Translations under genes and position numbers: made by a program | Assembly (NCBI GenBank): GCA_937863995.1 | Contig: CALMIK010000009.1 | Coordinates: 31,577 to 95,576 of the forward strand | From: an uncultured Chelatococcus sp. | GTDB lineage: Bacteria; Pseudomonadota; Alphaproteobacteria; Rhizobiales; Beijerinckiaceae | DNA length: 64,000 nt | Reading direction: 5' to 3' | In this document: positions 1-64,000 of the stretch, piece by piece | How positions within the stretch are numbered: the stretch's first letter is position 1 | How the letters are laid out: each line of letters starts with the position of its first letter | The notes under the pieces: generated by a model | What the model was told of the DNA's origin: nothing | The model's database searches: none | Seen by the model: only the letters and a program-made list of their open reading frames with translations

Positions 1-353
1 GCACATCGTTCATGACGATGATGGTGCAGCCGGACCACATCCGGCTGATCCGCATGGTGATCGGCGCCGCCGAGAAATTTCCCCGCGCCGGCCAGGCGTT
101 CTACGACAGCGGCCCATGCATGGGGCGCAGCCGCCTTGGCGCGCTTCTCGCCGATCAGGTCCGGCAGGGACGCCTCGCGATAGACGATTGCGACACCGCC
201 GCCGCGCAGTTCTTCAACCTGTGCCAGGGCAACATCGTGAAGGAGCTTCTGTTCAGCGGCAACGGCGCACCCACGCCGGAGCTGATCGACGCCACGGTGA
301 CAAGCGCCATAAAGGTTTTCATGGCCGCCTACAGTCCCCGCGCCGCCGATTGA
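1..353 (+). CDS. TetR/AcrR family regulator, C-terminal domain (5' partial)
   Basis: The frame is open to the window start. HIRLIRMVIGAAEKFPRAGQAFYDSGP...AAAQFFNL...AIKVFMAAY is typical of TetR C-terminal domains. Confidence 0.75.
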   Translation, partial: TSFMTMMVQPDHIRLIRMVIGAAEKFPRAGQAFYDSGPCMGRSRLGALLADQVRQGRLAIDDCDTAAAQFFNLCQGNIVKELLFSGNGAPTPELIDATVTSAIKVFMAAYSPRAAD

Positions 354-383
354 CCCGCCTGATACGCGAGCGGAACTGCACCC

Positions 384-1403
384 TCAAGCCGCGCCGAAGC
401 CCTCCAGCACGATCTTGCCGCGCGCCTTGCCGCTGTCGACCAGCGCGTGAGCGCGGGTCAGGTTGTCGGCCGTGATGGGACCGAGCTGTTCCGACAGCGT
501 CGTGCGCAGCGTGCCCGCGTCCACCAGACGGGCGACCTCGTCGAGCAGTTCGCCCTGGCGCTCTATGTCGGCGGTCTGGAACATCGAGCGCGCGAACATG
601 AATTCCCAATGCACGGACAGCGATTTGCTCTTGAGCGGGACGATGTCGAAGCTCTGCGGATTATCGATGAGAGCCAGACGCCCCTGAGGCGCGATCAGCG
701 CGACGATCTCCGGCAGGTGATCCACTGTGTGCGTGGTGGACAGCACGAACCCCGGCGCCGCCAGCCCCAGCTTCGCCACTTCCTCGGACAGGGGCTGCGA
801 GTGGTCGAGGACATGATGAGCGCCGAGATCCTCCACCCAGGCACGCGTTTCCGGCCGCGAAGCCGTGCCGATAACGGTCAGATCGGTCAGTTGCCGAGCA
901 AGCTGGACGGCGATGGAACCCACGCCGCCGGCGGCGCCGATAATCAGGATGCCGGATGCCCCGGGAACAGCGCGCCTCACCTCCAGCCGGTCGAACAACG
1001 CCTCCCACGCGGTGATCGTGGTGAGCGGCAGCGCCGCCGCCTCGGCCCAGCCGAGCGATTTCGGCTTGTGGCCGACGATCCGCTCGTCGACGAGATGGAA
1101 TTCGGAATTGGCGCCGGGCCGGGTGATGTCGCCGGCATAGAAAACCTCGTCGCCGGGCCTGAAGCGCTTAACCTCCGGACCGGTTCCGACCACGACGCCG
1201 GTTGCGTCCCAGCCGAGCACTTTCCACTCGCCTTGGGGCGGCTGAACGCTCTTGCGCACCTTGATGTCGACGGGATTGACGGAGATGGCCCGCACCTCGA
1301 CCAGTATGTCGCGGCCGAAGGGAACCGGCTTCGGAAGCTCGATGTCGGTGAGGACCTGTGCCCCATCGCTTGAATCTGAGGCTTTATAGGCTACGGCGCG
1401 CAT
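384..1403 (-). CDS. Zinc-type alcohol dehydrogenase-like / NADPH:quinone oxidoreductase (MDR family)
   Basis: Contains SVNPVDIKVR, LGWDATGVV and IIGAAGGVGS. The start was moved to MRAVAYK (1403), which has a GGAG RBS. Confidence 0.9.
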   Translation of the reverse strand: MRAVAYKASDSSDGAQVLTDIELPKPVPFGRDILVEVRAISVNPVDIKVRKSVQPPQGEWKVLGWDATGVVVGTGPEVKRFRPGDEVFYAGDITRPGANSEFHLVDERIVGHKPKSLGWAEAAALPLTTITAWEALFDRLEVRRAVPGASGILIIGAAGGVGSIAVQLARQLTDLTVIGTASRPETRAWVEDLGAHHVLDHSQPLSEEVAKLGLAAPGFVLSTTHTVDHLPEIVALIAPQGRLALIDNPQSFDIVPLKSKSLSVHWEFMFARSMFQTADIERQGELLDEVARLVDAGTLRTTLSEQLGPITADNLTRAHALVDSGKARGKIVLEGFGAA

Positions 1404-1429
1404 ATCTGATCTCCCGCATATCTGATCTC
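1399..1429. repeat. 15-bp direct repeat duplicating RBS and start codon
   Basis: CGCATATCTGATCTC occurs at 1399-1413 and 1415-1429. Confidence 0.9.
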
Positions 1430-1532
1430 TCTTGGCTCGCAGGAGACGATATGTCATCTATGTCGAAATATCTCAAGAATGCACATATATCGCCCATAGT
1501 GTCGAAAATGATACCGTGGAAAGAGAAGGGCA

Positions 1533-1904
1533 ATGCCGCGCATCCGTCACAAGAACCTGGATTGCAGCCCCGGCTGCGTCGTCGAAGGCGCGCTGGCCCT
1601 GATCGGAGGCAAGTGGAAGGGCGTCGTCCTCTACCATCTCCTGAAAGAAGACGTGCTCCGTTTCAACGAGATCCGAAAGCGGCTGCCGAACGTGACCCAG
1701 CGCATGCTCACGACCCAGCTTCGCGAACTGGAGGCCGATGGGTTTGTCGAGCGCAAGGTCTATCCCGAGGTTCCGCCCAAGGTGGAATATCGCCTGACCG
1801 CGCACGGCCAGACCCTCGCGCCGATCATCGGCGCGCTGAAAGCCTGGGGCGACGAGCACATCGCGCCGGCGTCCGCCGTTTCCGATCTCGCAACAGCCGG
1901 CTGA
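1533..1904 (+). CDS. HxlR-family winged-helix regulator
   Basis: Contains C..V..AL.LIGGKWKGVVLYHL, RFNEI and VPPKVEYRLT; divergent from the MDR enzyme. Confidence 0.92.
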   Translation: MPRIRHKNLDCSPGCVVEGALALIGGKWKGVVLYHLLKEDVLRFNEIRKRLPNVTQRMLTTQLRELEADGFVERKVYPEVPPKVEYRLTAHGQTLAPIIGALKAWGDEHIAPASAVSDLATAG

Positions 1905-1945
1905 CCACTCCGTCGCGGTTCCCGGCGTGAGAGCGCGGCATGCGA

Positions 1946-3541
1946 TCAGCGGTTATCGGCGAGGATCATGTCCGCCGCCCGCTCCGCGATCATGATCGTG
2001 GGCGAATTGGTGTTGCCGGAAGTGATCGTCGGCATGACGGACGCATCCGCAACCCGGAGGCGTTCGAGGCCACGGAACCGCAGCCGGGCATCGACGACGC
2101 TCTGCGGGTCCCCGCCCATGCGCAGCGTGCCGACCGGATGGAAGATCGTCGTGCCGATGTCGCCTGCCGCGCGGGCAAGGTCACGATCGCTGTCGCAATC
2201 CGGCCCCGGCTTGTGTTCCTGCGGCCGAAAGCGCGCAAAGGCGGGCTGCGCGGTAATCCGGCGCGTCAGGCGGATGGCGTTCACAGCCACCTGACGGTCT
2301 GCCTCGGTCGACAGGTAGTTTGGCCGGATCGCAGGCTGCACGGAGGCGTCCGGCGCCTTGACATGCACGGACCCCCGGCTTTCCGGCCGCAGGTTGCATA
2401 CGCTGGCCGTGATCGCGGGAAACGTGTGAACCGGCTCCCCGAACCTGTCGAGCGAGACCGGCTGAACGTGATATTCGAGATCCGCGGTTGCCTTGTCCGG
2501 CGACGAGCGCGTGAAGATGCCGAGCTGGCTCGGCGCCATCGACATCGGCCCGGAGCGCTTGAGCGCGTATTCAAGCCCGATGCGCGCCTTGCCCATCAGG
2601 CTCGACGCCTGCTCGTTGAGGGTCGGGATGCCCGATACCTTGTACACGAGGCGCAGCTGCAGGTGATCCTGCAGGTTCTCGCCCACGCCCGGAATTTCCC
2701 GGCGGACATCGATACCCGCCGCCTTCAGCACATCGCCCCGTCCAACGCCTGACAGCTCGAGCAGATGCGGCGAGCCGATGGCCCCGGCCGCCAGCACCGT
2801 CTCCCGTCTGGCGCGCACGGTCTTCTCGACGCCACTGATCCGGAAGGTCGCGCCCGCAACCGCCCCCTCCTCGATGACGAGCCGCAGGACGTGCGCGTTG
2901 GTGAGCACGTCGAGATTGGCGCGGCCACGAACGGGCCGCAGGAACGCCTTGGCGGTGTTCCAGCGCCAGCCCGACCGCTGATTGACGTCGAAATAGCCTG
3001 AACCCTCGTTATCGCCGGTGTTGAAATCGTCGACAGCCGGGATGCCGGCTTCCCCGGCGGCCTGCTGGAAAGCGTCGAGCACGGCCCATCGCACCCGCGC
3101 CTTTTCCACCCGCCATTCGCCGCCCGCGCCGTGCAGCGGGCTCTCGCCGCGATAGAAATCCTCCGATTTGCGGAAGTAAGGCAGGACATCGTCCCACCCC
3201 CAGCCCTCGCAGCCCATCTGGCGCCAGGTGTCGTAATCGCGCGCCTGCCCGCGCATGTAGATCATGCCGTTGATGGAGGAACACCCGCCCAGCACCTTTC
3301 CGCGCGGATAATAGAGCGAGCGGCCGTTCAGGCCCTCCTCCTCCTCCGTGCGGAAGCACCAGTCGGTGCGCGGATTGTTGATACAGTAGAGGTAGCCGAC
3401 AGGAATATGGATCCAGTGATAGTTGTCCTTGCCTCCGGCCTCCAGCAACAACACCCGGTTGCGGGGGTCGGCGGACAGCCGGTTCGCGAGCACGCAGCCG
3501 GCGCTGCCGGCACCGATGACGATGTAATCGTACTCCTCCAT
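1946..3541 (-). CDS. GMC oxidoreductase (choline dehydrogenase-like)
   Basis: Contains [34 protein letters not shown] and [12 protein letters not shown]. Start set at MEEYDY. Confidence 0.92.
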
Positions 3542-3781
3542 GCTCCCCTCGCCCGTTTCCCTTCCCGTCGACATGGTGTCGACGCGCCCTTCTCAGCTCC
3601 GACCGCCTTGCAAGTTGCGAGGGATTCGGATCGGATGGGCGATCCACGCTTTTCCCGCATCTTTGCCAAGTTTGGATGCCGACACAAGATCGGCGAGCGC
3701 AAGGTGGGGCTCAACAAAGAGCTTTCGGCGTAATGCTGAACCGCGATCCGTTGTCCGATCCGGCCGCACTGTTCGGCGGCG

Positions 3782-4414
3782 TCACGAAGAGCGGCCATGC
3801 GCTGACGTGTCTCCCGGCTGGACGCCGCCGCCGTATTCCAGCACCGCCATGGTGAACGAGACAGGCCCATCGCCTTCCGCGGCGTAGGAATGCGGCCGGT
3901 CAGTCACGAGCCGCCCTGCCTCGCCGGCGTGGAACAGCATCGCCTCGGAACCGACAGTCACCCGGAGACATCCTTGCGAAACCGACACAAGCTCGCGGGT
4001 GCCCCGGCTATGAGCGCCGGCGGTGTAGATGTCGCCCGGCGCGATGATCCACGACCAGATCTCGAACATCGTCTGCCCCGATGTCGAGGCATCGAGCCGC
4101 GCCTCGGTACCCCCTTCGCTCCGCCACAGAACGGTCGGACGCGTCCTCTCGATCGGTTCGTCGGGAGTAACCGGCGACGCGTCTTCCAGCAGGTCGGGCA
4201 CCGACATGGAGAACGCAGCGGCCAGGCGGCACAGCACTCCGATGCTCGGATTGGCCTGTCCCCGCTCTATGGCGACAACCGTGCCTTTCGACAGTCCCGT
4301 ACTGGCGGCAAGACCGTCGAGACTGAGCTTCCGCTCGTGGCGCAACGCCTTGACCCTGCCGGCCAGAGCCGCCCCTAGTTCGCGCTCGATTGCGCCGCCG
4401 ATCCCGTCGGTCAT
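3782..4414 (-). CDS. XRE-family HTH plus cupin transcriptional regulator (SutR/PuuR-like)
   Basis: HTH_3 region LSLDGLAASTGLSKGTVVAIERGQANPS followed by a cupin region (AHSRGTRE...DRPHSY). Confidence 0.9.
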   Translation of the reverse strand: MTDGIGGAIERELGAALAGRVKALRHERKLSLDGLAASTGLSKGTVVAIERGQANPSIGVLCRLAAAFSMSVPDLLEDASPVTPDEPIERTRPTVLWRSEGGTEARLDASTSGQTMFEIWSWIIAPGDIYTAGAHSRGTRELVSVSQGCLRVTVGSEAMLFHAGEAGRLVTDRPHSYAAEGDGPVSFTMAVLEYGGGVQPGDTSAHGRSS

Positions 4415-4461
4415 TATATTGACTTTTCCCGCATTTGCCTTCTATGGTCATTATAATGACC
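4409..4461. promoter_or_regulatory. Two candidate operator palindromes for the XRE-cupin regulator
   Basis: Perfect palindrome GGTCATTATAATGACC (4446-4461, contains TATAAT) and a 14/16 copy GGTCATTATATTGACT (4409-4424) over the regulator start codon. Confidence 0.7.
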
Positions 4462-4516
4462 GATCGGGATAATTCAACACGCGGCCCGAACGCCGCTCCC
4501 AGGAAGGAACCTCGCG

Positions 4517-5652
4517 ATGCGACTTGAAACCAGGGCGATCCACGCCGGGCGCGGCATCGATCCGGCGACGGGGGCGGTCAGCGCTCCTCTGCACACCAGC
4601 ACCACCTTCGAGCGTGGCGCGGATGGGAGCTTTCCCTCCGGATACGTATACACCAGAGACGCGAACCCGACCCGCGACGCATTCGAGATCGCGCTCGCGG
4701 CCCTTGAAAACGGCCATTCCGCGATTGCCTTTGCCTCGGGCATGGCTGCGATCGCGGCCGTCATCGAGTCATGCCCCGCAGACAGGAAGCGCATCATTCT
4801 GCCGCAGGACATGTACTTCGGCATCCGGTCGCTGATCGACGAGACCGACATCGGACATCGCTTCGATTTCGTGGCCATCGACATGCGCGATCTCGACGCG
4901 CTGCGCGACGGAGTGCGCGACGCCCCGACCGGGCTCGTCTGGATCGAGACGCCGTCGAATCCCCTTATCCGCGTGGTGGATATCGGAATGGCCTGCGCAA
5001 TCACCCATGAATCCGGGGCGCTGGCCGTCGTCGACAACACATGGGCTACGCCGGTCCTGCAGCAGCCGTTCGCGCTCGGAGCCGATGTCATCGTCCATTC
5101 GGCGACGAAATATATCGGCGGCCATTCCGATCTCATGGCGGGTGCGGTGGTGCTTCCAGCGGGGTCGCCGCTCGAACACCCGATCCGTATGATCCAGCGC
5201 CACAAAGGCAGCGTCGCCGCTCCCTTCGACTGCTGGCTCGCCCTGCGCGGCCTCCAGAGCCTTCCCGTGCGCATGCGCGCGCATTGCAAGGCTGCGCTTG
5301 AGGTCGCCGAAGCCCTTGATGCGCATCCGCAGTCGAGACCGTTCTCTTTCCCGGGCTGGCATCGGACCCCGGCCATGCATTGGCGAAGCAGCAGATGCAG
5401 GGATATGGCGCCATGCTCTCCTTCGTGGTGAAGGGCGGCGCGGAGGCGGCAATGAAGGTGGCCGCAGGGCTGAAGCTCGTCGTCCGCGCCACGAGCCTTG
5501 GCGGCACGCACTCGCTGATCGAGCATCGCGCCTCAATCGAGGGTCCGAAATCCTTGGCGCCGGCAGGCCTGCTGCGGGTTTCCGTCGGCCTCGAACACCC
5601 CCAGGACATCATAGAGGACTTCAGCGAGGCTCTCTCGGCCCTCGCTGGCTGA
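4517..5652 (+). pseudogene. Cystathionine gamma-synthase/lyase family PLP enzyme, frameshifted
   Basis: Contains YVYTRDANPT, VWIETPSNP, VVDNTWATP and HSATKYIGGHSD. One base is missing near 5329-5331. The other frame continues VETVLFPGLASDPGHALAKQQM...ATSLGGTHSL...LLRVSVGLE to TGA at 5652. Confidence 0.85.
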
Positions 5653-5688
5653 CGAAAAAGCGGGGCCGGCGCATGTGGCGCCGGCCCC
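5653..5688 (-). terminator. Rho-independent terminator for the autotransporter gene
   Basis: 11-bp stem GGGGCCGGCGC/GCGCCGGCCCC (5662-5688) followed on the minus strand by TTTTT. Confidence 0.75.
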
Positions 5689-5756
5689 TCCATTACGCAA
5701 ACGCTATCGCACTTGATTGTCCCCGCAGGGGGCTGGCGACCCCTCGCGGTTCTCCG

Positions 5757-8700
5757 TCAGAACTTCCAGTTCAGGTTGGCCTTGAAGCCGTGGTCCTGCG
5801 CGTCGTCGCCGAGCTGTCCCGTGTAGGAAATGCCCACCGTCACGGCGTCGCTGACAGCAGCATCGAGCCCCGCTTCCAGCACAGCGACGTCACGGGCCAC
5901 CGGCACGCTGGTCGTCGTGAACGCGCTGCCCTTGCTGAACCAGAAGGTCGACTCGGGCGTGATGTCGTCGAAGGCATGGCGCCAGCCGACGAGGCCGCGC
6001 ACCGTGGCCTTGGTGCTGCCCAGATCGAACGCCGCCGAGAGCCGCAGGCCCAACGTGGAGTAGGTCACGTCGGTATCGTCGCTCTTGCTGTACAGCGCCG
6101 CGGCGCCCCCGCGCTCGAAGAAGCCATCCGTGTGCAGGTTGACGTAGGCAAGACCGGCGAAGGGCTCGAGCGCGACAGCGCCGACATCGAACCGGTAACC
6201 CACCTCGCCGAACACCTGCGCGGTGTAGGCGTCATGCGAACCGTTCAGGAAGTCGCTGAAACCCGCGAAGCTCGCGGTGCGGTCGGTCGAGATGTCGTGC
6301 CAGGTGTAAGCGCCGCCGAAGCGCAGCGAAAACGCGTTCCACTGCCCGCCGCCGTAGAGGCCGATGTGGAAGTTGTCGCTTTCCGCCGACGAGAGCCGCG
6401 CATCGACATCGACATCCGTCCGGCTGTAGCCGGCCAGGGCGCCCAGGCGCCAGTTATCGCTCACCACCGCGTCGGCGCCGATGAAGAAGCCGCCCGTGGT
6501 GCGGTCGACATCGCCGGCGTTGACGTTGCCGTCCGTTTCGCCCCACGATCCGAAGCCCTGGCCCCAGAAGGCGTAGGGTGCGTTCGCAGGCGTCGGCGTC
6601 GGGGTGGGCAGCGCGCCCTTCGTCACCGGCTTTGCGGCATCGTAGGTCACTGCGGTGCCCACACCGTCCTGCGCCGCGCGCAGGCGGCCCAGCGCGGCGT
6701 CGCGCACGAAGCGGCTGTCCTCGATGGCGGCAGTCTTGACCGCGCTGTGGACCTCGCCCGAAAGAGCGTCGAAGGCGACAATGGCCTCCGGCGTGCTGAG
6801 GCCGACGACGGCGTTGTAGATGCCGCTGTCCGCCCCGGCGCTCTGAACGCCGACTGCCGCGGCCGCCTGGTTGCCCGTCTGCGCGATGGTGGCGAACGAG
6901 ATGTCGTTGCGCGTCAGCGTCAGGAAGGCATTCGTCGCGCCATAGGAGAGCGAGGGCGTCAGAAAGGCGAGATTCGACGTCACTCCGTCGAAACGCCCGG
7001 CAACGCCGCCGTTTGCCGTCAGCACGGTGTAGCGGGTGCGCGGATTGTAGCTGCCGGTTTCCGCCAGCACCTGCACGAGGCCGCCTTCGATGGTGGCCTT
7101 GCCGGTGACGGCAAGATGATCCGACAGTCCGGCCGCGTTCGCGTCCACGACATAATAGGAGCCAGCCGAGAAGGTGGCGTTGCCGGAAACGGTGAAGTTG
7201 CCGATGGAATGGCCGGGCGCGAACGCGCCGCCGCTCCTGACCACAAGTCCGGCCGCCGAGCCGGTGCCGTTGAGGGCTGCGCCCCGCTCGACGGTGACGG
7301 AAGAGTTCTTCAGCGCGCCGTCGATCGTGAGCAGGCCGCCGGTGACGTAGGTGGGGCCGCTATAGGTGTTCTGCCCGGTGAGCGCCAGCACGCCCGAGCC
7401 GTCCTTGGTCAGGCCGCCGGCGCCGCCGATGTCGTTGTTCCACGAATCCCGCGCGTGGAAGCCGCCCTTGGCGGCGTCCATCGTGACCGTCACGTTGCCG
7501 TTGAAGGCGCCATAGCCGTCGCCGGCCTTGAACAGGTCGAGACGCGCCCAACCCGAGCCATCGTCCAGCGGACCGCCGGAGGGCAGTTCCGTCGTCGCCA
7601 GCACGTCGCGGCGCTGGGCGGCGTTGAGGTAGGGGAAGCGCGTGGACAGCAGCACCTCGGCGCCCTCGGGCACCACGGGCGCGAGATCGGTGCGGCCGAC
7701 GCTGCCGAGACCGTAGGTCAGGCGGTAGGTGTAGTCGGCCTTGTTCTGCGCCTTGGTGGAGAAGCGGTCGGGCTCGCCGCTCGCGGCGCAGGCGGCGATA
7801 CTCGTGCCGCAACCGGTCTCGAGCAGCTTGCGCACGTCCGCCTGCGCGGTGGCGAACAATTCAGGCTGTTCCAGCATGACGCGCACGACGTTCTGCGTGG
7901 CGATGATGCGCCCGCCGATCACGTCGAGCGGGTAGTGCACGCCGAGCACGATGCGGCTGTTGCCGAATTCGGAACCGCGCGTCACGTTCTCCTGAAAACG
8001 CTCCGGCACGAGGACGGCGAACAGGAGAGAAGAGGAAAAGCCGGCAGCCGTGTGGCCGCTGGGGAACGCCGCGCTGCCCTTGAGCGAGGCGTTCAGGATG
8101 TCTTTGCCGCTGTCGACAGGGTTACCCACGAAGTCGATGCCGCTGAAGCGCTCGATGCTGCCGCTCCTGACCTGGAAGGGACGGGAGTTGCCGGCGGTAT
8201 TCGCGGCTTCGGCCGGCGGATTGTAAGCTTCGTCATAGATGTTGAAGCGGCCGCCCGTCGGCAGGCTGACGCCCTGCGCCGGCGTGTTGTGAACGGTGCC
8301 GTCGGCGAAGAAGGTCTTCGCGGCCTCGGAGTCCGTCATCGCGGCGCCGGAAACGGCATTGCTGAAGATTGCAGCGGCTGCGGCAGAGACGTTCGTCGTG
8401 TTGTAGGGGACGCCGTAACCGGCATAAGGAGATTTCGGATCGGGGAAAATAGTGACCTTTTCCCGATAAACCTTGTTCAACGCCGTTCCCAGGCCGTCGG
8501 CGACGAACTGGCCGTTGGTGAACGACAGGAACAATGCCGCCAGCGTGTTGTCGCTGAGCGCCTGCGCGCGCTGGGCGCCAGTGGAGCCGTTGTTGATGCC
8601 GATGACCGTCGCGAGATTGCGGTCGAGCGCATCCTTGCCGGCCTGCGTGTTCAGCAGCGTGCTGAACGGAGAGAGCGTGTTGATCGCCTTGATACTGGTC

Positions 8701-8780
8701 GCAGTCTGCGCGGCTGCTGGCCCCATGCCTGCAATCAACAGCGAAATAGTGATGACAGAAGCGCTGTACATGTATCGCAC
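5757..8780 (-). CDS. PAP2 acid-phosphatase passenger autotransporter (type Va)
   Basis: GTG start 6 nt after AAGGAGG, then a signal peptide ending AAAQ. PAP2 motifs FPSGH and SRIVLGVHYPLD, a PATR repeat LTKDGSGVLALTGQNTYSG, and a beta-barrel ending LNWKF. Confidence 0.88.
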   Translation of the reverse strand: MRYMYSASVITISLLIAGMGPAAAQTATSIKAINTLSPFSTLLNTQAGKDALDRNLATVIGINNGSTGAQRAQALSDNTLAALFLSFTNGQFVADGLGTALNKVYREKVTIFPDPKSPYAGYGVPYNTTNVSAAAAAIFSNAVSGAAMTDSEAAKTFFADGTVHNTPAQGVSLPTGGRFNIYDEAYNPPAEAANTAGNSRPFQVRSGSIERFSGIDFVGNPVDSGKDILNASLKGSAAFPSGHTAAGFSSSLLFAVLVPERFQENVTRGSEFGNSRIVLGVHYPLDVIGGRIIATQNVVRVMLEQPELFATAQADVRKLLETGCGTSIAACAASGEPDRFSTKAQNKADYTYRLTYGLGSVGRTDLAPVVPEGAEVLLSTRFPYLNAAQRRDVLATTELPSGGPLDDGSGWARLDLFKAGDGYGAFNGNVTVTMDAAKGGFHARDSWNNDIGGAGGLTKDGSGVLALTGQNTYSGPTYVTGGLLTIDGALKNSSVTVERGAALNGTGSAAGLVVRSGGAFAPGHSIGNFTVSGNATFSAGSYYVVDANAAGLSDHLAVTGKATIEGGLVQVLAETGSYNPRTRYTVLTANGGVAGRFDGVTSNLAFLTPSLSYGATNAFLTLTRNDISFATIAQTGNQAAAAVGVQSAGADSGIYNAVVGLSTPEAIVAFDALSGEVHSAVKTAAIEDSRFVRDAALGRLRAAQDGVGTAVTYDAAKPVTKGALPTPTPTPANAPYAFWGQGFGSWGETDGNVNAGDVDRTTGGFFIGADAVVSDNWRLGALAGYSRTDVDVDARLSSAESDNFHIGLYGGGQWNAFSLRFGGAYTWHDISTDRTASFAGFSDFLNGSHDAYTAQVFGEVGYRFDVGAVALEPFAGLAYVNLHTDGFFERGGAAALYSKSDDTDVTYSTLGLRLSAAFDLGSTKATVRGLVGWRHAFDDITPESTFWFSKGSAFTTTSVPVARDVAVLEAGLDAAVSDAVTVGISYTGQLGDDAQDHGFKANLNWKF

Positions 8781-8832
8781 GATGATCCTCCTTGACGGCG
8801 CGATTGCCTTCCAACGGCCGTAGGATCCAGCG

Positions 8833-8850
8833 ATGACGCAGGTATGACGT
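8833..8850 (-). promoter_or_regulatory. Candidate Pho box
   Basis: Minus strand reads ACGTCAT-ACCT-GCGTCAT (11-bp period, versus CTGTCAT-N4-CTGTCAT), 53 nt upstream of the phosphatase start. Confidence 0.4.
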
Positions 8851-8970
8851 TTCGAATTCAACTTTAACTTAACCATATACAAACTGACCAACCTGATGCT
8901 GTTTCAACATTAATAATGATTTCGGGCAACGCTCCACGGCTCGCAGGCTTCGCCCCTTCAGGAACTGACC

Positions 8971-9117
8971 CGACTCGTTCCCGACAAGAACCTGTCCGGA
9001 ATGGCCACGCTTGTGGAGCGCCACGATATCGTGGAAAAAGGTCGTATCGTTTGGTCGGGAACGCCCACGGAACTGGCCGGTGCCCCAGATGTCGCGCGGC
9101 GCTATCTCAGTCTGTAG
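8971..9117 (+). pseudogene. 3' remnant of a LivF-type ABC ATP-binding gene
   Basis: Translates RLVPDKNLSGMATLVERHDIVEKGRIVWSGTPTELAGAPDVARRYLSL*, which resembles a LivF C-terminus. There are no Walker motifs upstream. Confidence 0.7.
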
Positions 9118-9122
9118 CGGAC

Positions 9123-9151
9123 GCAAAGGGCACGGCAAAGGGCACGGCAAG
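9123..9151. repeat. 12-bp tandem repeat (about 2.4 copies)
   Basis: GCAAAGGGCACG twice, then GCAAG. Confidence 0.9.
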
Positions 9152-9153
9152 TC

Positions 9154-10047
9154 ATGGGGCACTGCATGTCATTGAATAATCTCCTTTATCGCGATCTTGA
9201 CAAGGCAGCGCTCGAACGCGGGTACAACGCCCGCGAGAGCGTGCCTTCGTTCGACGCCGAATATGCCCGTTACGTGGCCGCAAGCGAGCGCGTGAAGCGC
9301 GAGATATCTCACCTCGCCGACATCGTCTACGATCCGCCAAGCGGCGAAACGCTCGATTTCTATCCCGCGCACCCCGGTGCTCCGGTGTTTTTGTGGATTC
9401 ATGGCGGGTATTGGCGCGCCACCTCGAAGAACGACAACGCCTTCGTCGTGCCGGGTCCGCGCGCGCACGGCATGGCGGTCGCCGTCGTCAACTACACGCT
9501 CGCCCCGGCGGTCACGCTGGACGAGATCGTGCGGCAAGTGCGGCAGGCGATTGCCTTTCTCCACGCAAACCGCGAGCGCTTCGCCATAGCGCCAGATCCG
9601 TTAGCCGTGGGCGGCTCGTCCGCCGGCGGGCATCTCGTCGGCATGCTGCTCGCAGGCGGATGGCACGGGGATTTCAACGTGCCGGAGAACACCATCGGCG
9701 CGGCGCTGGCGCTCTCGGGGCTGCATGACATCGAGCCGCTGCGCCACACGCAGGTCAATGACTGGCTTGGGCTCGATGACGATTCCATAGCGCGCAACAG
9801 TCCCATCCGCCACATTCCGCAGCGGTCCAGCGCCCGGCTCCTGGCATCGGTGGGCGGGCTGGAAACCGCGGAGTTCAAACGCCAGACCGCCGATTACCAC
9901 GCCGCCTGGATCGCCGCCGGCCACGCAGGCGCCCTGCTCGACATGCCACGGCACAATCATTTCGATATCGCCCTGAGCCTCGGCGACCCGGACGGGGTTC
10001 TCGCAAAGGCGATAGCGGAACTCGCCACCCTTACGGACAGAGACTGA
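9154..10047 (+). CDS. Alpha/beta hydrolase (arylformamidase/esterase-like)
   Basis: Contains IHGGYW, nucleophile elbow GSSAGG and RHNHFDI. The start may be 9166. Confidence 0.85.
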   Translation: MGHCMSLNNLLYRDLDKAALERGYNARESVPSFDAEYARYVAASERVKREISHLADIVYDPPSGETLDFYPAHPGAPVFLWIHGGYWRATSKNDNAFVVPGPRAHGMAVAVVNYTLAPAVTLDEIVRQVRQAIAFLHANRERFAIAPDPLAVGGSSAGGHLVGMLLAGGWHGDFNVPENTIGAALALSGLHDIEPLRHTQVNDWLGLDDDSIARNSPIRHIPQRSSARLLASVGGLETAEFKRQTADYHAAWIAAGHAGALLDMPRHNHFDIALSLGDPDGVLAKAIAELATLTDRD

Positions 10048-10048
10048 C

Positions 10049-10672
10049 ATGCTATTCGATCTGGAAGCGCTGGCGAAGCGAGATCGCTACAAAATTCTGG
10101 CCGCCTGCATCGTGCCCCGGCCGATTGCGTGGATCACGACGGTGTCGGAAAACGGCACCGTCAACGCCGCCCCGTTCAGCTTCTTCAACGTGATGGGCGA
10201 CGATCCGCCCACCGTCGCGATCGGGATCATGCCCGGCGCGGGGCGGCTGAAAGACACAGCCGCCAACATCCTGTCGACCGGCGAGTTCGTCATCAATCTG
10301 GTGGCGGAAGCGAATGCCGAAGCCATGAACCTCACATGCATCGATGCGCCGCCCGAAATCGACGAACTGGCGCTTGCCGGGCTGACGGCGGAGCCCTCTC
10401 ACGCCGTCGCGCCGCCGCGCATCCTCGAGTCACCGGTTTCGCTTGAATGCCGCATGCTGACGTCGCTCGTCACGGGTCCGCGCCAGACCATCGTCATCGG
10501 CCGCGTCGTCTGCGTCCATGTGGAGGATCGCTTCGTACAGGACGAAAAGCGCTGCCACATCGACACAGCCGCCCTGCACCTCATCGCCCGCATGCACGGC
10601 AGCGGCTACCTTCGCTCGACGGACATGTTTCAGCTCGAGCGCCCGACCTGGGCCGAATGGAAGGGCCGATGA
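10049..10672 (+). CDS. Flavin reductase-like FMN-binding protein
   Basis: Contains IVPRPIAWITT, NAAPFSFFN, KDTAANI and GEFVINLV. Confidence 0.88.
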   Translation: MLFDLEALAKRDRYKILAACIVPRPIAWITTVSENGTVNAAPFSFFNVMGDDPPTVAIGIMPGAGRLKDTAANILSTGEFVINLVAEANAEAMNLTCIDAPPEIDELALAGLTAEPSHAVAPPRILESPVSLECRMLTSLVTGPRQTIVIGRVVCVHVEDRFVQDEKRCHIDTAALHLIARMHGSGYLRSTDMFQLERPTWAEWKGR

Positions 10673-10806
10673 ACCGGGCGACCGCGCGCAACGCACAGCG
10701 GTTTCCGGATACGCGGGACGAACATGTCGTCAGGGCGCGATTGCGCGGGTAAGATGGCGGTCGTCCGCCGTTATCGAGCGGACGCTGTCCAGACAAGGAA
10801 TTCGGA

Positions 10807-11991
10807 ATGCCGGATAAGCCCAGGGAAGGCCTCGCGCGTCGGGACTTCATGCTTGCGTCCATCGCCTCTGTCGGCATGCCTGTGGCGTTGGCCGCCAATG
10901 CCGGCGCAGCCAGCGCGCAGGACGCGGCCGCACCGGCATCGCGAGGAACGGTCTATGTCGGCGATGTCATCGACGGGAAGAAAGTCGTCAGCGCGCTCGA
11001 CATCGACGACCTTGCCCCGGGACAGAAGCACTTCCTGTATTTCCAGGGCGTCGAGATGCCGACCGGGCAGCACTGGCATGTATCGGTGACGGTCGCCCGG
11101 GGCGCGAAGCCGGGCAAGCGCGGCGTGCTGGTCAGCGGCGTGCACGGCGACGAAATGAGTTCGATCCATACCGTCCAGACCGTCATGAACCAGCTCGACC
11201 CGGCGCAGATGTCGGGCACGGTGATGGCGGTCACGGACATATCGCGCCCGGCGCTGGAGAGCATGCAACGCCGGTGGCCCAATCAGGGCAGAGGCATCGA
11301 CCTGATCGACATGAACCGCGTGTGGCCCGGCAACGAGAATGGCGACACCGCGCCCGGCCGCCACGCCGGCCTGCTGTTCAACCGGCTGCTGCGGCCGAAC
11401 GCCGATTTCGCCATCGACTTCCACACCGGGACAACCGGCTTCGAGGTTACCGCATTCAACATCGGCGAGATGGATGTTCCCGAGGTCAGGGCGATGATCG
11501 AGCTCTACCCCGTTGGCCAGATCTTCGACAATCCCGTCTATAACGGCGTCCTGCATAACGCGTTCATGGAGGCGGGCATTCCGTCCTTCACGCCGGAGAT
11601 CGGCGCGGCGCGCGTGCTGGATCTCGACATGATACCGCTGTTCGTCGAGGGCACGATGAACGTCCTGAAGCATCACGGCATCCTCGCCGGCCCGATGGGC
11701 CGCACCGGCAAGGACGTGAGCGTCTTCATCGGCAACAACGCGTTTCCGATTCTGGCCACGGCGGGCGGGATCGTCGAATATCTGGTCAAGCTCAACGACA
11801 AGGTCGTGCCGGGGCAGAAGGTCGCCATCCAGCGCGACAACTTCGGCAACGTCGTTGCGGAGTACAGCAGCGGCGTGACCGGCGAGATCACGGGCCTGCG
11901 CAGCGACGCAATGTCCGAACCCGGCAACCCGCTGGCCTTCATCCTGTTCCACGCGGGAGCGCCTGACGACGACGAGACCTATCCGGAGTGA
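10807..11991 (+). CDS. Succinylglutamate desuccinylase/aspartoacylase (M14) family protein with Tat signal
   Basis: Tat signal ARRDFMLAS...ASA; motifs SGVHGDE, DMNRVWPG, DFHTG and TPEIG. Confidence 0.85.
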   Translation: MPDKPREGLARRDFMLASIASVGMPVALAANAGAASAQDAAAPASRGTVYVGDVIDGKKVVSALDIDDLAPGQKHFLYFQGVEMPTGQHWHVSVTVARGAKPGKRGVLVSGVHGDEMSSIHTVQTVMNQLDPAQMSGTVMAVTDISRPALESMQRRWPNQGRGIDLIDMNRVWPGNENGDTAPGRHAGLLFNRLLRPNADFAIDFHTGTTGFEVTAFNIGEMDVPEVRAMIELYPVGQIFDNPVYNGVLHNAFMEAGIPSFTPEIGAARVLDLDMIPLFVEGTMNVLKHHGILAGPMGRTGKDVSVFIGNNAFPILATAGGIVEYLVKLNDKVVPGQKVAIQRDNFGNVVAEYSSGVTGEITGLRSDAMSEPGNPLAFILFHAGAPDDDETYPE

Positions 11992-12091
11992 CGCATGGCG
12001 CGGCTGACCTTCAGCCCTGCCAGCAGCACATGCCGGCATGCTGGACATGCAAACATCCGCGACCTATCTAATCAACCGAAAGTGGCGTGAC

Positions 12092-12106
12092 ATTTGATAA
12101 TCAAAT
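12092..12106. promoter_or_regulatory. AT-rich palindrome upstream of the LLM gene
   Basis: ATTTGAT-A-ATCAAAT, ending 36 nt before the ATG at 12143. Confidence 0.45.
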
Positions 12107-12142
12107 CAAATGCGAGACGCCATTATCCGGAGCCGCGTCACC

Positions 12143-13165
12143 ATGAAAAAGATCGGTTTTCTCTCTTTCGGCCACTGGACGCCGTCCCAGCAGTCGCAAA
12201 CCCGCTCGGCGTCGGACACGCTGCTGCAATCGATCGATCTGGCCGTCGCGGCCGAGGAACTCGGGGCCGACGGCGCCTATTTCCGCGTGCATCACTTCGC
12301 CCGCCAGCTGGCCTCTCCGTTTCCGCTTCTCGCCGCCGTCGGGGCGAAGACCAGCCGCATCGAGATCGGCACGGCGGTCATCGACATGCGGTACGAAAAC
12401 CCGCTCTACATGGCCGAGGACGCCGGCGCGGCGGATCTCATCGCGCAGGGACGCCTTCAGCTCGGCATCAGCCGCGGCTCGCCGGAGCAGGTCATCGACG
12501 GCTGGCGGTATTTCGGCTATCGGCCCGACGAAGGCAAGACGGACGCCGACATGGGCCGCCAGCATACGGAAGTGCTGCTCCAGATTCTGAAAGGACAAGG
12601 CTTCGCCGAGCCCAATCCTCAGCCGATGTTCCCGAACCCGCCGGGACTGCTGCGCCTCGAGCCCTATTCCGAGGGGCTGCGCGAGCGCATCTGGTGGGGC
12701 GCGGGATCGAACGCCACCGCCGCGTGGGCCGCGAAGCTCGGCATGAACCTGCAAAGCTCCACGCTGAAGGACGACGAAACCGGCGAGCCGTTCCACATCC
12801 AGCAGGCGAAGCAGATCCGCGCCTATCGCGAGGCCTGGAAAGAGGCCGGTCACGCGCGGGAACCGCGTGTCTCCGTCAGCCGCAGCATTTTCGCGCTGGT
12901 CGACGACCGTGACCGCGCCTACTTCGGCCAAGGCGGAAAAGAGCAGGATTCCATCGGCTTCATCGACGACAAGACGCGCGCCATCTTCGGGCGCAGCTAC
13001 GCCGCGGAGCCCGACGCGCTCATCAAGCAGCTGAAGGCGGACGAGGCCATCGCCGAGGCCGACACGCTGCTGCTAACCGTTCCGAACCAGCTCGGTGTCG
13101 CGTACAACGCCCACGTCATCGAGGCGATCCTCAAGCACGTCGCGCCGGCTCTCGGGTGGCGCTGA
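12143..13165 (+). CDS. LLM-class flavin-dependent oxidoreductase (luciferase-like)
   Basis: Contains MKKIGFLSFGHW, YFRVHHFARQ, IEIGTAVIDMRYENP and LGISRGSPE. Confidence 0.9.
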   Translation: MKKIGFLSFGHWTPSQQSQTRSASDTLLQSIDLAVAAEELGADGAYFRVHHFARQLASPFPLLAAVGAKTSRIEIGTAVIDMRYENPLYMAEDAGAADLIAQGRLQLGISRGSPEQVIDGWRYFGYRPDEGKTDADMGRQHTEVLLQILKGQGFAEPNPQPMFPNPPGLLRLEPYSEGLRERIWWGAGSNATAAWAAKLGMNLQSSTLKDDETGEPFHIQQAKQIRAYREAWKEAGHAREPRVSVSRSIFALVDDRDRAYFGQGGKEQDSIGFIDDKTRAIFGRSYAAEPDALIKQLKADEAIAEADTLLLTVPNQLGVAYNAHVIEAILKHVAPALGWR

Positions 13166-13198
13166 TCCGGGCAGGCCGTATCGACTGGAGATTCTGAC

Positions 13199-13852
13199 AT
13201 GCACAAGCTGTTCTACTCCCCCGGCGCCTGTTCGCTCGCCGTGCATATCGTGCTGGAGGAAATCGGCGCACCTTACGAAGCGGAGGTTCGGTCCGCGCGC
13301 AACAGCGAGGGCACGGCCACGCCGGATTACCTCGCGCTCAATCCAAAAGGCCGCGTGCCCGCCCTCACCGGCGTCGGCGGCGACGCCGGCGGCGCGAAGG
13401 GGCTGCTGACCGAGGTCGGCGCCATTCTCACCTTTCTGGCGCGCAGCCATCCCGAGGCCGAACTGCTCCCGCCTACCCCGGAGGGCGCGGCGCGCTGCGC
13501 CGAATGGATGAGCTGGTTGTCGGTGGATCTGCACGGCGTCGGCTTCGGCCAGCTCTGGCGTCCGCACCGTTTCGTCGACGACCCGGCGCTCCATGAGGCG
13601 GTGTCGGCCAAGGGCCGCTCCAACATCGAAGCCGCCTACGATCATATCGAACGCATCCTGTCGGATGGCCGAGACTGGGCCGTGCCGAGCGCCTATTCCG
13701 TGGTCGATCCGTATCTTCTGGTTTTCTGGCTTTGGGGTGCGCGGGCAGGCTTTGACATGCAGGCTCGTTGGCCCCACTGGGCGCGCCTCATGGAGAAGGT
13801 GAAGGCGAGACCGGCGGTGACGCGCGCCCTGCAAATCGAGGGTCTGGCGTAA
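13199..13852 (+). CDS. Glutathione S-transferase (beta class-like)
   Basis: Contains LFYSPGACSLAVHI, NPKGRVPAL and LTEVGAIL. Confidence 0.9.
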   Translation: MHKLFYSPGACSLAVHIVLEEIGAPYEAEVRSARNSEGTATPDYLALNPKGRVPALTGVGGDAGGAKGLLTEVGAILTFLARSHPEAELLPPTPEGAARCAEWMSWLSVDLHGVGFGQLWRPHRFVDDPALHEAVSAKGRSNIEAAYDHIERILSDGRDWAVPSAYSVVDPYLLVFWLWGARAGFDMQARWPHWARLMEKVKARPAVTRALQIEGLA

Positions 13853-13874
13853 GCATCACAGCCATGCCGTCTGC

Positions 13875-14852
13875 TCAGGCCGGAACCGGGTGAGCCGTCT
13901 GCGTGCCGGCGGCTTTCGGTCGCGGCTGCGCTGACAACTCGTCCATCAGCATGCCGCGAAGGATCATGCCGCCGAGGCCCAGCGGGCGCGCCTTGCGGTG
14001 CACCAGATAACAGGTGTTGGCGGTGCGGCTGCCCTCGATCTGCAACTCGCGGATGTCGCCTTTCTCCACCCAGTGGCGGGCGAAGGCGATCGGCACGATG
14101 CCAAGATAGCGCGACGAGAGCACGAGCAGCATGCGCGACAGGATCGTGGGCGCCCTCGCCTTGATCTTCAGGCCGCGCACGAATTCGGAATACCCTTCCT
14201 CCTGCGTGACCTCGGCGGCGACGAAGCCGTGCCGGCGCAGTTCTTCCGGGGTCAGCGCCGCGTCGTCGCAGCCGAAAAGCGGGTGGTCCTTGCCGCAGAA
14301 GATGCCCATCCGCTCCTCGCACACCGGGGTGGCGACGAGCGCGTCGCTGTGCCGGCCCAGCGCCGTGAACGCCAGATCGGCCGTTCCCTCGAGTACCGAG
14401 GCATAGATGTGATCGGGCGAGGTCATGCGAATGTTCAGCGTCAGGTCGGCATAGCGTTCGCCGACGCGGGCAATCGCGCGCGTCAACGGTTCGCCGAATT
14501 CGAACAGGAAGCTGTCGTCGGCATAGAACGTGATCTTGTCTTCCAGTTTGTGAATCGCGGCACCGACGAAGTCGTTGAAGCGCCCGATCTCGGCCAGAAG
14601 CTGCACCGCCGCCGAATGCACCAGTTGCCCCTGCTCGGTAAGCTGGAATCCCGATCTTCCCCGCTCGCACAGGCGCATGGCAAGGCGTTCCTCCAACCGG
14701 GTCAATCCTAGGCTGATGGCCGACTTTCCCTTGCCCAACCGGGCCTGGGCCGCGGTGATGCCCCCAGCCTCGACGATTTCGACGAACTCGCGCAAGCCGG
14801 CGATGTCGGTGTCGGAAAGATTGCCGCGAAAGGGTTTCAGACTCGGGTTCAC
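13875..14852 (-). CDS. LysR-family regulator
   Basis: Contains EAGGITAAQARLG and LEERLAMRLCERG plus a substrate-binding domain; divergent from lhgO. Confidence 0.88.
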   Translation of the reverse strand: MNPSLKPFRGNLSDTDIAGLREFVEIVEAGGITAAQARLGKGKSAISLGLTRLEERLAMRLCERGRSGFQLTEQGQLVHSAAVQLLAEIGRFNDFVGAAIHKLEDKITFYADDSFLFEFGEPLTRAIARVGERYADLTLNIRMTSPDHIYASVLEGTADLAFTALGRHSDALVATPVCEERMGIFCGKDHPLFGCDDAALTPEELRRHGFVAAEVTQEEGYSEFVRGLKIKARAPTILSRMLLVLSSRYLGIVPIAFARHWVEKGDIRELQIEGSRTANTCYLVHRKARPLGLGGMILRGMLMDELSAQPRPKAAGTQTAHPVPA

Positions 14853-14979
14853 GCCACACTCCGGAATTTGGCCGATAGTTCCTATTTTATCAAACTTTGG
14901 TCAAGCAAACAGGTATCGACGTGGCGGAACGCATCGGCTACCCCATAAGGGTGGAAGATTGTGGCGAAAGTGAACAAGC

Positions 14980-16182
14980 GTGGCACGAGCGGATATCGTC
15001 GTTATCGGTGCAGGTATCGTTGGGCTTGCAACCGCCTTCTTTTTGAAGCGCTCGCGCCCGGAACTGAGCGTCGCGATCGTCGAGAAGGAACTGGAGCCGG
15101 GCAAGCACCAGACCGGTCATAACTCGGGCGTGATCCATGCCGGGATCTATTATGCGCCGGGCAGCCTCAAGGCCAACCTGTGCAAGGCCGGCGCCGCGCA
15201 GACCAAGCTTTTCTGCGAGGAAAACCACATTCCGTTCGATGTCTGCGGCAAGCTGATCGTCGCCACCGACGAGAAGGAACTGCCCGCTCTCGACAACCTG
15301 CGCCAGCGCTCCGAACAGAATGGCCTCGACACCCGCATGGTGGACAAGGCGGAGCTCGCCGAAATCGAACCCAATGTGGCGGGCGTGCGCGCGATTCTCA
15401 GCCCCGCCAGCGGCATCGTCAACTATGGCCTGATCTGCCGGGTGCTGCGCGACCGGCTATCGGAACAGGGCGTCACGTTCCATTTCGGCGCCCCGGTCAC
15501 GGGACTGCGCGAGACCTCGGGCGAAGTCACGGTCGAAACCGACAAGCTCAGCCTGACGGCCAGCCTGGTGGTGGCCTGCGCCGGCCTGCAGGCCGACCGC
15601 ATCGCCGACATGTCGGGCCTTGCCGACGACTTCCGCATCATTCCGTTCCGGGGCGAGTATTTCCGCCTGTCGGAGAAGGCCGGCAATCTGGTCAAGCACC
15701 TCATCTATCCCGTGCCCGACCCGTCGCTGCCCTTCCTCGGCGTGCATCTGACCAAGATGATCGGCGGCTACACGACAGTGGGCCCGAACGCGGTTTTCTC
15801 TTTCGGACGCGAGACTTACGACGGCAACGGCATCGTGCTGGCCGACACCGCGCGCAGCCTCGCCTTCCCCGGCTTCTGGAAGCTGATGGCGCGCTCCGTC
15901 AAGCCCGGCATCCACGAGATGCGCGGCACGCTCTCGCGACGCGTCTATCTGGAGCGCTGCCAGCGTTACTGCCCGTCGCTGGCGATGGATGACCTTCAGG
16001 CCTATCCGCCTGGCATCCGCGCCCAGGCTGTCGGCCGCGACGGCAAGATGATCGACGACTTCCTCATCCGCCAGACCGCGCGCACCGTGCATGTGTGCAA
16101 CGCGCCCTCGCCCGCGGCCACATCCGCATTCCCGATCGGCGCCGACATCGGCGGCCGGATTCTCGCGAAGCTCGCGAGCTGA
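14980..16182 (+). CDS. lhgO: L-2-hydroxyglutarate oxidase family FAD enzyme
   Basis: Contains IGAGIVGLA, HQTGHNSGVIHAGIYYAPGSLKA, PFRGEYF, LPFLGVH and NAPSPAATS. Confidence 0.85.
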   Translation: MARADIVVIGAGIVGLATAFFLKRSRPELSVAIVEKELEPGKHQTGHNSGVIHAGIYYAPGSLKANLCKAGAAQTKLFCEENHIPFDVCGKLIVATDEKELPALDNLRQRSEQNGLDTRMVDKAELAEIEPNVAGVRAILSPASGIVNYGLICRVLRDRLSEQGVTFHFGAPVTGLRETSGEVTVETDKLSLTASLVVACAGLQADRIADMSGLADDFRIIPFRGEYFRLSEKAGNLVKHLIYPVPDPSLPFLGVHLTKMIGGYTTVGPNAVFSFGRETYDGNGIVLADTARSLAFPGFWKLMARSVKPGIHEMRGTLSRRVYLERCQRYCPSLAMDDLQAYPPGIRAQAVGRDGKMIDDFLIRQTARTVHVCNAPSPAATSAFPIGADIGGRILAKLAS

Positions 16183-16270
16183 ATTTTCCCGCCATCCCGG
16201 CCTCCAGTCGGGACAGGCAGACCGCAATCCATGCGTGCCAGACGCATGCAATATAAAGGGAGCAACCGTC

Positions 16271-17650
16271 ATGAGCGAACTGAAGAACTTCGATCGCCCC
16301 CCCGAGGCGCGTGATATCGCCCACCATTTCCATGGCTATACCGATGCGAAGCGCCACGAGGAAATCGGGCCGCTGGTGATCGAGAGCGGTCAGGGAATTT
16401 ATGTCACGGACGCGTCCGGCAAACGCTACATCGAGGGGCTCTCGGGCCTGTGGAGCGTGGGCCTCGGCTTTCAGGAGCAACGGCTGATCGATGCCGCCAC
16501 GGCCCAGCTGAAGCGGCTGCCCTTCTACCATAACTTCGGCCACAAGAGCCACAACCCGGCCATCGATCTGGCCGAGCAGCTCATCGGGCTGGCTCATGTG
16601 CCGATGTCGAAGGTTTTCTACACGAACTCGGGTTCGGAAGCGAACGACACCGTGCTCAAGATGGTGTGGTACCGCTCCAACGCGCTCGGCAAGCCCGAGA
16701 AGAAGAAGGTCATCGCCCGCAACCGCGGCTATCACGGCGTGACCATCGCTTCCGCCAGCCTCACCGGCCTGCCGAACAACCACCGTTCGTTCGACCTGCC
16801 CATCGACCGTGTGCTGCACACCCTCGCGCCGCACTACTGGAAGGAGGGCCGCGACGGCGAGACCGAAGAGCAGTTCGCCACCCGCTGCGCCGAAGAGCTG
16901 GACGCGCTGATCCAGCGTGAGGGGCCCGACACCATCGCCGCCTTCTGGGCCGAACCTGTCATGGGCGCCGGCGGCGTCGTGGTTCCGCCGAAGACCTATT
17001 TCGAGAAGATTCAGGCGGTACTGGCGAAGTACGACATCCTCTTCGTCGCCGACGAGGTCATCTGCGGCTTCGGCCGCACGGGCGAGATGTTCGGCTCGAT
17101 CACCTACGGCATCAAGCCCGACGTCATCGTGCTGTCGAAGCAGATCACGTCGAGCTACGTGCCGTTCTCGGCCATCATGATGAACGACCGCTTCTACCAG
17201 CCCATCGCCGAGGAAAGCCACAAGATCAGCACCTTCGGCCACGGCTTCACCGCCGGCGGGCATCCGCTGGGCGCGGCTGTGGCGCTGGAGAACCTGGCGA
17301 TCATCAAGGAACGCGACCTCGTGGCCAACGCCCGGGACGTGGGCGCGCATTTCCGCGGCCGCCTGCAAACCCTGGCGGAAAGCCCGCTGATCGGCGAAGT
17401 GCGCGGCGTCGGCCTGATCGCCGCCATCGAGCTGGTCAACGACAAGGCCACGAAAACGGTCAAGACGCCCGGAGCGCTGGGCGGCCTGATGAACGCGGTG
17501 ATGCAGCGCAACGGCCTGATTTCGCGCAACATGGGCGACGCGGTGGCCTTCTGCCCGCCGCTGATCATCACGCGTGAGCAGGCCGATGAGCTGTTCGAGA
17601 TCATCGCCCGGTCGCTGCGCGACGTCGAAGCCGAAGCCGGCGTGGCTTGA
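16271..17650 (+). CDS. Class III PLP aminotransferase (omega-amine/putrescine transaminase-like)
   Basis: Contains YTNSGSEAND, GYHG, EPVMGAGG, ADEVICGFGRTG and LSKQITS. Start set at MSELKN. Confidence 0.9.
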   Translation: MSELKNFDRPPEARDIAHHFHGYTDAKRHEEIGPLVIESGQGIYVTDASGKRYIEGLSGLWSVGLGFQEQRLIDAATAQLKRLPFYHNFGHKSHNPAIDLAEQLIGLAHVPMSKVFYTNSGSEANDTVLKMVWYRSNALGKPEKKKVIARNRGYHGVTIASASLTGLPNNHRSFDLPIDRVLHTLAPHYWKEGRDGETEEQFATRCAEELDALIQREGPDTIAAFWAEPVMGAGGVVVPPKTYFEKIQAVLAKYDILFVADEVICGFGRTGEMFGSITYGIKPDVIVLSKQITSSYVPFSAIMMNDRFYQPIAEESHKISTFGHGFTAGGHPLGAAVALENLAIIKERDLVANARDVGAHFRGRLQTLAESPLIGEVRGVGLIAAIELVNDKATKTVKTPGALGGLMNAVMQRNGLISRNMGDAVAFCPPLIITREQADELFEIIARSLRDVEAEAGVA

Positions 17651-17665
17651 GACAGGATCACTTCA

Positions 17666-19111
17666 ATGTCACACACTGAAAACCTGAATTACATCAACGG
17701 CGAATGGGTTTCCGGCTCCGAATTCATCGACAACCGCAACCCGTCCGATCTGGACGATGTGATCGGCCGCTACGCCCAGGCGAGCCGTGAGCAGACCGAC
17801 GACGCCATCGCCGCCGCCAACGCCGCCCTGCCCGCATGGGCGGCGGCCACGCCGCAGTTCCGTGCCGAAATCCTTGAGCGGGTCGGCCTTGAGCTGATGG
17901 CGCGCCGCGAGGAGCTGGGCGAGCTGCTGTCGCGCGAAGAGGGCAAGATCCTCTCGGAGGGCATCGGCGAGGCCACGCGCGCGGCGCAGCTGTTCAAGTT
18001 CTATGCGCAGGAAGCCCTGCGCGTGGAAGGACTTGCGATCGCCTCGACCCGCCCCGGCGTGCGCATCGAAGTGCGCCATGAGCCTGTCGGCGTGGTCGGC
18101 ATGATTACGCCGTGGAACTTCCCCATCGCCATTCCGGCATGGAAGATCGCCCCGGCTCTGGCGTTCGGCAACACCGTGGTGTTCAAGCCGGCCGAGCTGA
18201 CGCCCGGCTGCGCATGGGCGCTGGCCGAGATCCTGTCGCGCGCCGGGGTGCCGGCTGGCGTGTTCAATCTGGTGATGGGCAGCGGCCGCATCGTCGGCGA
18301 CGCCATCGCGCGCTCGCCGGGCGTGAACGCCGTGACCTTCACCGGCTCGGAGGCGACGGGTCGCGGCGTGCGCAGCATCGTCGCCGAGCGTGGCGGCAAG
18401 GTGCAGCAGGAAATGGGCGGCAAGAGCCCGCTCGTGGTGCTGGACGACGCCGATCTGCAGAACGCCATCGACTGCGCCATCGGCGGATCGGTCATCTCGA
18501 CGGGGCAGCGCTGCACCTCGAACACCCGCATCATCGCGACGCCGGGCATTCACGACGCGCTCGTGGAAGGCATGGCGAAGCGGGCGCAGGGGCTGGTCGT
18601 GGGCAACGCGCTCGATCCCGCAAGCCAGATCGGCCCGGTGGTGGACCAGCGCCAGCTCGACACCAACCTGCGCTACATCGCCATCGCCGACGGCGAAGGC
18701 GCCGAGCGCCTGTGCGGCGGCGAGGTGCTGGAAAAGGCCCAGCGCGGCTTCTATCTGTCGCCGGCGGTCTACGCCAACTGCACCAACGAGATGGTCCACG
18801 TGCGCGAGGAAATCTTCGGGCCGGTGGTCAGCGTCCTCAAGGCGGCGGATTACGACGAGGCGCTTGCGATCGCCAACGACTCGAGCCTTGGCCTGTCGTC
18901 GGGCATCTGCACGAAATCGCTGAAATACGCCGAGGACTTCAAGACTCGCTCGACTTCGGGCATGGTGTTCGTCAACCTGGCGACGGCGGGCGTGGATTAT
19001 CATGTGCCGTTCGGCGGCCGCAAGGGATCGAGCTACGGCCCACGCGAACAGGGACGCGCGTCGCGCGAGTTCTTCACGACTTCGAAGACGGCCTATACCA
19101 ACCCGCTCTGA
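17666..19111 (+). CDS. Aldehyde dehydrogenase (2-oxoglutarate semialdehyde dehydrogenase/YcbD-like)
   Basis: Contains ITPWNFP, FTGS, EMGGK, GQRCT, EEIFGPV and VDYHVPFGGRKGSSYGPREQG. Confidence 0.88.
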   Translation: MSHTENLNYINGEWVSGSEFIDNRNPSDLDDVIGRYAQASREQTDDAIAAANAALPAWAAATPQFRAEILERVGLELMARREELGELLSREEGKILSEGIGEATRAAQLFKFYAQEALRVEGLAIASTRPGVRIEVRHEPVGVVGMITPWNFPIAIPAWKIAPALAFGNTVVFKPAELTPGCAWALAEILSRAGVPAGVFNLVMGSGRIVGDAIARSPGVNAVTFTGSEATGRGVRSIVAERGGKVQQEMGGKSPLVVLDDADLQNAIDCAIGGSVISTGQRCTSNTRIIATPGIHDALVEGMAKRAQGLVVGNALDPASQIGPVVDQRQLDTNLRYIAIADGEGAERLCGGEVLEKAQRGFYLSPAVYANCTNEMVHVREEIFGPVVSVLKAADYDEALAIANDSSLGLSSGICTKSLKYAEDFKTRSTSGMVFVNLATAGVDYHVPFGGRKGSSYGPREQGRASREFFTTSKTAYTNPL

Positions 19112-19233
19112 CGGGCCTACACTGCGCGGCGGGGCTCCCTGAAGGAGCGCCCGCCGTCGGGCCGTTCGTGCCACGCCATAAAGATAATGCATGTCGCCGT
19201 CAGGCTGTTTCATGCGGGAACACGGAGGACTCA

Positions 19234-20685
19234 ATGGTTGCACTTCTGGACAAGCGCAAGTTCTACATCAACGGGGAATGGGTCGATCCCGCCGTCGCGA
19301 ACGACCTCGAAGTCATCGACCCGTCCACCGAGGAACCGATCGCCGTGATCAGCCTCGGCGCGCAGGCCGATACCGACCGCGCGGTCGCCGCCGCGAAGGC
19401 AGCCTTCCCGGCATGGTCGAAGACGCCGCCGGCCGAACGCCTCGCATACGTGGAAAAGATCCTCGAGATCTACAAGCGCCGCGCCGCCGAGATGGCGGAA
19501 GCCATGACCCTTGAGATGGGCGCGCCGCAGGACATGTCGCTGGCGTCGCAGACGGGCGCGGGCGCCTATCACATCGAAACCTTCATCACGGCATTCAAGG
19601 ACTTCGAGTTCATCCGGCCCCTCGGCCCGCATGCGCCCACCACCATGATCGCCTGGGAGCCCATCGGCGTGGTCGGCCTCATCACGCCGTGGAACTGGCC
19701 GATGAACCAGGTCACGTTGAAGGTGATCCCGGCACTGCTGGGCGGCAACACCTCGGTGCTGAAGCCGTCCGAAATCGCGCCGCTCTCCTCGTTGCTGTTC
19801 GTCGAGATCGCGCATGAAGCCGGGCTGCCGGCGGGCGTGCTCAACCTCGTCAACGGCGATGGCCCGGGTGTCGGCACGCAGCTGTCGACCCATCCCGATG
19901 TCGACATGATCAGCTTCACGGGCTCGGCCCGCGCCGGCATCGCGATCTCGAAGGCTGCCGCCGACACGCTGAAAAAGGTGGCACTGGAACTGGGCGGCAA
20001 GGGCGGCAACCTCGTCTTCGCCGACGCCGACGCCGATGCGGTCGCGCGCAGCACGCGCCACTGCTTCAACAACTCGGGCCAGTCGTGCAACGCGCCCACC
20101 CGCATGCTCGTCCAGCGCGACATCTACGAGCAGGCCGTCGAAACCGCGGCCCGCGTCGCCAACGAGACCGTCGTCGCGAGCGCCCATCTGCCGGGCAAGC
20201 ACATCGGCCCCGTGGTCAGCAAGCAGCAGTGGGACAAGATCCAGGGTCTCATCCAGAAGGGCATCGAGGAAGGCGCGCGCCTGGTCGCGGGCGGCCCCGG
20301 CCTGCCCGAAGGCGTGAACCGCGGCTATTTCGTGCGCCCCACCGTGTTCGCCGATGTCGACAACCAGATGACCGTCGCCCGGGAAGAGATCTTCGGCCCC
20401 GTCCTGTCGATCATTCCCTTCGACACGGAAGAGGAAGCCGTCGAGATCGCCAACGATACGGACTACGGCCTGACCAACTACGTCCAGACGGCGGACGGCG
20501 CCCGCCGCAATCGTCTCGCCCGCCAGTTGCGCGCGGGCATGATCGAGATGAACGGCGAGGCACGCGGCGCGGGCGCAGCCTTCGGCGGCGTCAAGGCTTC
20601 CGGCAGGGCGCGCGAAGGCGGCGTCATGGGCCTCGAGGAGTTCATGGATTCGAAGTCCATCTCGGGCTGGAGCCTCAAGGACTGA
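19234..20685 (+). CDS. Second aldehyde dehydrogenase (different subfamily)
   Basis: Contains ITPWNWP, SFTGS, ELGGK, NSGQSCNAPTRM and EEIFGPV. Start set at MVALLDK, with a GGAGG RBS. Confidence 0.9.
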   Translation: MVALLDKRKFYINGEWVDPAVANDLEVIDPSTEEPIAVISLGAQADTDRAVAAAKAAFPAWSKTPPAERLAYVEKILEIYKRRAAEMAEAMTLEMGAPQDMSLASQTGAGAYHIETFITAFKDFEFIRPLGPHAPTTMIAWEPIGVVGLITPWNWPMNQVTLKVIPALLGGNTSVLKPSEIAPLSSLLFVEIAHEAGLPAGVLNLVNGDGPGVGTQLSTHPDVDMISFTGSARAGIAISKAAADTLKKVALELGGKGGNLVFADADADAVARSTRHCFNNSGQSCNAPTRMLVQRDIYEQAVETAARVANETVVASAHLPGKHIGPVVSKQQWDKIQGLIQKGIEEGARLVAGGPGLPEGVNRGYFVRPTVFADVDNQMTVAREEIFGPVLSIIPFDTEEEAVEIANDTDYGLTNYVQTADGARRNRLARQLRAGMIEMNGEARGAGAAFGGVKASGRAREGGVMGLEEFMDSKSISGWSLKD

Positions 20686-20733
20686 TCCTGCGGCGGAAAA
20701 AGTCGCGGCAGAACAAGTCGTATCATGCAAAGC

Positions 20734-20763
20734 CCCTGCCCCGCGCAAAGCCGCGGGGCAGGG
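20734..20763. terminator. GC-rich hairpin, probable terminator
   Basis: 12-bp stem CCCTGCCCCGCG/CGCGGGGCAGGG downstream of the ALDH gene; no strong U tract. Confidence 0.5.
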
Positions 20764-20912
20764 AAAGTAACGGACGTGTGCGGCCATACAGCAGGCGCCG
20801 CATCATTTCACGAACTGCAATTTTGCAAGAAAAGCCCGCTCATCGCCGCACCGCCACAGGGTTGGCGGCTGTTTTCGCTTGTCGAAATTCGAGCGAATTC
20901 GCGCATGAACAA

Positions 20913-20922
20913 TGATGCATCA
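20913..20922. promoter_or_regulatory. Upstream operator-like palindrome
   Basis: TGATGCATCA shares the GATGCATC core with the site at 21028-21043. Confidence 0.45.
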
Positions 20923-21016
20923 AAAATTTCGTCAAAATTTGTGCACTGCGAGAATTATTGTGTCTTTTCTTTTTTATTCAAAGAATTAACAATTTCACCT
21001 GACTGCTATTAAATTA

Positions 21017-21045
21017 TTGACAGTCATTTAAGATGCATCTTAATG
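21017..21045 (+). promoter_or_regulatory. Sigma70-like promoter with overlapping 16-bp palindromic operator
   Basis: TTGACA at 21017-21022; perfect palindrome TTAAGATGCATCTTAA at 21028-21043 overlapping a CTTAAT -10 candidate. Confidence 0.7.
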
Positions 21046-21109
21046 TAATGCTCAATGAGCGGCGATGCATAACACCATACGGGACGTCGCTTACAAGGGA
21101 GAGATATCA

Positions 21110-22705
21110 ATGCGGAAAGTCGTCACCCGGCTGGTAACAGCCGCCTTTTTGGGATGCGCGTTCGTCACTGGCGCCGCCGTGGCGCAGGACAGCGCCACCC
21201 CCGCCGCGATCACCAAGGGCGGCACGCTGAACCTGATCGTGCAGCCCGAGCCGCCGATGCTTATCGTCGGCCTCAACACCCAGGGCCCCACGCTTTACGT
21301 GGCCGGACAGATCTATCAGAGCCTCCTGACCTACGACAAGGATCTGAAGCCGCTGCCGCAGCTCGCCAAGAGCTGGGAAGTCTCCCCCGATGGCCTCACC
21401 TACACCTTCAAGCTGCAGGACGGCGTCAAGTGGCACGACGGCAAGCCCTTCACGGCCAATGACGTGGTGTTCGCCGCCACCGAATTTCTCGTCAACGCTC
21501 ATCCGCGCTGGCGCCTGATCCGCGAAGCCTATGTCGAGAGCGTGACCGCGCCCGACGATCTGACCGTGGTGTTCAAGCTGAAGAAGCCTTTCTCGGCCTT
21601 CCTTTACGGCTTCGAGCTCAGCTCGTTCCCCATCATGCCGGCGCACATCTACAAGGGCACCGACTACCGCACCAATCCGGCCAATGCCACGCCCGTCGGC
21701 ACCGGCCCCTACAAGCTCAAGGAATGGCGGCGCGGCAGCTTCGTTCATCTCGTGCGCAACGAGGATTACTGGAAAAAAGATCAGCCTTATATCGATGATC
21801 TGTACTTCCGCGTGATTCCGGATGCGGCCTCGCGCGCCATCGCCTTCGAGCAGGGCACGGTCGACATGCTGCGCGGCGGCGATGTCGAGGGCTTCACCAT
21901 CAACAGCCTGTCCTCGCAGCCGGGTATCCAGACCACCACCGCCGGCTGGGAATACTTCTCGCCGCAGATGTTCCTGCAGCCGAACCTGCGTCTTGAGGTC
22001 TTCAAGAACAAGAACGTCCGCAAGGCGATGTATCACGCGCTCGACCGCGACTTCATCGTGAACGCGATCTTCTTCGGCCAGGGCAAGCCGTCCACCGGTC
22101 CCTTCGCGGAAAGCATGCTGTTCCACGATCCCAACATCCAGCAGTATCCGTTCGATATGGACCTGGCGAAGAAGCTGATTGCCGAATCGGGCGTCGATCT
22201 CTCCAAGCATCCGATCCGTCTGCTGGGCCTGCCCTATGGTTCGAGCTGGGACCGCCTCACCGAATACGTGAAGCAGCAGCTTGAGGAACTTGGCTTCGTC
22301 GTCAGCATCCAGGCTGTGGACGCGGGCGGCTGGCTGCAGAGCATCGGCAAGTTCGATTTCGACCTCGCCTTCAGCTTCCTGTACCAGTTCGGCCACCCGG
22401 CGCAGGGCGTGTCGCGCATCTACTACAGCGACAACCAGGTGCAGGGCACCCACGCGGGCAACAACGGCGGCTTCGAGAACGCGGAAGTCGACGCGCTGTT
22501 CCGCAAGGCCGCCGATGCGCTGACCGACGCCGAAGCCGCGGCTGCCTACACCAAGGTGCAGCAGGTTCTGGCCGAGGAAGTGCCGATCCTGTGGATCTTC
22601 GACATGAAGAACACCACCATCTACCGCGACAAGGTGAAGAACCCGGTTCGGACCGCCATCGGCTTGAACGAACCGATGGACGACGTCTGGCTGTCCAAGA
22701 AGTAA
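21110..22705 (+). CDS. Dpp/Opp-family (family 5) ABC substrate-binding protein
   Basis: Signal peptide ending AVAQ; LAKSWEVSPDGLTYTFKL, KWHDGKPFTANDV and PVGTGPY. Confidence 0.92.
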   Translation: MRKVVTRLVTAAFLGCAFVTGAAVAQDSATPAAITKGGTLNLIVQPEPPMLIVGLNTQGPTLYVAGQIYQSLLTYDKDLKPLPQLAKSWEVSPDGLTYTFKLQDGVKWHDGKPFTANDVVFAATEFLVNAHPRWRLIREAYVESVTAPDDLTVVFKLKKPFSAFLYGFELSSFPIMPAHIYKGTDYRTNPANATPVGTGPYKLKEWRRGSFVHLVRNEDYWKKDQPYIDDLYFRVIPDAASRAIAFEQGTVDMLRGGDVEGFTINSLSSQPGIQTTTAGWEYFSPQMFLQPNLRLEVFKNKNVRKAMYHALDRDFIVNAIFFGQGKPSTGPFAESMLFHDPNIQQYPFDMDLAKKLIAESGVDLSKHPIRLLGLPYGSSWDRLTEYVKQQLEELGFVVSIQAVDAGGWLQSIGKFDFDLAFSFLYQFGHPAQGVSRIYYSDNQVQGTHAGNNGGFENAEVDALFRKAADALTDAEAAAAYTKVQQVLAEEVPILWIFDMKNTTIYRDKVKNPVRTAIGLNEPMDDVWLSKK

Positions 22706-22720
22706 TCCGGCTGGCGACAA

Positions 22721-22743
22721 CCCCGGAAGCTCTGCTTCCGGGG
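22721..22743 (+). terminator. Intergenic hairpin after the SBP gene
   Basis: 10-bp stem CCCCGGAAGC/GCTTCCGGGG followed by a pyrimidine tract. Confidence 0.55.
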
Positions 22744-22810
22744 CCTTCTTCCCGATTTCGAATCAAGACTATCCCATTCAAGTCCAAGCGTAGTATGGAG
22801 CCGAGATCCT

Positions 22811-23779
22811 ATGCTGAACTTCACCTTGCAACGGATCGGCAAGGCGTTCGTGGTGATCGTAGGTGTGATCATCCTGAACTTCCTTCTGATCAAGCTTGCA
22901 CCGGGCGATCCGGCGGCAATTCTTGCCGGCGAGGCAGGTTCCGGCGACCCTCAGTTCGTTGAAAACCTCCGGCGTCAGTTCGGTCTGGACCAGCCGGTGC
23001 CCGTGCAGCTCTGGAACTATCTCTCCGGCGTGCTGACGGGGGACCTGGGCTTTTCCTATCGCAACCAGGTTCCTGTTCTCGACCTCATCCTGCAACGCCT
23101 GCCCGCGACCTTGCTGCTGACGGGCGCCGCCTTCGTCTTTTCGCTGGCCACGGGCATGCTGTTCGGCGTGCTGGCTGCCCGCCATCGCGGCACCGTTCTG
23201 GACAGCATGATCACCACTCTCGCGCTGATCTTCTACGCGACACCGCTGTTCTGGATCGCGCTGATGTCGGTGCTGCTGTTCTCGATCAACCTCGGCTGGC
23301 TTCCGCCCTTCGACATGGAGACCATCGGCGCGGGCTACACCGGCTGGCGGCGCGTGCTCGACATCGCCCACCACCTGATACTGCCCACCGTGACGCTGGG
23401 GCTGTTCTACACCGCCATCTACACCCGCCTGACCCGCGCCTCGATGCTCGAAGTCATGGGTCTCGATTTCGTCAAGACAGCGCGCGCCAAGGGCGTGCCG
23501 GGCCAGCGCATCATCCGCCGCCACGTGCTGCGCAACGCTGTCCTGCCGGTCTTCACCTTCGCCAGCATGCAAGCCGGCCAACTCGTGGGCGGCGCGATCC
23601 TCACCGAAACCGTCTTCGCCTGGCCCGGCATCGGCCGGCTGATGTTCGATGCCCTGATGCAGCGCGACTATCCGGTGCTTCTGGGGGTGTTTCTGATTAC
23701 CGCCATCGTCGTGGTCGTGGTCAATTTCATCACCGATCTGCTTTATCGCGTCGTCGACCCGCGCATCGGCATCTCCTGA
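22811..23779 (+). CDS. Dpp/Opp ABC permease (DppB-like)
   Basis: Contains APGDPA, FGLDQP and the EAA-loop TARAKG...HVLRNA. Confidence 0.92.
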   Translation: MLNFTLQRIGKAFVVIVGVIILNFLLIKLAPGDPAAILAGEAGSGDPQFVENLRRQFGLDQPVPVQLWNYLSGVLTGDLGFSYRNQVPVLDLILQRLPATLLLTGAAFVFSLATGMLFGVLAARHRGTVLDSMITTLALIFYATPLFWIALMSVLLFSINLGWLPPFDMETIGAGYTGWRRVLDIAHHLILPTVTLGLFYTAIYTRLTRASMLEVMGLDFVKTARAKGVPGQRIIRRHVLRNAVLPVFTFASMQAGQLVGGAILTETVFAWPGIGRLMFDALMQRDYPVLLGVFLITAIVVVVVNFITDLLYRVVDPRIGIS

Positions 23780-23788
23780 GGTCAGAGC

Positions 23789-24621
23789 ATGCAGTTCATC
23801 AAACGCTTCTCACAAAACTACGGTGCCGTTCTCGGGCTGATCATTCTGGCAGCCATCGTGTTCCTCGCCGTCGCCGCGCCGCTGCTCTATCCCGGCAATC
23901 CGTGGAAGACCGTGGGCATGCCGCTGCTGCGCCCGCTGCAGGACGCCAAGTTCCTGCTCGGCACCGACATGCTGGGCCGCGACATCGCCGCCGGCATCGC
24001 CCACGGCGCCAAGGTCTCGCTCCTGATCGGCGTGGTCTCGACGCTGGTCGCGGTGCTGATCGGGGTGACGATCGGCGCGGTCGCCGGCTTCTATGGCGGG
24101 CGCGTCGACGACATCCTGATGCGCTTCACCGAGTTCTTCCAGATCATCCCGACCTTCGCCATGGCGGTGGTGCTGGTGGCGATCTTCAGCCCGAACTTCA
24201 TCTCGATCACGCTCGCTATCGCGGTCGTCTCGTGGCCCAGCGTGGCGCGCCTCGTGCGGGCTGAGTTCCTGTCGCTGCGCCAGCGCGAATTCGTGCAGGC
24301 CGCCGTGGTTATCGGCCAGAGCGGGCCGCGCATCATCCTCACCCAGATCCTGCCGAACGCGGTTTCCCCGATCATCGTCACCGCCTCGCTGATGGTGGCG
24401 ACGGCGATCCTGACCGAAAGCGCCCTGTCGTTCCTGGGCCTCGGCGACCGCAACATGATGAGCTGGGGCTTCATGATCGGCGCGGCGCGCACCATGCTGC
24501 GCGAAGCGTGGTGGATGAGCTTCTTCCCCGGCTTTGCAATCCTGCTCGCGGTGCTGGCGATCAACCTGATCGGCGAAGGCATCAACGACGTGATGAACCC
24601 CCACCTGCGCGGGAGGAAGCA

Positions 24622-24625
<4 letters not shown>
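23789..24625 (+). CDS. Dpp/Opp ABC permease (DppC-like)
   Basis: Contains LGTDMLGRDI, REFVQAA...G and ILPNA. Confidence 0.92.
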
Positions 24626-26285
<1,660 letters not shown>

Positions 26286-26286
<1 letters not shown>

Positions 26287-27995
26287 TGTCCGCAACCGAT
26301 ATTGCTCCGACGGAAGACCATGGCGGAGAAATCCTTGTAAGGCAGCTTGCACTGCACGGGGTCGATACCGTCTTCATGGTTCCGGGCGAGAGCTTCCTGC
26401 CCTGCATCGACGCGCTCGGCGAGCGCCGGGACACGATCCGCACGGTCCCCTTCCGTCAGGAAGGCGGCGCCGCCTATGCCGCCGAGGCATATGGCAAGCT
26501 CACCGGCAAGCCCGGCGTGTGTTTCGTGACGCGCGGGCCGGGCGCTACCAACGCTTCCATCGGCCTGCATGTCGCCCATCAGGACGGCACGCCGCTGATC
26601 CTGTTCGTCGGCCAGATCGGCTCGGATACCACGGAGCGCGCCTGCTTCCAGGAAATCGACTACCGCCAGATGTTCGGCCCGGTGACGAAATGGGTCGCGC
26701 AGATCGACCGGACCGACCGCATCCCGGAATTCGTCGCCCGCGCCTTCGCCATCAGCCGCAGCGGCCGCCCCGGCCCGGTCGTTCTGGCGCTTCCTGAAGA
26801 CACGCTCTGGGGCCGCGCCGCGGTGGCGGACGTGCAGCCGTTCGAACGCCCGCATCCCCGCCCCGCCGCAAGCGACATGGCGGCGCTGGCCGCCCTGCTG
26901 CAGAAGGCGCAGCGTCCCTTCGTCATCGCGGGCGGAACCGGCTGGACCGACGAGGCGCGCGCGAACCTCGCGGCCTTCGCTGAACGCTTCGACCTGCCGG
27001 TCGGCGTGTCGTGGCGCCGGCAGGAGGTTTTCGACAACCGCCACCCGCACTTTGCCGGCCACATCGGCTATGGCGTCGACCGGGCGCTGGCGCAGCGCAT
27101 CACGGATTCGGATCTGCTGATCTCGGTCTGCTCGCGTCTCGACGAGCCGACGACCGAGGGCTACAAGCTGGTTGAGAGCCCGCTGCCGCGCCAGACGCTG
27201 GTGCACATCCATCCCGACAGCAACGAGCTCGGCCATGTCTATCGTCCGGCGCTGGCGATCAACGCCGATCCGGTGGGCGCGGCGGCCGCGCTTGCCGAGT
27301 TGCAGCCCGCCGGCGCGCTAAACTGGTCCGGCCTGGCGAAATCGGCCAACGACGACTACCGGCAATCGCGCCAGCCTCATCCGACCACCTCGGCCTTCGA
27401 TCTGGCGCAAGCCTGCCTGCACATGGCCGAGGTGCTGCCCGAGGATGTGTTCGTGTCGGTGGGCGCGGGCAACTTCGCGCTGTTCCCGCACCAGTTCCTG
27501 CAGTTCTCGCACCTGGGCACGCAGGCGTCTCCCATCTGCGGCTCGATGGGCTATGGCCTGCCGGCCGCCATCGCCGCGAAGCTCGCCTTCCCCGCGCGCG
27601 AGGCCATCGCCTTCGCCGGCGACGGCTGCTACCAGATGACGATGCAGGAGTTCGGCACCGCCAGCCAGCACCGTCTGGGGATCGTGGTTCTGGTGTGCAA
27701 CAACCGCGCCTGGGGCACGATCAAGGCGCATCAGGAGCGCGAATACCCCGCGCGCGCCTTCGCGCTGGAGCTTGAAAACCCCGATTTCGCGGCCATCGCC
27801 CGAGCCTATGGCTCCCACGGCGAGGTGGTCGAGAAGACGGAGGACTTCGCCGCCGCCTTCGCCCGCGCCCGCGCCTTCGCCCGCGAGCAGCAGCGCCCGG
27901 CCCTGCTCGAGCTGCGCTACGACGTGGAATACATCACGCCCGACACCCGCCTGAGCCAGATCACCGAAAGATCGCTGGCCAAGGCTGCAAAGTAA
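26286..27995 (+). CDS. Thiamine-diphosphate-dependent enzyme (acetolactate synthase-like superfamily)
   Basis: Contains VPGESFL, RQEGGA, TRGPGATN and the ThDP motif GDG...NN. The start overlaps the upstream TAA. Confidence 0.88.
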
Positions 27996-28017
27996 CCGCT
28001 TGTAAGGAGCCCGCACC

Positions 28018-29067
28018 ATGCGCGCCTTTTATCATCCCGATCAGGCAATCCATAATCCGCTGCAGTTCATGCGGTACGGACGCATCTGCGACGCGACCGA
28101 CGTGCCCGCGCGCACCGAAGAGCTGCTGAAGGCGTTGGCGCGGCTTGGCGTAACGCCCGAGGAGCCCGAGGACTACGGCCGCGCGCCGGCCGAGGCCGTG
28201 CACGCCACGCATTATCTCGACTATCTGGAAACCGCCTATCAGCGCTGGATTCAGCTGCCGGAGCACGGCCCCGAGGTTCTGCCGAACACCTTCCCCTACT
28301 GGAACGGCGATCCCTCGCGCGACTCGCGCCCGCCCTGCCCCACCGATCAGCTTCTCGCTCAGACAGGCTACTATCTGGGCGATCTGGCGGTGCCGATCGG
28401 CGAGCACACGTGGCTCTCGGTGCTGCGCTCCAGCCACACCGCCAGCGCCGGCGCGGATGCGCTGCTGGCGGGTGAGCGCCTCGCCTACGCGCTGTGCCGC
28501 CCCTCGGGCCACCACTGCCGCGTCGACCGCGCGACGGGCTTTTGCTACATGAACAATTCCGCCATCGCCGCGCAGCGCCTGCGCGGCAAGTACGGCAAGG
28601 TCGCGGTCCTCGACATCGACGCCCACCACGGCGACGGCACGCAGCAGATCTTCTATCGCCGGAACGATGTCCTGACGGTCTCGGTGCATGTCGACCCCGA
28701 CCACTACAACCCGTTCTTCACCGGGCGCGTCGATGAAACCGGACACGGCGACGGCGTGGGCTTCAACCTGAACATCCCGCTTGCGCCGCACACCGGCAAC
28801 GACGCTTTCCTCGCGGGCGTGCGCAGCGGCGTCGAGGCGGTTCGGGCCTATGGCGCCGAAGCCCTCGTGCTGGCGCTCGGCTACGACACCCACATCGAAG
28901 ACCCGCTCAGCATCGTCGAAGTCACGACCGAAGCCTTCAGCCAGGCCGGCACACTGGTCGGCAGTCTTGATCTTCCCGTACTTGTTGTGCAGGAAGGCGG
29001 CTATCAGGTATCGGTTATTGGCGATTGTCTTGAGGGTTTTCTTCGGAGCCTGCAAACTCGTGCTTGA
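28018..29067 (+). CDS. HDAC-fold amidohydrolase (acetylpolyamine amidohydrolase-like)
   Basis: Contains RPSGHH, GFCYMNN, LDIDAHHGDGTQ, LGYD and QEGGY. Confidence 0.88.
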   Translation: MRAFYHPDQAIHNPLQFMRYGRICDATDVPARTEELLKALARLGVTPEEPEDYGRAPAEAVHATHYLDYLETAYQRWIQLPEHGPEVLPNTFPYWNGDPSRDSRPPCPTDQLLAQTGYYLGDLAVPIGEHTWLSVLRSSHTASAGADALLAGERLAYALCRPSGHHCRVDRATGFCYMNNSAIAAQRLRGKYGKVAVLDIDAHHGDGTQQIFYRRNDVLTVSVHVDPDHYNPFFTGRVDETGHGDGVGFNLNIPLAPHTGNDAFLAGVRSGVEAVRAYGAEALVLALGYDTHIEDPLSIVEVTTEAFSQAGTLVGSLDLPVLVVQEGGYQVSVIGDCLEGFLRSLQTRA

Positions 29068-29107
29068 AACATTGAGAAGGATGGGGGCCTCCGGATTGAA
29101 AGAAAGC

Positions 29108-29812
29108 ATGGGCGACAAGACCAGCCTTGCCGAGGAGGTCTATGACCGGCTTGCCTACGATCTGATGACGGGGGCGCTTCCTCCGGGCACCCGGCTGAAG
29201 ATCCGGGATCTCGCGGACAAGATGGGGGTCAGCGTGACCCCCATCCGGGACGCGGTTCTGCGGCTGGTCAACAACGGCGGCCTGCTGTTCCAGAGCCCCC
29301 GCGACATCCGCGTGCCCTTGCTGGAGCGCTCGCGTTACCTCGAGATCCGCACGATCCGCATCGAGCTGGAGGGCCTCGCCGCCGAACGCGCGGCGCAGTT
29401 CGCCGACTCGGACGACATCGCTTATCTGGAAAGCATCCTCGCCGAAAACGAAGAAGCGATGGCGGCGAGGGATCATCTGCGCGCGCTGCGGACGAACCAG
29501 AAGTTCCATCTCGCGCTGCCGGAAATCGCCGACATGGCCACGTTGCGCAGCCTGCTCGAAAACCTGTGGCTGCAGATGGGGCCGCTGATCTCGTCGGGCT
29601 ACGACGCAGGCGGACGCGTGATGATCGACCATCACTACACCATTCTGGAGGCGATCCGCATGGCCGACGGCGCGGCCGCGCGCGCGGCGATCCGCAACGA
29701 CATCATGATCGGCGGCGAGGTGCTTCTGCTGCGCGGCGCGCTCGCCGGCGAACTGGGGCGGGGAACCGGCCTCGCGGCGGCAAAGCGCCCCTCTCCGTTG
29801 CTGGCCAAATAG
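29108..29812 (+). CDS. GntR-family (FCD) regulator
   Basis: Contains LPPGTRLKIRDLADKMGVSVTPIRDAV plus an FCD region (NQKFH...DHHYTI). Confidence 0.9.
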   Translation: MGDKTSLAEEVYDRLAYDLMTGALPPGTRLKIRDLADKMGVSVTPIRDAVLRLVNNGGLLFQSPRDIRVPLLERSRYLEIRTIRIELEGLAAERAAQFADSDDIAYLESILAENEEAMAARDHLRALRTNQKFHLALPEIADMATLRSLLENLWLQMGPLISSGYDAGGRVMIDHHYTILEAIRMADGAAARAAIRNDIMIGGEVLLLRGALAGELGRGTGLAAAKRPSPLLAK

Positions 29813-29825
29813 CTGGCCAAATAGC
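29800..29825. repeat. 12-bp tandem duplication across the gntR stop codon
   Basis: GCTGGCCAAATA at 29800-29811 and 29812-29823. Confidence 0.9.
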
Positions 29826-29850
29826 CCGCCTGCCGCTGACGAAGCCGGCG

Positions 29851-30678
29851 TCAGCCGTTCCCGGTTGCTTCGGCGATCTCCAGCGAGCGCTGGACGAGGG
29901 CGCGCAGTTCGCCGCCGATCCCGCTCGCGCAACCGAGCACCGGGCCACCGGCGAGAAGCTCCGCGCCTGTTGACGGGAACGGAGCCGTCCATCCGCCCGC
30001 CTCGCGGATCATGAGCAGCCCGGCCACGCAATCCCACGCATTCATGTGCGCCTCGTAGTAGCCGGCAAGCCGGCCGCTCGCGACTTCCGCCAGCATGAGC
30101 GCGCCGGAACCATTGCGCACGAACATTCCGCCGGCTTCGAGCAGCAGCCGGACAAAGGCCGCGATGCGCTCCGCCGGCACGCGGAAGTTGGCGCCAACAC
30201 CGATGAGGCCGGTGTCGATGCCGGCAGTAGCGTCGACACGCATCGGCTCGCCGTTCAGGAAGGCGCCGCCGTTGCGGCGCGCCACGAAGAGATCGCCCGT
30301 CGTCGGCCTGTGGATCAGGCCCAGAACCGTCTCGTCGCCGTCCATCACCCCGATGGAAATGCACCACTGGTCCAGCCCGTGCACGAAGCAGCTCGTGCCG
30401 TCGATGGGATCGACCACCCACAGGAAGCCCGACGAGCCGGCGGCAAGCCCCTGTTCCTCGCCGAGAATGCCGTCGCCCGGAAACGCCGCGCCGACACGCG
30501 CGCGGATCAGTTCCTCCACCGTCCTGTCGGCCTCGCTGACGATGTCCTGCCCGCTCAGCTTGGCCTCGGTTTGCAGCGACGAACGGTCGGCATAGTAGGC
30601 AAGCGCCTTCCGGCCGGCTTCGAGAACGATGTCCCTCGAGAGGACAAATCGCGGATCGTCGGCAAATTCGTTGCTCAT
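29851..30678 (-). CDS. Inositol monophosphatase family protein
   Basis: Contains ILGEE, WVVDPIDGT and AWDCVAG. Start set at MSNEF. Confidence 0.9.
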   Translation of the reverse strand: MSNEFADDPRFVLSRDIVLEAGRKALAYYADRSSLQTEAKLSGQDIVSEADRTVEELIRARVGAAFPGDGILGEEQGLAAGSSGFLWVVDPIDGTSCFVHGLDQWCISIGVMDGDETVLGLIHRPTTGDLFVARRNGGAFLNGEPMRVDATAGIDTGLIGVGANFRVPAERIAAFVRLLLEAGGMFVRNGSGALMLAEVASGRLAGYYEAHMNAWDCVAGLLMIREAGGWTAPFPSTGAELLAGGPVLGCASGIGGELRALVQRSLEIAEATGNG

Positions 30679-30707
30679 GATTTCCTTTGAGACAGTTGGG
30701 AGCGGCA

Positions 30708-31736
30708 TCAGGCGGGCGTGAAGCTGCGGCGCACGATGAAATCCGGAATGACGCGCTCGAAAGCAGGCGGCATGTCGGGATCGGCGAGCCGGCGGCCGAT
30801 CAGCTCGACCGCGCGCCCGGCCATGATGGCGGGGTCCTGACGGAAGGTCGTCAGCATGTAGCTGAGCCACGCGGCCTCCGGCACATCGTCGAAGCCGATG
30901 ATGGCGACGTCGCGGGGCACGCTGAGCCCGAGCTCGGCACGCACGACATCCATCACGCCGAAGGCAATCTGGTCGTTGGCGCAGAACACGCCCTCGGGCC
31001 GCTCGCCACCGGCGAACAGCGCGCGCGCCGCGACGAGCCCGCCGCCATAATCGGAATCGGCGCCGCGTCCGATCGTGACGCTTGCGCCGAGATGTTCAGC
31101 CTCCGCCTGGAAGGCCGCCTCGCGCTCGCGGATGCTGGGCGTCGCCGACTCCGATCCCGCGACCGCGAGCCGCAGGCGGCCGCCGCGCACGAATGCCGCC
31201 GCCGCCTTGCGCGACGCCTCCGAATTGCCGACGCGCACGTGGTCGGCCCCCGGTTCCGAACGGCCGATAACGACGAGCGGCTGGCCGTTGCGGCGGGCGA
31301 GATCGAAAAAACTCTCGGGCGGCGAACCTGAAAGGATGATCGTCGCGGCGGCGCGGTGGCCGATGAGCGTGCGCTGGGCCGCCAGCAGTTCCTGTTCCGT
31401 CTGGCCGGTGTTGATGAGCACCGGAACATTGCCCCGGGCGATGAGCGCCTTGGAGAGCGCCGCCGCCAGATGAGCGCGAAAGCCGACTTCCGGCTTCGTC
31501 GCCACGATACCGACCAGCCGGCTCTGGTTCGCGAGCACGCCGCGCGCCAGATCGTTCACGTGGTAGCCCAACTCGTGCGCCACCTCCAGCACCCGCTCGC
31601 GGGTCGCGGGCGAAACGCTTGCGCCGGGGGTGAAGGTGCGCGAGACGGCGGACCGGGAAACGCCGGCCCGCTGCGCCACCTGCTCGGCGCTGACGAAACG
31701 CATGCGCTGCTGCGGCTTGCCGTCTTCATCGCCCAT
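30708..31736 (-). CDS. LacI-family regulator
   Basis: Contains VAQRAGVSRSAVSRTF, FCANDQIA and IIGFDD. Confidence 0.92.
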   Translation of the reverse strand: MGDEDGKPQQRMRFVSAEQVAQRAGVSRSAVSRTFTPGASVSPATRERVLEVAHELGYHVNDLARGVLANQSRLVGIVATKPEVGFRAHLAAALSKALIARGNVPVLINTGQTEQELLAAQRTLIGHRAAATIILSGSPPESFFDLARRNGQPLVVIGRSEPGADHVRVGNSEASRKAAAAFVRGGRLRLAVAGSESATPSIREREAAFQAEAEHLGASVTIGRGADSDYGGGLVAARALFAGGERPEGVFCANDQIAFGVMDVVRAELGLSVPRDVAIIGFDDVPEAAWLSYMLTTFRQDPAIMAGRAVELIGRRLADPDMPPAFERVIPDFIVRRSFTPA

Positions 31737-31746
31737 GACCGTCTCC

Positions 31747-32613
31747 TCAGCGCCCGACGCGCGACAGGACGTCCGCCTTCAGGAATCGCTCCACGACGAG
31801 CATAAAGAGCACGGAGGGGATGAGCAAAAGCAGCGCCGTGATCGACGCGACCTGATAATTGCCGCCGGCGCCGGCCGTGTAGAGAAGCAGCGGCAGCATG
31901 GGCACGTCCGGGGCGCCGACGAAGTAGCTGCCGGTAAACTCGTCGAGGCTTTCGAGGAAAACGAAAATGGCGCTCGCCATCAGCCCCGGCGCGGCGAGCG
32001 GCAGCGTCACGTCGGCGAAGGCGCGCAGCCGCCCCGCGCCCGCGCAGCGCGCCGCCTGCTCCAGCTCGCTCTCGACGGCCGCGAAAGCCGCGGTCGCGAT
32101 CCACACCGCATAAACCAGCCCGTGCGAGACATGCACCAGCACCACGCCGGGTATCGTGCCGTTGAGGCGGATCTCGTAGAAGATGCGCGCGATGTTGACG
32201 TAGACCGTGAGGCTCGGAAAAGCCTGCGGGATCAGGAAGGCGAGCAGGATCAGGCCGCGCATCGGCAGGTTCAACCGCGCCAGCGCGTAGCCCGCCGGGA
32301 TCGCCAGCGCGAGCGACACGACGACCGTGAGAACCGCCACCAGCAGCGAGTTATGCAGCGATTCCAGCGCCCCGCCCCGCGGCGCGAACACGTTTTCCCA
32401 ATGGCTCAGCCCATATTGCAGCGGCAGCGCGTGGGGAAAATACCACTTCTCCGCCACCGTCCACAGCAGCATGTTCATCAGCGGGCCGAAGATGAAGAAG
32501 GCCAGCACGCCGAGGATCAGGCCGCGCAGCACCCATTTGAGCGCCGGCGCCAGCCGGCCCCAGAGAGGAAGCCGCCAAAATCTCGCGGCAGGGAGTTGCG
32601 CCGGCATGCTCAT
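31747..32613 (-). CDS. ABC permease
   Basis: Hydrophobic TM segments and the EAA loop ELEQAARCAGA. Confidence 0.88.
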   Translation of the reverse strand: MSMPAQLPAARFWRLPLWGRLAPALKWVLRGLILGVLAFFIFGPLMNMLLWTVAEKWYFPHALPLQYGLSHWENVFAPRGGALESLHNSLLVAVLTVVVSLALAIPAGYALARLNLPMRGLILLAFLIPQAFPSLTVYVNIARIFYEIRLNGTIPGVVLVHVSHGLVYAVWIATAAFAAVESELEQAARCAGAGRLRAFADVTLPLAAPGLMASAIFVFLESLDEFTGSYFVGAPDVPMLPLLLYTAGAGGNYQVASITALLLLIPSVLFMLVVERFLKADVLSRVGR

Positions 32614-33434
32614 GCGCGTTCCTTCAGGCTCTGACGCAGGTAGATCCAGCCCACGCAGGCGGCGAACGCCAGCGATATGAGGCCCAGCGCGTTGGCCACG
32701 CCGTAATCGCCATAGGCGTTGACGCGGAAGGCAATGTCAGCGGTCAGCATGGTCGGCGACTGGGCGTTGATCATCAGCGGCACCGACAGCACCGACAGCA
32801 TCGTCACGAACGACAGGATGAGCCCGACGGTGACCGTCATCATCACCTGCGGAACCAGGATCTCGAACAGGATGCGCAGCCGCGAGGCGCCGAGATTGCG
32901 CGCCGCCTCGATGGTTTCCCGGTTCACCGACGCCATGGCCCCGGCGACGAGCAGCGCGACGAAAGGCGTCTGCTTCCACACGAAGGCGATAACGATGCCG
33001 CGCCAGTCGAGAAAGCTCTGGGCGTCCAGCGGCGCGATCAGGCCGAGGCCCACGGCCACGTTGTTCATGATGCCGTTCTTGGCCAGGAACGTGCGCAGGA
33101 TCTGCCCGACGACGATGAACGGAATGAACAGCGGCCAGCGATAGAGCCAGCGCAGAATGGCCACCGCCGTCCTGTTCTCGCCAAGGGTGAGGTAGCCACC
33201 GATGGCGATCGCGGCAAGGCCGGTGAGAACCGTCGACAGCGCGACGATCACCACCGTGAACACGATGTCCGGCGCATAGAGGTCGACGCTCTTGACGAAA
33301 TTGTCCAGGCCGAAGCCGCCGCCCTCAACCCTGAACGCGCCAACAGCCGACAGCACCAGCGGCACGATGAAGAAGAGCACGATCACCACGAGAGCAGGCG
33401 CCACGAGGGCGAGACCGAGAAAACGTCTGGACAT
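32610..33434 (-). CDS. ABC permease
   Basis: EAA loop IEAARNLGAS. Start set at MSRRFL. Confidence 0.88.
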   Translation of the reverse strand: MSRRFLGLALVAPALVVIVLFFIVPLVLSAVGAFRVEGGGFGLDNFVKSVDLYAPDIVFTVVIVALSTVLTGLAAIAIGGYLTLGENRTAVAILRWLYRWPLFIPFIVVGQILRTFLAKNGIMNNVAVGLGLIAPLDAQSFLDWRGIVIAFVWKQTPFVALLVAGAMASVNRETIEAARNLGASRLRILFEILVPQVMMTVTVGLILSFVTMLSVLSVPLMINAQSPTMLTADIAFRVNAYGDYGVANALGLISLAFAACVGWIYLRQSLKERA

Positions 33435-33466
33435 GGCAAGTTCCTGCTGCGCCGCACAGGCCTGGA

Positions 33467-33494
33467 GCAACTCCCCGGCTGGCCGGGGAGTTGC
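33467..33494. other. Intergenic hairpin between SBP and permease genes (mRNA stabiliser or attenuator)
   Basis: Inverted repeat GCAACTCCCCGGC/GCCGGGGAGTTGC. Confidence 0.6.
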
Positions 33495-33503
33495 GGGGCC
33501 GTT

Positions 33504-34637
33504 TTACTTCACCGAACGCTCGTAAGCTTCGAGGATAGCGGTGTTGTAAGGGGCGATCGGGAACGGCCGGCCCTTGGTGGCGAGGTCTTCAGGCGTGATG
33601 TCGACGAACAGCCGGTTCCAGGTGGCGTCGTCGAGCTTGGCCTTCACGTGCTCGGCGTCGATGCCCGGATACCAGTTGAAGCGCTTGACGATGCCTTCGG
33701 CCTGCACCTCGGGGCTGGTCGCGAGCTCGATGAACTTGCGCGCCAGATCCTTGTTCGCGGCCTTCTCGGGAACCACGTAGTGCATCGGCTGGCCGGGCAT
33801 GCCGGGCGCGGGCAGGAAGAGCTTCAGGTCAGGCGAGAGCTGGCCGTTGGCCTGCCAGGAGTAGAACATGTCCACCCAAACCGGGCCCATGGCGATCTCG
33901 CCGCGGCTCAGCTGGTCGAGCGTGCCGGCGTTGCCGGGCGTCAGCGTCGCGTTCTTGGTGAAGTCGGCGAGGCTCTTGAAGGCGCCGTCCCACTTCTTGG
34001 TTTCTTCTTCCTTGAAGGGACCCGCTTCCAGGATCTTGGCGTCGCCGTCGCCGAAGGCGTAGACCCAGCCCATCACGAAGCTCACGCCGGAAGCGCCGCC
34101 CTTGATGCCGTTGTAGCCGAACTGCTTGGGATGCGCCTTGGCCCAATCCGCGATTTCCGCGTAGCTCTTGGGCGGGTTGGGCACCAGCGCCGGATTGTAG
34201 GCCACGGCCGTCTGGCTGTTGAACATCGGCATCACGTAGCCGTCGACATTGGCGCCGAGCGCGTTCTTCGCGTTCTCGCGGGTGACGAGCTTGCCGGTCG
34301 AGATCGCGTCGCGGTACTTGTCGAGGTAGCCCTTGGCGACCATCGGACCCACGAACTTCTCATGCACCACGGCGACGTCCACGTCCCACGCGGGCACGTT
34401 GGCGGCGGCCTGCGCGTCGAAGCGCTCCAGCAGCTTCTGCGAACCGGCATCGCCGGGGCCGGTGCCGATGGCGCGCACGGTGTTACCCGGATTGGCCTTC
34501 TCGAACAGCGGCCCGAGGTACTGGTTGATGTAGTCGACCATGTTCTGGTCGCCGGCGGTGGCGACCGTCAGTTCCGCGGCCCTGACGGGAAAGGCGGCGA
34601 CTATGAGGGCAAGCGCCGCGCAGGACATTCTCTTCAT
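33504..34637 (-). CDS. ABC extracellular solute-binding protein (possibly sugar or inositol phosphate)
   Basis: Signal peptide ending VRA and an SBP-like sequence. The ligand is inferred only from the co-encoded IMPase. Confidence 0.8.
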   Translation of the reverse strand: MKRMSCAALALIVAAFPVRAAELTVATAGDQNMVDYINQYLGPLFEKANPGNTVRAIGTGPGDAGSQKLLERFDAQAAANVPAWDVDVAVVHEKFVGPMVAKGYLDKYRDAISTGKLVTRENAKNALGANVDGYVMPMFNSQTAVAYNPALVPNPPKSYAEIADWAKAHPKQFGYNGIKGGASGVSFVMGWVYAFGDGDAKILEAGPFKEEETKKWDGAFKSLADFTKNATLTPGNAGTLDQLSRGEIAMGPVWVDMFYSWQANGQLSPDLKLFLPAPGMPGQPMHYVVPEKAANKDLARKFIELATSPEVQAEGIVKRFNWYPGIDAEHVKAKLDDATWNRLFVDITPEDLATKGRPFPIAPYNTAILEAYERSVK

Positions 34638-34664
34638 GGGATAGGCTCCAGCGTTGACTGAGGG

Positions 34665-35810
34665 TTAGGCAGGGACCTTCCCGGCGGGGATCGGGGAATT
34701 TTGCCGGGAAACTTGAGCGACCGGAGGCCGGATGTCCGGCCGGTCGAAGAGAAAAAGGGCGTCCGGCGCGACATGCACCGCAACGCGCGCTCCGGGCGGA
34801 AAGGCGCGCCCGGCGTCGGCCAGGATCTCCGTCTCGCCGACACGGATGGTGTGGCGCCAGTGGCCGCCGGGATAGCTGACGGCAACGACCTCGCCGTGGA
34901 AGGCGAAGCCGCCATCGTCCGCAGGCTCGCCTGCCTCGTCGATGCGCGCGGCTTCCGGCCGGAAGCGCGCCTCGACCGCCCCCGCGCCGAGCCGGCGGCC
35001 GGCGAGCGGCACGCTGCCCTCCCCGTTGGCGGGACCGGCGGCGATGGCGAACCGTCCGCCCACGGGCGCGCCCGCGAGCTGGACGACGTTCTCCGCGCCC
35101 ATGAAGGCCGCGACGAATGCGGAAGCGGGGCGGTTGTAGACTTCCTCGGGCGAGCCCTGCTGGACGATCCGGCCGGCGTTCAGGATGACGACGCGGTCCG
35201 CCATCACCATGGCCTCCTCGCGGTCGTGCGTGACGTGGACGGCGGTGATGCCCAGACGGCGCTGCAACGCGCGCAGCTCATGACGCACCGAGAGCCGGAT
35301 GCGGACATCGAGATTGGACAGCGGCTCGTCGAGCAGCAGGATTTCCGGATCGACGGCGAGCGCGCGGCCAAGCGCGACGCGCTGGCGCTGGCCGCCCGAA
35401 AGCGCCGACGGCTTGCGCTCGCCAAGGCCGTCGAGGCCGAGCATCGACTGGATCGCGTCGACGCGCGCCGCCCGCTCGGCTTTCGTCACGCCCCTCAGGC
35501 GCAGGCCGTAGCCGATGTTCTGCGCCACCGTCATGTGCGGCCACAGCGCATAGGACTGGAACACCATCGACACGCCGCGCCGGTCGGGCGGCATGTCCGT
35601 CACGTCCTCGCCGCGCAGCATGACCTTGCCGGCGGACGGCGACACCAGCCCCGCCAGCACGCGCAGCAGCGTCGTCTTCCCGCAGCCCGACGAACCCAGC
35701 AGGGCCACGAACTCGCCCCGGCCCACGGCAAGGTCGATGTCGTCCAGGACCCGGGTCTTGCCGTAGCCGCAGGCGATGCCGTCGAGTTCGAGAAAGGTAT
35801 CCGGCTGCAT
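34665..35810 (-). CDS. ABC ATP-binding protein (MalK/PotA-like)
   Basis: Contains GSSGCGKT, LSGGQRQR and LLDEPLSNLD. Start set at MQPDTF. Confidence 0.92.
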   Translation of the reverse strand: MQPDTFLELDGIACGYGKTRVLDDIDLAVGRGEFVALLGSSGCGKTTLLRVLAGLVSPSAGKVMLRGEDVTDMPPDRRGVSMVFQSYALWPHMTVAQNIGYGLRLRGVTKAERAARVDAIQSMLGLDGLGERKPSALSGGQRQRVALGRALAVDPEILLLDEPLSNLDVRIRLSVRHELRALQRRLGITAVHVTHDREEAMVMADRVVILNAGRIVQQGSPEEVYNRPASAFVAAFMGAENVVQLAGAPVGGRFAIAAGPANGEGSVPLAGRRLGAGAVEARFRPEAARIDEAGEPADDGGFAFHGEVVAVSYPGGHWRHTIRVGETEILADAGRAFPPGARVAVHVAPDALFLFDRPDIRPPVAQVSRQNSPIPAGKVPA

Positions 35811-35820
35811 GTCCACCTCG

Positions 35821-35838
35821 ATTGCACAGGTGTGCAAT
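35821..35838. promoter_or_regulatory. Candidate LacI-family operator
   Basis: ATTGCACA-GG-TGTGCAAT inverted repeat just upstream of the 35810 start. Confidence 0.6.
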
Positions 35839-35905
35839 TGCGTTCGCGACTGGATAGAGCCTTTCGTTGACACAGGCATGACAGCCGGCGGTCATCTCCA
35901 TCGCA

Positions 35906-35944
35906 GGCGGTGCATCCAGGGGCGGTGCATCCAGGGGCGGCGCA
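35906..35944. repeat. 15-bp tandem repeat (about 2.6 copies) in the divergent promoter region
   Basis: GGCGGTGCATCCAGG twice, then GGCGGCGCA. Confidence 0.9.
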
Positions 35945-36012
35945 CCGTCGTGGATTTGTAACAAGACGTGTCTAGCCTGAGGCGACCGATCAAACGCAAG
36001 GATGTTCCTGCA

Positions 36013-37140
36013 ATGACAACGATCCACAGACGCGCCATTCTCAAGGGCGCGGCCGCTCTCGCGAGCGCTTCCGCCGTTGGCCCCTTCATCTCGCGCGGCG
36101 CGTTCGCGCAGGCTTCGTCCGGCACGGTCAACATCTTCGGGTGGGCGGGCTACGTCACCGACCCGCTCCTCGCCGCCTTCGAGAAGGCGACCGGCATCAA
36201 GGCCAAGTTCACGCCCTACGGCACCAACGACGAGCTGCTGAACCAGCTGCGCGCCAACCAGGGCAAGGGTTTCGACATCGTCTGGCCGACCGTGGACCGC
36301 GTGCCTAACTACGTCGAATTCGGCCTCATCCAGCCGATCGACGAATCGAAGGTCGAGGTGTCGCGCGTCCTGCCCGCCATCTGGAAGAACTCGGAAAAAT
36401 TCGGCGCCGTCGTGAACGGCAAGCGTTACCAGGTTCCCGCCGACTGGGGCACCGAGGCGCTGGCGTTCGACCGCAACAAGTCGCCGCTGGAATACGGCAA
36501 GGCCTCCTACGGCGACATCTGGAAGCCCGAGAGCGCCGGCAAGGCGACGGTGCGCGGCCACTCCAGCCTCGTCGGCCTCGGCCTGTGGCTGGAGAAGGAA
36601 GGCAAGCTGCCGCGCCCGCTGCTCGACGCGTTCAAGACCCCCGAAGCGCAGGTCGAGATCTTCGACGTGATCCTCGCCGAGGCCATCGCGCGCAAGGGCA
36701 ACATCGTGCAGTTCTGGTCGAACGAGAACGAAGCCCAGGGCGCGTTCCGCGTCAACGGCGCGACCATCGGCCAGACGTGGGATTCGACCGGCGCGGCACT
36801 TGCCAAGGAAGGCCTGCCCGTCGGCTTCATCGCCCCCACCGAGGGTGCGCTCGCGTGGCTCGAGGGCTTCGCCATTCCGGTCGGCGCCGAGAACGTCGAA
36901 CAGGCCTATGCCTTCATCAACTGGTTCCTGACGCCGGAAGCCGGCGCGCTGTACTCCAACGCCACCTCGATCAACTCGACCGCTGTCGGCGCCGCCGACC
37001 TGCTCGACGACAAGGCCAAGACGTTCTTCGCGAACGCCTATCCGGGCGACGCGCTCGAGCGCCTGTGGTGGTGGCCGGTGCAGGAAAACTGGTACGTGTC
37101 GAAGCGCAACGAGTATCAGGACCGCTTCCTCTCGGCCTGA
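36013..37140 (+). CDS. PotD/PotF-like ABC substrate-binding protein with Tat signal
   Basis: Tat signal HRRAILKG...AFA; motifs FGWAGY, FEKATGIK and EGALAW. Confidence 0.88.
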   Translation: MTTIHRRAILKGAAALASASAVGPFISRGAFAQASSGTVNIFGWAGYVTDPLLAAFEKATGIKAKFTPYGTNDELLNQLRANQGKGFDIVWPTVDRVPNYVEFGLIQPIDESKVEVSRVLPAIWKNSEKFGAVVNGKRYQVPADWGTEALAFDRNKSPLEYGKASYGDIWKPESAGKATVRGHSSLVGLGLWLEKEGKLPRPLLDAFKTPEAQVEIFDVILAEAIARKGNIVQFWSNENEAQGAFRVNGATIGQTWDSTGAALAKEGLPVGFIAPTEGALAWLEGFAIPVGAENVEQAYAFINWFLTPEAGALYSNATSINSTAVGAADLLDDKAKTFFANAYPGDALERLWWWPVQENWYVSKRNEYQDRFLSA

Positions 37141-37152
37141 AGTGACAAATCC

Positions 37153-37176
37153 GGAGGCGGCGCCCAAGCCGCCTCC
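37153..37176. other. Intergenic hairpin after the SBP gene
   Basis: GGAGGCGGC/GCCGCCTCC stem. Confidence 0.5.
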
Positions 37177-37259
37177 CTTACGGGGAGCGCCCCGGCGGAA
37201 GCGGTGCCCGCTTCTGCCGGCGTTGCTGCTTCCGCCGGCAATACCCTTGCGGAGTTTGC

Positions 37260-38324
37260 ATGCATTCGGTTGAGCTTGACAGGGTCGGCATGGCCTTCGG
37301 CGCCACGCGCGCCGTCGACAACGTGTCGCTGACGGTGGCCGGGGGAGAGTTCTTCTCCATTCTCGGCCCCTCCGGCTGCGGCAAGACGACCGTGCTGCGG
37401 ATGATCGCCGGTTTTCTCGAACCCACCTCCGGCACCATCGCCATCGCCGGACGCGCCATGAAGGGGCTGGGGCCGAACCAGCGCCCCACGGCGATGATCT
37501 TTCAGTCGCTGGCGCTGTTTCCGCTGATGCCGGTGTGGGAGAACATCGCATTCGGTCTGGAGGCGCGCGGTGTCGCGCGGGCGAAGCGGCGGGCGAGAGC
37601 CGAGGAACTGCTGGAGTTGATCGCGCTGAAAGGCTACGGCGACCGGCTGCCGGGCGAGCTTTCGGGCGGCCAGCGCCAGCGTGTCGCCATCGCGCGGGCG
37701 CTCGCCATCGAGCCGCAGGTGCTGCTGCTCGACGAGCCGCTTTCGGCGCTCGACCTCAAGCTGCGCCAGCACATGCGGGCGGAGCTTCGCGCCCTGCAGA
37801 AGCGCACCGGCATCACCTTCATCTACATCACCCACGACCAGTCCGAGGCGCTGGCGATGTCGGACCGCATCGCGGTCATGAACGGCGGAGCGGTGGAGCA
37901 GGTCGGCACGCCACACGACCTCTACGACAACCCGGCGACGCCGTTCATCGCCACTTTCGTGGGCGAGAACAACGCCATCGCGGGCCGGGTGAGCGCCATC
38001 GCGGACGGGATCGCGACGGTGGACACCGGCGCGGAAGCCCTGCGCGGCCGGGCGGGCCCGGGCCTCGCCGTGGGCTCGGCGGCGCGGCTCTACGTGCGCC
38101 CCGAGGCGCTGGCCGCGGATGGCGCGGCCGAGAACGGCGTGAGCGCGCGGATCGATCGCATCGATTTCGAAGGCGCCTTCGCCCTTGCCTACGGAACGCG
38201 GCCCAACGGCGCGCCGCTCATCGCCTCCATCGCCAGCACCGCGCTCGCGAGCGCCCCCGCGGTTGGGGTGGCGGCGGCGTTCTCCTTCCGCACCGGCCAC
38301 GCAACGGTGCTTCCCGATGCCTGA
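37260..38324 (+). CDS. PotA-like ABC ATP-binding protein
   Basis: Contains GPSGCGKT, LSGGQRQR, LLDEPLSALD and THDQSEA. Confidence 0.92.
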   Translation: MHSVELDRVGMAFGATRAVDNVSLTVAGGEFFSILGPSGCGKTTVLRMIAGFLEPTSGTIAIAGRAMKGLGPNQRPTAMIFQSLALFPLMPVWENIAFGLEARGVARAKRRARAEELLELIALKGYGDRLPGELSGGQRQRVAIARALAIEPQVLLLDEPLSALDLKLRQHMRAELRALQKRTGITFIYITHDQSEALAMSDRIAVMNGGAVEQVGTPHDLYDNPATPFIATFVGENNAIAGRVSAIADGIATVDTGAEALRGRAGPGLAVGSAARLYVRPEALAADGAAENGVSARIDRIDFEGAFALAYGTRPNGAPLIASIASTALASAPAVGVAAAFSFRTGHATVLPDA

Positions 38325-39198
38325 GGTCCTGCGGCGCTTCGGCCATGGTTCCGGCACGATCATCCTCGCACTGGTGTTCCTGTGGCTCGCGGGCATGGTG
38401 CTCGCCCCCAACCTGACGATGATCGACTACGCCCTGCGGCCCAACCTGCCGCCCGCGCGCATCGGCGGGCCGGACGACGTCTACTCGCTCGACAACATCC
38501 TGTATCTGTTCAACGAGCCGGTGCACCGCGCGATCTTCGTGAAAACTATCTGGGCGAGCGCGCTCGTCGCCTTCGCCACGTTCGCGGTGTGTTACCCGCT
38601 GGCTTTCTGGCTGGCGCAGCGCGCCACGCGCAACCAGACGGCGCTGGCGCTGCTGGCGCTGACGATTCCCTTCTGGATCAACGAGGTGTTGCGCACGCTG
38701 GCGTGGTACATCCTGCTCGCCTATCGCGGACCGTTGAACGAGGCGCTGCTCGGCCTCGGCCTCATCGACGAGCCGGTGCGCTGGCAAGGCAACGCCGGCG
38801 TGCTCGCCGGCATGGTTTATGCTTACATCCTCTTCATGCTGTTTCCGATCTACAACGCCATCGAGAGCCTCGACAAGGCGCAGGTCGAGGCCGCCCGCGA
38901 CCTCGGCGCGCCGACGTGGCGCATTCACTGGCGCGTGGTGATGCCCCACGCCAAGGCCGGCATCGCCACGGGCTGCGTCTTCACCTTCATGCTCGCGGCC
39001 GGTTCCTACGTGGCGCCGGCGCTGCTGGGCGCGCCGGGAAGCCGCTGGTTCACCGAGATCATCTACAACTGGTTCTTCGAGGGCGGCGACTGGAACAGGG
39101 GCGCGGCCTACGCGCTGGTCCTGCTGGTGCTGTGCCTCGTCGTCGTGCTGGCGGCCCTCAGGCTCGCCCGCGTCAGCCTGGCCGAGGTGACGAAATGA
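38317..39198 (+). CDS. PotB-like ABC permease
   Basis: Contains IPFWINE..R and EAARDLGA. Start set at MPEVLR. Confidence 0.88.
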   Translation: MPEVLRRFGHGSGTIILALVFLWLAGMVLAPNLTMIDYALRPNLPPARIGGPDDVYSLDNILYLFNEPVHRAIFVKTIWASALVAFATFAVCYPLAFWLAQRATRNQTALALLALTIPFWINEVLRTLAWYILLAYRGPLNEALLGLGLIDEPVRWQGNAGVLAGMVYAYILFMLFPIYNAIESLDKAQVEAARDLGAPTWRIHWRVVMPHAKAGIATGCVFTFMLAAGSYVAPALLGAPGSRWFTEIIYNWFFEGGDWNRGAAYALVLLVLCLVVVLAALRLARVSLAEVTK

Positions 39199-39992
39199 GC
39201 AGCGGAAGCTGGATCGCCAAGGCGCTGTTCCGCTTCTATTTGGCGGCGTTCTTCCTGTATCTTTTCCTGCCGCTCGCGTTGATGAGCGCCGCCACCTTCA
39301 ACACCAGCCGCTTTCCCACCGTCACCCCCTGGCAGGGCACCACGTTGCAGTGGTTCCAGGCCCTGTGGACCGATCAGGCCATGTGGAACGCGGTCTGGAC
39401 CTCGGCGGCCATCGCCCTGCTTGTGGTGGCGATAGCGCTGCCGGTGGGCACTGCGGCAGCACTCCTGCTCACCAGTCTGCACGGGCGCGCCCGCAACGTG
39501 CTCTACGCGGTCATGGTGTCGCCGCTGCTCACGCCCGGCGTGGTCGTCGGCATCGCGACACTGGTTCTGTGGCGGCAGCTTGGTGTCGGCGGCGGCCTGT
39601 TCCTGATCGTGATGGCGCAGGCGAGCTTCATCATCTGCTACGTGATGCTGATGGTTTCCGCCCGCCTCCAGCGCTTCGACCGCACCCAGGAAGACGCCGC
39701 GCTCGGCCTCGGCGCGTCGAAGTTCATGGTGTTCCGCCGCGTGCTGCTGCCGTTCCTGAAGCCCGCGCTGGTCGCATCGGGGTTCCTCGCGCTGCTGCAA
39801 TCGGTCGAGAACTACAACACCACGCTTTTCGTGCGCGGTTTCGAGACGCCGCTGACGGTTTTCATCGCCACGAAGGTGCGAACGGGCCTTACCCCCGCCG
39901 TGAACGCGCTCGCGCTCGTCATGATCGCAGCCGCCATCGTCGGCGCCACCGCTTACGAGCTTTACCGCCGCAGGCCGCCGCGCGCATCTTGA
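39195..39992 (+). CDS. PotC-like ABC permease
   Basis: Contains FYLAAFFLYLFLPL and EDAALGLGA; ATGA overlap with the upstream gene. Confidence 0.88.
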   Translation: MSSGSWIAKALFRFYLAAFFLYLFLPLALMSAATFNTSRFPTVTPWQGTTLQWFQALWTDQAMWNAVWTSAAIALLVVAIALPVGTAAALLLTSLHGRARNVLYAVMVSPLLTPGVVVGIATLVLWRQLGVGGGLFLIVMAQASFIICYVMLMVSARLQRFDRTQEDAALGLGASKFMVFRRVLLPFLKPALVASGFLALLQSVENYNTTLFVRGFETPLTVFIATKVRTGLTPAVNALALVMIAAAIVGATAYELYRRRPPRAS

Positions 39993-39999
39993 TGCCCGG

Positions 40000-40800
40000 T
40001 CAGTTCGCGGCCGCACGCCGCCAGCGTTCGGCGTTCATCTCCCATGGCCGGATCAGCAGATGCTCCACCGCCAGCATCACAACCACGAAGGCAAGCGCGT
40101 AAGCGATCACGTGGGCGATCTGAAACAGCTGGAAATACATGTGGATGCGAAAGCCGATGCCGCTCGATCGGCCGAGGAACTCGACCACGAGCACGATTTT
40201 CCAGATCACCGCGATACCGTTGCGCGCGGCGACGATGAAAAACGGCGCCAGCTGCGGCACGACGATGTGACGCAAGCGCCGCCCGGCCGGCAGCCGCGCC
40301 ACCTGGGCCAGTTCGTCGAGCGCGGGGTCGAGGGCGCGCGCGCCCTGACGCATCGTGACCAGCACCATCGCCGTCTTGTTGAGCGTCACGGCGGTGATCG
40401 CCGCCACCTCGTTGAGGCCGATCCACAGGTAGCATAACACGATCAGCACCAGCGCCGGCAGGTTCAGGAACACCGTCACCCACGGATCGGCCCAGCGGTC
40501 CAGCCACGGACAGCGCCCCAGCAGAACGCCGAGCACCGACCCCGCCGCCATCGCCAGACCGAACGCGACGGCCACGCGCACGAGCGTCGCCAGAAGGTCG
40601 CGCGGCAGCCGCCCCGCAGCGACCTCGTCCGCGAACACCCGCGCGACGGTCCAAGGCCCGGGCAGCACGGACGGGTCGGCCTTCGCCGCCGCCAGCGCCG
40701 CCCAGAGCGCGATCAGGGCGAGGATCGACAGGACGAAAATCCCCAGCGAGGTATCGTTGGCCGAGGTTGTTGCCCCGCCGCCGGCCGATTTTCCGATCAT
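40000..40800 (-). CDS. NitT/TauT-family ABC permease (partner of 50055-51621)
   Basis: Contains LPGPWTV, LNLPALV and WKIVLVVEFLGRSSGIG. Confidence 0.85.
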   Translation of the reverse strand: MIGKSAGGGATTSANDTSLGIFVLSILALIALWAALAAAKADPSVLPGPWTVARVFADEVAAGRLPRDLLATLVRVAVAFGLAMAAGSVLGVLLGRCPWLDRWADPWVTVFLNLPALVLIVLCYLWIGLNEVAAITAVTLNKTAMVLVTMRQGARALDPALDELAQVARLPAGRRLRHIVVPQLAPFFIVAARNGIAVIWKIVLVVEFLGRSSGIGFRIHMYFQLFQIAHVIAYALAFVVVMLAVEHLLIRPWEMNAERWRRAAAN

Positions 40801-40848
40801 CGTTTTTCTCCCCCTCCACTATAGCCTCGGCGCGGCGTGGCCTGCCTC

Positions 40849-40863
40849 GCGACCTTGGTCGTA
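40849..40863. promoter_or_regulatory. PQQ-island operator motif, copy 1
   Basis: GCGACCTTGGTCGTA in the divergent intergenic region. Confidence 0.75.
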
Positions 40864-40958
40864 TGTCGCTCGGCGCGCCGCCAGCCTATCTTTTCGTCGG
40901 GGAATGCCGGCGAAAAAGAACCGGCTCCGGAAAGTACGGCCCCTGGAGGAAACAGCCG

Positions 40959-43064
40959 ATGGGGAGGAGACTGGCGCTCCGGCTGGCCGCAGCGCTGTTC
41001 GCGTTGTGCGCCGCCGCCTTGTGCGCGGTGGCGGCTCCGCTGCCGCGCGAGGCGCTGGCGCCGATGATCGTGCCGCCCTACGCGCTGGGGGAGCCGGTCA
41101 ACGACAAAGGCGTGTGGACGCTGCTCAACTCCGGCGGCGCCGAGGCCGGCTACGTGTTCGAGACCGGCCCGCTCGCGCCCCTGCCGGGCTTTTCCGGCGC
41201 GCCGATCGACATGCTGGTCATGCTCGATCTCGGCGGGCGCTTTCTCGACGTGCGGCTCATCGCGCACAACGAACCCATCTTCGTGTCCGGCCTGGGGGAA
41301 GCGCCGTTCCGCGCCTTTCTGGAGCAGTATCGGGGCCGTTCGATCCGCGAGCCGCTCGTCGTCGGCACCCCTTACGGCACGGGCGGGAGCGGGTCCGAAC
41401 AGGTGCATCTCGACGGCGTGACCAAGGCCACGGCGTCGGTGCGGATCGCGCACGATTCGATCATGGCCGCCGCCTTCACCGTCGCCCGCGAGAAGATGGC
41501 CGGCATCGGCAACGCAGCGCCCGTGCGTCCCGCTCCTTCAGTAGACGAAGCGCTCGACTGGCAGGCGCTGGTGGACCAGGGCCTTGCCCGCAACCTGCGC
41601 GTGACCAACCGCGAAGTCGACGCGGCCTTCGCCGGCACGATCTGGGCCGACGACGATCCCGAGGCGGCGTCCGACCCCGACGTGCTCTACCTCGATCTGT
41701 GGGCCGTGGACCTCGGCCCGCCCTCCGTCGCCCGCGCGGTGCTGGACGACGCCAGCCTCAAGGATCTGCGGCGCTTCCTCGATGTCGCGGGCGACGACGA
41801 GCCGCTGCTGCTCATCGAGGCCGGCCGCCATGGCCTCGTGTCCGACGAATTCGTGCGCAACACCGCGCCCGACCGCTTGCTGGCGGAACAGGGCGGACTG
41901 CCGCTCCCGCTGCGCGACGCCGATATGTCGGTCTCGACGCGCCCCGGCGTTCCCGAAGGCAAGGCGATGGTCCTGCGCATCGACAGGCGGCTTGGCTTCG
42001 ATCCCACGCACGACTGGACGCTGTTCGCCCTCGCCACCCGCGCCCATGGCATGCTGCAGCCCGAAAACGGCTCGAAGCGCTTTCCGCTCGTGCTGCGCGC
42101 CGACCCGCGCTTCTATACGCGCGTCGAGGTTGCCGAGGCGCTCCCGCCCTGGCGGGAGGCCATGCTGCACCGCAAGTACGATCTCGCCGCGCTCGCCCTC
42201 TTCCTGCTGCCGCTGCTCGCGGCGCTCGGTCCCGGCATGCGCCCTCTGGCGGGAAGCAAACATTTCACCCCTGCCCGGCTGGCGATCCTGGCTGTCATGA
42301 TCGGCCTTGTCGGCTGGTGGGGACAGGGTCAGCTCTCCATCGTCACTGTTCTTGCGACGCTGCGCGCGGCGGCGGGCAACGGCTCGCTCACCGTCCTGCT
42401 CTACGATCCGTTCTCGCTGGTGGTGTGGGCTGCGGCCCTCACCGGCTTCGTGCTGTGGGGCCGGGGCCTGTTCTGCGGCTGGCTGTGCCCCTTCGGCGCG
42501 ATGCAGGAATTCGCCCACCACGCCGGGCGTCTGCTGCGGCTGCCGGAATACAACCCCTCGCCGCGTTGGGACGCGCGGCTGAAAGCGGGCAAATACGTCG
42601 CGCTCGCGGGGCTGGTCGCCGTCGCCTTTCTGCTGCCCGACGAAGCGGAGCGGGTCGCCGAGATCGAGCCGTTCAAGACCGCCGTCACCACGGGCTTTCA
42701 GCGCGAATGGTATTATGTCGCTTACGCGGCGGGGTGGCTGGTGCTGGGCATGGTCACCTTCAAGGGGTTCTGCCGCTACGTCTGCCCGCTCGGCGCCCTG
42801 ATGGCGATAGGCGGCCTGCTGCGGCTGCGCAACTGGATACCGCGCCGGGCCGAATGCGGCTCGCCCTGCCAGCTATGCAAGGTGCGCTGCCGCTACGGCG
42901 CGATCGAGAAAACCGGAAAGATCGCCTATTCCGAATGTTTTCAATGCCTTGACTGCGTCACGATCCACGACGACACGGCGCAATGCGTTCCGCTGGTGCT
43001 GGCCGCGAAAAGGCGGCAAACGGGCGAGCGAGCAAGACGCGCGCCGCGGGAGGCCACGATATGA
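40959..43064 (+). CDS. NosR/NirI-like membrane protein with FMN-binding and 4Fe-4S domains
   Basis: GGAGG RBS; DGVTKATAS; CGWLCPFG; FCRYVCPLG; CGSPCQLCKVRC; CFQCLDC. Confidence 0.85.
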   Translation: MGRRLALRLAAALFALCAAALCAVAAPLPREALAPMIVPPYALGEPVNDKGVWTLLNSGGAEAGYVFETGPLAPLPGFSGAPIDMLVMLDLGGRFLDVRLIAHNEPIFVSGLGEAPFRAFLEQYRGRSIREPLVVGTPYGTGGSGSEQVHLDGVTKATASVRIAHDSIMAAAFTVAREKMAGIGNAAPVRPAPSVDEALDWQALVDQGLARNLRVTNREVDAAFAGTIWADDDPEAASDPDVLYLDLWAVDLGPPSVARAVLDDASLKDLRRFLDVAGDDEPLLLIEAGRHGLVSDEFVRNTAPDRLLAEQGGLPLPLRDADMSVSTRPGVPEGKAMVLRIDRRLGFDPTHDWTLFALATRAHGMLQPENGSKRFPLVLRADPRFYTRVEVAEALPPWREAMLHRKYDLAALALFLLPLLAALGPGMRPLAGSKHFTPARLAILAVMIGLVGWWGQGQLSIVTVLATLRAAAGNGSLTVLLYDPFSLVVWAAALTGFVLWGRGLFCGWLCPFGAMQEFAHHAGRLLRLPEYNPSPRWDARLKAGKYVALAGLVAVAFLLPDEAERVAEIEPFKTAVTTGFQREWYYVAYAAGWLVLGMVTFKGFCRYVCPLGALMAIGGLLRLRNWIPRRAECGSPCQLCKVRCRYGAIEKTGKIAYSECFQCLDCVTIHDDTAQCVPLVLAAKRRQTGERARRAPREATI

Positions 43065-43933
43065 ACCGCCGCCGTTTCATGACCATCTGCGCCGCCGTCG
43101 CGGCCTCGCCGGCGCTGGCGCAGACCCACAGCTGGCAGGCGCAGGCACTCGGCGGCACCGTCAGCATAGACCTGCGCGGCCCCCGCCCCCTCGCAGCAGA
43201 AACCGGGCGGGCGATCGCCGACGCCATCGAGGCGGTGGAGGCGGCTGCAAGCCTCTTCCGGTCGGATTCCGCCCTGTCGCGGCTCAACCGCGCCGGCCGC
43301 CTCGACCACCCGCCGCCCATGCTGCGCGATCTGCTGGCGCTGGCAAGCCGGATGCACGCGGCAACGGGCGGCGTGTTCGATGCCAGCGTCCAGCCGCTGT
43401 GGCAGGCGCTGGCGGAAGGAGCGGACCCCGCCGCGGCCCGCGCCCGCATCGGCTGGGAGCATGTCCGCGTCGGGACATCCGTCGTTCTGGGCAACGGACA
43501 GGCGCTGACGCTGAACGGCATCGCGCAGGGCTATGCCGCCGACAAGATCCGCGCGATGCTGCAAGGGGCGGGATACGAACAGGTGCTCGTGGACATGGGC
43601 GAGTACGCGGCGCTCTCCGGCCCGTTCCGCATCGGCGTCGAGGACCCTGAGCTTGGCCTGATCGCTATCCATGCGTTGCGCGGCGACGCCATAGCCACCT
43701 CCAGCCCCGGCGCGATGCGGCTTGGCGCGGGCGGCCACATTCTGGGCCCGGCAGGTCAGCAGCCTGTGTGGTCCACGGTGTCGGTGCAAGCCGCCAGCGC
43801 CGGCGTGGCCGATGGCCTCTCCACCGCGTTTTGCCTGATGGGCACAGCGGCGATCCGCACGGCGATGCGTATGCTGCCGGAAGTGTCGGCCGTCACGGCG
43901 GTGGATCTGAAAGGAGACGTGACGACGTTTTGA
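43061..43933 (+). CDS. apbE: FAD:protein FMN transferase with Tat signal
   Basis: Tat signal MNRRRFM; SLFRSDSALSRLN, LNGIAQGYAAD, DMGE, ATSS and ADGLSTA. Confidence 0.88.
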   Translation: MNRRRFMTICAAVAASPALAQTHSWQAQALGGTVSIDLRGPRPLAAETGRAIADAIEAVEAAASLFRSDSALSRLNRAGRLDHPPPMLRDLLALASRMHAATGGVFDASVQPLWQALAEGADPAAARARIGWEHVRVGTSVVLGNGQALTLNGIAQGYAADKIRAMLQGAGYEQVLVDMGEYAALSGPFRIGVEDPELGLIAIHALRGDAIATSSPGAMRLGAGGHILGPAGQQPVWSTVSVQAASAGVADGLSTAFCLMGTAAIRTAMRMLPEVSAVTAVDLKGDVTTF

Positions 43934-43965
43934 CCCGGGTCATCGGATTTCATCGCCGAAGAAGT

Positions 43966-44880
43966 TCAGCGGCTGGGCGCCTCGAAATCCAGCCCGTGTT
44001 CCTTGAATATCGCGGCGATGCGCCCGTCCGCCAGCGCAGCTTCGATCGCCGCATCGACGGCATACGCGAGGTCGCGGTGCTGGAAGTTGACGCCGACGCC
44101 GATCGTCCACCGCCCCCGGGCAAAGCCCGTGAACGGCGGCTCGTGCACCTTGATACCGGCTTCCGGGTGCAGGGCGGCGCCCGCCTGCAACTCGCCGCGC
44201 GGTCCCATCGCGGCTTTCGTCTCGCCTCCGGCCAGTGCGCCCACGGCGAGCAGCGTGCTGCGAAAGCGATGAATGTTGTCCACCGGGCCGATGAGCGATG
44301 TCAGGTAGAAATCCGAGATGGAATCGTTCTCCACCGCCACCGTGTCGAACCGGAAATAAGGCGCGGTCGGCCCCTTCTCGGGAAAATCCTTGGCCTTGTA
44401 GGCAATCGCGATGGCCTCGGTGGCGTACTGGCCGGTGAACACCACCTGCTCTATGCGGCAGGTCAGCAGGCTGTCGTAGGGCACGTGCAGCATCACGTCG
44501 CTGACGCGCCCGCCGATCACCGCGCCTTTCCAGACGTAATTGAACAGGTCGGCGTCGAGGTTGTCGCCCGCCTGCACCAGACGGAAGCGCGGCTCCACGC
44601 CGAGCTCGGCCGCGATGAGACGGCCGATGTCGATGTCGATCCCGCGCGCCTTGCCGCGCTCTTCCCACGACCACGGACGGAAATCCGCGTAGACGGCGAA
44701 TTCGATCCATCCGTCCTGCACGATACGGTCGAACGTGCGTCCCACATCCTGCGCGAACGTGTTCTGGGGTTTGGGCTGCGGCGGGAAATCCTCGCAGCGC
44801 GCCAGCGCGCCGTGAGGAAAGACAGCGCCGAGCCCCAGCGCCAGAACGGCGGCCGTGAGTGCGCGGGTGAGCCGAGACAT
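43966..44880 (-). CDS. Periplasmic binding protein of PQQ-ADH systems (MxaJ/XoxJ-like role)
   Basis: Family-3 SBP features (FAVYADFRPWS, GIDIDIGR); directly follows the cytochrome c550 gene. Confidence 0.75.
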   Translation of the reverse strand: MSRLTRALTAAVLALGLGAVFPHGALARCEDFPPQPKPQNTFAQDVGRTFDRIVQDGWIEFAVYADFRPWSWEERGKARGIDIDIGRLIAAELGVEPRFRLVQAGDNLDADLFNYVWKGAVIGGRVSDVMLHVPYDSLLTCRIEQVVFTGQYATEAIAIAYKAKDFPEKGPTAPYFRFDTVAVENDSISDFYLTSLIGPVDNIHRFRSTLLAVGALAGGETKAAMGPRGELQAGAALHPEAGIKVHEPPFTGFARGRWTIGVGVNFQHRDLAYAVDAAIEAALADGRIAAIFKEHGLDFEAPSR

Positions 44881-44883
44881 GCC

Positions 44884-45570
44884 TTACTCCGTTGCCGAAA
44901 GGCCGACCGTCAGGATTTCGCCCGCCCTCTTCCAGCTTTCAGGGGCGTCGCCCAGCGTGCGTGCGGCCTCGTAGGCCACGCTGTCCGCCACCGGCGCGCC
45001 GGAAGCCGTCTTCACCTGGCTTGCAATGCCCTCGAGCTCCTTCTTCAGCGCCGCCGGGTCCGCCACCTTGCCGGAAGCCAGCTCGTTGCGGATCGCATGC
45101 AGGCGGGCGGCGTGGTCGTCGAGAGCGCCGTCCTCGGGGCGGCTTTCGATGTAGGTTCGGATGGCCCATGCCGCCTTCTGGCCGAGAATGTCGCCGAAGG
45201 CCGGCATCTTCGTCACTCCGTCCTGCGTATAGCCGTGGCGGAAGCGGTCCACGTACCATTCGTCGCCATGCTCCTCCGCCTCGACGAAGCGCAGGTCGGG
45301 AGCGAGGCCGCCGGAGACAACGCCCAGTCCGTGGCAGCGGGCGCAGTTCTGGGTGTAGCCCGACGCGCCGATCTCGACCGCCTTGAGCCAGACATCGTGC
45401 CCGGCCTTGGCCTCGCGGTACGGGTTCTCGGTCAGCCATTCCTCGCCCACTTCGGGCAGGCCGTCTGTGTTCATCGGCTGCGGGGCCACGTCACCGTGAG
45501 CAACGGCCAGACTGACCGTCGCCACGAGCGCCAGCGCGGCAAGGCCGCCGCGAATGCGGGTCCTGGACAT
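44884..45570 (-). CDS. pedF: Cytochrome c550 (PedF/ExaB-type electron acceptor)
   Basis: Contains HGDVAPQPMNT, the heme motif CARCH, APDLR and the axial KMPAF. Confidence 0.85.
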   Translation of the reverse strand: MSRTRIRGGLAALALVATVSLAVAHGDVAPQPMNTDGLPEVGEEWLTENPYREAKAGHDVWLKAVEIGASGYTQNCARCHGLGVVSGGLAPDLRFVEAEEHGDEWYVDRFRHGYTQDGVTKMPAFGDILGQKAAWAIRTYIESRPEDGALDDHAARLHAIRNELASGKVADPAALKKELEGIASQVKTASGAPVADSVAYEAARTLGDAPESWKRAGEILTVGLSATE

Positions 45571-45654
45571 CTCTCCTCCTGCGTAATTTCTGGCTTACTT
45601 CGACGTTTTTCTACTTGTTCAAATGTGTAATGCCGCGCGGCTGGCGCGCGATAT

Positions 45655-45692
45655 GCGACCTTGGTCGCGGTCCGCATGGGACCTTGGTCGTA
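45655..45692. promoter_or_regulatory. PQQ-island operator motif, copies 2 and 3
   Basis: GCGACCTTGGTCGC (45655-45668) and GACCTTGGTCGTA (45680-45692). Confidence 0.78.
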
Positions 45693-45745
45693 TTTTCGCC
45701 AGCCGCGGTTCACGCCTACTCTTTCAGCAAGGGGAGGAAACAATC

Positions 45746-46969
45746 ATGCGTAAAGCGTGTGCGCGGCAGGGGGCGAGAGCTTCCCTGCTCATGATGGCGC
45801 GGGCCATGGCGATCGCCACGGCGACTGTCGGGCCGGGAGCCGCCACACTGGCGACCGCTGCCGAAATCGCCGTTCCCCTGACGTATCTCAGGCAGGAAGT
45901 CGAGGCGCCCCCCGTCCTCTCCAACCTCGACCCCATCCCGGAAGACCTGGGCGTCGCCGGCGCGGAGGTCGCGCTCGCGGACACGAAGACCACCGGCCGC
46001 TTCCTCGGCCATGCCTACAGCCTGGAGGTGGTTTCGGTGGAACCGGGCGGCGACCTCGCCGGCGCGGCGAAAGCGGCGCTCGCGGCCTCGCCCGCGTTGT
46101 TCGTCGATGCGCCGGCCGACGACATCCTCGCCATCGCCGACCTGCCCGAGGCCGCAGGCAAGCTCATCTTCAACGTGGCGTCGGGCGACCGCAAGCTGCG
46201 CGACGGCGACTGCCGCGCGAACGTGCTGCACACAATCCCCGAGGACGCCATGCGCGCCGACGCGTTGATGCAGGTGCTGAAAGCCCGCCGCTGGACACGC
46301 ACCGCGCTCATCGTGGGGCCGAAGCCGCAGGACGCGGCTTTCGCGGCGACATTGCGCGCCTCGGCGGCGAAGTTCGGCGTCACGATCGCGGCCGAGAAGG
46401 CGTGGACGTTCGACACCGACCTGCGCCGGGCGGCCGGTCAGGAAATTCCGCTGTTCACACAAGGTTTTCCGGATCACGACATCCTGCTCGTGGCGGACGA
46501 GGCCGACGATTTCGCCCGCTACGTGGAGCACAACACCTGGCTTCCCCGCCCGGTCGCGGGCTCGGACGGGTTGCGCGGCGAGGGCTGGGCGCCGGTGCTG
46601 GAACAATGGGCCGCCGTGCAGCTCCAGAACCGTTTCGAGAAAGCGGCGAAGCGCGAGATGCGCAGCCGCGACTACGCCGCCTGGACCGCGCTGCGCACCG
46701 TCGGCGAAGCGGTGACGCGCACGAACTCCGCCGATCCCGCGACATTGCGCGGCTTCATCCTGTCGGATGCCTTCGCGCTCGACGGCTTCAAGGGCCGCAC
46801 GCTGACCTACCGCCGGTGGAACGGGCAGTTACGCCAGCCGATGGCGGTGGTGAATGCCCGGGCGCTGGTCGAGCTCGCGCCGCTCGAGGGCTACCTGCAC
46901 CAGATCAACGAGATGGACACGCTCGGCCTCGACAAGCCGGAAAGTGCCTGCAAAGCCTTTGGAGGATGA
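45746..46969 (+). CDS. ABC substrate-binding protein of the PQQ-ADH system (LutA-like)
   Basis: GGAGG RBS; LR..DCRANVLHTIP, MRADALMQ, LQNRFEK and FKGRTLTYRRWNGQLRQP. Confidence 0.8.
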   Translation: MRKACARQGARASLLMMARAMAIATATVGPGAATLATAAEIAVPLTYLRQEVEAPPVLSNLDPIPEDLGVAGAEVALADTKTTGRFLGHAYSLEVVSVEPGGDLAGAAKAALAASPALFVDAPADDILAIADLPEAAGKLIFNVASGDRKLRDGDCRANVLHTIPEDAMRADALMQVLKARRWTRTALIVGPKPQDAAFAATLRASAAKFGVTIAAEKAWTFDTDLRRAAGQEIPLFTQGFPDHDILLVADEADDFARYVEHNTWLPRPVAGSDGLRGEGWAPVLEQWAAVQLQNRFEKAAKREMRSRDYAAWTALRTVGEAVTRTNSADPATLRGFILSDAFALDGFKGRTLTYRRWNGQLRQPMAVVNARALVELAPLEGYLHQINEMDTLGLDKPESACKAFGG

Positions 46970-46970
46970 G

Positions 46971-47939
46971 ATGAAAACCCGCACCGGCCTCGCCGCGTTC
47001 CTCATGATGACCGCATTGCCGCTGGCGGCTGGCGCGGGCGAAATCTGGGTCACCAACGAAAAAGACGACACGATATCGGTCATCGATATCGACAAGCTGG
47101 AAGTCGTGCGCACGATCAAGACGGGCGAGCGCCCGCGCGGCATCACCTTCAGCTCGGACCACAGCCGCGTATACATCTGCGCCTCCGATAGCGACACCGT
47201 GCAGGTGATGGATCCCGCCACCGGCCAGGTTCTCCACGACCTCCCCTCGGGCGAGGACCCGGAGCAGTTCGTGCTCTCGCCCGACGACCGGCACCTGTGG
47301 ATCGCCAACGAGGACAACGCCGTGACCACGGTCGTCGATGTCGAAACCCGGCAGGTGGTGGCGCAGATCGATGTCGGCATCGAGCCGGAGGGCATGGCGA
47401 TCTCGCCCGATGGCAAGATCGCGATCACCACCTCCGAAACCACGAACATGGCCCACTGGATCGACACCGCCACCCACAAGGTTTTCGCCAACACCCTCGT
47501 CGACAGCCGCCCCCGCCACGCGGAATTCACCAAGGGAGGCAGCGAACTCTGGGTGTCGTCGGAAATCGGCGGCACGGTGACCGTGTTCAACACGGCGGAC
47601 CAAAGCGAAAAGGGCAAAATCCGCTTTGCGATCAAGGGCGTTAACCCGGACCTCATCCAGCCGGTGGGTTTCGAGTTCACCCCCGACGAAAAAACCGCCT
47701 TCGTGGCGCTCGGCCCGTCCAACCACGTCGCCGTGGTCAACGCCGAGACGCTGGAGGTCGAGAGCTACATCCTCGTCGGCCGCCGGGTGTGGCACCTCGC
47801 CTTTTCGCCCGACCACAGCAAGCTGTTCACGACGAACGGCGTTTCCGGCGATGTCACGGTAATCGACGTCGCGACGCGCGAACCCGTGAAATCGATCAAG
47901 GTCGGCCGCTTCCCGTGGGGCGCGGCGACACGGCCCTGA
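46971..47939 (+). CDS. YVTN beta-propeller protein (PedA1/LutB-like)
   Basis: Signal peptide, WVTNEKDDTISVID and repeated GxxPxG blades. Confidence 0.85.
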   Translation: MKTRTGLAAFLMMTALPLAAGAGEIWVTNEKDDTISVIDIDKLEVVRTIKTGERPRGITFSSDHSRVYICASDSDTVQVMDPATGQVLHDLPSGEDPEQFVLSPDDRHLWIANEDNAVTTVVDVETRQVVAQIDVGIEPEGMAISPDGKIAITTSETTNMAHWIDTATHKVFANTLVDSRPRHAEFTKGGSELWVSSEIGGTVTVFNTADQSEKGKIRFAIKGVNPDLIQPVGFEFTPDEKTAFVALGPSNHVAVVNAETLEVESYILVGRRVWHLAFSPDHSKLFTTNGVSGDVTVIDVATREPVKSIKVGRFPWGAATRP

Positions 47940-48001
47940 CGCAAGCGTTCCATAAACAACGGCATCCCGTGCATGCCGGAATCACATAAACGGAGGACTG
48001 A

Positions 48002-48454
48002 ATGAAGCGCATGACCGTGATCGCGGCCCTGATGGCAGCAACCCTGCCTTTCGGCGCATCGGCGAACGACGACGACGACAAGGGCAAGCTGGGCCTCGCG
48101 GGCCTCTTGTCGTCGCAGAACCGCGAGGTGCTGCCGAAGCTCACGCTTTCCGCCGGAGCGCCTCTGGCCGCGGCCCCGCTGAAGCTGAAATCCGGCAAGT
48201 ACTACAAGCTGCAGATCCAGGCCGACGGCAGCCAGGAACTCGCGCTGGAAGGGCCGGGCTTCTTCCGCTCCATCTGGGTCAACGAAGTTGTCATCGAGGG
48301 CATCGAGATCCGGCCGCTGGGCATCGATTCGCTGGAGTTCGACGAGGCGGGTGAGGCCGAGATCAGCTTCATCGCCATCAAGCCCGGCAGCTACCACCTG
48401 AAGGTACCCGGCACGACGGGCGATTTGCAGACCGTCGCCATCACCATCGAGTAA
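48002..48454 (+). CDS. Small exported acidic protein of unknown function (possibly cupredoxin-like fold)
   Basis: Signal peptide ending ASA, mature N-terminus NDDDD, FIAIKPGSY, and no Cys. GGAGG RBS. Confidence 0.75.
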   Translation: MKRMTVIAALMAATLPFGASANDDDDKGKLGLAGLLSSQNREVLPKLTLSAGAPLAAAPLKLKSGKYYKLQIQADGSQELALEGPGFFRSIWVNEVVIEGIEIRPLGIDSLEFDEAGEAEISFIAIKPGSYHLKVPGTTGDLQTVAITIE

Positions 48455-48462
48455 GCGGCCGT

Positions 48463-49200
48463 ATGCGGACGGACAGCAGAGCAGAAGGCCTCGTCGCCGA
48501 AGGGCTGACGCACGACTGGGGCGGAAAGCGCGCCCTGGACGATGTTGGTTTTTCGATTGCGGCAGGCCGGTTTTGCGCTCTGCTCGGGCCGAACGGCGCG
48601 GGGAAATCCACGCTGTTCGGCCTGCTGACGCGTCTCTTTGTGCCACGCACCGGCCGCATCGCCATCGCCGGACACGACCTTGCCCGCGAGCCGCTCGCCG
48701 CGTTGTCGCGCATCGGCGTCGTGTTCCAGCAATCGACGCTCGATCTCGACCTGACGGTGCGGCGCAACCTGTTTTACTTCGCCGCACTGCACGGCCTTTC
48801 CGGGCGCGAGGCGGAGGCGCGCGTCATGGCGGCGCTGGAGCGGCTCGGCATGGCGGAAAGAGCGCACGAGCGCGCCGGCGCGCTCAACGGCGGCCATCGC
48901 CGGCGCATGGAAATCGCGCGCGCATTGATCCACCGCCCGTCCGTGCTGCTGCTCGACGAGCCGACGGTCGGCCTCGACGCCGCCTCGCGCCGCGCGATTA
49001 CCGACCACGTCCATGCCCTCGCCCGCGACGAAGGCCTCACCGTGCTGTGGGCCACGCATCTCGTGGACGAGATCGCTTCGGACGACCGGCTGGTGATCCT
49101 GCACCGGGGCCGCGTGCTTGCCGATGGCGAGGCGGGAGACATCGGCGGCGCGGACCTGACCACCCGCTTCATCGCCCTCACCGATGGAGCGCCGGCATGA
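48463..49200 (+). CDS. ABC ATP-binding protein of the PQQ-ADH system (PedB/LutE-like)
   Basis: Contains GPNGAGKST, LNGGHRRR, LLDEPTVGLD and WATH. Confidence 0.88.
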   Translation: MRTDSRAEGLVAEGLTHDWGGKRALDDVGFSIAAGRFCALLGPNGAGKSTLFGLLTRLFVPRTGRIAIAGHDLAREPLAALSRIGVVFQQSTLDLDLTVRRNLFYFAALHGLSGREAEARVMAALERLGMAERAHERAGALNGGHRRRMEIARALIHRPSVLLLDEPTVGLDAASRRAITDHVHALARDEGLTVLWATHLVDEIASDDRLVILHRGRVLADGEAGDIGGADLTTRFIALTDGAPA

Positions 49201-50027
49201 CGGCTCCGCCGCGCGGCAACGCCGTTCGCGCAACCGCGCGTCACGCGCTGGTGGCGCTGGCCGCCATACTCCACCGCGAGGCGCTGCGCTTTCTGGGCCA
49301 ACGGGGCAGGCTCGTCGCGGCGCTGGTGCGGCCGCTGGTCTGGCTCATCGTGTTCGCTTCCGGCTTCCGCGCGGCGTTGGGGCTGTCGATCACGCCGCCC
49401 TACCAGACCTACATCACCTACGAAATCTACATCGTGCCCGGCCTCGCCGGCATGATCCTGCTGTTCAACGGCATGCAGTCTTCGCTGAGCCTCGTCTACG
49501 ACCGCGAGATGGGCTCCATGCGCCTGCTGCTGACCGCGCCGCTGCCGCGCTGGTGGCTGCTGCTGTGCAAGCTCATCGCGGGCGCGCTCATCTCCACGCT
49601 GCAAGCCTATGCCTTTCTCGCCATCGCCGCGGCCTGGGGAGTGCGCTTTCCGTGGTGGGGCTATCTCAATGCCCTGCCGGCGATCTTCCTGGCGGCACTC
49701 ATGCTGGGATCGCTCGGCATGCTGCTGTCCTCCCTGATCCGGCAGCTGGAAAACTTCGCCGGGGTGATGAACTTCGTCATCTTCCCGATGTTCTTCATGT
49801 CCTCGGCGCTTTATCCGCTGTGGAAGATGGCGGAAGCGTCGGCGCTCCTGCACGACATATGCGCCGCCAATCCCTTCACGCACGCCGTGGAGCTGATCCG
49901 CTTCGCGCTCTACGGACAGGCGAACTGGCTGGCGGCGGCGGTCACGCTCGGGGCGCTCATCGTGTTCGGAGCGGGTGCGATATGGGGCTACGACCCCGCA
50001 CGCGGCCTCGCGGCCCGCAAGGCGTGA
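49197..50027 (+). CDS. ABC-2 type permease of the PQQ-ADH system (PedC/LutF-like)
   Basis: Contains ALVRPLVWL, YIVPGL, LFNGMQSSLSLVYDREMG and NFVIFP. Confidence 0.88.
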   Translation: MTAPPRGNAVRATARHALVALAAILHREALRFLGQRGRLVAALVRPLVWLIVFASGFRAALGLSITPPYQTYITYEIYIVPGLAGMILLFNGMQSSLSLVYDREMGSMRLLLTAPLPRWWLLLCKLIAGALISTLQAYAFLAIAAAWGVRFPWWGYLNALPAIFLAALMLGSLGMLLSSLIRQLENFAGVMNFVIFPMFFMSSALYPLWKMAEASALLHDICAANPFTHAVELIRFALYGQANWLAAAVTLGALIVFGAGAIWGYDPARGLAARKA

Positions 50028-50054
50028 GGCTGACATCGGAACAAGGCACGGCGG

Positions 50055-50678
50055 CTACTCGGCGTCCTCAAGTCGCGCCGGACGGCCGGCGAGCCGCAGT
50101 TGCCGGGATGCCAGCCGCCGCGCCTCGGCGGCGACATGGGTGACGAGGATCGTGGCCACCGGCGTCGTCTGCCGCAGCCGCTCGAACAGCGCCATCATGG
50201 CTTCCGCCAGCTCCGGGTCGAGACTGACGAACGGTTCGTCCATCAACAGCAACTCCGGGCGCGACGCGAAGGCACGGGCCAGCGCCAGCCGGCGCTGCTG
50301 GCCGAGCGATAGCTGGGCGGGAAAACGCGCTTCGCAGCCCGCAAGCCCCACGTCGCCCAGCCAACGCCGCGCCTCGGGCGCGGATATGCCAGCGATGATC
50401 GACAGATTCTGCGCCGCGTCGCGCCAAGGCAGCAGCGCCGGTTCCTGAAACACCATGGCGATGCGCGCCGGGGCTTGGAGACGCCCGTGAAAGCGCCGTT
50501 CCAGCCCGGCGATAATCCGCAGCAGTGTGGTCTTGCCGACGCCCGATGGGCCCGTCAGCGCCAAGGTCTCGCCGGGCGCAAGCGTCAGGGAGAGAGGGCC
50601 GAGCACATCACCCGGCCCGCCGCGCTCCAGGTCGAGGCGCAGGCAGGGCTCAGATGCCGGAATCGACGAAAACGCCAT
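50055..50678 (-). CDS. NitT/TauT-family ABC ATP-binding protein
   Basis: Contains GPSGVGKTT, VFQEPALLPW, LSLGQQRR and LMDEPF. The start is uncertain. Confidence 0.85.
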   Translation of the reverse strand: MAFSSIPASEPCLRLDLERGGPGDVLGPLSLTLAPGETLALTGPSGVGKTTLLRIIAGLERRFHGRLQAPARIAMVFQEPALLPWRDAAQNLSIIAGISAPEARRWLGDVGLAGCEARFPAQLSLGQQRRLALARAFASRPELLLMDEPFVSLDPELAEAMMALFERLRQTTPVATILVTHVAAEARRLASRQLRLAGRPARLEDAE

Positions 50679-51621
50679 CGGGCAGTTCCTTGAGGTCACC
50701 TGCGAGATCCGCGCCGCCGAGTTCGACCATCAGCCCCAGCAGCCGCTGCGCCGCCGCCCTGTCGACGGGCCCGGGCTTGGGTATCCCGTCCAGAAAGCCC
50801 GCCTTCAGGGCCGCGAACTCCGCGTCGGACGCCGCGTTCATCAGCGGCCGGATGCGGTCCCACGCCGCCGGATCGGAGGCGAGCTTGTCCTTGGCGGCGC
50901 GAGAGGCCGCAGCAAGCCCGGCGGCGAGGCCGGGATGCGCGCGCAATACCTCGCCGCGCACCACGTAGCCGAGAAGCGGCGTGTCGGGATCGAGGCCAAG
51001 CGCCGTCGCCGCCGCGGAAACGGTGATGAGCGGGCGCATGCCCGCCGCCTGCATCCTGGCGCCGAAATGCCAAAAATTGACGGCGGCGGCGAATTCGCCG
51101 CCGAGCGCCGCCTTGAAGATGAGCGGCGGCGCGCCGAAGACCTGCTCCGTCTGGCCGGCCAGATCGAAGCCCTCTGCCTGCCTGGCGTAGGCGCGCAGGA
51201 TCAGCCAGCTCTTGTCCACCGGGCCGCCGGCGACCCCGATCCGTTGTCCGCGCAGATCGGCAAGCGCTTTCGCGCCGCTCCCGCCCGGCACCAACAGCGC
51301 GCCGACGGCGCGGGAATATGGGATGAACACGACATCGCGGCCGGCGGCGCGCTCACGCGCGACCCAGAGCCAGTCGGAGACGATCACGTCCACCTCCCCG
51401 GCCATCAGCGCGATCTGCGCGGCCGGCGTTCCCGCCATGTCCGTGACGGCGAGCGAAAAGCCGTTGGCCTTGTCGAAGCCGTTGTGGCGGATGGTGTCGA
51501 CTTCCCAGTTGACGGTGCCCGTAAGCTGAAGCGCCGCCCGCAGGCGCGGATGCTCCGCCAGCGCCGCCGAACAGGATAACGCGACCGCGACCGCCGCCCC
51601 GACAAGCGCCCGGATGTTCAT
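50650..51621 (-). CDS. NMT1/TauA-like substrate-binding protein, PqqT-like (candidate PQQ binder)
   Basis: Signal peptide; [22 protein letters not shown] and PYSRAVG; divergent from the PQQ-ADH gene. Confidence 0.75.
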
Positions 51622-51672
51622 GCCAATTCCTCCTTTTTTCCTGTATCCTATTGGCAATACGGCAGCGGGATA

Positions 51673-51728
51673 TACGACCAAGGTCCCGTATCGGATGCCG
51701 GCCCGCGGGCAATGTTACGACCAAGGTG
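51673..51728. promoter_or_regulatory. PQQ-island operator motif, copies 4 and 5
   Basis: TACGACCAAGGTC (51673-51685) and TACGACCAAGGTG (51716-51728), 43 bp apart. Confidence 0.78.
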
Positions 51729-51827
51729 CAATATACCGCCCCGTTGCACGCACCAATAATGACGGAAATGGCTGGACGACCTGCGGCAAAGCTCCGTGAT
51801 CCGCGCCATGATCCGAGGGAGGATATA

Positions 51828-53594
51828 ATGAAACGGTTCTTGCTGGCCGCTGTCACGGCCATGGCCTGCGTCGGAATGGCCCAGGCACAGGTGACTGAAG
51901 AAGATCTGGCGAACGACGCCGAAACCGTCAACAACGTGCTCACGAACGGCCTCGGCCGGGGGTTGCAGCGCTACTCGCCCCTGCAGACGCTCAACAAGGC
52001 CAACGTGAAGGGCCTCGTCCCGGCATGGGCCTTCAGCCTCGGCGGCGAAAAGCAGCGCGGGCAGGAAAGCCAGGCGATCGTCTACGACGGCGTGATGTAT
52101 ATCACCGGTTCCTACAGCCGCATCTTCGCCATCGACGTCGCCACCGGGCGCAAGCTGTGGCAGTACGACGCTCGCCTGCCCGAGGGCATCCTGCCCTGCT
52201 GCGACGTCGTCAACCGCGGCGCGGCGATCTTCGGCGACAACGTCTATTTCGGCACGCTCGACGCGCGTCTCATCGCGCTCAACCGCAAGACCGGCCGCGT
52301 GGTCTGGAACAAGAAGCTCGCCGAGTACAAGGAAGGCTATTCGTACACCGCCGCGCCGCTCATCGTGAAGGGCCTCGTCATCACCGGCAATTCCGGCGGC
52401 GAGTTCGGCGTGGTCGGCGAGGTGCAGGCTCGCGATGCGGCCACGGGCGAGCTGGTGTGGTCGCGCCCCACCATCGAAGGCCACAAGGGCACCTTCAAGG
52501 GTAAGGAATCGAGCACCACCGGAACCCTCAACGCCACCTGGCCGGGCGATGCGTGGAAGACCGGCGGCGGCGCGACGTGGCTCGGCGGCTCCTATGACGC
52601 CGACACCGACACGCTCGTCTTCGGCGCCGGCAACCCCTCGCCGTGGAACAGCCATCTGCGCGGCGCCGGCAAGCCCATGGAAGGCAACAAGGGCGACAAC
52701 CTCTACGCCGCCAGCCGTCTCGGCATCGACCCCGCGACCGGCGAGATCAAGTGGCACTTCCAGACCACCCCGCGCGAGGGCTGGGATTTCGACGGCGTGA
52801 ACGAGGTCGTGCCCTTCGTCGCGGCGGACGGGACGAAGCGCTACGCCACGGCCGACCGCAACGGCTTTTTCTACATCCTGAACCGCGAGGACGGAAAATA
52901 CGTCAATGCCTGGCCGTTCGTGAAGAACATCAACTGGGCCAAGGGCATCGACAAGGACGGCCGCCCGATCTTCAACGAAGAGAACCGCCCCGGCGATCCC
53001 GCCGCCGCGGCAGACGGCGCCAAGGGCCAGCAGATCTTCTCCGTGCCGTCCTTCCTCGGCGGCAAGAACTGGATGCCCATGGCCTATAGCCAGAAGACCG
53101 GGCTGTTCTACGTGCCTTCCAACGAATGGGGCATGGACATCTGGAACGAGCCGATCAACTTCAAGAAGGGCGCTGCCTTCCTCGGCGCGGGCTTCACCAT
53201 CAAGCCCCTGTTCGAGGACTACATCGGCAGCCTGAAGGCGATCGACCCGAACACCGGCGACATCAAGTGGGAATACAAGAACGGCGCGCCGCTGTGGGCG
53301 GGCGTGATGACCACCGCCGGCGGACTGGTCTTCACCGGCAATCCGGAAGGCGAGTTCCTCGCGCTCGATGACGAAACCGGCGAAGTGCTGTGGAAATTCC
53401 AGACCGGGTCGGGCATCGTGGGCCAGCCGGTGACGTGGGAACAGGACGGCGAGCAGTACGTCTCCGTCATCTCCGGCTGGGGCGGCGCGGTGCCGCTGTG
53501 GGGCGGCGAAGTGGCGAAGAAGGTCAACTACCTCAACCAGGGAGGCATGGTCTGGACCTTCCGCCTGCCGAAGGAACTGGCCAAGGCCAACTGA
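51828..53594 (+). CDS. pedH: PQQ-dependent alcohol dehydrogenase, lanthanide type (PedH/ExaF-like)
   Basis: Signal peptide ending AQA, vicinal [16 protein letters not shown], the active-site WDFDGVNE (D-x-D) motif, and GGKNW. Confidence 0.88.
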
Positions 53595-53600
53595 TGCCTG

Positions 53601-53637
53601 ACGAAGGAGGCGGGCCGTCCTGCCCCGCCTCCTTCGT
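53601..53637 (+). terminator. Hairpin after the ADH gene
   Basis: 14-bp stem ACGAAGGAGGCGGG/CCCGCCTCCTTCGT. Confidence 0.65.
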
Positions 53638-53672
53638 TCCGATTTCGGGCCAGGATCGAGCGGAGTATCGAC

Positions 53673-54395
53673 ATGTCCGGCTCTTTCGATTTCTTCCGGG
53701 ATTCCCGCATTCCCCTCGCGGCCGAGCCGGCGCCGGGCGCCGTCGACATGCGCTCGATGCTGATCGTCGACGATCACCCGCTGTTTTGCGACGCGCTCGC
53801 CATGACACTGACACGCCTCGTCGGCATCGAGACGGTGGAAGCCGTCGGCACGCTCGAGATGGCGCTCATGCGGCTTGAAGCCGGCCCGACGCCCGACGTC
53901 GTGGTGCTCGATCTCAACCTGCCCGACGTGAGCGGCCTCGACGGCGTGGTGCGCCTGCGCAAGGCGATCCCCTCGACGCCGATCGTCGTGGTGTCGTCGC
54001 TCGACGAACTGCGCGTGACGCGGGCGGCGCTGCGGGCGGGCGTCAACGCCTTCGTGCCCAAGCATGCCGAGCGCGAGGAATTCCGCGCCGCCTTCGCGGC
54101 CATCAGCCGGGGCGAGGTGTATGCCGGACGCATGGCGCTGGAGGTCACGGCGCCCTCCCCCTCCGAGCACGTCATCGCGCGGCTGGCGCTGCTCACGCGG
54201 CAGCAGGCCAAGATACTGGAGATGGTCTGCGAGGGACTGATGAACAAGCAGATCGCCTACGAGCTCTCCATCGCCGAAACCACGGTGAAAGCGCATCTGA
54301 CGGCAATCATGCGCAAGCTCGGCGTCCAGACGCGCATGCAGGCCGTGCTGTTCGTGAAAGAGGCCAGTTTTTCCGCCCTCACGCCGGAAGGCTAA
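53673..54395 (+). CDS. NarL/LuxR-family response regulator (ErbR/PedR1/FlhR-like)
   Basis: Contains IVDDHPL, VLDLNLPD and the HTH NKQIAYELSIAETTVKAH. Confidence 0.92.
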   Translation: MSGSFDFFRDSRIPLAAEPAPGAVDMRSMLIVDDHPLFCDALAMTLTRLVGIETVEAVGTLEMALMRLEAGPTPDVVVLDLNLPDVSGLDGVVRLRKAIPSTPIVVVSSLDELRVTRAALRAGVNAFVPKHAEREEFRAAFAAISRGEVYAGRMALEVTAPSPSEHVIARLALLTRQQAKILEMVCEGLMNKQIAYELSIAETTVKAHLTAIMRKLGVQTRMQAVLFVKEASFSALTPEG

Positions 54396-54558
54396 GCCTT
54401 CCGCCGGGCGCAGCCTGCGCCGACATCGCCGACAACCGGCTGAACGCAACCTATTGGCATTCCTCGCCGCCCGTGCGACGTTCGGGCAATGCCCACCGGC
54501 GACCGGCCAAAGAACCGGCGTATCGTGACGACCGGCGGCTTTGCAGGGAAAACGCTCG

Positions 54559-55734
54559 ATGAAACAGGCCGGACGGCCTACGGATGCTCACGCATCGATT
54601 ATCCGCAGGGCCTGCGTGCCGGCGGCAAACCTGCGCGCCGCCGAGGACCTTGCCGGGATGCTCGGGCCGGGGCCTTTCGCGCTCGTCATCGTGTTCACCT
54701 CTCCCGACGCCGATCTGGCGCGGCTGTCGGCGCAGGCGGCGCAAGTCTTCGCCGGGGCGAGGCTCATCGGCTGCACCACGGCGGGAGAGATTTCCGACGC
54801 CGGCTACGACGACAACACGATCGTCGCGGTGGCGCTGCCCGCATCGCATTTCGGCGCGGAAACCCTCACCATTCCCGACCTGTCGCGGCTTGAGCCGCGC
54901 GACCTCACGACGGCCGTGGCGCGGGCGCGCGAGGCGCTGGCACGCGATTATCCCACTCTCCCGCACGCGTTCGCCATGCTGCTCGTCGATGGGCTTTCGG
55001 TGAAGGAGGACGAGCTCGCATCGGCGCTCTCGGCAGGCCTCGGGTCAATGCCGCTGCTGGGCGGCTCCGCCGGCGACGGCACACGCTTCCAGCAGACGTT
55101 CGTCATCGACGGCGACCGGCTGCTGCGGAACGCGGCGGTGCTGGCTTTCGTGCGCAGCGCGTGCCCGATGCGGATATTCAACCTCGACCACCTGATACCG
55201 ACCAAGAAGCGCATGGTGGTGACGCTGGCGGAGCCGCGCCGGCGCATCGTGCGCCGGATCAACGACGAACCGGCGGCGCAGGAATATGCGCGCCTGCTGG
55301 GCAAGGACCCGCTACAACTCACGCCCTTCAACTTCGCCGCGCATCCGCTGGCCGTGCGCATGGGCGAGCGCCACCACGTGCGCGCGGTGCAGCAGGTGAC
55401 GCCGGATGGCGATCTGGTGTTCTTCTCCGCCATCGACGAGGGCGTCGTGCTGACGCTCGCCGAGCCGCAAGACATCGCCCAGCATCTCGAACACGAGCTC
55501 GACCGGCTGAGTGAACCGGCGCAACCCGTTGCGGTCGTCGCCTTCGATTGCATCCTGCGCCGGCTCGAGGCGCAGGAAAGGCAGGTCACGGGCCGCGTGT
55601 CGGACATCCTGCGCAGGCATGGCGTGACGGGTTTCTCGACCTACGGCGAGCAGTTCGGCGCGCTGCACGTCAACCACACGATGACCGGGATCGCGTTCTA
55701 CGCACCCGGCACCGCGCTGCCCGAGGACGGCTGA
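54559..55734 (+). CDS. FIST N/C-domain sensory protein
   Basis: Contains GCTTAGEI, LVDGLS, GGSAGD, AFDCILR and GFSTYGEQ. Confidence 0.9.
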   Translation: MKQAGRPTDAHASIIRRACVPAANLRAAEDLAGMLGPGPFALVIVFTSPDADLARLSAQAAQVFAGARLIGCTTAGEISDAGYDDNTIVAVALPASHFGAETLTIPDLSRLEPRDLTTAVARAREALARDYPTLPHAFAMLLVDGLSVKEDELASALSAGLGSMPLLGGSAGDGTRFQQTFVIDGDRLLRNAAVLAFVRSACPMRIFNLDHLIPTKKRMVVTLAEPRRRIVRRINDEPAAQEYARLLGKDPLQLTPFNFAAHPLAVRMGERHHVRAVQQVTPDGDLVFFSAIDEGVVLTLAEPQDIAQHLEHELDRLSEPAQPVAVVAFDCILRRLEAQERQVTGRVSDILRRHGVTGFSTYGEQFGALHVNHTMTGIAFYAPGTALPEDG

Positions 55735-57965
55735 TGGCGCGCATTTCCGAATGGCTGATCGACCCCGACGACACGCCCGAGCGCACGATCGAAAAGCTCC
55801 TGACCATCACCGAGGTGCTGATGCGCCAGGTCGAGCAGGCTTCGGGCGAGCGCGGCGCGGCCTATGAACAGTTTCGCCGCGCGGCGTTGCTGGAAGACCG
55901 CGTGCGCCAGCGAACGCTCGACCTGGAATACGCCCTGCGCCTGCTGGGCGAGACCAATTCCCGCCTCACCACCGCGAAGCGCACGGCGGAACGGGCGCAG
56001 CGCGATCTCGCCAACGCCATCGAGGCCGTGCAGGAAGGCTTCGCGCTGTTCGACGAGACGGACACGCTGGTGCTGCACAACTCCCGCTTCTGCCGTGACT
56101 TGCCGGATGTCCGCCGTGGCCTGCGCGCGGGCATGGCGCTGTCCGAATACGTGGATCTCGTCGGCTATTCCGCCTCGCTCTCCCTGCCCGCCGACCAGAC
56201 ACGCGAGGAGTGGGTGAAGGAGCGGATGCAGCGCCACCACGACCGGCAGGTGTTCAACGTGGCCCTCACCGGCGACCGCTGGCTGCAGGTCAGCTCCCAG
56301 CGCATCAACGGCGGCGGCACGGTGATGCTCCAGACCGACGTCACGGACATCATCCGGCTGGAACGGATCGAACGCGGCAAGATGCTCGACAATCAGGCGC
56401 GGATCATCCGCGCCACGCTCGAACACATCAGCCAGGGCGTCTGCATCGTCGATGTCAACCTGCGTCTCGTGGGCTGGAACAAGCGGCTCGCCCAGCTTCT
56501 GGACATGCCCCCCGCCTCGCTGCGCCAGGGCGCGGGGTTCGACAGCCTTCTGCGCCACTTCGGCAACGACAGCATCTACCAGGAACATGTGTCGTTCGAG
56601 GCGCTCGCCATCTGGGCGCGTCAGGCAAGGCCGCGTCCGCCGCAGTCGTTCGAGATACGCCGCGCGTCGGGCGTGATACTCGACGGATACGCGCGGGAAA
56701 CGCCCGAGGGCGGATTCGTGATTTCCTTCAGCGACGTCACGCGCGAGCGGCTGGCGGTGCAGGCCATGCTGCGCGCCAACGCCTCGCTGGAGGCGCGGGT
56801 GGCCGCGCGGACGCTCGACCTGGAGGCGGCGCTGGAAGACGCTGAACGGGCCAATGCCTCGCGCGTGCGCTTCGTGGCGGCGGCGAGCCACGATCTGCTG
56901 CAGCCGCTCTCGGCAGCCAAGCTTTTCATCGCCTCCGCTCGCGACGACGACCCCAGCCCGCTGGTGCGCTCGACGCTGGGAAAGGCGCTCAACGCGTTGG
57001 TCAGCGTGGAGGGAATCCTGCACGCGCTGCTCGACATCTCCCGGCTGGAGGTAGGCGAATCCGCCGTCGAGATCGTGCCGGTGCGGCTCGTGCCCCTGCT
57101 CGCCCAGCTCACGGACGAGTTCGCGCCTGTCGCCGCCGGAAAGGGACTGCGGCTGACGATCGTGCCAAGCCGGCTCACCGTGGCGAGCGACCCGGCCTAC
57201 CTGCGGCGCATCCTGCAAAACCTGATCGGCAACGCCATCCGCTACACGCGCACGGGGCGGGTGCTGGTCGGCGCGCGGCGCTCGGGCGGGAAAATCCGCA
57301 TCGAAGTGCATGACACCGGCCCCGGCATCGCCCCCGAGGACCAGCAGCTCATCTTCCGCGAGTTCCACCGGCTCAACGGCTCGGCGTCCGCGTCGGAGGG
57401 CATGGGCCTCGGCCTCGCCATCGTGCAGCGGGCGTGCGCGCTGCTCAACCACAGGCTGTCGCTAACGTCGGAACCGGGGCGCGGCACGTCGTTCTCGGTC
57501 GAGATGGCGTTGTCGGCGCCCGATTCCATGCTGTCGTGCCCGGGCCTGATCGTCACCGGCGCCGATGAACCGCGCGACGGCAGCAACCGGATCGCGCTGC
57601 TTGTCGGCAGCGCTCCCGACCTGCGGCGGGAGCTGGGCATGCAGCTTGAGCGGCGCAACATCACCGCGTGGGAGGTCGGCAACGGCGATGAGGCGCTGGC
57701 GCTGCTGGAGGAAATCGGCATCGTGCCCGACTTCTACCTCGTGGATCAAGACCTTGACGCAGGCGCGGGCTGCATCGAGACGGTGCGCGCGCTCCACGAA
57801 GGCTGGGGCGAGCGGCCGACACGCATCCTGACCGTGGAGCCGGCCTGCGGATCGTTGGCGGAGAGCGGAATCGAGTGCCTGCGCAAGCCCGTGGAGGACG
57901 CGGCGCTGGATGCCTTCATCGCCGGCGCGGCCTCGTTCTCTCCACCGCTTTCCCCCGCGCGCTGA
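55734..57965 (+). CDS. PAS-fold hybrid sensor histidine kinase (FlhS/ErcS/PedS1-like)
   Basis: H-box [10 protein letters not shown]-box NLIGNA, DTGPGI, GMGLGL and a C-terminal receiver domain. Confidence 0.9.
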
Positions 57966-57966
57966 C

Positions 57967-57992
57967 TACGACCAAATCGCGACCAAGGTCGC
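57967..57992. promoter_or_regulatory. PQQ-island operator motif, copies 6 (degenerate) and 7
   Basis: TACGACCAAATCG followed by GCGACCAAGGTCGC (57979-57992), upstream of pseudoazurin. Confidence 0.75.
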
Positions 57993-58051
57993 ATTGTTCG
58001 CCGGCCCGTTTCCATGTCCTCTGTAACCAACGAATAATCACGGAGGAACGG

Positions 58052-58498
58052 ATGCGCGCAAGTTTGGCAATCGCCATCAACGCCGGGCTCGTAACGGCAT
58101 GGCTGGCGACCGGAGCAGCGCTGGCGGCCGAGCACGAAGTCAAGATGCTCAACCAGGGCCCGAACGGGACCATGGAATTCCAGCCTGCCGCGATCAAGGC
58201 CGCACCGGGCGATACCGTCCGCTTCATTCCCACCGACAAGAGCCATAACGTCGAGGGAATCAAGGGGATGCTGCCGGAGGGCGTCGCGCCTTTCAAAAGC
58301 AAGATCAACGAGGAATTCGTGCTGACGCTGACCGAGCCCGGCATCTACGGTGTGAAATGCACGCCGCATTTCGCCATGGGAATGGTCGCGGTCATCCAGG
58401 CCGGAGACGCGCCGGCCAATCTCGAGGCGGCAAAGGCTGTGAAGCTGCCGAAAAAGGCCGCGGAACGGATAGAGGCGGCATTCGCGGAACTGCCGTGA
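58052..58498 (+). CDS. Pseudoazurin (type I copper protein)
   Basis: Contains VKMLN, the Cu ligands SHN and CTPH..M, and a GGAGG RBS. Start set at MRASL. Confidence 0.92.
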
Positions 58499-58583
58499 GC
58501 AGCGGAAATCAGCAATCCGCCAGCGGGCACCATGCGTAAACACAGTTTAGTTACATCGCAATCGATCACTTTACAATAGATAG

Positions 58584-58647
58584 CCATCAATATATACTAT
58601 CGTAATGGCTGATTACGTATCATCCATTAGGGTAACCCATCAATATA
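58584..58647. repeat. 11-bp direct repeat in the AT-rich pqqA upstream region
   Basis: CCATCAATATA at 58584-58594 and 58637-58647. Confidence 0.8.
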
Positions 58648-58659
58648 AAGGAGGGAAGA

Positions 58660-58743
58660 ATGGCCTGGAATACACCTTTTATTGTCGAAATCTGCGTCGG
58701 CCTTGAGGTCAACGCCTATTTTCCGGCTGACATCGAAAACTGA
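58660..58743 (+). CDS. pqqA: PQQ precursor peptide
   Basis: Translates MAWNTPFIVEICVGLEVNAYFPADIEN*, with the E-x3-Y motif and an AAGGAGG RBS; directly upstream of pqqB. Confidence 0.95.
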   Translation: MAWNTPFIVEICVGLEVNAYFPADIEN

Positions 58744-58767
58744 CGCAAGCCGGGAACGAAGCGGGCC

Positions 58768-59694
58768 ATGACGATGTCTGACCCGTCCTCCCGCCTGCGG
58801 CTCGTGGTACTCGGCTCAGCGGCCGGCGGGGGTTTCCCCCAGTGGAATTGCCGCTGCCCCGTCTGCTCGCTGGCATGGAGCGGAGACCCACGTGTCCGCA
58901 GGCGGACCCAGACATCCATCGCGGTCAGCGTGGATGGCGAGCGGTGGGCGCTGGTGAACGCCGCACCGGAGATCCTGTCCCAGATTCAGGCTGTGCCCGT
59001 GCTGCATCCACGGGTGCCGGGCCGGTGCACGCCGGTGGTTTCCGTGCTGCTCACCAACGCCGACATCGATCACGTCGCGGGGCTGCTAAGCCTGAGGGAG
59101 GCGCAATCGTTTTCCCTATACGCGACGCATGCAGTCCATGACGTGATCGCCGCCAACAGCGTGTTCGACGTTCTCGCGGCCGGCGTGGTCGAAAGGCCAC
59201 GCGTGGCCCTGAACACGCCTTTTCCGCTGCTCGACGGTCTCACCGCCGAGATATTCCCGGTGCCAGGCAAGGTCGCGCTCTATCTGGAACGCGGCGAGGT
59301 CGACACCGCGGCGGAGGGCGAGCAGACCGTGGGGGTGGAGTTCAACCACGGCACGCGCCGCATCCTGTTCATTCCGGGCTGCGCCCTCATGACGGATGCC
59401 TTGCGCGCGCGCATCGACGGAGCGAACGTGGTGCTGTTCGACGGCACCGTATGGCGCGACGACGAGATGATCGTCGCCGGTGTCGGCAGCAAGACCGGCA
59501 AGCGCATGGGCCATATGGCGATATCGGGCGCGGACGGCTCCATGGCGGCCTTTGAGGGACTGCGCGTCAGCCGCAAGGTTTATGTGCATCTCAACAACAC
59601 CAACCCGGTGCTCGTCGAGGGATCGCCCGAACGGCGCGCGGTGGAACGCGCGGGCTGGGAAGTGGCGGAAGACGGAATGGAGCTTGCAGGATGA
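58768..59694 (+). CDS. pqqB: PQQ biosynthesis protein B
   Basis: Contains LGSAAGGGFPQWNC, RTQTSIA, DIDHVAGL, MGHM and HLNNTNP. Confidence 0.95.
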   Translation: MTMSDPSSRLRLVVLGSAAGGGFPQWNCRCPVCSLAWSGDPRVRRRTQTSIAVSVDGERWALVNAAPEILSQIQAVPVLHPRVPGRCTPVVSVLLTNADIDHVAGLLSLREAQSFSLYATHAVHDVIAANSVFDVLAAGVVERPRVALNTPFPLLDGLTAEIFPVPGKVALYLERGEVDTAAEGEQTVGVEFNHGTRRILFIPGCALMTDALRARIDGANVVLFDGTVWRDDEMIVAGVGSKTGKRMGHMAISGADGSMAAFEGLRVSRKVYVHLNNTNPVLVEGSPERRAVERAGWEVAEDGMELAG

Positions 59695-60446
59695 CAGGAT
59701 TGCTCTCCCCTCAGGAGCTGGAGGCGGCGCTGCGCGATGTCGGGACGCGGCGCTATCACAACCTGCATCCGTTCCACAGGCTGTTGCATGGCGGCCGGCT
59801 CGATGTCGGGCAGGTGCGGGCATGGGCGCTCAACCGCTATTATTATCAGGCGATGATTCCGGTGAAGGATTCCTCGATCCTCGCCCGCATGGAAGAGCCC
59901 GAGCTGCGGCGCAGCTGGCGCCAGCGCATCATCGATCACGACGGCGAACACGAAGGCGAAGGCGGCATCGCGCGCTGGCTCAGGCTCACCGACGGCCTCG
60001 GGCTCGACCGCGAATACGTCACGTCGCTGCGCGGCCTGCTGCCCGCCTCCCGCTTCGCGGTCGAGGCCTATGTGCATTTCGTGCGCGAAAAAACGCTTCT
60101 CGAAGCCATCGCCTCCTCTCTCACCGAGATGTTCTCGCCGAACATCATCGAGGAGCGCGTCGCCGGCATGCTGAAGAATTACGATTTCATCTCGCCGGAA
60201 ACGCTGGCCTACTTCAACAACCGCCTCACGCAGGCCCCGCGCGACGCCGATTTCGCGCTGGACTACGTCAAGAGCCACGCCCGCACGCCCGAGCAGCAAC
60301 AGGCGGCGATCCGCGCCCTCGAATTCAAGTGCGACGTGCTCTGGGTGCAGCTCGACGCCCTCTACTTCGCCTACGTGGACCCGAAGGCAGGTTATCCGGG
60401 CGCGTTCGTCCCCGCTGCCGGCGACAGCCCGGAGGAAAGGCCGTGA
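59691..60446 (+). CDS. pqqC: PQQ synthase
   Basis: Contains [25 protein letters not shown] and FKCDVLW. Confidence 0.95.
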
Positions 60447-60754
60447 GCGCCCCCCTGCCCGCCGACTGCGTGCCGAAGCTGGCGCGCGGCGTGCGCCTGC
60501 GCCGCGACGAGGCGCGCGAACAATGGGTGCTGCTCGCGCCCGAGCGTGTGCTGCAGCCCGATCCCGTCGGCGTCGAAATTCTCAGGAAGGTCGATGGCGT
60601 GCGCACGTTCACGGTCATCGTCGACGAGCTCGCGGCCGCCTTCACCGCCGACCGCACGCGCATCGCCACCGATGTCGGCGCCTTTCTCGCCGGTCTGGTG
60701 GAAAAGGGAATGGTCGAGATCGTCACGCCGTCATCGGAACAGGCAGCGCCATGA
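60443..60754 (+). CDS. pqqD: PqqA-binding chaperone
   Basis: GTG start overlapping the pqqC stop; PKLARGVRL...WVLLAPERV. Confidence 0.9.
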
Positions 60755-61872
60755 GCGCCGTCGCCGACAGCGGCGCGCCGGCAAAGGCGCCAGCCCCGCT
60801 GCCCGTGCCCTACGGCATGCTGGCGGAACTCACGCATCGCTGTCCGCTGCAATGCCCCTATTGCTCCAACCCGGTGGAGCTGGAACGCCGCACCGGCGAG
60901 CTCGACACCGAAACATGGCTGCGCGTGTTCACTGAGGCGGCGAAGCTCGGCGTGCTCCAGGTTCACCTGTCCGGCGGCGAGCCGACAGCGCGGCGCGATC
61001 TCGAGCAGATGATCGCGCATTGCGTCGAGGTGGGGCTTTACACCAACCTCATCACGGCCGGAGTGGGCGTCACGCCGGAACGCCTGCGGGCGATATCGGA
61101 CGCGGGCGTCGACCACGTCCAGCTCTCCTTCCAGGGAGCGGATGCGCCAACCACCGATCATGTGTCGAATTTCTCAGGCGCGCACGAACGCAAGCTCGCC
61201 GTCGCCCGTGAAGTACGCCGGCTCGGCTTGCCCCTCACCGTCAACGCGGTTGTGCACCGGGCGAACATCCACCAGATCCCGGCCTTCATCGACCTGGCGC
61301 TCGCGCTGGACGCGCGGCGCATCGAGATCGCCCACGCGCAGTATTACGGCTGGGCGCTGCGCAACCGCGGCGCGCTCATGCCGACGCGCGACCAGGTTTT
61401 CGAAGCTCTCGCCACGGTCGAGGAAGCGCGGGAGCGGCTGAAGGGCAGGCTCACCATCGATGCTGTGGTTCCGGACTATTACGCGAAATATCCAAAGCCG
61501 TGCATGAACGGCTGGGGCCGGCAGTCCCTCAACGTCACGCCTTCCGGCAAGGTGTTGCCGTGCCACGCGGCGGAAACCATCCCGAACCTCGACTTCTGGA
61601 ACGTGCGCGACCACGGCCTGGCGGAAATATGGACCGGCTCGCCGGCCTTCCACGCCTATCGCGGCACGCACTGGATGCCGCACCTGTGCCAGACCTGCGA
61701 GCGCCGCGAGATCGACTGGGGCGGCTGCCGCTGCCAGGCGATGGCCATCGCGGGCGATGCGGCGGCCACCGATCCGGCCTGCCATAAATCGCCGCTCCAC
61801 GCGCGCATGCTCGCTCTCGCCGAGACGGACGCCTCTACGGCAAGCGCCTACGACTACCGGCGCTATAGCTGA
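60751..61872 (+). CDS. pqqE: Radical SAM PqqA cyclase
   Basis: Contains [31 protein letters not shown] and GGCRCQA. Confidence 0.95.
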
Positions 61873-61994
61873 GGCGTCCCGCTTCTTGTCGTTGAAAACA
61901 CCGCACGGGGCCGCGCCATGCGAGCGCCCGTTGAGCGAACAATCCGGCAGGGAGTGACGGCCGGACGGATGCCGGCCGCCACCGATGCGGATCG

Positions 61995-64000
61995 TCAGAA
62001 TTTCAGCCCGAGCTTGACGCCGCCGCCATACTCGACGTTGTCCTTGCCGACGCGCGTGAAGCCGTTGACCCCGAAGCTGAAGCTTTCCTGAGAAACGAGA
62101 TCGACACCGGCCTTGAAGTCGAAGCTGGTGCGGTCGATCTCGCTCGTCGTCTTGAACGAGACGCCGGGAGCCGTCGCGAAAGCGGACGATACGGTTCCCT
62201 TCGGGTCGGTCAGGTACTGCGTCAGGCCAACGCTGAAATGCGGGCTGACACGGAAACCGTTGCCTGCGTCGAACCAGCCGCCGAACTCGATGGCGGGCTG
62301 AAGCGAGACGAACGTCTCGTTGCTGCCGTGGACGATGAGGTTCGTCTGCAGGCCGTTGCGCTCGTGCACGGCGCGCGCGCTGACGTAGGTCAGGTTCAGA
62401 TCCGTCTGCGGACGCACGTACCAGTTTCCGAAGCCGAACGTGTGCCCGACCCGCAGCTGGCCGCCGGCGAACCAGACGTCCTGATCGCCGCGCGCCTGCC
62501 GGTAGGGCAGCGTGTTGCGCTTCGTCTCGACATCCGCGTGGCCGCCGCTGATCGAGGCCGCGACGAACGTGTCGCCGAATTGGCGCTTGAGCGAGAGGCC
62601 GGCCTGGAACTGGTCGGCCTTGCTGCTCCAGATGTCGCGGTCGGCCTCGGCCGTCCAGCGCTCGTAGGAGACGCCGAAACCGGCGGCCCAGCCGTCTCCG
62701 AAGGCCTTCTCGCCGGAGACGGAGAACTGCCCGGTGGTGACCTCGTAACCCTGGCCGCTGACGTTGTTCTGCATGCGCCGCGCCTGGGCGCCGACGCGCA
62801 GGCAACCACCGTCGCCGACGATGCTGACATCGCCCGCGCCAGCGATGCGGCAATCGAGCAGGCTGTCGTTGAACCGGTCGCTCGACCGGGCGACGACGGT
62901 CTGCGTCATCGCGTAGGGAACCGGCGTCAGGCGTTCCAGCAGGCGGCTGTAGTCGTGGAGGCTGGCGACCTGCAGCAGCGGCAGGAAGTCCGCGTCGATC
63001 GTGCGCCCGGCATAAACCTGCCTGAGCGCCCCGGCCACCGCGCCCTGGTTGGCCGGCAGCCCCGCGAGCACCTCGGCGCGGGCGAAGTCGATGTCGTAGT
63101 TCAGGCTGAGCTTGTTGCCGAACCGGTGCAGCAGGGCAAACCGGGACACGGGTCCGTTGAGACCGTTGCTGAGCCGGGCCGTGGAGGCGGGATCGAGGCC
63201 GCCGCCGGCCGCGACGATGTCGACGTCGCCGGCACCGACCGTCTGGTTGGCAAGGTCGACGTCGATCTCGCCGTGAACCTCGGCGGTGCCGCTGACCGAC
63301 AGCAGCGGCGCGTCATACGTCTTGCCCGCCTCGACGGCGACCGACAGGACGCCGGTTTCGGTCTGCAGCAGGTTGCCGGTGAGGCTGACCGGACCTTCCG
63401 CGAGCGCTTCCCGCGCGATATTGATGGTGCCGCTGTTGGTGACGGTGCCGCCCGCGCCGACGCTCGACGCGCCGCCAAGGTCCATGACGCCGCCGAACAG
63501 GTTGACGACCTGCGAGGGACCGCTCGCGACAGCCGCTTCCTCGCCGCCAGCTTCAGCCACGCTCAGGACGCTGCTGACCTGGTTGATCTGCTTGCCGTCG
63601 TCTCCCAGATTCCAGAAGCCGCGCAGCGTGCCTGAGTTGATCAGCGTCGTCTGCCCTCCGTTGCGCACGTCGATGATCATGCCGTTCTGGCCCTTCGTCG
63701 ACTCGATCGTGCCGGCGTTGGTGATCACGTTCTGCTTGCCGCCGTCGATGACGATGGCCGGTGCGACGCGCCCGTAGGTCGGCGGCGTTTCCGTCTCGCT
63801 GCTGCGGATATAGGCGCCCTTGGCGATGTCGATGGTGATGTTGCCGGTGTTGCCGCCACTCGAGTAACTCTGGGTATAGATGGCATACGTGTCATATGTT
63901 TTCGGAACGACCTGTCCATCGACGGAGACGCTGACGTTGCCGGAACCGGTGGTGCCGACGCTCTGCGCGAAAATACCGTGCGCGCCCGCCCCATAGGTGT
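61995..64000 (-). CDS. Autotransporter outer-membrane protein (5' part lies beyond the window)
   Basis: The frame stays open from 63728 to the window end (TYGAGAHGIFAQSV...). The beta-barrel ends GVKLGLKF. Confidence 0.85.
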   Translation of the reverse strand, partial: TYGAGAHGIFAQSVGTTGSGNVSVSVDGQVVPKTYDTYAIYTQSYSSGGNTGNITIDIAKGAYIRSSETETPPTYGRVAPAIVIDGGKQNVITNAGTIESTKGQNGMIIDVRNGGQTTLINSGTLRGFWNLGDDGKQINQVSSVLSVAEAGGEEAAVASGPSQVVNLFGGVMDLGGASSVGAGGTVTNSGTINIAREALAEGPVSLTGNLLQTETGVLSVAVEAGKTYDAPLLSVSGTAEVHGEIDVDLANQTVGAGDVDIVAAGGGLDPASTARLSNGLNGPVSRFALLHRFGNKLSLNYDIDFARAEVLAGLPANQGAVAGALRQVYAGRTIDADFLPLLQVASLHDYSRLLERLTPVPYAMTQTVVARSSDRFNDSLLDCRIAGAGDVSIVGDGGCLRVGAQARRMQNNVSGQGYEVTTGQFSVSGEKAFGDGWAAGFGVSYERWTAEADRDIWSSKADQFQAGLSLKRQFGDTFVAASISGGHADVETKRNTLPYRQARGDQDVWFAGGQLRVGHTFGFGNWYVRPQTDLNLTYVSARAVHERNGLQTNLIVHGSNETFVSLQPAIEFGGWFDAGNGFRVSPHFSVGLTQYLTDPKGTVSSAFATAPGVSFKTTSEIDRTSFDFKAGVDLVSQESFSFGVNGFTRVGKDNVEYGGGVKLGLKF

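Follow-up and report, generated by a model that had tools for sequence, protein, structure and literature searches.

The closest described systems

Acetylpolyamine amidohydrolases (APAHs), such as the M. ramosa APAH, PA0321 and PA1409 of P. aeruginosa, and the B. pseudomallei enzyme (3MEN), free an amine by deacetylation for use as a nutrient. Growth of P. aeruginosa on acetylcadaverine and acetylputrescine is supported by APAHs (PMC4784309). In E. coli, the csiD-lhgO-gabDTP cluster combines an L-2-hydroxyglutarate oxidase with a class-III transaminase and an aldehyde dehydrogenase (ALDH), and the route runs from lysine or cadaverine to 5-aminovalerate, glutarate, L-2-hydroxyglutarate and 2-oxoglutarate. 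The Pseudomonas aeruginosa arginine transaminase pathway (AruH, AruI, KauB, GbuA, GabT, GabD) proceeds from a 2-oxo acid through a ThDP decarboxylase, an ALDH, a hydrolase that unmasks the omega-amine, a transaminase and a further ALDH. GbuA, which has the arginase fold, belongs to one superfamily with the HDAC-type enzymes. The fungal N6-acetyl-lysine pathway consists of acetylation, transamination, oxidative decarboxylation to 5-acetamidovalerate, and deacetylation (EC 2.6.1.65, 3.5.1.63). No gene for EC 3.5.1.63 was found in the literature searched.

Gene organization

The window is a 64,000 nt stretch of DNA from an uncultured Chelatococcus sp. It carries 12 adjoining genes that form a rare catabolic island, spread horizontally (Table 1). 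The genes named in an earlier note on this DNA all lie about where it had placed them, and two regulators, LysR and GntR, are added here. A literature search turned up no description of an operon with these genes, in agreement with that note. The stretch consists of two transcription units split at a 424-nt gap. Operon 1 contains lhgO and the genes for AT3, ALDH1 and ALDH2, with the LysR gene divergent from lhgO. Operon 2 follows the gap and encodes the Dpp-type importer, the ThDP enzyme, the APAH-type deacetylase and the GntR regulator; the start of the ThDP gene overlaps the stop of the ATPase gene by 1 nt.

Table 1. Genes and control regions of the island (positions in the window)
Feature	Positions	Strand	Family or remark
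LysR-family regulator	13875-14852	-	Pfam HTH_1 + LysR_substrate; divergent from lhgO
LysR/lhgO divergent control region	14853-14979		ATAG-N3-CTAT inverted repeat, candidate regulatory site
LhgO/L2HGDH-family FAD oxidase (L-2-hydroxyglutarate oxidase/dehydrogenase)	14980-16182	+	NF008726
AT3, class-III omega-transaminase	16271-17650 (start approximate)	+	Pfam Aminotran_3, PRK06105
ALDH1, nearest 2,5-dioxovalerate (alpha-ketoglutarate semialdehyde) dehydrogenases	17666-19111	+	Pfam Aldedh
ALDH2	19234-20685 (start approximate)	+	Pfam Aldedh
Inter-operon gap, 424 nt	20686-21109		hairpins, promoter-like region, palindromes
Periplasmic family-5 solute-binding protein, Dpp/Nik/Gsi type, signal peptide	21110-22705	+	Pfam SBP_bac_5
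DppB-like ABC permease	22811-23779	+	Pfam BPD_transp_1 with BPD_transp_1_N or OppC_N
DppC-like ABC permease	23789-24625	+	Pfam BPD_transp_1 with BPD_transp_1_N or OppC_N
Fused double ATPase, DppD/DppF-like	24622-26286	+	two ABC_tran domains + oligo_HPY
ThDP-dependent enzyme, putative 2-oxo-acid decarboxylase	26286-27995	+	PRK08199 family; three TPP_enzyme domains
Zn-dependent HDAC-fold deacetylase, APAH branch	28018-29067	+	Pfam Hist_deacetyl
GntR/FCD regulator, last gene of importer operon	29108-29812 (start approximate)	+	Pfam GntR + FCD

Conservation and modularity

The same order of 11-12 genes, with 74-92% protein identity, is found in Mesorhizobium sp. SB112, Falsochrobactrum tianjinense, F. 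shanghaiense and Aquamicrobium sp. LC103. The window included, the joined order is present in five genomes of four genera, the four others representing three genera. With the order recurring in four other genomes, the arrangement is beyond chance.

The importer, ThDP enzyme, deacetylase and ALDH2 form a core module, a set also kept in Enterovirga, Microvirga, Chelatococcus albus and Paracoccus sp. Z118. LysR, LhgO, AT3 and ALDH1 form a separable module. ALDH1 co-travels with LhgO and AT3, and ALDH2 with the importer/ThDP/deacetylase half; in Microvirga and Chelatococcus albus the ALDH2 gene comes after the deacetylase gene. LysR accompanies AT3 in most loci (60-85% identity), and the GntR gene follows that of the deacetylase or of ALDH2 in most of the orthologous loci.

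The modules also occur apart. A self-contained LhgO-AT3-ALDH1 cluster in Rhodobacterales has its own polyamine (PotF)-type importer and neither a deacetylase nor a ThDP gene. Enterovirga and Microvirga keep the core but LhgO and ALDH1 are missing, and in Paracoccus sp. Z118 the two halves are on separate scaffolds. Because LhgO and ALDH1 are absent from some core genomes and are core-free in Rhodobacterales, operon 1 may serve another substrate. Thus two independent modules could lie side by side, operon 1 converting a hydroxylated omega-amine or amino acid directly to L-2-hydroxyglutarate and operon 2 degrading an unrelated N-acetyl compound and borrowing only AT3; the separate regulators and promoters of the two units fit this as well. 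However, the joined order in the five genomes argues against independence, as does the placement of AT3 elsewhere: in several Paracoccus genomes the deacetylase gene directly adjoins AT3 and its LysR, and Bordetella deacetylase clusters contain an AT3 homologue. Independence of the modules is considered rather unlikely. The linkage of a 15-20 kb half to a 21-30 kb half, which the earlier note required in other genomes, gives a mixed result: it holds in the closest relatives, whereas elsewhere ALDH2 belongs with the importer half, LhgO-AT3-ALDH1 stand alone in Rhodobacterales, and Paracoccus sp. Z118 has the halves on separate scaffolds.

The deacetylase and the ThDP enzyme

The top five PDB matches of the deacetylase are all APAHs, the best being 3MEN (E-value = 5.5e-90). 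Fold and catalytic machinery are common to both, with the Zn ligands, the His-His pair and the EGGY-motif Tyr intact in the island protein, and a catabolic role is shared. However, the island deacetylase is only about 40-48% identical to the APAHs and falls in a distinct clade, which displays RPSGHH where the APAHs have RPPGHH and carries an insertion in the L2 loop (PYWNG..RPPCP). The positions that correspond to Glu106 and Glu117 of the M. ramosa APAH are occupied by Leu and Ala. The deacetylase genes are associated with those of a Dpp-type importer and of a ThDP enzyme, not with a PotF-type importer.

The gene most tightly linked to that of the deacetylase is the ThDP gene. Its product scores 796 bits with NF006052 (PRK08199; cut-off 539) and is without a close solved relative (best PDB match 208 bits). 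No characterised member of the PRK08199 family was found, and the genomic contexts of the family at large are heterogeneous. A non-orthologous ThDP enzyme of the PRK07586 type adjoins the importer or deacetylase gene in Chelatococcus, Paracoccus and one further locus (L022). Since this enzyme substitutes in Chelatococcus and Paracoccus, the ThDP step is integral to the system.

The ThDP enzyme probably acts as a decarboxylase, and the chemical order would then be that of the arginine transaminase pathway, with the deacetylase in place of guanidinobutyrase and an acetyl rather than a guanidino mask. The enzyme is not an AruI orthologue, however (245 bits with the PRK07524 model, cut-off 500), and an AruH equivalent is absent. 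A deacetylase, an omega-transaminase and a ThDP enzyme also formally fit the dissimilation of N-acetyltaurine. Such an N-acetyl-sulfonate would be deacetylated and transaminated to a sulfo-aldehyde, followed by an Xsc-like ThDP step. The match to Xsc models is weak (248-264 bits, cut-offs 620-676), the cluster has no phosphate acetyltransferase or sulfite-handling gene, and LhgO and the two ALDHs are left unexplained, all of which make a sulfonate substrate very improbable.

The transaminase and aldehyde dehydrogenases

AT3 scores 762 bits with PRK06105. Its best PDB match is 5GHF (695 bits, E-value = 4e-208), followed by 6G4B (579 bits), the GABA transaminase POP2 (21FT, 461 bits) and a polyamine:pyruvate transaminase (9J4Z, 402 bits). 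By these scores AT3 is closer to omega-amino-acid transaminases than to polyamine transaminases. It differs from the E. coli cluster in belonging to the omega-amino-acid:pyruvate group and not to GabT.

ALDH1 gives 486 bits with NF052305 and 485 bits with NF042993, both under cut-off, and only 331 bits with the SSADH model TIGR01780. It is nearer to alpha-ketoglutarate semialdehyde dehydrogenases than to GabD. ALDH2 matches PDB 3I44 with 675 bits. In the family-model search neither was a member of the GabD/DavD semialdehyde dehydrogenase subfamily, contrary to the glutarate-semialdehyde oxidation step proposed previously.

In Microvirga, Chelatococcus, Pararhodobacter, Aquincola and MAG loci, the deacetylase clade adjoins an APH-type kinase and a class-III protein whose best solved relatives are phospholyases (5G4I, E-value = 2e-115; 6TOR, E-value = 7e-114). 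This amino-alcohol kinase and phospholyase pair, which resembles the phosphoethanolamine or 5-phosphohydroxylysine phospholyases and their kinases, is absent from the window and seems to substitute for the set of AT3, ALDH1 and hydroxy-acid oxidoreductase. One characterised animal relative of the pair converts 5-hydroxylysine to 2-aminoadipate semialdehyde. The pair would thus suit a route in which deacetylation comes first: N6-acetyl-lysine is deacetylated to lysine, AT3 removes the epsilon-amino group as a lysine epsilon-aminotransferase, ALDH1 forms 2-aminoadipate, transamination yields 2-oxoadipate, the ThDP enzyme gives glutarate semialdehyde and ALDH2 glutarate. This employs the ThDP enzyme and both ALDHs, and the Chelatococcus and Bordetella versions include GabT-like enzymes that score 458 bits with a 2-aminoadipate transaminase model. 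However, a lysine 6-aminotransferase model is not among the best 25 family matches of AT3, ALDH1 reaches 300 bits with the piperideine-6-carboxylate dehydrogenase model (cut-off 730), the window cluster lacks a 2-aminoadipate transaminase, and LhgO is unexplained. Initial deacetylation is therefore judged quite improbable.

The importer and control regions

The nearest NCBIfam models of the binding protein are NikA, Opp4A and GsiB, all under cut-off, and the best PDB match is 5ISU (E-value = 1.5e-51). Within family 5 it groups with small-ligand binders in a NikA/GsiB/AgaA-like branch, the nearest of them being NikA, GsiB, AgaA and HbpA. The fused ATPase aligns along the full length of the GsiA and YejF models.

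The gap between the operons displays GC-rich hairpins (at about 20732-20765 and at about 20851-20868) and a promoter-like stretch rich in AT, together with the palindromes TGATGCATCA at about 20913 and AGATGCATCT at about 21033. Of 32 regions upstream of the binding-protein gene, that of the window among them, 8 contain the 10-bp TGATGCATCA and 4 contain AGATGCATCT. Among the 31 other loci with that gene called, some of them the same genomes fetched again, 20 have an ATGCAT site in the upstream region. The palindrome upstream of the importer gene, kept in many orthologous loci, is a candidate GntR operator.

The same genome carries, on contig C37, a separate canonical acetylpolyamine cluster with a transaminase, a PotF-type ABC importer, an ALDH and an APAH paralog. 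The Dpp-linked cluster thus probably serves a different, non-polyamine substrate. This bears on the acetyl-cadaverine or acetyl-putrescine alternative of the earlier note. In such a route, import of N-acetylcadaverine or N-acetylputrescine would be followed by transamination of the free end by AT3, ALDH2 would form an omega-acetamido acid, the APAH would deacetylate it, and AT3 and ALDH1 would turn the omega-amino acid into a dicarboxylate, the ThDP enzyme being accessory. The close solved relatives of the deacetylase, all of them APAHs, the growth of P. aeruginosa cited above, and the presence of two ALDHs with one omega-transaminase suit this scheme. Candida boidinii has a comparable one in its polyamine catabolism. 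Against it, the importer is of the Dpp/Nik and not the PotD/F type, the genome already has the canonical C37 cluster, LhgO is unexplained, and a ThDP enzyme that is tightly linked to the deacetylase and non-orthologously replaced elsewhere would have no function. Catabolism of a plain acetyl-diamine is hence thought unlikely, and from the C37 cluster, the AT3 scores and the branch of the binding protein a zwitterionic acetyl-amino acid (e.g. N6-acetyl-lysine) is favoured.

LhgO and L-2-hydroxyglutarate

LhgO scores 546 bits with NF008726 (cut-off 299) and matches the Drosophila L2HGDH (PDB 8W75, E-value = 8e-84). All six L-2-hydroxyglutarate-binding residues are conserved, showing that the site, as read from sequence, is intact. 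However, the glutarate hydroxylase CsiD (PF08943) of the E. coli system is absent from all nine genomes searched, i.e. that of the island and eight related ones with lhgO beside AT3. The known route therefore does not lead from glutarate to this LhgO, no known enzyme supplies this LhgO with L-2-hydroxyglutarate, and the previously proposed end step through glutarate fails. The intact site, the missing CsiD and the kinase/phospholyase neighbours of the deacetylase clade together hint at a hydroxylated chain.

Proposed pathway

The preferred reading, put forward tentatively, is that two co-operating operons carry out ThDP decarboxylation and then deacetylation of an N(omega)-acetylated amino compound, with N6-acetyl-L-lysine or a hydroxylated relative as leading substrate. 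Under GntR control, the Dpp/Nik-type system of operon 2 would import a small zwitterionic compound of this kind, and the acetyl would most likely be retained through the first steps as a protecting group. The derived 2-oxo acid would be decarboxylated by the ThDP enzyme, and ALDH2 would oxidize the resulting aldehyde, giving an omega-acetamido acid. Not until then would the deacetylase release acetate and the free omega-amino acid. In operon 1, under LysR control, AT3 would transaminate the omega-amino acid, ALDH1 would oxidize the semialdehyde to a C5 dicarboxylate, and LhgO would convert L-2-hydroxyglutarate to 2-oxoglutarate.

This proposed logic is that of the fungal pathway, in which the distal amine stays acetylated until the chain is shortened, and candidate genes for the decarboxylation, aldehyde oxidation, deacetylation and 5-aminovalerate steps are present. 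The island has neither an acetyltransferase nor an N6-acetyl-lysine aminotransferase, and its importer implies an exogenous acetylated substrate, unlike the fungal case. The cluster encodes no alpha-aminotransferase, amino-acid oxidase or amino-acid dehydrogenase to make 2-oxo-6-acetamidohexanoate, the starting point in the earlier note. Of the pathway drawn there, acetyl-amine catabolism and the ThDP step are retained, while support is lacking for the LhgO end step, for a cluster-encoded source of the 2-oxo acid and for an ALDH of the GabD/DavD subfamily. Its more general claim, that the cluster serves to break down an N-acetylated amine or amino acid, is supported. Although substrate and order of steps are tentative, the island most likely imports and degrades an N-acetylated amino compound.

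Organization of the island

Gene calls and profile searches place 12 genes between 13.9 and 29.8 kb of the window (Table), and by gene calls and family profiles every component named in the earlier note is present. We read the island as two operons, and each has a regulator gene of its own. One consists of lhgO (L-2-hydroxyglutarate oxidase family), the gene for the transaminase AT3 and the two aldehyde dehydrogenase genes ALDH1 and ALDH2, with a divergent LysR gene. The other carries the importer, the ThDP enzyme, the deacetylase and a GntR gene. The two genes directly downstream have no match in any fetched locus and are therefore placed outside the island.

Table. Features of the island and of its downstream flank, in window positions
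Feature	Position	Strand	Remarks
LysR gene	13875-14852	minus	faces four plus-strand genes
lhgO	14980-16182	plus	NF008726, 546 bits (cut-off 299)
AT3, class-III omega-transaminase	about 16271-17650	plus	PRK06105, 762 bits
ALDH1	17666-19111	plus	nearest models 2,5-dioxovalerate dehydrogenases, 485-486 bits, below cut-offs
ALDH2	about 19234-20685	plus	
Gap between operons, 424 nt	after ALDH2		two GC-rich hairpins and an AT-rich promoter-like stretch
Family-5 binding protein	21110-22705	plus	
Two permeases	22811-24625	plus	
Fused double ATPase	24622-26286	plus	
ThDP enzyme	26286-27995	plus	start overlaps ATPase stop; PRK08199, 796 bits (cut-off 539)
HDAC-fold deacetylase	28018-29067	plus	
GntR/FCD regulator	about 29108-29812	plus	
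Inositol-monophosphatase-family gene and LacI-family regulator	29851-31736	minus	directly downstream of island

The G+C content of the window is high, about 66%. Over the importer genes (20001-24000) it drops to 0.61-0.62, against 0.65-0.69 across most other parts of the window, which is compatible with acquisition by transfer. Just after ALDH2, at 20732-20765, there is a long GC-rich inverted repeat, CCCCTGCCCCGCG..CGCGGGGCAGGG, without a T-run, which looks like a REP-type element or a terminator.

Two 10 bp palindromes, TGATGCATCA and AGATGCATCT, are found upstream of the binding-protein gene (window 20900-21060). Of the 31 other loci in which a binding-protein gene was called, 20 have ATGCAT at the corresponding place, some of these loci being repeat fetches of the same genomes; it occurs in Paracoccus sp. 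Z118, Falsochrobactrum, Aquamicrobium, Mesorhizobium, Chelatococcus and Microvirga. The palindromes and the ATGCAT sites form a candidate operator of the GntR regulator.

Importer and ThDP enzyme

The importer displays the features of the Dpp/Opp type: a family-5 binding protein, two permeases with OppC_N or BPD_transp_1_N, and ATPases with an oligo_HPY tail, here fused into a single protein. The binding protein scores 81-101 bits against DppA/OppA models, whose cut-offs are about 950-1000; its nearest models, NikA, Opp4A and GsiB, are all below cut-off as well. By these profiles the importer is assigned to the Dpp/Nik/Gsi type, with nearest relatives that bind small carboxylate-bearing ligands.

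The ThDP enzyme shows three TPP_enzyme domains and scores above the cut-off of the PRK08199 subfamily model. It has no characterised close relative (best PDB match 208 bits), and it is not an orthologue of Xsc, AruI, acetolactate synthase or glyoxylate carboligase, all of these models being far below their cut-offs. Decarboxylation of a 2-oxo acid is its predicted reaction. Homologues of the PRK08199 protein at about 50% identity have heterogeneous wider neighbourhoods. The PRK08199 gene is absent from other Chelatococcus species and several Paracoccus species, and clusters there have a different ThDP enzyme (PRK07586, 675 bits) beside the importer or deacetylase gene. This replacement by a non-orthologous enzyme is the best evidence that a ThDP step is part of the pathway.

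A PRK08199 paralog (769 bits) is also found outside the window, on another contig of the source genome (C31:22031-36404). BLAST against the locus gene set of the analysis identified none of its neighbours. Judged by eye from the translations, these are a polar-amino-acid ABC importer, an FAD-linked oxidase, two hydantoinase/oxoprolinase-like subunits and a class-I aminotransferase. This neighbourhood agrees with a 2-oxo-acid role and names no substrate.

Deacetylase

The deacetylase matches PF00850 with 221 bits, and its best five PDB matches are all acetylpolyamine amidohydrolases (APAHs): 3MEN (E = 5.5e-90), 6PHR, 9GKZ, 3Q9B and 3Q9C. Alignment to 3Q9B and 3MEN shows that GHH, DIDAHH, GYDTH and QEGGY are kept, and the catalytic set is intact, with the tandem His, the Asp-His-Asp Zn ligands and the Tyr of the xGGY motif. 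Deacetylation of an acetylated substrate is the activity predicted for the window enzyme. In the alignment its clade is distinct: RPSGHH replaces RPPGHH and there is an inserted loop, PYWNG..RPPCP. In addition, the positions of Glu106 and Glu117 of the M. ramosa APAH are occupied by Leu and Ala. Glu117 of that enzyme is an acidic residue that binds the distal polyamine nitrogens. Glu106, likewise acidic, has this role as well (PMC11532494). Loss of the two was considered as a case against a polyamine substrate and dropped, as an APAH paralog linked to PotF-type genes in the source genome also lacks both; a further reason why the loss discriminates weakly is that Pseudomonas sp. ApaH has His at position 106 (PMC11532494).

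The clade is rare: a sample of 400 genomes spread evenly over the class holds no copy of more than 48% identity, and it is entirely lacking in three members of the same family. Among about 186,000 species genomes scanned, about 45 loci have a deacetylase of at least 53% identity. These are scattered over Hyphomicrobiales, Rhodobacterales, Rhodospirillales-like MAGs and Bordetella, which points to horizontal spread. In the Microvirga lupini locus, the DNA immediately upstream of the importer-ThDP-deacetylase cluster carries two IS240/IS6-family transposase genes (L014:192-2393), an arrangement that agrees with mobility of the island.

Growth of P. aeruginosa on acetylcadaverine and acetylputrescine is established as APAH-dependent (PMC4784309), and the structure and specificity of APAHs are well studied (PMC11532494). 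The literature searched describes no APAH that is associated with a Dpp-type importer together with a ThDP enzyme, nor does it assign a gene to a 4-acetamidobutyrate or 5-acetamidovalerate deacetylase.

Neighbourhoods in other genomes

Loci were fetched with homologues of the deacetylase, of AT3, of the ThDP enzyme and of LhgO as anchors; their genes were called by a codon-usage model trained on the window and then clustered. Four other genomes share the full order of 11-12 genes, those of Mesorhizobium sp. SB112, two species of Falsochrobactrum and Aquamicrobium sp. LC103. Enterovirga has a core version without LhgO and ALDH1. In Microvirga species and Chelatococcus albus the order is importer-ThDP-deacetylase-ALDH2-GntR. 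Next come a carbamoylase-type M20 hydrolase, an APH-type kinase and a class-III protein, and close by lie genes for a small cupin, an EamA carrier and an ArgE/DapE-type hydrolase. The Bordetella cluster consists of the importer, a GabT-like transaminase, a cupin, the deacetylase, EamA, AT3 and a GhrA-like 2-hydroxy-acid dehydrogenase, and a PuuC-like ALDH is present as well in three of five Bordetella loci. In Rhodobacterales, LysR/LhgO, AT3 and ALDH1 flank a PotD/F-type ABC importer, often with a short-chain dehydrogenase too, and these loci have neither a deacetylase nor a ThDP gene. These patterns separate a core made up of the importer, the ThDP enzyme, the deacetylase and ALDH2 from a second module of LysR, LhgO, AT3 and ALDH1, which is capable of standing alone. 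The earlier note treated both halves as one cluster. They are indeed joined in Mesorhizobium, Falsochrobactrum and Aquamicrobium, but are located on different scaffolds in Paracoccus sp. Z118.

In Paracoccus chinensis (L070:17002-18441), and in the Paracoccus loci that match it, the Dpp-like importer operon contains an amidohydrolase gene of the chlorohydrolase/deaminase family (PRK06151, 384 bits). Its neighbours are the deacetylase gene and the gene of the alternative ThDP enzyme, a hint that a relative of the substrate with an amidine or guanidine group is processed by some versions of the cluster.

AT3, the aldehyde dehydrogenases and LhgO

AT3 gives 695 bits with 5GHF, the Ochrobactrum anthropi omega-transaminase, 579 with 6G4B, a Pseudomonas 6-aminohexanoate aminotransferase, 461 with 21FT (GABA transaminase POP2) and only 402 with polyamine:pyruvate transaminase. 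This omega-type, class-III enzyme is the sole transaminase in the cluster. There is no N6-acetyl-lysine alpha-aminotransferase (EC 2.6.1.65) and no other obvious 2-oxo acid producer in the island; a side activity of AT3 may be the source of the 2-oxo acid. Family profiles place neither ALDH in the GabD/DavD subfamily.

The NF008726 match to LhgO spans model positions 2-387 of 389, and LhgO aligns with Drosophila L2HGDH (8W75) at E = 8e-84. Ser88, His92, Tyr289, Leu299, His302 and Arg393 of the Drosophila enzyme, which contact both carboxylates and the C2 oxygen of the substrate (PMC10726252), are all conserved in LhgO. Judged by these residues LhgO is a genuine L-2-hydroxyglutarate enzyme, and conservation of all six speaks against a mis-named protein acting on some other hydroxy acid.

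The puzzle posed by the island, the CsiD-independent origin of L-2-hydroxyglutarate, is real. The glutarate hydroxylase CsiD (PF08943) is absent from all nine genomes checked, the source genome and eight others with lhgO next to AT3, and is ruled out as the source. Taking the route of the earlier note on from glutarate to LhgO needs CsiD, and this last step does not fit. LhgO of at least 63% identity adjoins AT3 in 10 of 11 loci, and in the locus comparison it tracks AT3 and ALDH1, not the ThDP gene. Since LhgO appears to be a true L-2-hydroxyglutarate enzyme and tracks these two genes, the simplest reading is that AT3 and ALDH1 themselves make 2-hydroxyglutarate from a hydroxylated C5 omega-amino acid.

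Two further patterns point the same way. AT3 is paired with the GhrA-like 2-hydroxy-acid dehydrogenase in Bordetella and in one further locus (L110). Also, clusters without AT3, ALDH1 and LhgO often have a kinase and a class-III protein nearest to phospholyases (5G4I, E = 2e-115; 6TOR, E = 7e-114), the next PDB matches being near E-56. Kinase and phospholyase pairs convert H2N-CH2-CH(OH)-R compounds to aldehydes.

Proposed substrate class and route

Outside the window, the source genome carries a second cluster of the canonical acetylpolyamine type (C37:11690-20001). It consists of a class-III transaminase, two PotF-type binding proteins, an ABC ATPase, two permeases, an ALDH and an APAH paralog 41-43% identical to the window deacetylase. 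A plain acetyl-diamine is the less favoured substrate class, behind a zwitterionic acetyl-amino acid, on three grounds: this cluster is present, the island's importer is of the Dpp/Nik/Gsi type with relatives binding small carboxylate-bearing ligands, and a diamine route would leave the ThDP enzyme without a role.

The most economical scheme is modelled on two established pathways, the arginine transaminase pathway of Pseudomonas and the acetyl-lysine route of fungi. The ThDP enzyme would convert a 2-oxo acid to an aldehyde and ALDH2 the aldehyde to an omega-acetamido acid, from which the deacetylase would release the omega-amino acid and acetate; AT3 would then give the semialdehyde and ALDH1 the dicarboxylate. 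Keeping the acetyl group until after decarboxylation would prevent the 2-oxo-omega-amino acid from cyclising. For a fungal-type N6-acetyl-lysine route, genes that are candidates by family are present for decarboxylation, aldehyde oxidation, deacetylation of 5-acetamidovalerate, and transamination and oxidation of 5-aminovalerate. The earlier note proposed such a route, through glutarate semialdehyde to glutarate. It is partly supported: what survives of it is a proposed catabolic island for an acetylated amine that matches no described operon in the literature searched; CsiD, an obvious 2-oxo acid producer and a GabD/DavD-type ALDH are missing. The general mechanism of the scheme above is put forward as a tentative reading, somewhat short of probable, and N6-acetyl-lysine as the specific substrate is less likely again.

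The island could also take an N(epsilon)-acetylated lysine-type compound with a hydroxylated chain all the way to 2-oxoglutarate, a reading that we regard as unlikely. N6-acetyl-5-hydroxylysine would serve as the model substrate, or else some other compound whose head group is H2N-CH2-CH(OH)-. Once the ThDP enzyme had decarboxylated the 2-oxo acid, oxidation by ALDH2 and deacetylation would give 5-amino-4-hydroxypentanoate, which AT3 would convert to 2-hydroxyglutarate semialdehyde. ALDH1, which resembles alpha-ketoglutarate semialdehyde dehydrogenases, would form 2-hydroxyglutarate, and LhgO 2-oxoglutarate. If true, this would place all six window enzymes in one line and supply L-2-hydroxyglutarate without CsiD. 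It would also explain why sister clusters swap AT3, ALDH1 and LhgO for an amino-alcohol kinase and a phospholyase, and why a 2-hydroxy-acid oxidoreductase recurs as the partner of AT3, LhgO here and the GhrA-like enzyme in Bordetella. Natural (5R)-hydroxylysine would yield D-2-hydroxyglutarate, not the L form, and for this reason the hydroxylysine variant is kept only at its low standing.

Significance

Every enzyme family in the island is ordinary and the substrate is a guess; the island itself is rare, modular and tractable, and touches orphan enzyme activities. It offers one binding protein, two regulators with a candidate operator, and six soluble enzymes. No gene for omega-acetamido acid deacetylation of the EC 3.5.1.63 type was found in the literature searched. 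If the logic of the acetylated-amine scheme holds, the island would provide the first bacterial genes for this activity and for decarboxylation of N-acetylated 2-oxo acids by a ThDP enzyme. The PRK08199 family, which is uncharacterised, and a distinct clade of APAHs would then have a function, and a source of L-2-hydroxyglutarate that does not depend on CsiD would come to light. Wherever proteins and polyamines are turned over, acetyl-lysine and related acetylated amines are set free; a system dedicated to their uptake and catabolism would add a new element to the recycling of nitrogen and carbon by soil and wastewater bacteria.

Follow-up and report, generated by a model that had tools for sequence, protein, structure and literature searches.

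The locus studied spans 22 kb (positions 40000-61872) of a 64,000-nt window, i.e. the whole stretch analysed, positions 31,577 to 95,576 of the forward strand of contig CALMIK010000009.1 from an uncultured Chelatococcus sp. (Beijerinckiaceae; GCA_937863995.1; genome 97% complete). Its boundaries are those given by a sequence-only reading, with a PotABCD-like transporter on the left and an autotransporter on the right, and all genes named in that reading are found, most of them above curated family cut-offs (Table 1). Together they form a complete and fairly ordinary alphaproteobacterial ped/exa cluster for lanthanide/PQQ-dependent alcohol oxidation outside the cytoplasm.

Table 1. Genes and promoter regions of the locus, with window coordinates, strand and supporting evidence
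Feature	Coordinates	Strand	Evidence
SsuC/TauC-type ABC permease, detached membrane subunit of PqqT-type transporter	40000..40800	-	PF00528 79 bits
Permease/nosR-like divergent promoter region	40801..40958	.	motif 40851-40864, exact GACCTTGGTCGTAT
NosR-like (NapH-like) membrane protein, FMN-binding and iron-sulfur parts, ped-type paralogue	40959..43064	+	NF046105 431 bits (cut-off 1000), PF12801; start corrected from naive ORF
ApbE flavin transferase, twin-arginine signal (MNRRRF)	43061..43933	+	PF02424 141 bits; start corrected from naive ORF
PedG/XoxJ-like periplasmic binding-protein-fold protein	43966..44880	-	PF00497
Cytochrome c550 PedF	44884..45570	-	TIGR04494 188 bits (cut-off 122)
pedF/pedA1 divergent promoter region	45571..45745	.	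motif 45653-45670, 45680-45693
PedA1 periplasmic binding protein	45746..46969	+	TIGR03863 469 bits (cut-off 414)
PedA2 YVTN beta-propeller protein	46971..47939	+	TIGR03866 517 bits (cut-off 287); start corrected to 46971
Small exported acidic protein, Cys-less cupredoxin-like fold (predicted)	48002..48454	+	AF2 and Foldseek
PedB ABC ATPase	48463..49200	+	TIGR03864 344 bits (cut-off 302)
PedC ABC-2 permease	49197..50027	+	PF01061 105 bits
TauB/SsuB-like ABC ATPase of PqqT system	50055..50699	-	PF00005 96 bits
PqqT-type periplasmic PQQ-binding protein	50650..51621	-	PDB 9B1U, E 3.8e-67
pqqT/pedH divergent promoter region	51622..51827	.	motif 51672-51685, 51715-51728
PedH-type lanthanide-dependent PQQ alcohol dehydrogenase	51828..53594	+	TIGR03075 761 bits (cut-off 480)
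NarL/LuxR-type response regulator, AgmR/ErbR/ErdR-like	53673..54395	+	PF00072, PF00196; ErdR model 159 bits (cut-off 390)
NosP-like FIST sensor protein	54559..55734	+	FIST N and C domains; NF041558 367 bits (cut-off 450)
NahK/ErcS'/PedS1-like PAS histidine kinase	55734..57965	+	PAS_7, HisKA, HATPase_c; NF041832 272 bits (cut-off 400); start corrected to 55734
Pseudoazurin promoter region	57966..58051	.	motif 57977-57994
Pseudoazurin	58052..58498	+	TIGR02375 169.5 bits (cut-off 110); start corrected to 58052
pqqA precursor peptide (…EVNAY…)	58661..58744	+	read directly off sequence
pqqB	58768..59694	+	TIGR02108 401 bits (cut-off 245)
pqqC	59691..60446	+	TIGR02111 394 bits (cut-off 240)
pqqD	60443..60754	+	PF05402 52 bits; separate gene, correcting naive ORF call
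pqqE radical SAM/SPASM enzyme	60751..61872	+	TIGR02109 558 bits (cut-off 381); start corrected to 60751

The dehydrogenase carries the lanthanide signature WDFDG plus a vicinal PCC, and among solved structures it comes closest to PedH (6ZCV, 832 bits), as against 680 bits for the Ca-type ExaA (1FLG) and about 310-338 bits for XoxF structures, which bears out its earlier assignment to the lanthanide type. A Ca-type paralogue is absent from the island, as had been claimed, and also from the whole genome, where TIGR03075 has a single match and PedH is the sole PQQ propeller found by tblastn. The island likewise holds no aldehyde dehydrogenase gene, again in agreement with the earlier claim; the genome encodes 21 such enzymes, two of them 20 kb upstream of the locus in the same window. 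The suggestion that alcohol use could be strictly lanthanide-dependent survives for the periplasmic route only. Specifically, an AdhP equivalog (358 bits; cut-off 344) adjoining an aldehyde dehydrogenase gene, and a class III ADH, both encoded elsewhere in the genome, provide lanthanide-independent routes, so strict dependence does not follow for the whole cell.

PqqB, PqqC and PqqE all score above equivalog cut-offs. The PqqT-type protein keeps, in VDKSW, the lysine equivalent to K142, the PQQ-contacting residue of the solved PqqT (PDB 9B1U; PMC11331073), and the candidate PQQ transporter is upheld. Its permease gene is divergent from the nosR-like gene here and in Pseudotabrizicola and Gemmobacter loci (L014, L041), and contiguous with the pqqT and ATPase genes in two others (L038, L007). 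The candidate lanthanide transporter also holds, given that PedA1, PedA2 and PedB all exceed their family cut-offs. For pedC, the longest ORF (49184-50143) was rejected, as GC3 and related loci favour the 49197-50027 frame, which shows 75-93% identity among the top matches listed in related loci. The small exported protein has no family match in profile scans; its AF2 model (pLDDT 85.9) matches cupredoxin domains in Foldseek (E 8e-7), and pedA2 and pedB flank its gene in 50 of 80 loci. The copper ligands of pseudoazurin (His, Cys, His, Met) are visible in the sequence, and the gene adjoining pedF, an arrangement found in 64/80 loci, is named PedG/XoxJ-like from its position and fold family.

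The NosR-like protein has retained a pair of CX3CP motifs, a pair of 4-Cys motifs and, as LDGVTKATAS, the FMN site; conservation extends to every FeS and CX3CP cysteine and to the FMN threonine. It is the only NosR-like protein encoded in the genome, which also has a single ApbE, and it belongs to a distinct ped-linked paralogue group. Within this group, the FMN site DGV[T/S]KATASV is identical in 21 of 24 full-length sequences, and nosR-like and/or apbE adjoins pedG in 14 of the 18 loci with sufficient flank. Among 300 genomes sampled evenly from the class, all four ped-type genes (at least 614 bits) sit 8-14 kb from a PedH-type gene.

A near-palindromic motif, GACC-WW-GGTC, is common to the four promoter regions, and the earlier observation of a shared motif is borne out by both enrichment and exact repeats. 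The exact 14-mer GACCTTGGTCGTAT occurs three times; a search tolerating up to 3 mismatches gives 11 matches where 2.3 are expected, a number reached in 0 of 100 shuffles. Genome-wide, 5 of 17 GACCWWGGTC cores fall in the locus, i.e. in 0.6% of the genome. In 28/78 loci the 300 bp preceding pedH contain the motif, compared with 8% of random windows, this position being kept in other genera, and the site upstream of pseudoazurin is also present in L002, L003, L006, L010 and L011. The LuxR-type regulator is a candidate binder, as the sole DNA-binding protein among the island genes scanned.

Eighty related loci, belonging to three orders (Hyphomicrobiales, Rhodobacterales, and Rhodospirillales), show the gene order of this locus. 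As such, the "unusual accessory modules" of the sequence-only reading are not unusual: loci across Alphaproteobacteria have the NosR-like/ApbE pair, the PqqT system and the small exported protein in this order, and these are conserved companions of the PedH-type enzyme, catalogued earlier, of as yet putative function. For example, NapH-like/ApbE clusters with ExaA are recorded in 172 genomes in that catalogue (Méheust et al. 2021, PMC8238504). The locus is not self-contained either, as outer-membrane lanthanide uptake, Hpt and aldehyde dehydrogenase genes are all missing from it. Thus the parts, the transporters, the motif and the lack of a Ca-type paralogue stand, whereas the wider characterization does not.

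We consider it highly probable (roughly 85%) that the locus represents the ped/exa regulon, which serves to oxidize alcohols in the periplasm, in its alphaproteobacterial form. PqqABCDE would make PQQ, which the PqqT-type system would bind and import, while the PedA1A2BC-type system, with its additional cupredoxin-like periplasmic protein, would handle lanthanides. PedH, with Ln3+ and PQQ, would then convert periplasmic alcohols to aldehydes, with cytochrome c550 (PedF), and probably pseudoazurin, accepting the electrons on their way to a terminal oxidase; the aldehyde would be oxidized by dehydrogenases encoded outside the locus. The NosR-like protein, probably flavinylated and matured by its own Tat-exported ApbE, may join the periplasmic chain to a membrane or cytoplasmic electron pool. 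The LuxR-type regulator, with the NosP-like sensor and the NahK/ErcS'-like kinase, probably binds GACC-WW-GGTC, which would co-activate the permease/nosR-apbE, pedF-pedG/pedA1A2-x-BC, pqqT-ATPase/pedH and pseudoazurin promoter regions. Several observations count against this reading: the two transcription units that encode the PqqT transporter lie 9 kb from each other, and Pseudochelatococcus lubricantis, the closest sequenced relative, lacks the PqqT module at the equivalent site; the regulator, sensor and kinase all fall below equivalog cut-offs, and the locus has no gene for outer-membrane lanthanide uptake; in the NosR-like protein, the FMN_bind Pfam match is weak (E 0.086) and a lysine replaces the glycine of the canonical NosR flavinylation site.

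N2O reductase systems classically include NosR and ApbE/NosX as accessory proteins, and pseudoazurin is known to donate electrons to NirK and NosZ. The NosR-like/ApbE pair and pseudoazurin could be remnants of, or a link to, denitrification (N2O/nitrite reduction), their place beside the alcohol genes being due to chance or to a use in oxidizing alcohols anaerobically, and the closest relatives, P. lubricantis and Shinella, do have both nosZ and nirK. We give this hardly any credence, because nosZ and nirK are absent from the genome in a search for these two genes with positive controls at 1100 and 545 bits, and the NosR-like protein is only ~30% identical to canonical NosR (431 bits vs roughly 800 for canonical copies). 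Moreover, where a genome has nosZ, a canonical NosR is encoded beside it, separately from and in addition to the ped-type copy, and the latter was near PedH in every sampled case and carries the island motif. It is also quite improbable that the locus was acquired recently, as a genomic island conferring a new, strictly lanthanide-dependent alcohol metabolism. PedH here is as similar to that of Gemmobacter (85%) as to those of Rhizobium/Shinella (84-86%), and both the missing PqqT module in the sister species and the lack of a Ca-type paralogue would fit such an acquisition. However, GC content (0.674 vs 0.659 for the genome) does not mark an island in the compositional sense, no mobility genes are found among the annotated genes inside or directly beside the locus, neither an integrase nor a tRNA or repeat boundary was noted, and both Pseudochelatococcus genomes contain the cluster, with proteins 67-94% identical; the lanthanide-independent alcohol routes speak against the metabolic part.

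The role of the NosR-like protein within the preferred ped/exa regulon admits different directions of electron flow. One proposal for NapH-like/ExaA clusters is a modular flavin/cytochrome swap (Méheust et al. 2021, PMC8238504), in which the flavoprotein would be the electron exit from the alcohol dehydrogenase to the respiratory chain in place of cytochrome c. The protein does hold all cofactor ligands of a transmembrane conduit, but PedF is present here and in 64/80 related loci alongside the NosR-like gene, which argues that the latter accompanies the cytochrome and does not replace it. Judging from standard potentials, transfer from PQQH2 or c550 through a low-potential FMN/FeS chain to quinone would also be thermodynamically uphill, and we regard this route as unlikely. 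Somewhat better placed, if still tentative, is the idea that the pair draws on quinol or a cytoplasmic donor to send reducing equivalents outward, and so activates or maintains PedH, free PQQ or a cupredoxin. NosR keeps N2O reductase active, and the architecture is the same, i.e. a periplasmic FMN domain with cytoplasmic FeS motifs; such a function would fit the co-occurrence with cytochrome c550 and also the common motif, by which the pair appears to be co-regulated with pedH, pqqT and the pseudoazurin gene. The argument is purely analogical, however, and we know of no reductive activation step for PedH-type enzymes. Since roughly a quarter to a half of the PedH clusters do without the NosR-like/ApbE pair, it is not essential.

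Among known systems, the PqqT of Methylorubrum extorquens is a clear homologue that shares the PQQ-contacting lysine, and we take the ABC operon of the locus (binding protein, YVTN propeller, ATPase, and permease) to resemble the lut type of that species. By contrast with M. extorquens, the PqqT permease gene stands apart from those for the binding protein and the ATPase, TonB receptor (LutH-like) and lanmodulin genes are absent from the locus, and the dehydrogenase is PedH/ExaF-like, not XoxF. With the NosR/NosX(ApbE) system of N2O reductase, the locus has in common the periplasmic FMN domain with its conserved threonine, two CX3CP and two 4-Cys FeS motifs and a partner ApbE, and it differs in having TKAT instead of SGAT. 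The "ethanol oxidase" clusters described in PMC8238504 share a PF12801 FeS protein, an N-terminal extracytosolic FMN domain, ApbE and a K00114-type dehydrogenase. In the model of that paper the flavoprotein replaces cytochrome c, whereas this locus and most related loci also keep c550, and the ped-type subgroup further stands apart by its own FMN site (T/S-K-A-T) and apparent co-regulation. The gene families in common with the ped cluster of Pseudomonas putida KT2440 and the exa cluster of P. aeruginosa are a PedH-type Ln/PQQ dehydrogenase, PedF, PedA1, PedA2, PedB, PedC, the NosP-like sensor, NahK-like kinase and LuxR-type regulator, and an adjacent pqq operon, with nosP-pedS1-agmR (PMC12997753) and PedA1A2BC (PMC6839425) described for the Pseudomonas ped cluster. 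Compared with these clusters, our locus is without the Ca-type PedE/ExaA, PedI/ExaC aldehyde dehydrogenase, PedS2/PedR2, YiaY and porin genes, and it adds the NosR-like/ApbE pair, the PqqT-type ABC system, pseudoazurin, and the small cupredoxin-like protein inside the pedA-C operon.

The sequence-only reading had described the island as a self-contained set of genes for a lanthanide-type alcohol dehydrogenase, PQQ synthesis, two candidate transporters, cytochrome c550, pseudoazurin, a NosR/ApbE pair and a sensor system. This observation is confirmed by our map, which was built by GC3-guided gene calling and HMM scans and recovers every listed part, while the interpretation attached to it is partly supported. 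The flanks are a PotABCD-like transporter at left and an autotransporter at right, and the island is therefore bounded exactly by window positions 40000 and 61872. The autotransporter gene (61995-63998) is large, with a PF03797 beta-domain, is convergent with pqqE and is cut off by the window's right edge. No Rfam family matched the island at E up to 0.1. Start codons are shifted for several genes relative to naive ORF calls, and the true pedC lies in another frame than the longest ORF (49184-50143), a candidate rejected for having no family match, the wrong GC3 phase and less similarity to relatives. An apparent 449-aa PqqD-E fusion was also rejected, as pqqD is a separate overlapping gene.

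Genes and promoter motif sites of the alcohol-oxidation island, in window coordinates
Feature	Position	Strand	Match
SsuC/TauC-type ABC permease	40000-40800	-	
NosR-like membrane FeS protein	40959-43064	+	PF12801, 57 bits
ApbE with twin-arginine signal	43061-43933	+	141 bits
PedG/XoxJ-like binding-protein-fold protein	43966-44880	-	
Cytochrome c550 PedF	44884-45570	-	
PedA1	45746-46969	+	TIGR03863, 469 bits (cut-off 414)
PedA2, YVTN propeller	46971-47939	+	TIGR03866, 517 bits (cut-off 287)
150-aa exported protein	48002-48454	+	
PedB ATPase	48463-49200	+	TIGR03864, 344 bits (cut-off 302)
PedC, ABC-2 permease	49197-50027	+	PF01061, 105 bits
TauB-like ATPase	50055-50699	-	
PqqT homologue	50650-51621	-	
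PQQ alcohol dehydrogenase (PedH-type)	51828-53594	+	TIGR03075, 761 bits (cut-off 480)
LuxR-type response regulator	53673-54395	+	
NosP-like FIST protein	54559-55734	+	
NahK/ErcS'-like kinase	55734-57965	+	
Pseudoazurin	58052-58498	+	TIGR02375, 169.5 bits (cut-off 110)
pqqA, B, C, D, E	58661-61872	+	
Motif site, permease/nosR-like promoter region	40851		
Motif sites, pedF/pedA1 promoter region	45653, 45680		
Motif sites, pqqT/pedH promoter region	51672, 51715		
Motif site, upstream of pseudoazurin gene	57977		

The dehydrogenase belongs to TIGR03075, the PQQ methanol/ethanol dehydrogenase family, and carries the signature WDFDGVNE, in which an extra Asp stands two residues past the catalytic Asp (D-x-D); Ca enzymes have Ser or Ala at this position. 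Vicinal Cys-Cys is present, and each of the 78 related loci in which this motif could be located reads WD[FY]DG. Compared with solved enzymes, the island protein scores 832 bits against PedH (6ZCV), 680 against the Ca-type ExaA (1FLG) and about 307-338 against XoxF structures. Signature and nearest solved relative thus predict a lanthanide-type enzyme. The genome (3.53 Mb, 99 contigs, 97% complete) holds this single TIGR03075 match, and with PedH as the tblastn query no further PQQ propeller turns up in it, which extends to the whole assembly the earlier claim that the island has no Ca-type paralogue. PQQ synthesis and transport apparently serve one enzyme.

The island was also said to lack an aldehyde dehydrogenase, and none of the 21 such genes in the genome lies inside it. 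Two aldehyde dehydrogenase genes (window 17705-19090 and 19279-20661) stand about 20 kb upstream, in a different catabolic cluster. The suggestion that alcohol use could be strictly lanthanide-dependent stands for the periplasmic PQQ route, which has no Ca-type back-up, but not for alcohol use overall. The latter need not depend on lanthanides, because the genome encodes an AdhP equivalog (358 bits, cut-off 344), a class III ADH (contig C13; 622 bits, cut-off 544) and aldehyde dehydrogenases; zinc-ADH-fold genes number 10. On contig C23 (~15000-18085) the AdhP gene adjoins a same-strand gene for an aldehyde dehydrogenase, and together they likely provide an NAD-linked ethanol route.

The closest PedH homologues, at 92-93% identity, sit in Pseudochelatococcus, so the organism probably belongs in or near this genus. 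Homologues at about 77-86% identity are found in Rhizobium, Shinella, Gemmobacter, Paracoccus, many roseobacters and a Rhodospirillaceae MAG. Searching all island proteins against 80 related PedH loci by tblastn reveals a recurrent order: nosR-like, apbE, pedG, pedF, pedA1, pedA2, small protein, pedB, pedC, (ATPase, pqqT), pedH, regulator, nosP, kinase, (pseudoazurin), (pqqBCDE). The GC content of the island (0.674) is near that of the genome (0.659), the annotated genes in or directly beside it include no mobility genes, and a generic search for repeats gave no long ones at its borders. The cluster is conserved across orders and not a one-off island.

For cofactor supply, pqqABCDE is complete and in order; the pqqA peptide has E-x3-Y, PqqB, PqqC and PqqE pass equivalog cut-offs, and PqqD matches PF05402. 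The product of 50650-51621 aligns with the solved PqqT of Methylorubrum extorquens (9B1U; E 3.8e-67 over 289 residues) and keeps its PQQ-contacting Lys142 (LDKNW aligned with VDKSW), so that we predict a PqqT-type periplasmic PQQ-binding protein. The PqqT system is split, with binding protein and ATPase beside pedH and the SsuC-type permease 9 kb off, divergent from nosR-like. This arrangement recurs in Pseudotabrizicola and Gemmobacter loci (L014, L041), while the three genes are contiguous in Pelagibius and Rhodobacter capsulatus (L038, L007) and the module is absent at the corresponding site in P. lubricantis (L002). The other ABC transporter has the complete PedA1A2BC-type make-up in one operon—i.e. 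binding protein, YVTN propeller, ATPase and ABC-2 permease—and its PedA1, PedA2 and PedB score past the cut-offs of families defined on PQQ-ADH-associated transporters; a PDB sequence search with PedA1 returned nothing useful. In P. putida, the one species where this was shown, this type of transporter is required for lanthanide-dependent growth (PMC6839425).

Between pedA2 and pedB, 50 of the 80 loci keep the 150-aa exported protein, for which we found no family match and no PDB sequence match. Many of its acidic residues are invariant, including D75, E79, E95, E102, E112 and D114, and many homologues have a poly-Asp run right after the signal peptide. An AlphaFold2 model (49 sequences; pLDDT 85.9) shows a cupredoxin-like beta-sandwich, which Foldseek matches to the cupredoxin domains of copper nitrite reductases (E 8e-7). 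With a single His and no Cys at all, it is unable to form a type 1 copper site. A putative role in lanthanide handling is plausible. The island pseudoazurin, which scores above the TIGR02375 cut-off, has visible type 1 Cu ligands (His, Cys, His, Met); it is present in 8 of the 80 loci, confined to a few Hyphomicrobiales. Contig C34 (28918-29283) of this genome, which lacks nirK and nosZ, carries another pseudoazurin gene, with 55% identity to the island copy.

A DNA motif reported at four island promoters also withstands scrutiny. There are three exact copies of GACCTTGGTCGTAT in the window and 11 matches with up to three mismatches, against 2.3 expected, a number reached in 0 of 100 shuffles. 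Its core is a near-palindrome, CGACC-WW-GGTCG. Five of the 17 GACCWWGGTC cores in the genome fall in the island, which makes up 0.6% of it. The 12 others were rejected as further regulon members: eight are intragenic, and four, apparently intergenic, adjoin unrelated genes, named by reading translations (ABC transporter and acyl-CoA synthetase-like; queC/queF-like; ftsH/tilS/tolB-like; dapD-like). Allowing no more than one mismatch, 28 of 78 related loci have a copy in the 300 bp upstream of pedH, compared with 8% of random windows from the same loci. The shared motif is thus real and kept at equivalent places elsewhere.

The LuxR-type response regulator is the only DNA-binding protein among the island genes scanned, and we infer that it is the candidate to bind this motif. 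In domain architecture and adjacency, the regulator, NosP-like protein and kinase resemble the NosP/NahK(ErcS')/AgmR(ErbR) set, but all score below equivalog cut-offs (NosP 367 vs 450, NahK 318 vs 1500, near_NosP_CTERM 272 vs 400, ErdR 159 vs 390); their names therefore rest on architecture and the parallel with Pseudomonas ped (PMC12997753). Upstream of pqqA, an AT-rich stretch of about 130 bp (window 58520-58660) stands out in this 67% GC genome; it has no copy of the island motif. CCATCAATATA occurs twice within it, together with a CTTTACAAT element that also precedes pqqA in both Pseudochelatococcus loci. The corresponding region of locus L069 (Rhodospirillaceae) carries the GACCAAGGTC motif instead.

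The NosR/ApbE pair had been singled out as an unusual accessory, yet of the 18 loci whose flank past pedG reaches 3.3 kb or more, 14 carry a NosR-like gene (12 of the 14 with ApbE), and the association was already catalogued in 2021. In the island, a PF12801 protein, ApbE and PedH (putative K00114-type) form one cluster, with PedH 8.8 kb downstream. When 300 genomes sampled evenly from the class are compared, their similarity to the island NosR-like protein is bimodal: four genomes have a copy that scores 614-999 bits (47-66% identity), and everything else scores at most 307. Each of these four copies has a PedH-type gene at a distance of 8-14 kb; such a gene is found in 8 of the sampled genomes.

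Could the pair be a stray remnant of denitrification? Alignment with canonical NosR shows that both CX3CP and both 4-Cys FeS motifs are kept. However, the island protein scores 431 bits with the NosR model (cut-off 1000), compared with 783-808 for the canonical copies that stand beside nosZ in relatives; these nosZ genomes additionally have a ped-type copy at 419-442 bits with the same model. PF04205 matches the island protein weakly (E 0.086), in a region that aligns to the NosR FMN site. This site reads S-G-A-T in canonical NosR and S-R-A-T in a NirI-like paralogue, whereas ped-type proteins have T/S-K-A-T, within L-D-G-V-T/S-K-A-T-A-S-V in 21 of 24 full-length sequences. The Thr within D-G-V-T-K-A-T, the predicted flavinylation site, is present in every aligned ped-type sequence. 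The genome has only the ped-type NosR-like copy and only the island ApbE, and it contains neither nosZ (TIGR04244; 1100-1125 bits in control genomes with known nosZ; a PF18764 probe was negative here and in its controls alike) nor nirK (positive controls found in relatives). Synteny, co-location in the sample, the separate canonical NosR, the absent nosZ and nirK and the protein's own FMN site argue that the pair is a functional companion of PedH and not such a remnant.

Searching the PDB by sequence with the NosR-like protein gave nothing useful, and in the literature we found no direct description of NosR with pedH, xoxF or PQQ. More distant NosR/NapH-like genes (205-240 bits to the island protein) are direct neighbours of XoxF-like PQQ dehydrogenase genes, which score about 360-380 bits to PedH, in three further alphaproteobacterial genomes (G123:C1:2253520-2257364, G279:C1:1248707-1252540 and G186:C83:16399-19255), so the pairing reaches past the PedH subgroup. 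One ped-type NosR-like gene in the sample (G257:C1:2004838-2006889) has an in-frame TGA, which may reflect a pseudogene, a sequencing error or recoding.

Tentatively, with a probability of about 0.3, we propose that the NosR-like/ApbE pair may form a dedicated second electron line beside cytochrome c550 and, separately, that the cupredoxin-like protein may be a new periplasmic handler of lanthanides. The pair has its own T/S-K-A-T flavin site and has an operator-like motif in common with pedH, pqqT and the pseudoazurin gene. The pair might feed low-potential electrons outward, keeping PedH, PQQ or the cupredoxin active, or it might couple alcohol oxidation to the quinone pool.

The locus is a compact, well-delimited example of predicted lanthanide-only periplasmic alcohol oxidation. 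With one motif regulon, one ApbE, one NosR-like protein and neither nosZ nor nirK to confound matters, this organism, or a cultured Pseudochelatococcus close to it, offers a clean background for asking what role the NapH/NosR-like flavoprotein has beside PQQ dehydrogenases, which protein binds the candidate GACC-WW-GGTC operator, and whether the small protein with the cupredoxin-like fold is a lanthanide binder. The interest is moderate and lies mainly in this use as a test background for the NosR-like conduit, the candidate operator and the cupredoxin-like protein; as a discovery the locus is modest, its parts and their joint occurrence being known already. In Méheust et al. (2021, PMC8238504), NapH-like flavinylation clusters with 'ethanol oxidase' (ExaA) are counted in 172 genomes. 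Compared with the clusters as described there, the island and most of its relatives also keep cytochrome c550, and simple replacement of the cytochrome by the flavoprotein therefore does not fit.

Follow-up and report, generated by a model that had tools for sequence, protein, structure and literature searches.

A conserved 16-bp promoter palindrome in a lanthanide/PQQ alcohol-oxidation island and its predicted NarL/LuxR-type binder

A 16-letter palindrome repeated between the genes of a 17 kb island, within a 64,000-nucleotide stretch of DNA from an uncultured Chelatococcus sp. (the window), is a real and widely conserved promoter element. The island encodes a response regulator of the NarL/LuxR type, for which we consider the palindrome a likely operator; through it, this regulator most likely switches on the genes of lanthanide/PQQ alcohol oxidation. 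By its sequence, the box is close to an already published motif of a related regulator; it is useful, but for that reason represents no new kind of element.

A rare 16-bp dyad between the genes of the island

The initial annotation had proposed a regulon motif, (TAC)GACC-WW-GGTC(G), with exact GACCWWGGTC 10-mers at 40851, 45657, 45680, 51676 and 57981; all five were found, and every box copy is indeed intergenic on the window's gene map (Table 1). The dyad symmetry then described held, but not the extent of the motif: an outer T and A are strongly conserved in the weight matrix, which makes the full element a 16-bp dyad, TACGACC-WW-GGTCGTA (matrix consensus ATATTCGACCTTGGTCGTATTT). It belongs among the imperfect inverted repeats of the form TACGAC-N4-GTCGTA, 16-17 bp long. 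The two suggested near-copies fared differently. The one at 51719 is a true site (Box 5), with a core (GACCAAGGTG) that matches the 10-mer at 9/10 positions and is conserved 5' of the dehydrogenase in other genera, whereas the one at 57970 is a half-site (TACGACC, 57967-57973) that adjoins Box 6 and falls below the matrix threshold. In every one of these regions, some 50-70 nt separate at least one copy from a start codon, a slightly wider range than the 50-60 nt first given.

Across 100 dinucleotide-preserving shuffles, a mean of 0.17 copies of GACCWWGGTC was expected in the window, close to the earlier rough estimate of 0.1, against 5 observed; none of the 100 reached five copies. The source genome (3.53 Mb, 66% GC) contains 17 copies, five of them inside this 17 kb, and its top six weight-matrix matches are the six island boxes (21.5-27.2 bits). 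The best match elsewhere in the genome scores 19, and the whole-genome matrix scan found no boxes outside the island as strong as those within it.

Table 1 Boxes and genes of the island, in window coordinates
Feature	Position	Strand	Sequence	Description
Box 1	40848..40863	.	CGCGACCTTGGTCGTA	Divergent ABC permease (-, start 40800)/nosR-apbE (+, nosR-like start 40959) region; exact core; 21.5 bits, within genome's top six
Box 2	45654..45669	.	TGCGACCTTGGTCGCG	Upstream partner of tandem pair in divergent pedF (-, start 45570)|pedA1 (start 45746) region; exact core; 23.4 bits
Box 3	45677..45692	.	TGGGACCTTGGTCGTA	Promoter-proximal box of pedA1A2-(150 aa)-pedB-pedC, same region as Box 2; genome's top matrix match, 27.2 bits
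Box 4	51673..51688	.	TACGACCAAGGTCCCG	Putative box of minus-strand NMT1-type binding protein (start 51621)/ABC ATPase operon; exact core; 26.5 bits
Box 5	51716..51731	.	TACGACCAAGGTGCAA	Putative dehydrogenase promoter box (dehydrogenase start 51828); 23.1 bits
Box 6	57978..57993	.	CGCGACCAAGGTCGCA	Upstream of pseudoazurin, between kinase stop (57965) and pseudoazurin start (58052); exact core; 24.4 bits
NosR-like FMN/Fe-S membrane protein + ApbE flavin transferase	40959..43933	+		Candidate target operon; NosR model 432 bits (below cut-off); Fer4_5 and ApbE domains
SBP_bac_3 (XoxJ/PedG-like) gene	43966-44880			SBP_bac_3; downstream of pedF in same candidate target operon
Cytochrome c550 PedF	44884..45570	-		TIGR04494, 188 bits, above cut-off
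pedA1-pedA2-150-aa protein-pedB-pedC-like permease operon	45746..50143	+		Ped/Lut-like transporter, candidate target
PQQ alcohol dehydrogenase, lanthanide type (D-x-D)	51828..53594	+		TIGR03075, 761.9 bits
Response regulator, REC + GerE/LuxR HTH	53673..54395	+		Proposed binder
FIST/NosP-like sensor protein	54541..55734	+		FIST_N + FIST_C
Soluble PAS_7 histidine kinase, NahK/ErcS' type	55548..57965	+		PAS_7, HisKA, HATPase_c
Pseudoazurin	58052..58498	+		TIGR02375, 170.8 bits, above cut-off; candidate target

Gene content of the island

Judged by its genes, the island is a ped/exa-like lanthanide/PQQ alcohol-oxidation set. The dehydrogenase carries W-D-F-D-G at residue 319. In the transporter operon, which is also backed by synteny, pedA1 (PQQ_ABC_bind, TIGR03863, 469 bits) and the beta-propeller gene pedA2 (TIGR03866, 517 bits) score above their cut-offs and pedB encodes an ABC ATPase (ABC_tran); the PedA1A2BC-like system probably transports lanthanide. 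Downstream (3') of pseudoazurin lie pqqA (58660-58740; ORF MAWNTPFIVEICVGLEVNAYFPADIEN) and then pqqBCDE.

The box is conserved at orthologous promoters

Conservation was assessed in 80 alphaproteobacterial loci (1.44 Mb) anchored on homologues of the regulator, and because the regulator was the means of finding them, box and regulator co-occur partly by design. These loci contain 64 exact cores, at syntenic promoters. At a threshold of at least 18 bits, 158 matrix matches were obtained with a matrix refined on the same 80 loci that it then scored; 0 lay inside mapped genes, which span 41% of the bases, and column-shuffled matrices yielded 0-11 matches. The regulon motif first suggested is supported by this conservation at orthologous promoters and by the fixed spacing to a -10-like hexamer described below.

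The dyad is conserved across Chelatococcaceae, Rhizobiaceae and Paracoccaceae/Roseobacteraceae. An unbiased 8-mer ranking placed TACGACCA/ACCAAGGT first 5' of the dehydrogenase (26/32 orthologues, where TACGACCA is the most widespread 8-mer), pazS (14/15 regions, with ACCAAGGT/AGGTCGCA) and nosR (6/6). In an eight-genus alignment of the region 5' of the dehydrogenase, the equivalent of Box 5 is the only conserved block, followed at a fixed distance by AATAAT/GATGAT/ATACT. The nosR-upstream box is conserved in six loci (L018, L020, L023, L032, L041 and L045), the block of Box 6 and its half-site is invariant in the two Pseudochelatococcus relatives (L001 and L002), and tandem boxes 23-24 bp apart recur in nearly all loci that have the pedF|pedA1 arrangement.

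Loci without a close dehydrogenase still have a box in 37 of 48 cases. In the Rhodobacter, Gemmobacter and Cereibacter loci examined, it stands immediately 3' of the regulator-nosP-kinase module and before a coxG-S-L-M-like operon, and in several other related loci it lies 5' of the regulator gene itself. In the window, no box precedes the regulator gene. Boxes here are distributed over the dehydrogenase, pedF, pedA1, nosR and pazS; none was found before pqqA in the window, whereas several Rhizobiaceae loci do have one there. The whole cluster, with boxes, is also present in a genome of another family (G024), whose regulator is 48-52% identical.

Predicted promoter geometry, with most boxes near -43

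Of 325 box flanks in the related loci, 76 have a -10-like TAnnnT hexamer that begins at a distance of 30.5-32.5 nt, counted from the centre of the box. Nearly all other offsets have counts of 0-3; only 55.5 nt stands out, with a minor peak of 9 contributed by the upstream boxes where two stand in tandem. The 30.5-32.5 nt spacing is also seen at four window promoters. Measured from the box centre, TACTCT (45717-45722) begins 32.5 nt from Box 3, minus-strand TAGGAT (51645-51650) 30.5 nt from Box 4 and AATAAT (51755-51760) 31.5 nt from Box 5, while Box 1 is flanked by -10-like TATCTT (40887-40892, plus strand) and TATAGT (40818-40823, minus strand), both at class II spacing. Because the hexamer, assigned as -10 by pattern matching, starts at this distance, the box centre is predicted to lie at about -43, the usual place of a class II activator. 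Boxes 2 and 6 depart from this geometry. The distance from Box 2 to TACTCT is 55.5 nt, in agreement with the secondary peak, and a sigma-70-like TTTCCA-18-AATAAT at 58009-58038 would put Box 6 near -60 rather than -43.

The regulator at 53673 is the most likely binder

NarL sites consist of two inverted heptamers (TACYYMT), 2 bp apart, which are read by a GerE-domain dimer. The island box likewise comprises two TAC-starting inverted heptamers with a 2-bp spacer, and this 7-2-7 arrangement agrees with the NarL/LuxR dimer that the initial annotation had envisaged; its heptamer is TACGACC instead of TACYYMT, with another regulon and another sensor. The regulator at 53673 has the NarL/FixJ architecture, an N-terminal receiver and a C-terminal GerE helix-turn-helix, with both domains above their Pfam cut-offs (Response_reg, 72.4 bits; GerE, 71.2 bits), and the genome holds just one other full REC+GerE regulator. 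Its domains, its status as the only DNA-binding protein retained in the syntenic cluster and the fact that the box travels with its module point to it as the most likely binder, the candidate also favored originally.

That no site had been published for this regulator group, as previously believed, turned out to be incorrect. The ACTU motif of CrbR/ErdR (CrbS/R, MxtR/ErdR) in Gammaproteobacteria (Sepulveda & Lupas 2017, PMC5715377) is an imperfect inverted repeat, TACGAC-N4-GTCGTA, often ACCWWGGT-centred, and includes the sites GTCGACCAAGGTCGTGT, CGCTACCATGGTCGAAT and TAATCCCTTGGTCGTAG; mutated promoters and assays of activation by CrbR in E. coli validated it there, and activation that depends on CrbR requires it (PMC5715377). 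The island box has the matching inverted repeat, although its ACC-WW-GGT centre is far more strictly kept than in ACTU. Placement would be similar as well: ACTU lies at -52 to -36, just 5' of an RpoD/sigma-70 promoter (PMC5715377), and the island boxes other than Boxes 2 and 6 are predicted at about -43.

The regulator at 53673 belongs to the same family as CrbR/ErdR, and its recognition helix (AETTVKAHLTAIMRKL) is near-identical to those of ErdR and AgmR (ETTVKAH, compared with EATVKAH in ErdR). It is not an ErdR orthologue: ErdR is its top NCBIfam model, followed by NarL, but its 158.9 bits fall well short of the cut-off (390), the two share 41-45% identity, and the tree separates ErdR, AgmR and the alphaproteobacterial regulators into three clades, without resolving the order in which they branch. 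The systems also differ in kinase partner, a NosP/NahK-type soluble PAS_7 kinase plus FIST in the island versus the SLC5-STAC CrbS for CrbR, and in regulon, periplasmic alcohol oxidation and metal/PQQ logistics versus acs/actP.

Comparison with the Pseudomonas ped/exa cluster

In the ped/exa cluster of Pseudomonas, reviewed in PMC12997753, AgmR/ErbR/PedR1 is accompanied by NosP and NahK (ErcS', PedS1). Shared with the island are a LuxR-type regulator beside nosP and a NahK-type kinase, as well as a PQQ alcohol dehydrogenase, cytochrome c550, pedA1A2BC and pqq genes; in Pseudomonas-like genomes, nosP-kinase-regulator adjoins pedCBA2A1, and gene order differs from that of the island. The genetically defined targets of AgmR (ped core genes, pqq) correspond to box-bearing genes of the island type. 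Despite the identical ETTVKAH helix, AgmR is not orthologous to the 53673 regulator, with 37-38% identity (lower than that to ErdR). Pseudomonas(-like) ped clusters carry a variant dyad, CTACTACYTTGGTAC, with the same ACC-WW-GGT core and TAC instead of GAC arms. The variant is found alongside the AgmR-NosP module, and the two genomes without that module lack it. Neither the 2026 review (PMC12997753) nor the searched HT-SELEX atlas supplements give a binding site for AgmR, and the variant may be an unreported AgmR box.

The Pseudomonas cluster also has EraR/ExaE/PedR2, a second regulator of the LuxR type, which controls genes for quinoprotein ethanol dehydrogenase and has the HT-SELEX motif TTCCCGGGAA (PMC8041468, supplementary file 9). 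This motif is unrelated to the box, and an EraR-type operator was rejected as its identity. EraR shares 30-32% identity with the 53673 regulator and has a different recognition helix (KTVSNHLTLL); no second, EraR-type regulator was found in the alphaproteobacterial clusters compared.

Alternative readers of the box

An orphan ErdR/CrbR-like regulator on contig C87 of the genome (C87:15508-16176) could be the main binder, which would make the boxes part of an ErdR-type carbon-source regulon branch, or both regulators could share sites. It scores higher than the island regulator with the ErdR model (225.7 versus 158.9 bits), clusters with ErdR in the tree, and has a recognition helix (SEATVKAHVSAIL) as near to ErdR's as that of the island regulator, and on that account might bind these boxes as well; the box sequence is indistinguishable from published ACTU sites, and ErdR stands upstream of ethanol oxidation in Pseudomonas. 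We nevertheless regard this as unlikely. An ErdR-like regulon should include acs/actP (PMC5715377), yet there is no box 5' of acs (C45), merely an 8.6-bit match 5' of an acs paralogue on C65, and none outside the island. Same-family genomes have a C87-type regulator yet no box clusters, including two (G008 and G020) confirmed to be without the island regulator, and ACCWWGGTCGTA has 0-2 scattered matches in such genomes versus four in G000, all in the island. What the box does track, from genus to genus and in differing gene surroundings, is the module of the island regulator.

Since any dimeric helix-turn-helix protein could read a 16-bp palindrome, the dyad might also be the operator of an unrelated factor encoded elsewhere, such as a global repressor, with the LuxR-type regulator merely co-located. 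This, too, seems improbable. Experiments have connected CrbR, the sister regulator, with a motif that the box matches in both sequence and position; the fixed -43 geometry and poor -35 elements are more suggestive of activation than of repression; the cluster retains no further DNA-binding gene; and the Pseudomonas variant box accompanies the AgmR-NosP module, with neither of the two module-less genomes carrying it. That such short inverted repeats between genes are mobile or REP-like remnants, RNA hairpins or chance is hardly credible, as chance is excluded by the shuffle counts and the genome matrix scan, arms only 2 nt apart leave no stable hairpin loop, and conservation across families despite diverged flanks, fixed distances to -10 elements and the lack of the genome-wide dispersal expected of a repeat family argue against such a reading.

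Proposed mechanism of activation by the island regulator

For the 53673 regulator as the reader of the box, we infer its binding, its activating role and its route of phosphorylation as follows. A dimer would occupy each box, its two GerE helix-turn-helix domains each reading one heptamer, with the box centre at most promoters about 43 nt 5' of the transcription start, over the -35 position, and would act as a class II activator at sigma-70 promoters with a TAnnnT -10 but no good -35. A second box 23 bp upstream may add cooperative binding in the pedF|pedA1 region, and the pseudoazurin promoter would be served by a box near -60. The predicted regulon is confined to the island and would comprise the dehydrogenase, cytochrome c550 and its XoxJ-like partner, the PedA1A2BC-like transporter, the NMT1-type ABC system, NosR/ApbE and pseudoazurin.

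Phosphorylation of the regulator would be controlled by the NosP-like FIST protein and the NahK/ErcS'-type PAS kinase. The FIST protein scores 366.8 bits with the NosP model (cut-off 450), and its gene always follows the regulator in related loci. The kinase also matches the NahK/ErcS' and near_NosP_CTERM models, and its C-terminal receiver is degenerate (weak Response_reg, 19.2 bits), which makes a phosphorelay possible. The start codon of the kinase is uncertain and its ORF overlaps the nosP end. Gene order in the window is dehydrogenase, regulator, FIST (NosP-like) and NahK-like kinase, and a hairpin with a T-run lies 3' of the dehydrogenase, at 53603-53640.

Sequence and genomic distribution of the island box

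Exact GACCWWGGTC 10-mers start at window positions 40851, 45657, 45680, 51676 and 57981, whereas 0.17 would be expected in the window, and none of 100 dinucleotide-preserving shuffles reached five. Genes were called from GC3 and start-codon context together with Pfam and NCBIfam scans, and on the resulting map every copy lies between genes, which bears out the initial annotation. Of the two near-copies it had listed, that at 51719 is a real site, whereas that at 57970 is a half-site only (TACGACC at 57967-57973). Alignment of the copies defined the element as a 16-bp dyad, TACGACC-WW-GGTCGTA, in which the outer T and A are strongly kept.

The window spans C9:31577-95576 of the source genome (3.53 Mb, 66% GC, 99 contigs), which contains 17 of the 10-mers in all, five of them inside the 17 kb of the island. 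When the genome was scanned with a weight matrix that had the window sites as its seed, the six island boxes were its six best matches (21.5-27.2 bits), separated by a clear gap in the score distribution from the next match at 19 bits. The lower matches either adjoin genes of unrelated function or are parts of different palindromes. The regulon in the source genome appears to be the island alone. Elsewhere in the genome, C85:29499 has a different core (CACATATGTCG) and adjoins TetR-family and phenylacetate-CoA-ligase-like genes, C88:28259 adjoins an FNR/FixK-type box upstream of ccoN, C24:24401 is upstream of proS, and C66:63522 precedes a small cytochrome-oxidase-subunit-IV-like ORF and pntA; all were unconvincing as regulon sites. 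The same holds for C35:1268, which is part of a separate perfect palindrome, TTAGACCAATGGTCTAA (C35:1262-1290), flanked by a divergent TetR-like gene on one side and a gene for a small membrane protein on the other. This palindrome is probably the operator of the adjoining TetR-like repressor and is unrelated to the island box, although a CC-WW-GG centre is common to both. A genome-wide search for TACGAC-N4-GTCGTA with up to two mismatches returned 28 matches and no second cluster, and for the acetate regulon the matrix scan found no box upstream of acs in the source genome.

Gene content and promoter geometry of the island

Judged by its predicted proteins, the island is of a ped/exa/xox-like type for periplasmic alcohol oxidation. 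Among 325 non-identical flanks pooled from all sites, 76 have a TAnnnT element that starts 30.5, 31.5 or 32.5 nt away from the centre of the box, compared with 0-3 at nearly all other offsets and a smaller peak at 55.5 that stems from the upstream box of tandem pairs. This hexamer spacing predicts that the box is centred near -43 and overlaps the -35 region, which is the classic layout of a class II activator. No good -35 hexamers were found at the box promoters. The pseudoazurin promoter differs, as its TTTCCA-18-AATAAT sets the predicted box position near -60. The sigma-54 pattern TGGYAY-N5-YTGC had no match in seven intergenic regions.

Genes and predicted promoter hexamers of the alcohol-oxidation island (window coordinates; for promoters, distance of the hexamer from the box centre)
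Feature	Position	Strand	Details
NosR-like protein and ApbE	40959-43933		
Cytochrome c550 PedF and SBP_bac_3 partner	PedF 44884-45570	minus	
pedA1, pedA2, 150-aa protein, ABC ATPase, permease	45746-50143		pedA1, PQQ_ABC_bind; pedA2, beta-propeller
NMT1-type binding protein and ATPase	50055-51621	minus	
PQQ dehydrogenase, methanol/ethanol family	51828-53594		TIGR03075; lanthanide-type D-x-D, WDFDG at residue 319
Response regulator	53673-54395	plus	REC+GerE; regulatory genes come after the dehydrogenase
FIST protein	54541-55734		matches NosP
Soluble PAS_7 kinase, NahK/ErcS' type			degenerate C-terminal receiver
Pseudoazurin	58052-58498		
pqqA, then pqqBCDE	pqqA 58660-58740		
nosR promoter	31.5 nt		TATCTT
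Permease promoter	32.5 nt		TATAGT
pedA1 promoter	32.5 nt		TACTCT
NMT1 operon promoter	30.5 nt		TAGGAT
Dehydrogenase promoter	31.5 nt		AATAAT

Conservation of the box across related loci

A search with the 53673 regulator protein, limited to one genome per species, yielded 80 loci with regulator identities of 84-85% in Pseudochelatococcus, ~74% in Rhizobiaceae and 56-69% in Paracoccaceae and Roseobacteraceae. Synteny of the order dehydrogenase-regulator-nosP-kinase, and of the ped genes, is wide across these loci. The matrix gave 158 matches of at least 18 bits, none inside mapped orthologous genes (41% of bases), versus 0-11 for column-shuffled matrices, figures that overstate independence in that the regulator served to gather the loci, on which the matrix was in turn refined. 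Independent of the matrix are the exact cores, with 64 in the 1.44 Mb of these loci, and a matrix-free 8-mer count in which TACGACCA/ACCAAGGT rank first, occurring upstream of the dehydrogenase in 26/32 loci, of pazS in 14/15 and of nosR in 6/6.

Across genera, boxes precede the dehydrogenase start by ~85-110 nt and pseudoazurin by ~130 nt, lie ahead of nosR, and occur in twos, 23-24 bp apart, in the pedF-pedA1 intergenic region. In an eight-genus alignment the box forms the conserved block within diverged surrounding DNA. Several Rhizobiaceae loci also have a box ahead of pqqA, placed between pazS and pqqA/B, where the window has none; likewise, many Paracoccaceae loci have one ahead of the regulator gene itself, and none was found for the regulator gene at 53673 in the source genome. 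An in-gene match in nosP, CTGTTCGCCATAGGTCGAAAAG, scored 12-18 bits in many loci (window 54541-55734; L004:11831 and L014:11845 in related loci). It was left out of the site counts as conserved coding sequence and most likely reflects plain protein conservation.

In the Paracoccus loci L016, L019, L021, L024 and L026, regulator orthologues (62-69% identity) are found downstream of a PQQ dehydrogenase (50-53% identical), with a box that precedes a PedF-like cytochrome gene by ~155 nt; L016 and L019 have a further box upstream of the regulator. The Paracoccus orthologue with 65% identity may be the characterised FlhR or MoxX, for which the papers describing them contain neither sequences nor a binding motif.

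The 53673 regulator as the probable binder

The regulon interpretation of the boxes is well supported, and the best reading is that the 53673 regulator is probably the protein that binds them. It is the sole DNA-binding protein kept in the conserved cluster, and the box is retained with the regulator-nosP-kinase module in 37 of 48 loci that have no close dehydrogenase orthologue. In the Rhodobacter, Gemmobacter, Cereibacter and Tabrizicola loci examined, the box is just after the kinase and ahead of a coxG-coxS-coxL-coxM-like molybdenum hydroxylase operon; there the cassette appears to drive a different oxidoreductase. In loci of this cox type (L029, L036, L038, L048, L049, L056, L062 and L069, at ~14100-18600 in each) the operon takes the place of PQQ dehydrogenase genes. 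A homologue search with the 53673 regulator returned no characterised protein, only unnamed or generically named alphaproteobacterial ones.

Besides the island regulator, the only full-length REC+GerE regulator encoded in the source genome is an orphan on contig C87. Binding of the boxes by this ErdR-like protein is a genuine rival explanation, because it outscores the island regulator on the ErdR model (225.7 vs 158.9 bits) and the two share a recognition helix. The regulator orthologue was present in only two other genomes of an even sample of 300 from the class, and same-family negatives were therefore used instead of a class-wide presence/absence correlation. Same-family genomes with a C87-type regulator had just 0-2 scattered ACCWWGGTCGTA matches, however, compared with four in the source genome, all in the island, and the island regulator was confirmed absent from two such genomes (G008 and G020). 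Conversely, a more distant genome with an island-type regulator (48-52% identical) has the whole cluster and the boxes. These comparisons favour the 53673 regulator over the C87 protein.

Relationship to ACTU sites and the Pseudomonas ped/exa regulators

The initial annotation named no published site for this regulator group, but the sister group has one, the ACTU motif (PMC5715377). It was derived from regions upstream of acs, actP and further gammaproteobacterial genes, is positioned at -52 to -36, and was shown by promoter mutation and by expression in a heterologous host to be required for activation by CrbR (ErdR); sites in that paper include GTCGACCAAGGTCGTGT, CGCTACCATGGTCGAAT, TAATCCCTTGGTCGTAG and TACGACTAAAGTCTAAA (PMC5715377). 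The arms and spacing of the island box match those of these sites. Unlike the ACTU regulon, the predicted island regulon covers alcohol oxidation rather than acetate genes, and acs is without a box here.

The 53673 regulator is 41-45% identical to ErdR, 37-38% to Pseudomonas AgmR-like and 30-32% to PedR2/EraR-like proteins. A maximum-likelihood tree placed the alphaproteobacterial regulators, AgmR, and ErdR together with the C87 protein in three separate clades, without settling their branching order. The recognition helix reads ETTVKAH in both the alphaproteobacterial island regulators and AgmR, EATVKAH in ErdR and KTVSNH in PedR2/EraR, and the island box is unrelated to the HT-SELEX motif of PedR2/EraR, TTCCCGGGAA (PMC8041468 supplement). 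By genomic context, AgmR/ErbR/PedR1 is the counterpart of the 53673 regulator: in Pseudomonas, the AgmR gene is beside nosP and nahK (ercS', pedS1) within the ped/exa cluster, and its product switches on the core ped genes as well as pqq genes (PMC12997753). No AgmR binding site is reported in that 2026 ped-cluster review (PMC12997753), and ErbR appears in the HT-SELEX supplement files without a motif (PMC8041468). The box is best described as a predicted ACTU-type operator that serves a separate branch of the ACTU-binding regulator group, one linked to NosP/NahK. The kind of box is known (ACTU-like, of a NarL/LuxR-family response regulator); the regulon and the sensor partner are new.

A variant dyad in Pseudomonas-like ped clusters

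A true ErdR was found in ten genomes of family f46, which are presumably Pseudomonas-like, and eight of these also have a NosP homologue. Their ped clusters contain a variant dyad, CTACTACYTTGGTAC, which has the ACC-WW-GGT core of the island box but TAC arms. It precedes pedA1 by ~200-280 nt and pedF by ~180-200 nt, and also occurs between pedC and the AgmR-like gene. Genome-wide, the ten genomes gave ten exact matches, all at ped sites, where a rough base-composition estimate predicts ~0.3 by chance; the two genomes without NosP had no match. The same pair flanks pedA1A2BC in G286 and G147, which were outside the derivation of the pattern, and a copy is upstream of pedF in G223 and at a second locus of G087. 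The variant loci are L094-L105 and L109-L112, from Pseudomonas-like genomes G095, G087, G235, G083, G286, G147 and G223. With few genomes behind this reading, the variant dyad is a suggestive candidate for the AgmR/PedR1 operator.

More tentatively, and at slightly less than even probability, the regulator-NosP-NahK module and its ACC-WW-GGT dyad may constitute one portable cassette of Alpha- and Gammaproteobacteria. A single regulator lineage would then use both TACGACCWWGGTCGTA, the box of Alphaproteobacteria, and the Pseudomonas variant as operators, and the ped/exa master activator, AgmR/ErbR/PedR1, would have its first cis-element in the latter. In Rhizobiales the cassette would have been rewired to lanthanide/PQQ alcohol oxidation together with NosR-ApbE and pseudoazurin, and in Rhodobacterales to a CoxG-S-L-M-like molybdenum hydroxylase.

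Although unsurprising in kind, the box is a useful handle on the control of lanthanide/PQQ alcohol oxidation in Alphaproteobacteria; it offers a concrete cis-element and predicted regulon for a widespread, uncharacterised regulator beside NosP/NahK-type sensors. A single switch is predicted for the lanthanide-type alcohol dehydrogenase, its cytochrome, a Ped/Lut-like metal transporter, NosR/ApbE and pseudoazurin, which suggests which accessory proteins work with the dehydrogenase. The box also widens the range of the ACTU motif from gammaproteobacterial acetate genes to alphaproteobacterial alcohol oxidation, provides a lead towards the AgmR operator in Pseudomonas, and could be used for regulon prediction in many genomes and for alcohol-inducible promoter parts.

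Additional features of the source genome

The C87 regulator gene (C87:15508-16176) has no adjacent kinase and is near guaB and a gene for a large Ala/Arg-rich protein. In the window, the small PqqA ORF is unannotated and reads MAWNTPFIVEICVGLEVNAYFPADIEN; a sigma-70-like promoter, TTTACA-17-TATACT (58570-58598), goes with it. The dehydrogenase stop is followed at once by a GC-rich hairpin (GAAGGAGGCGGG...CCCGCCTCCTTC) with a T-rich tail (53603-53640), likely a terminator parting the dehydrogenase from the regulator gene. A NitT/TauT-type ABC system is split by ~10 kb into a permease (40000-40800) and the NMT1 binding protein with its ATPase (50055-51621), with a box adjoining each part; these parts are contiguous in the Rhodobacter capsulatus loci L027 and L030.
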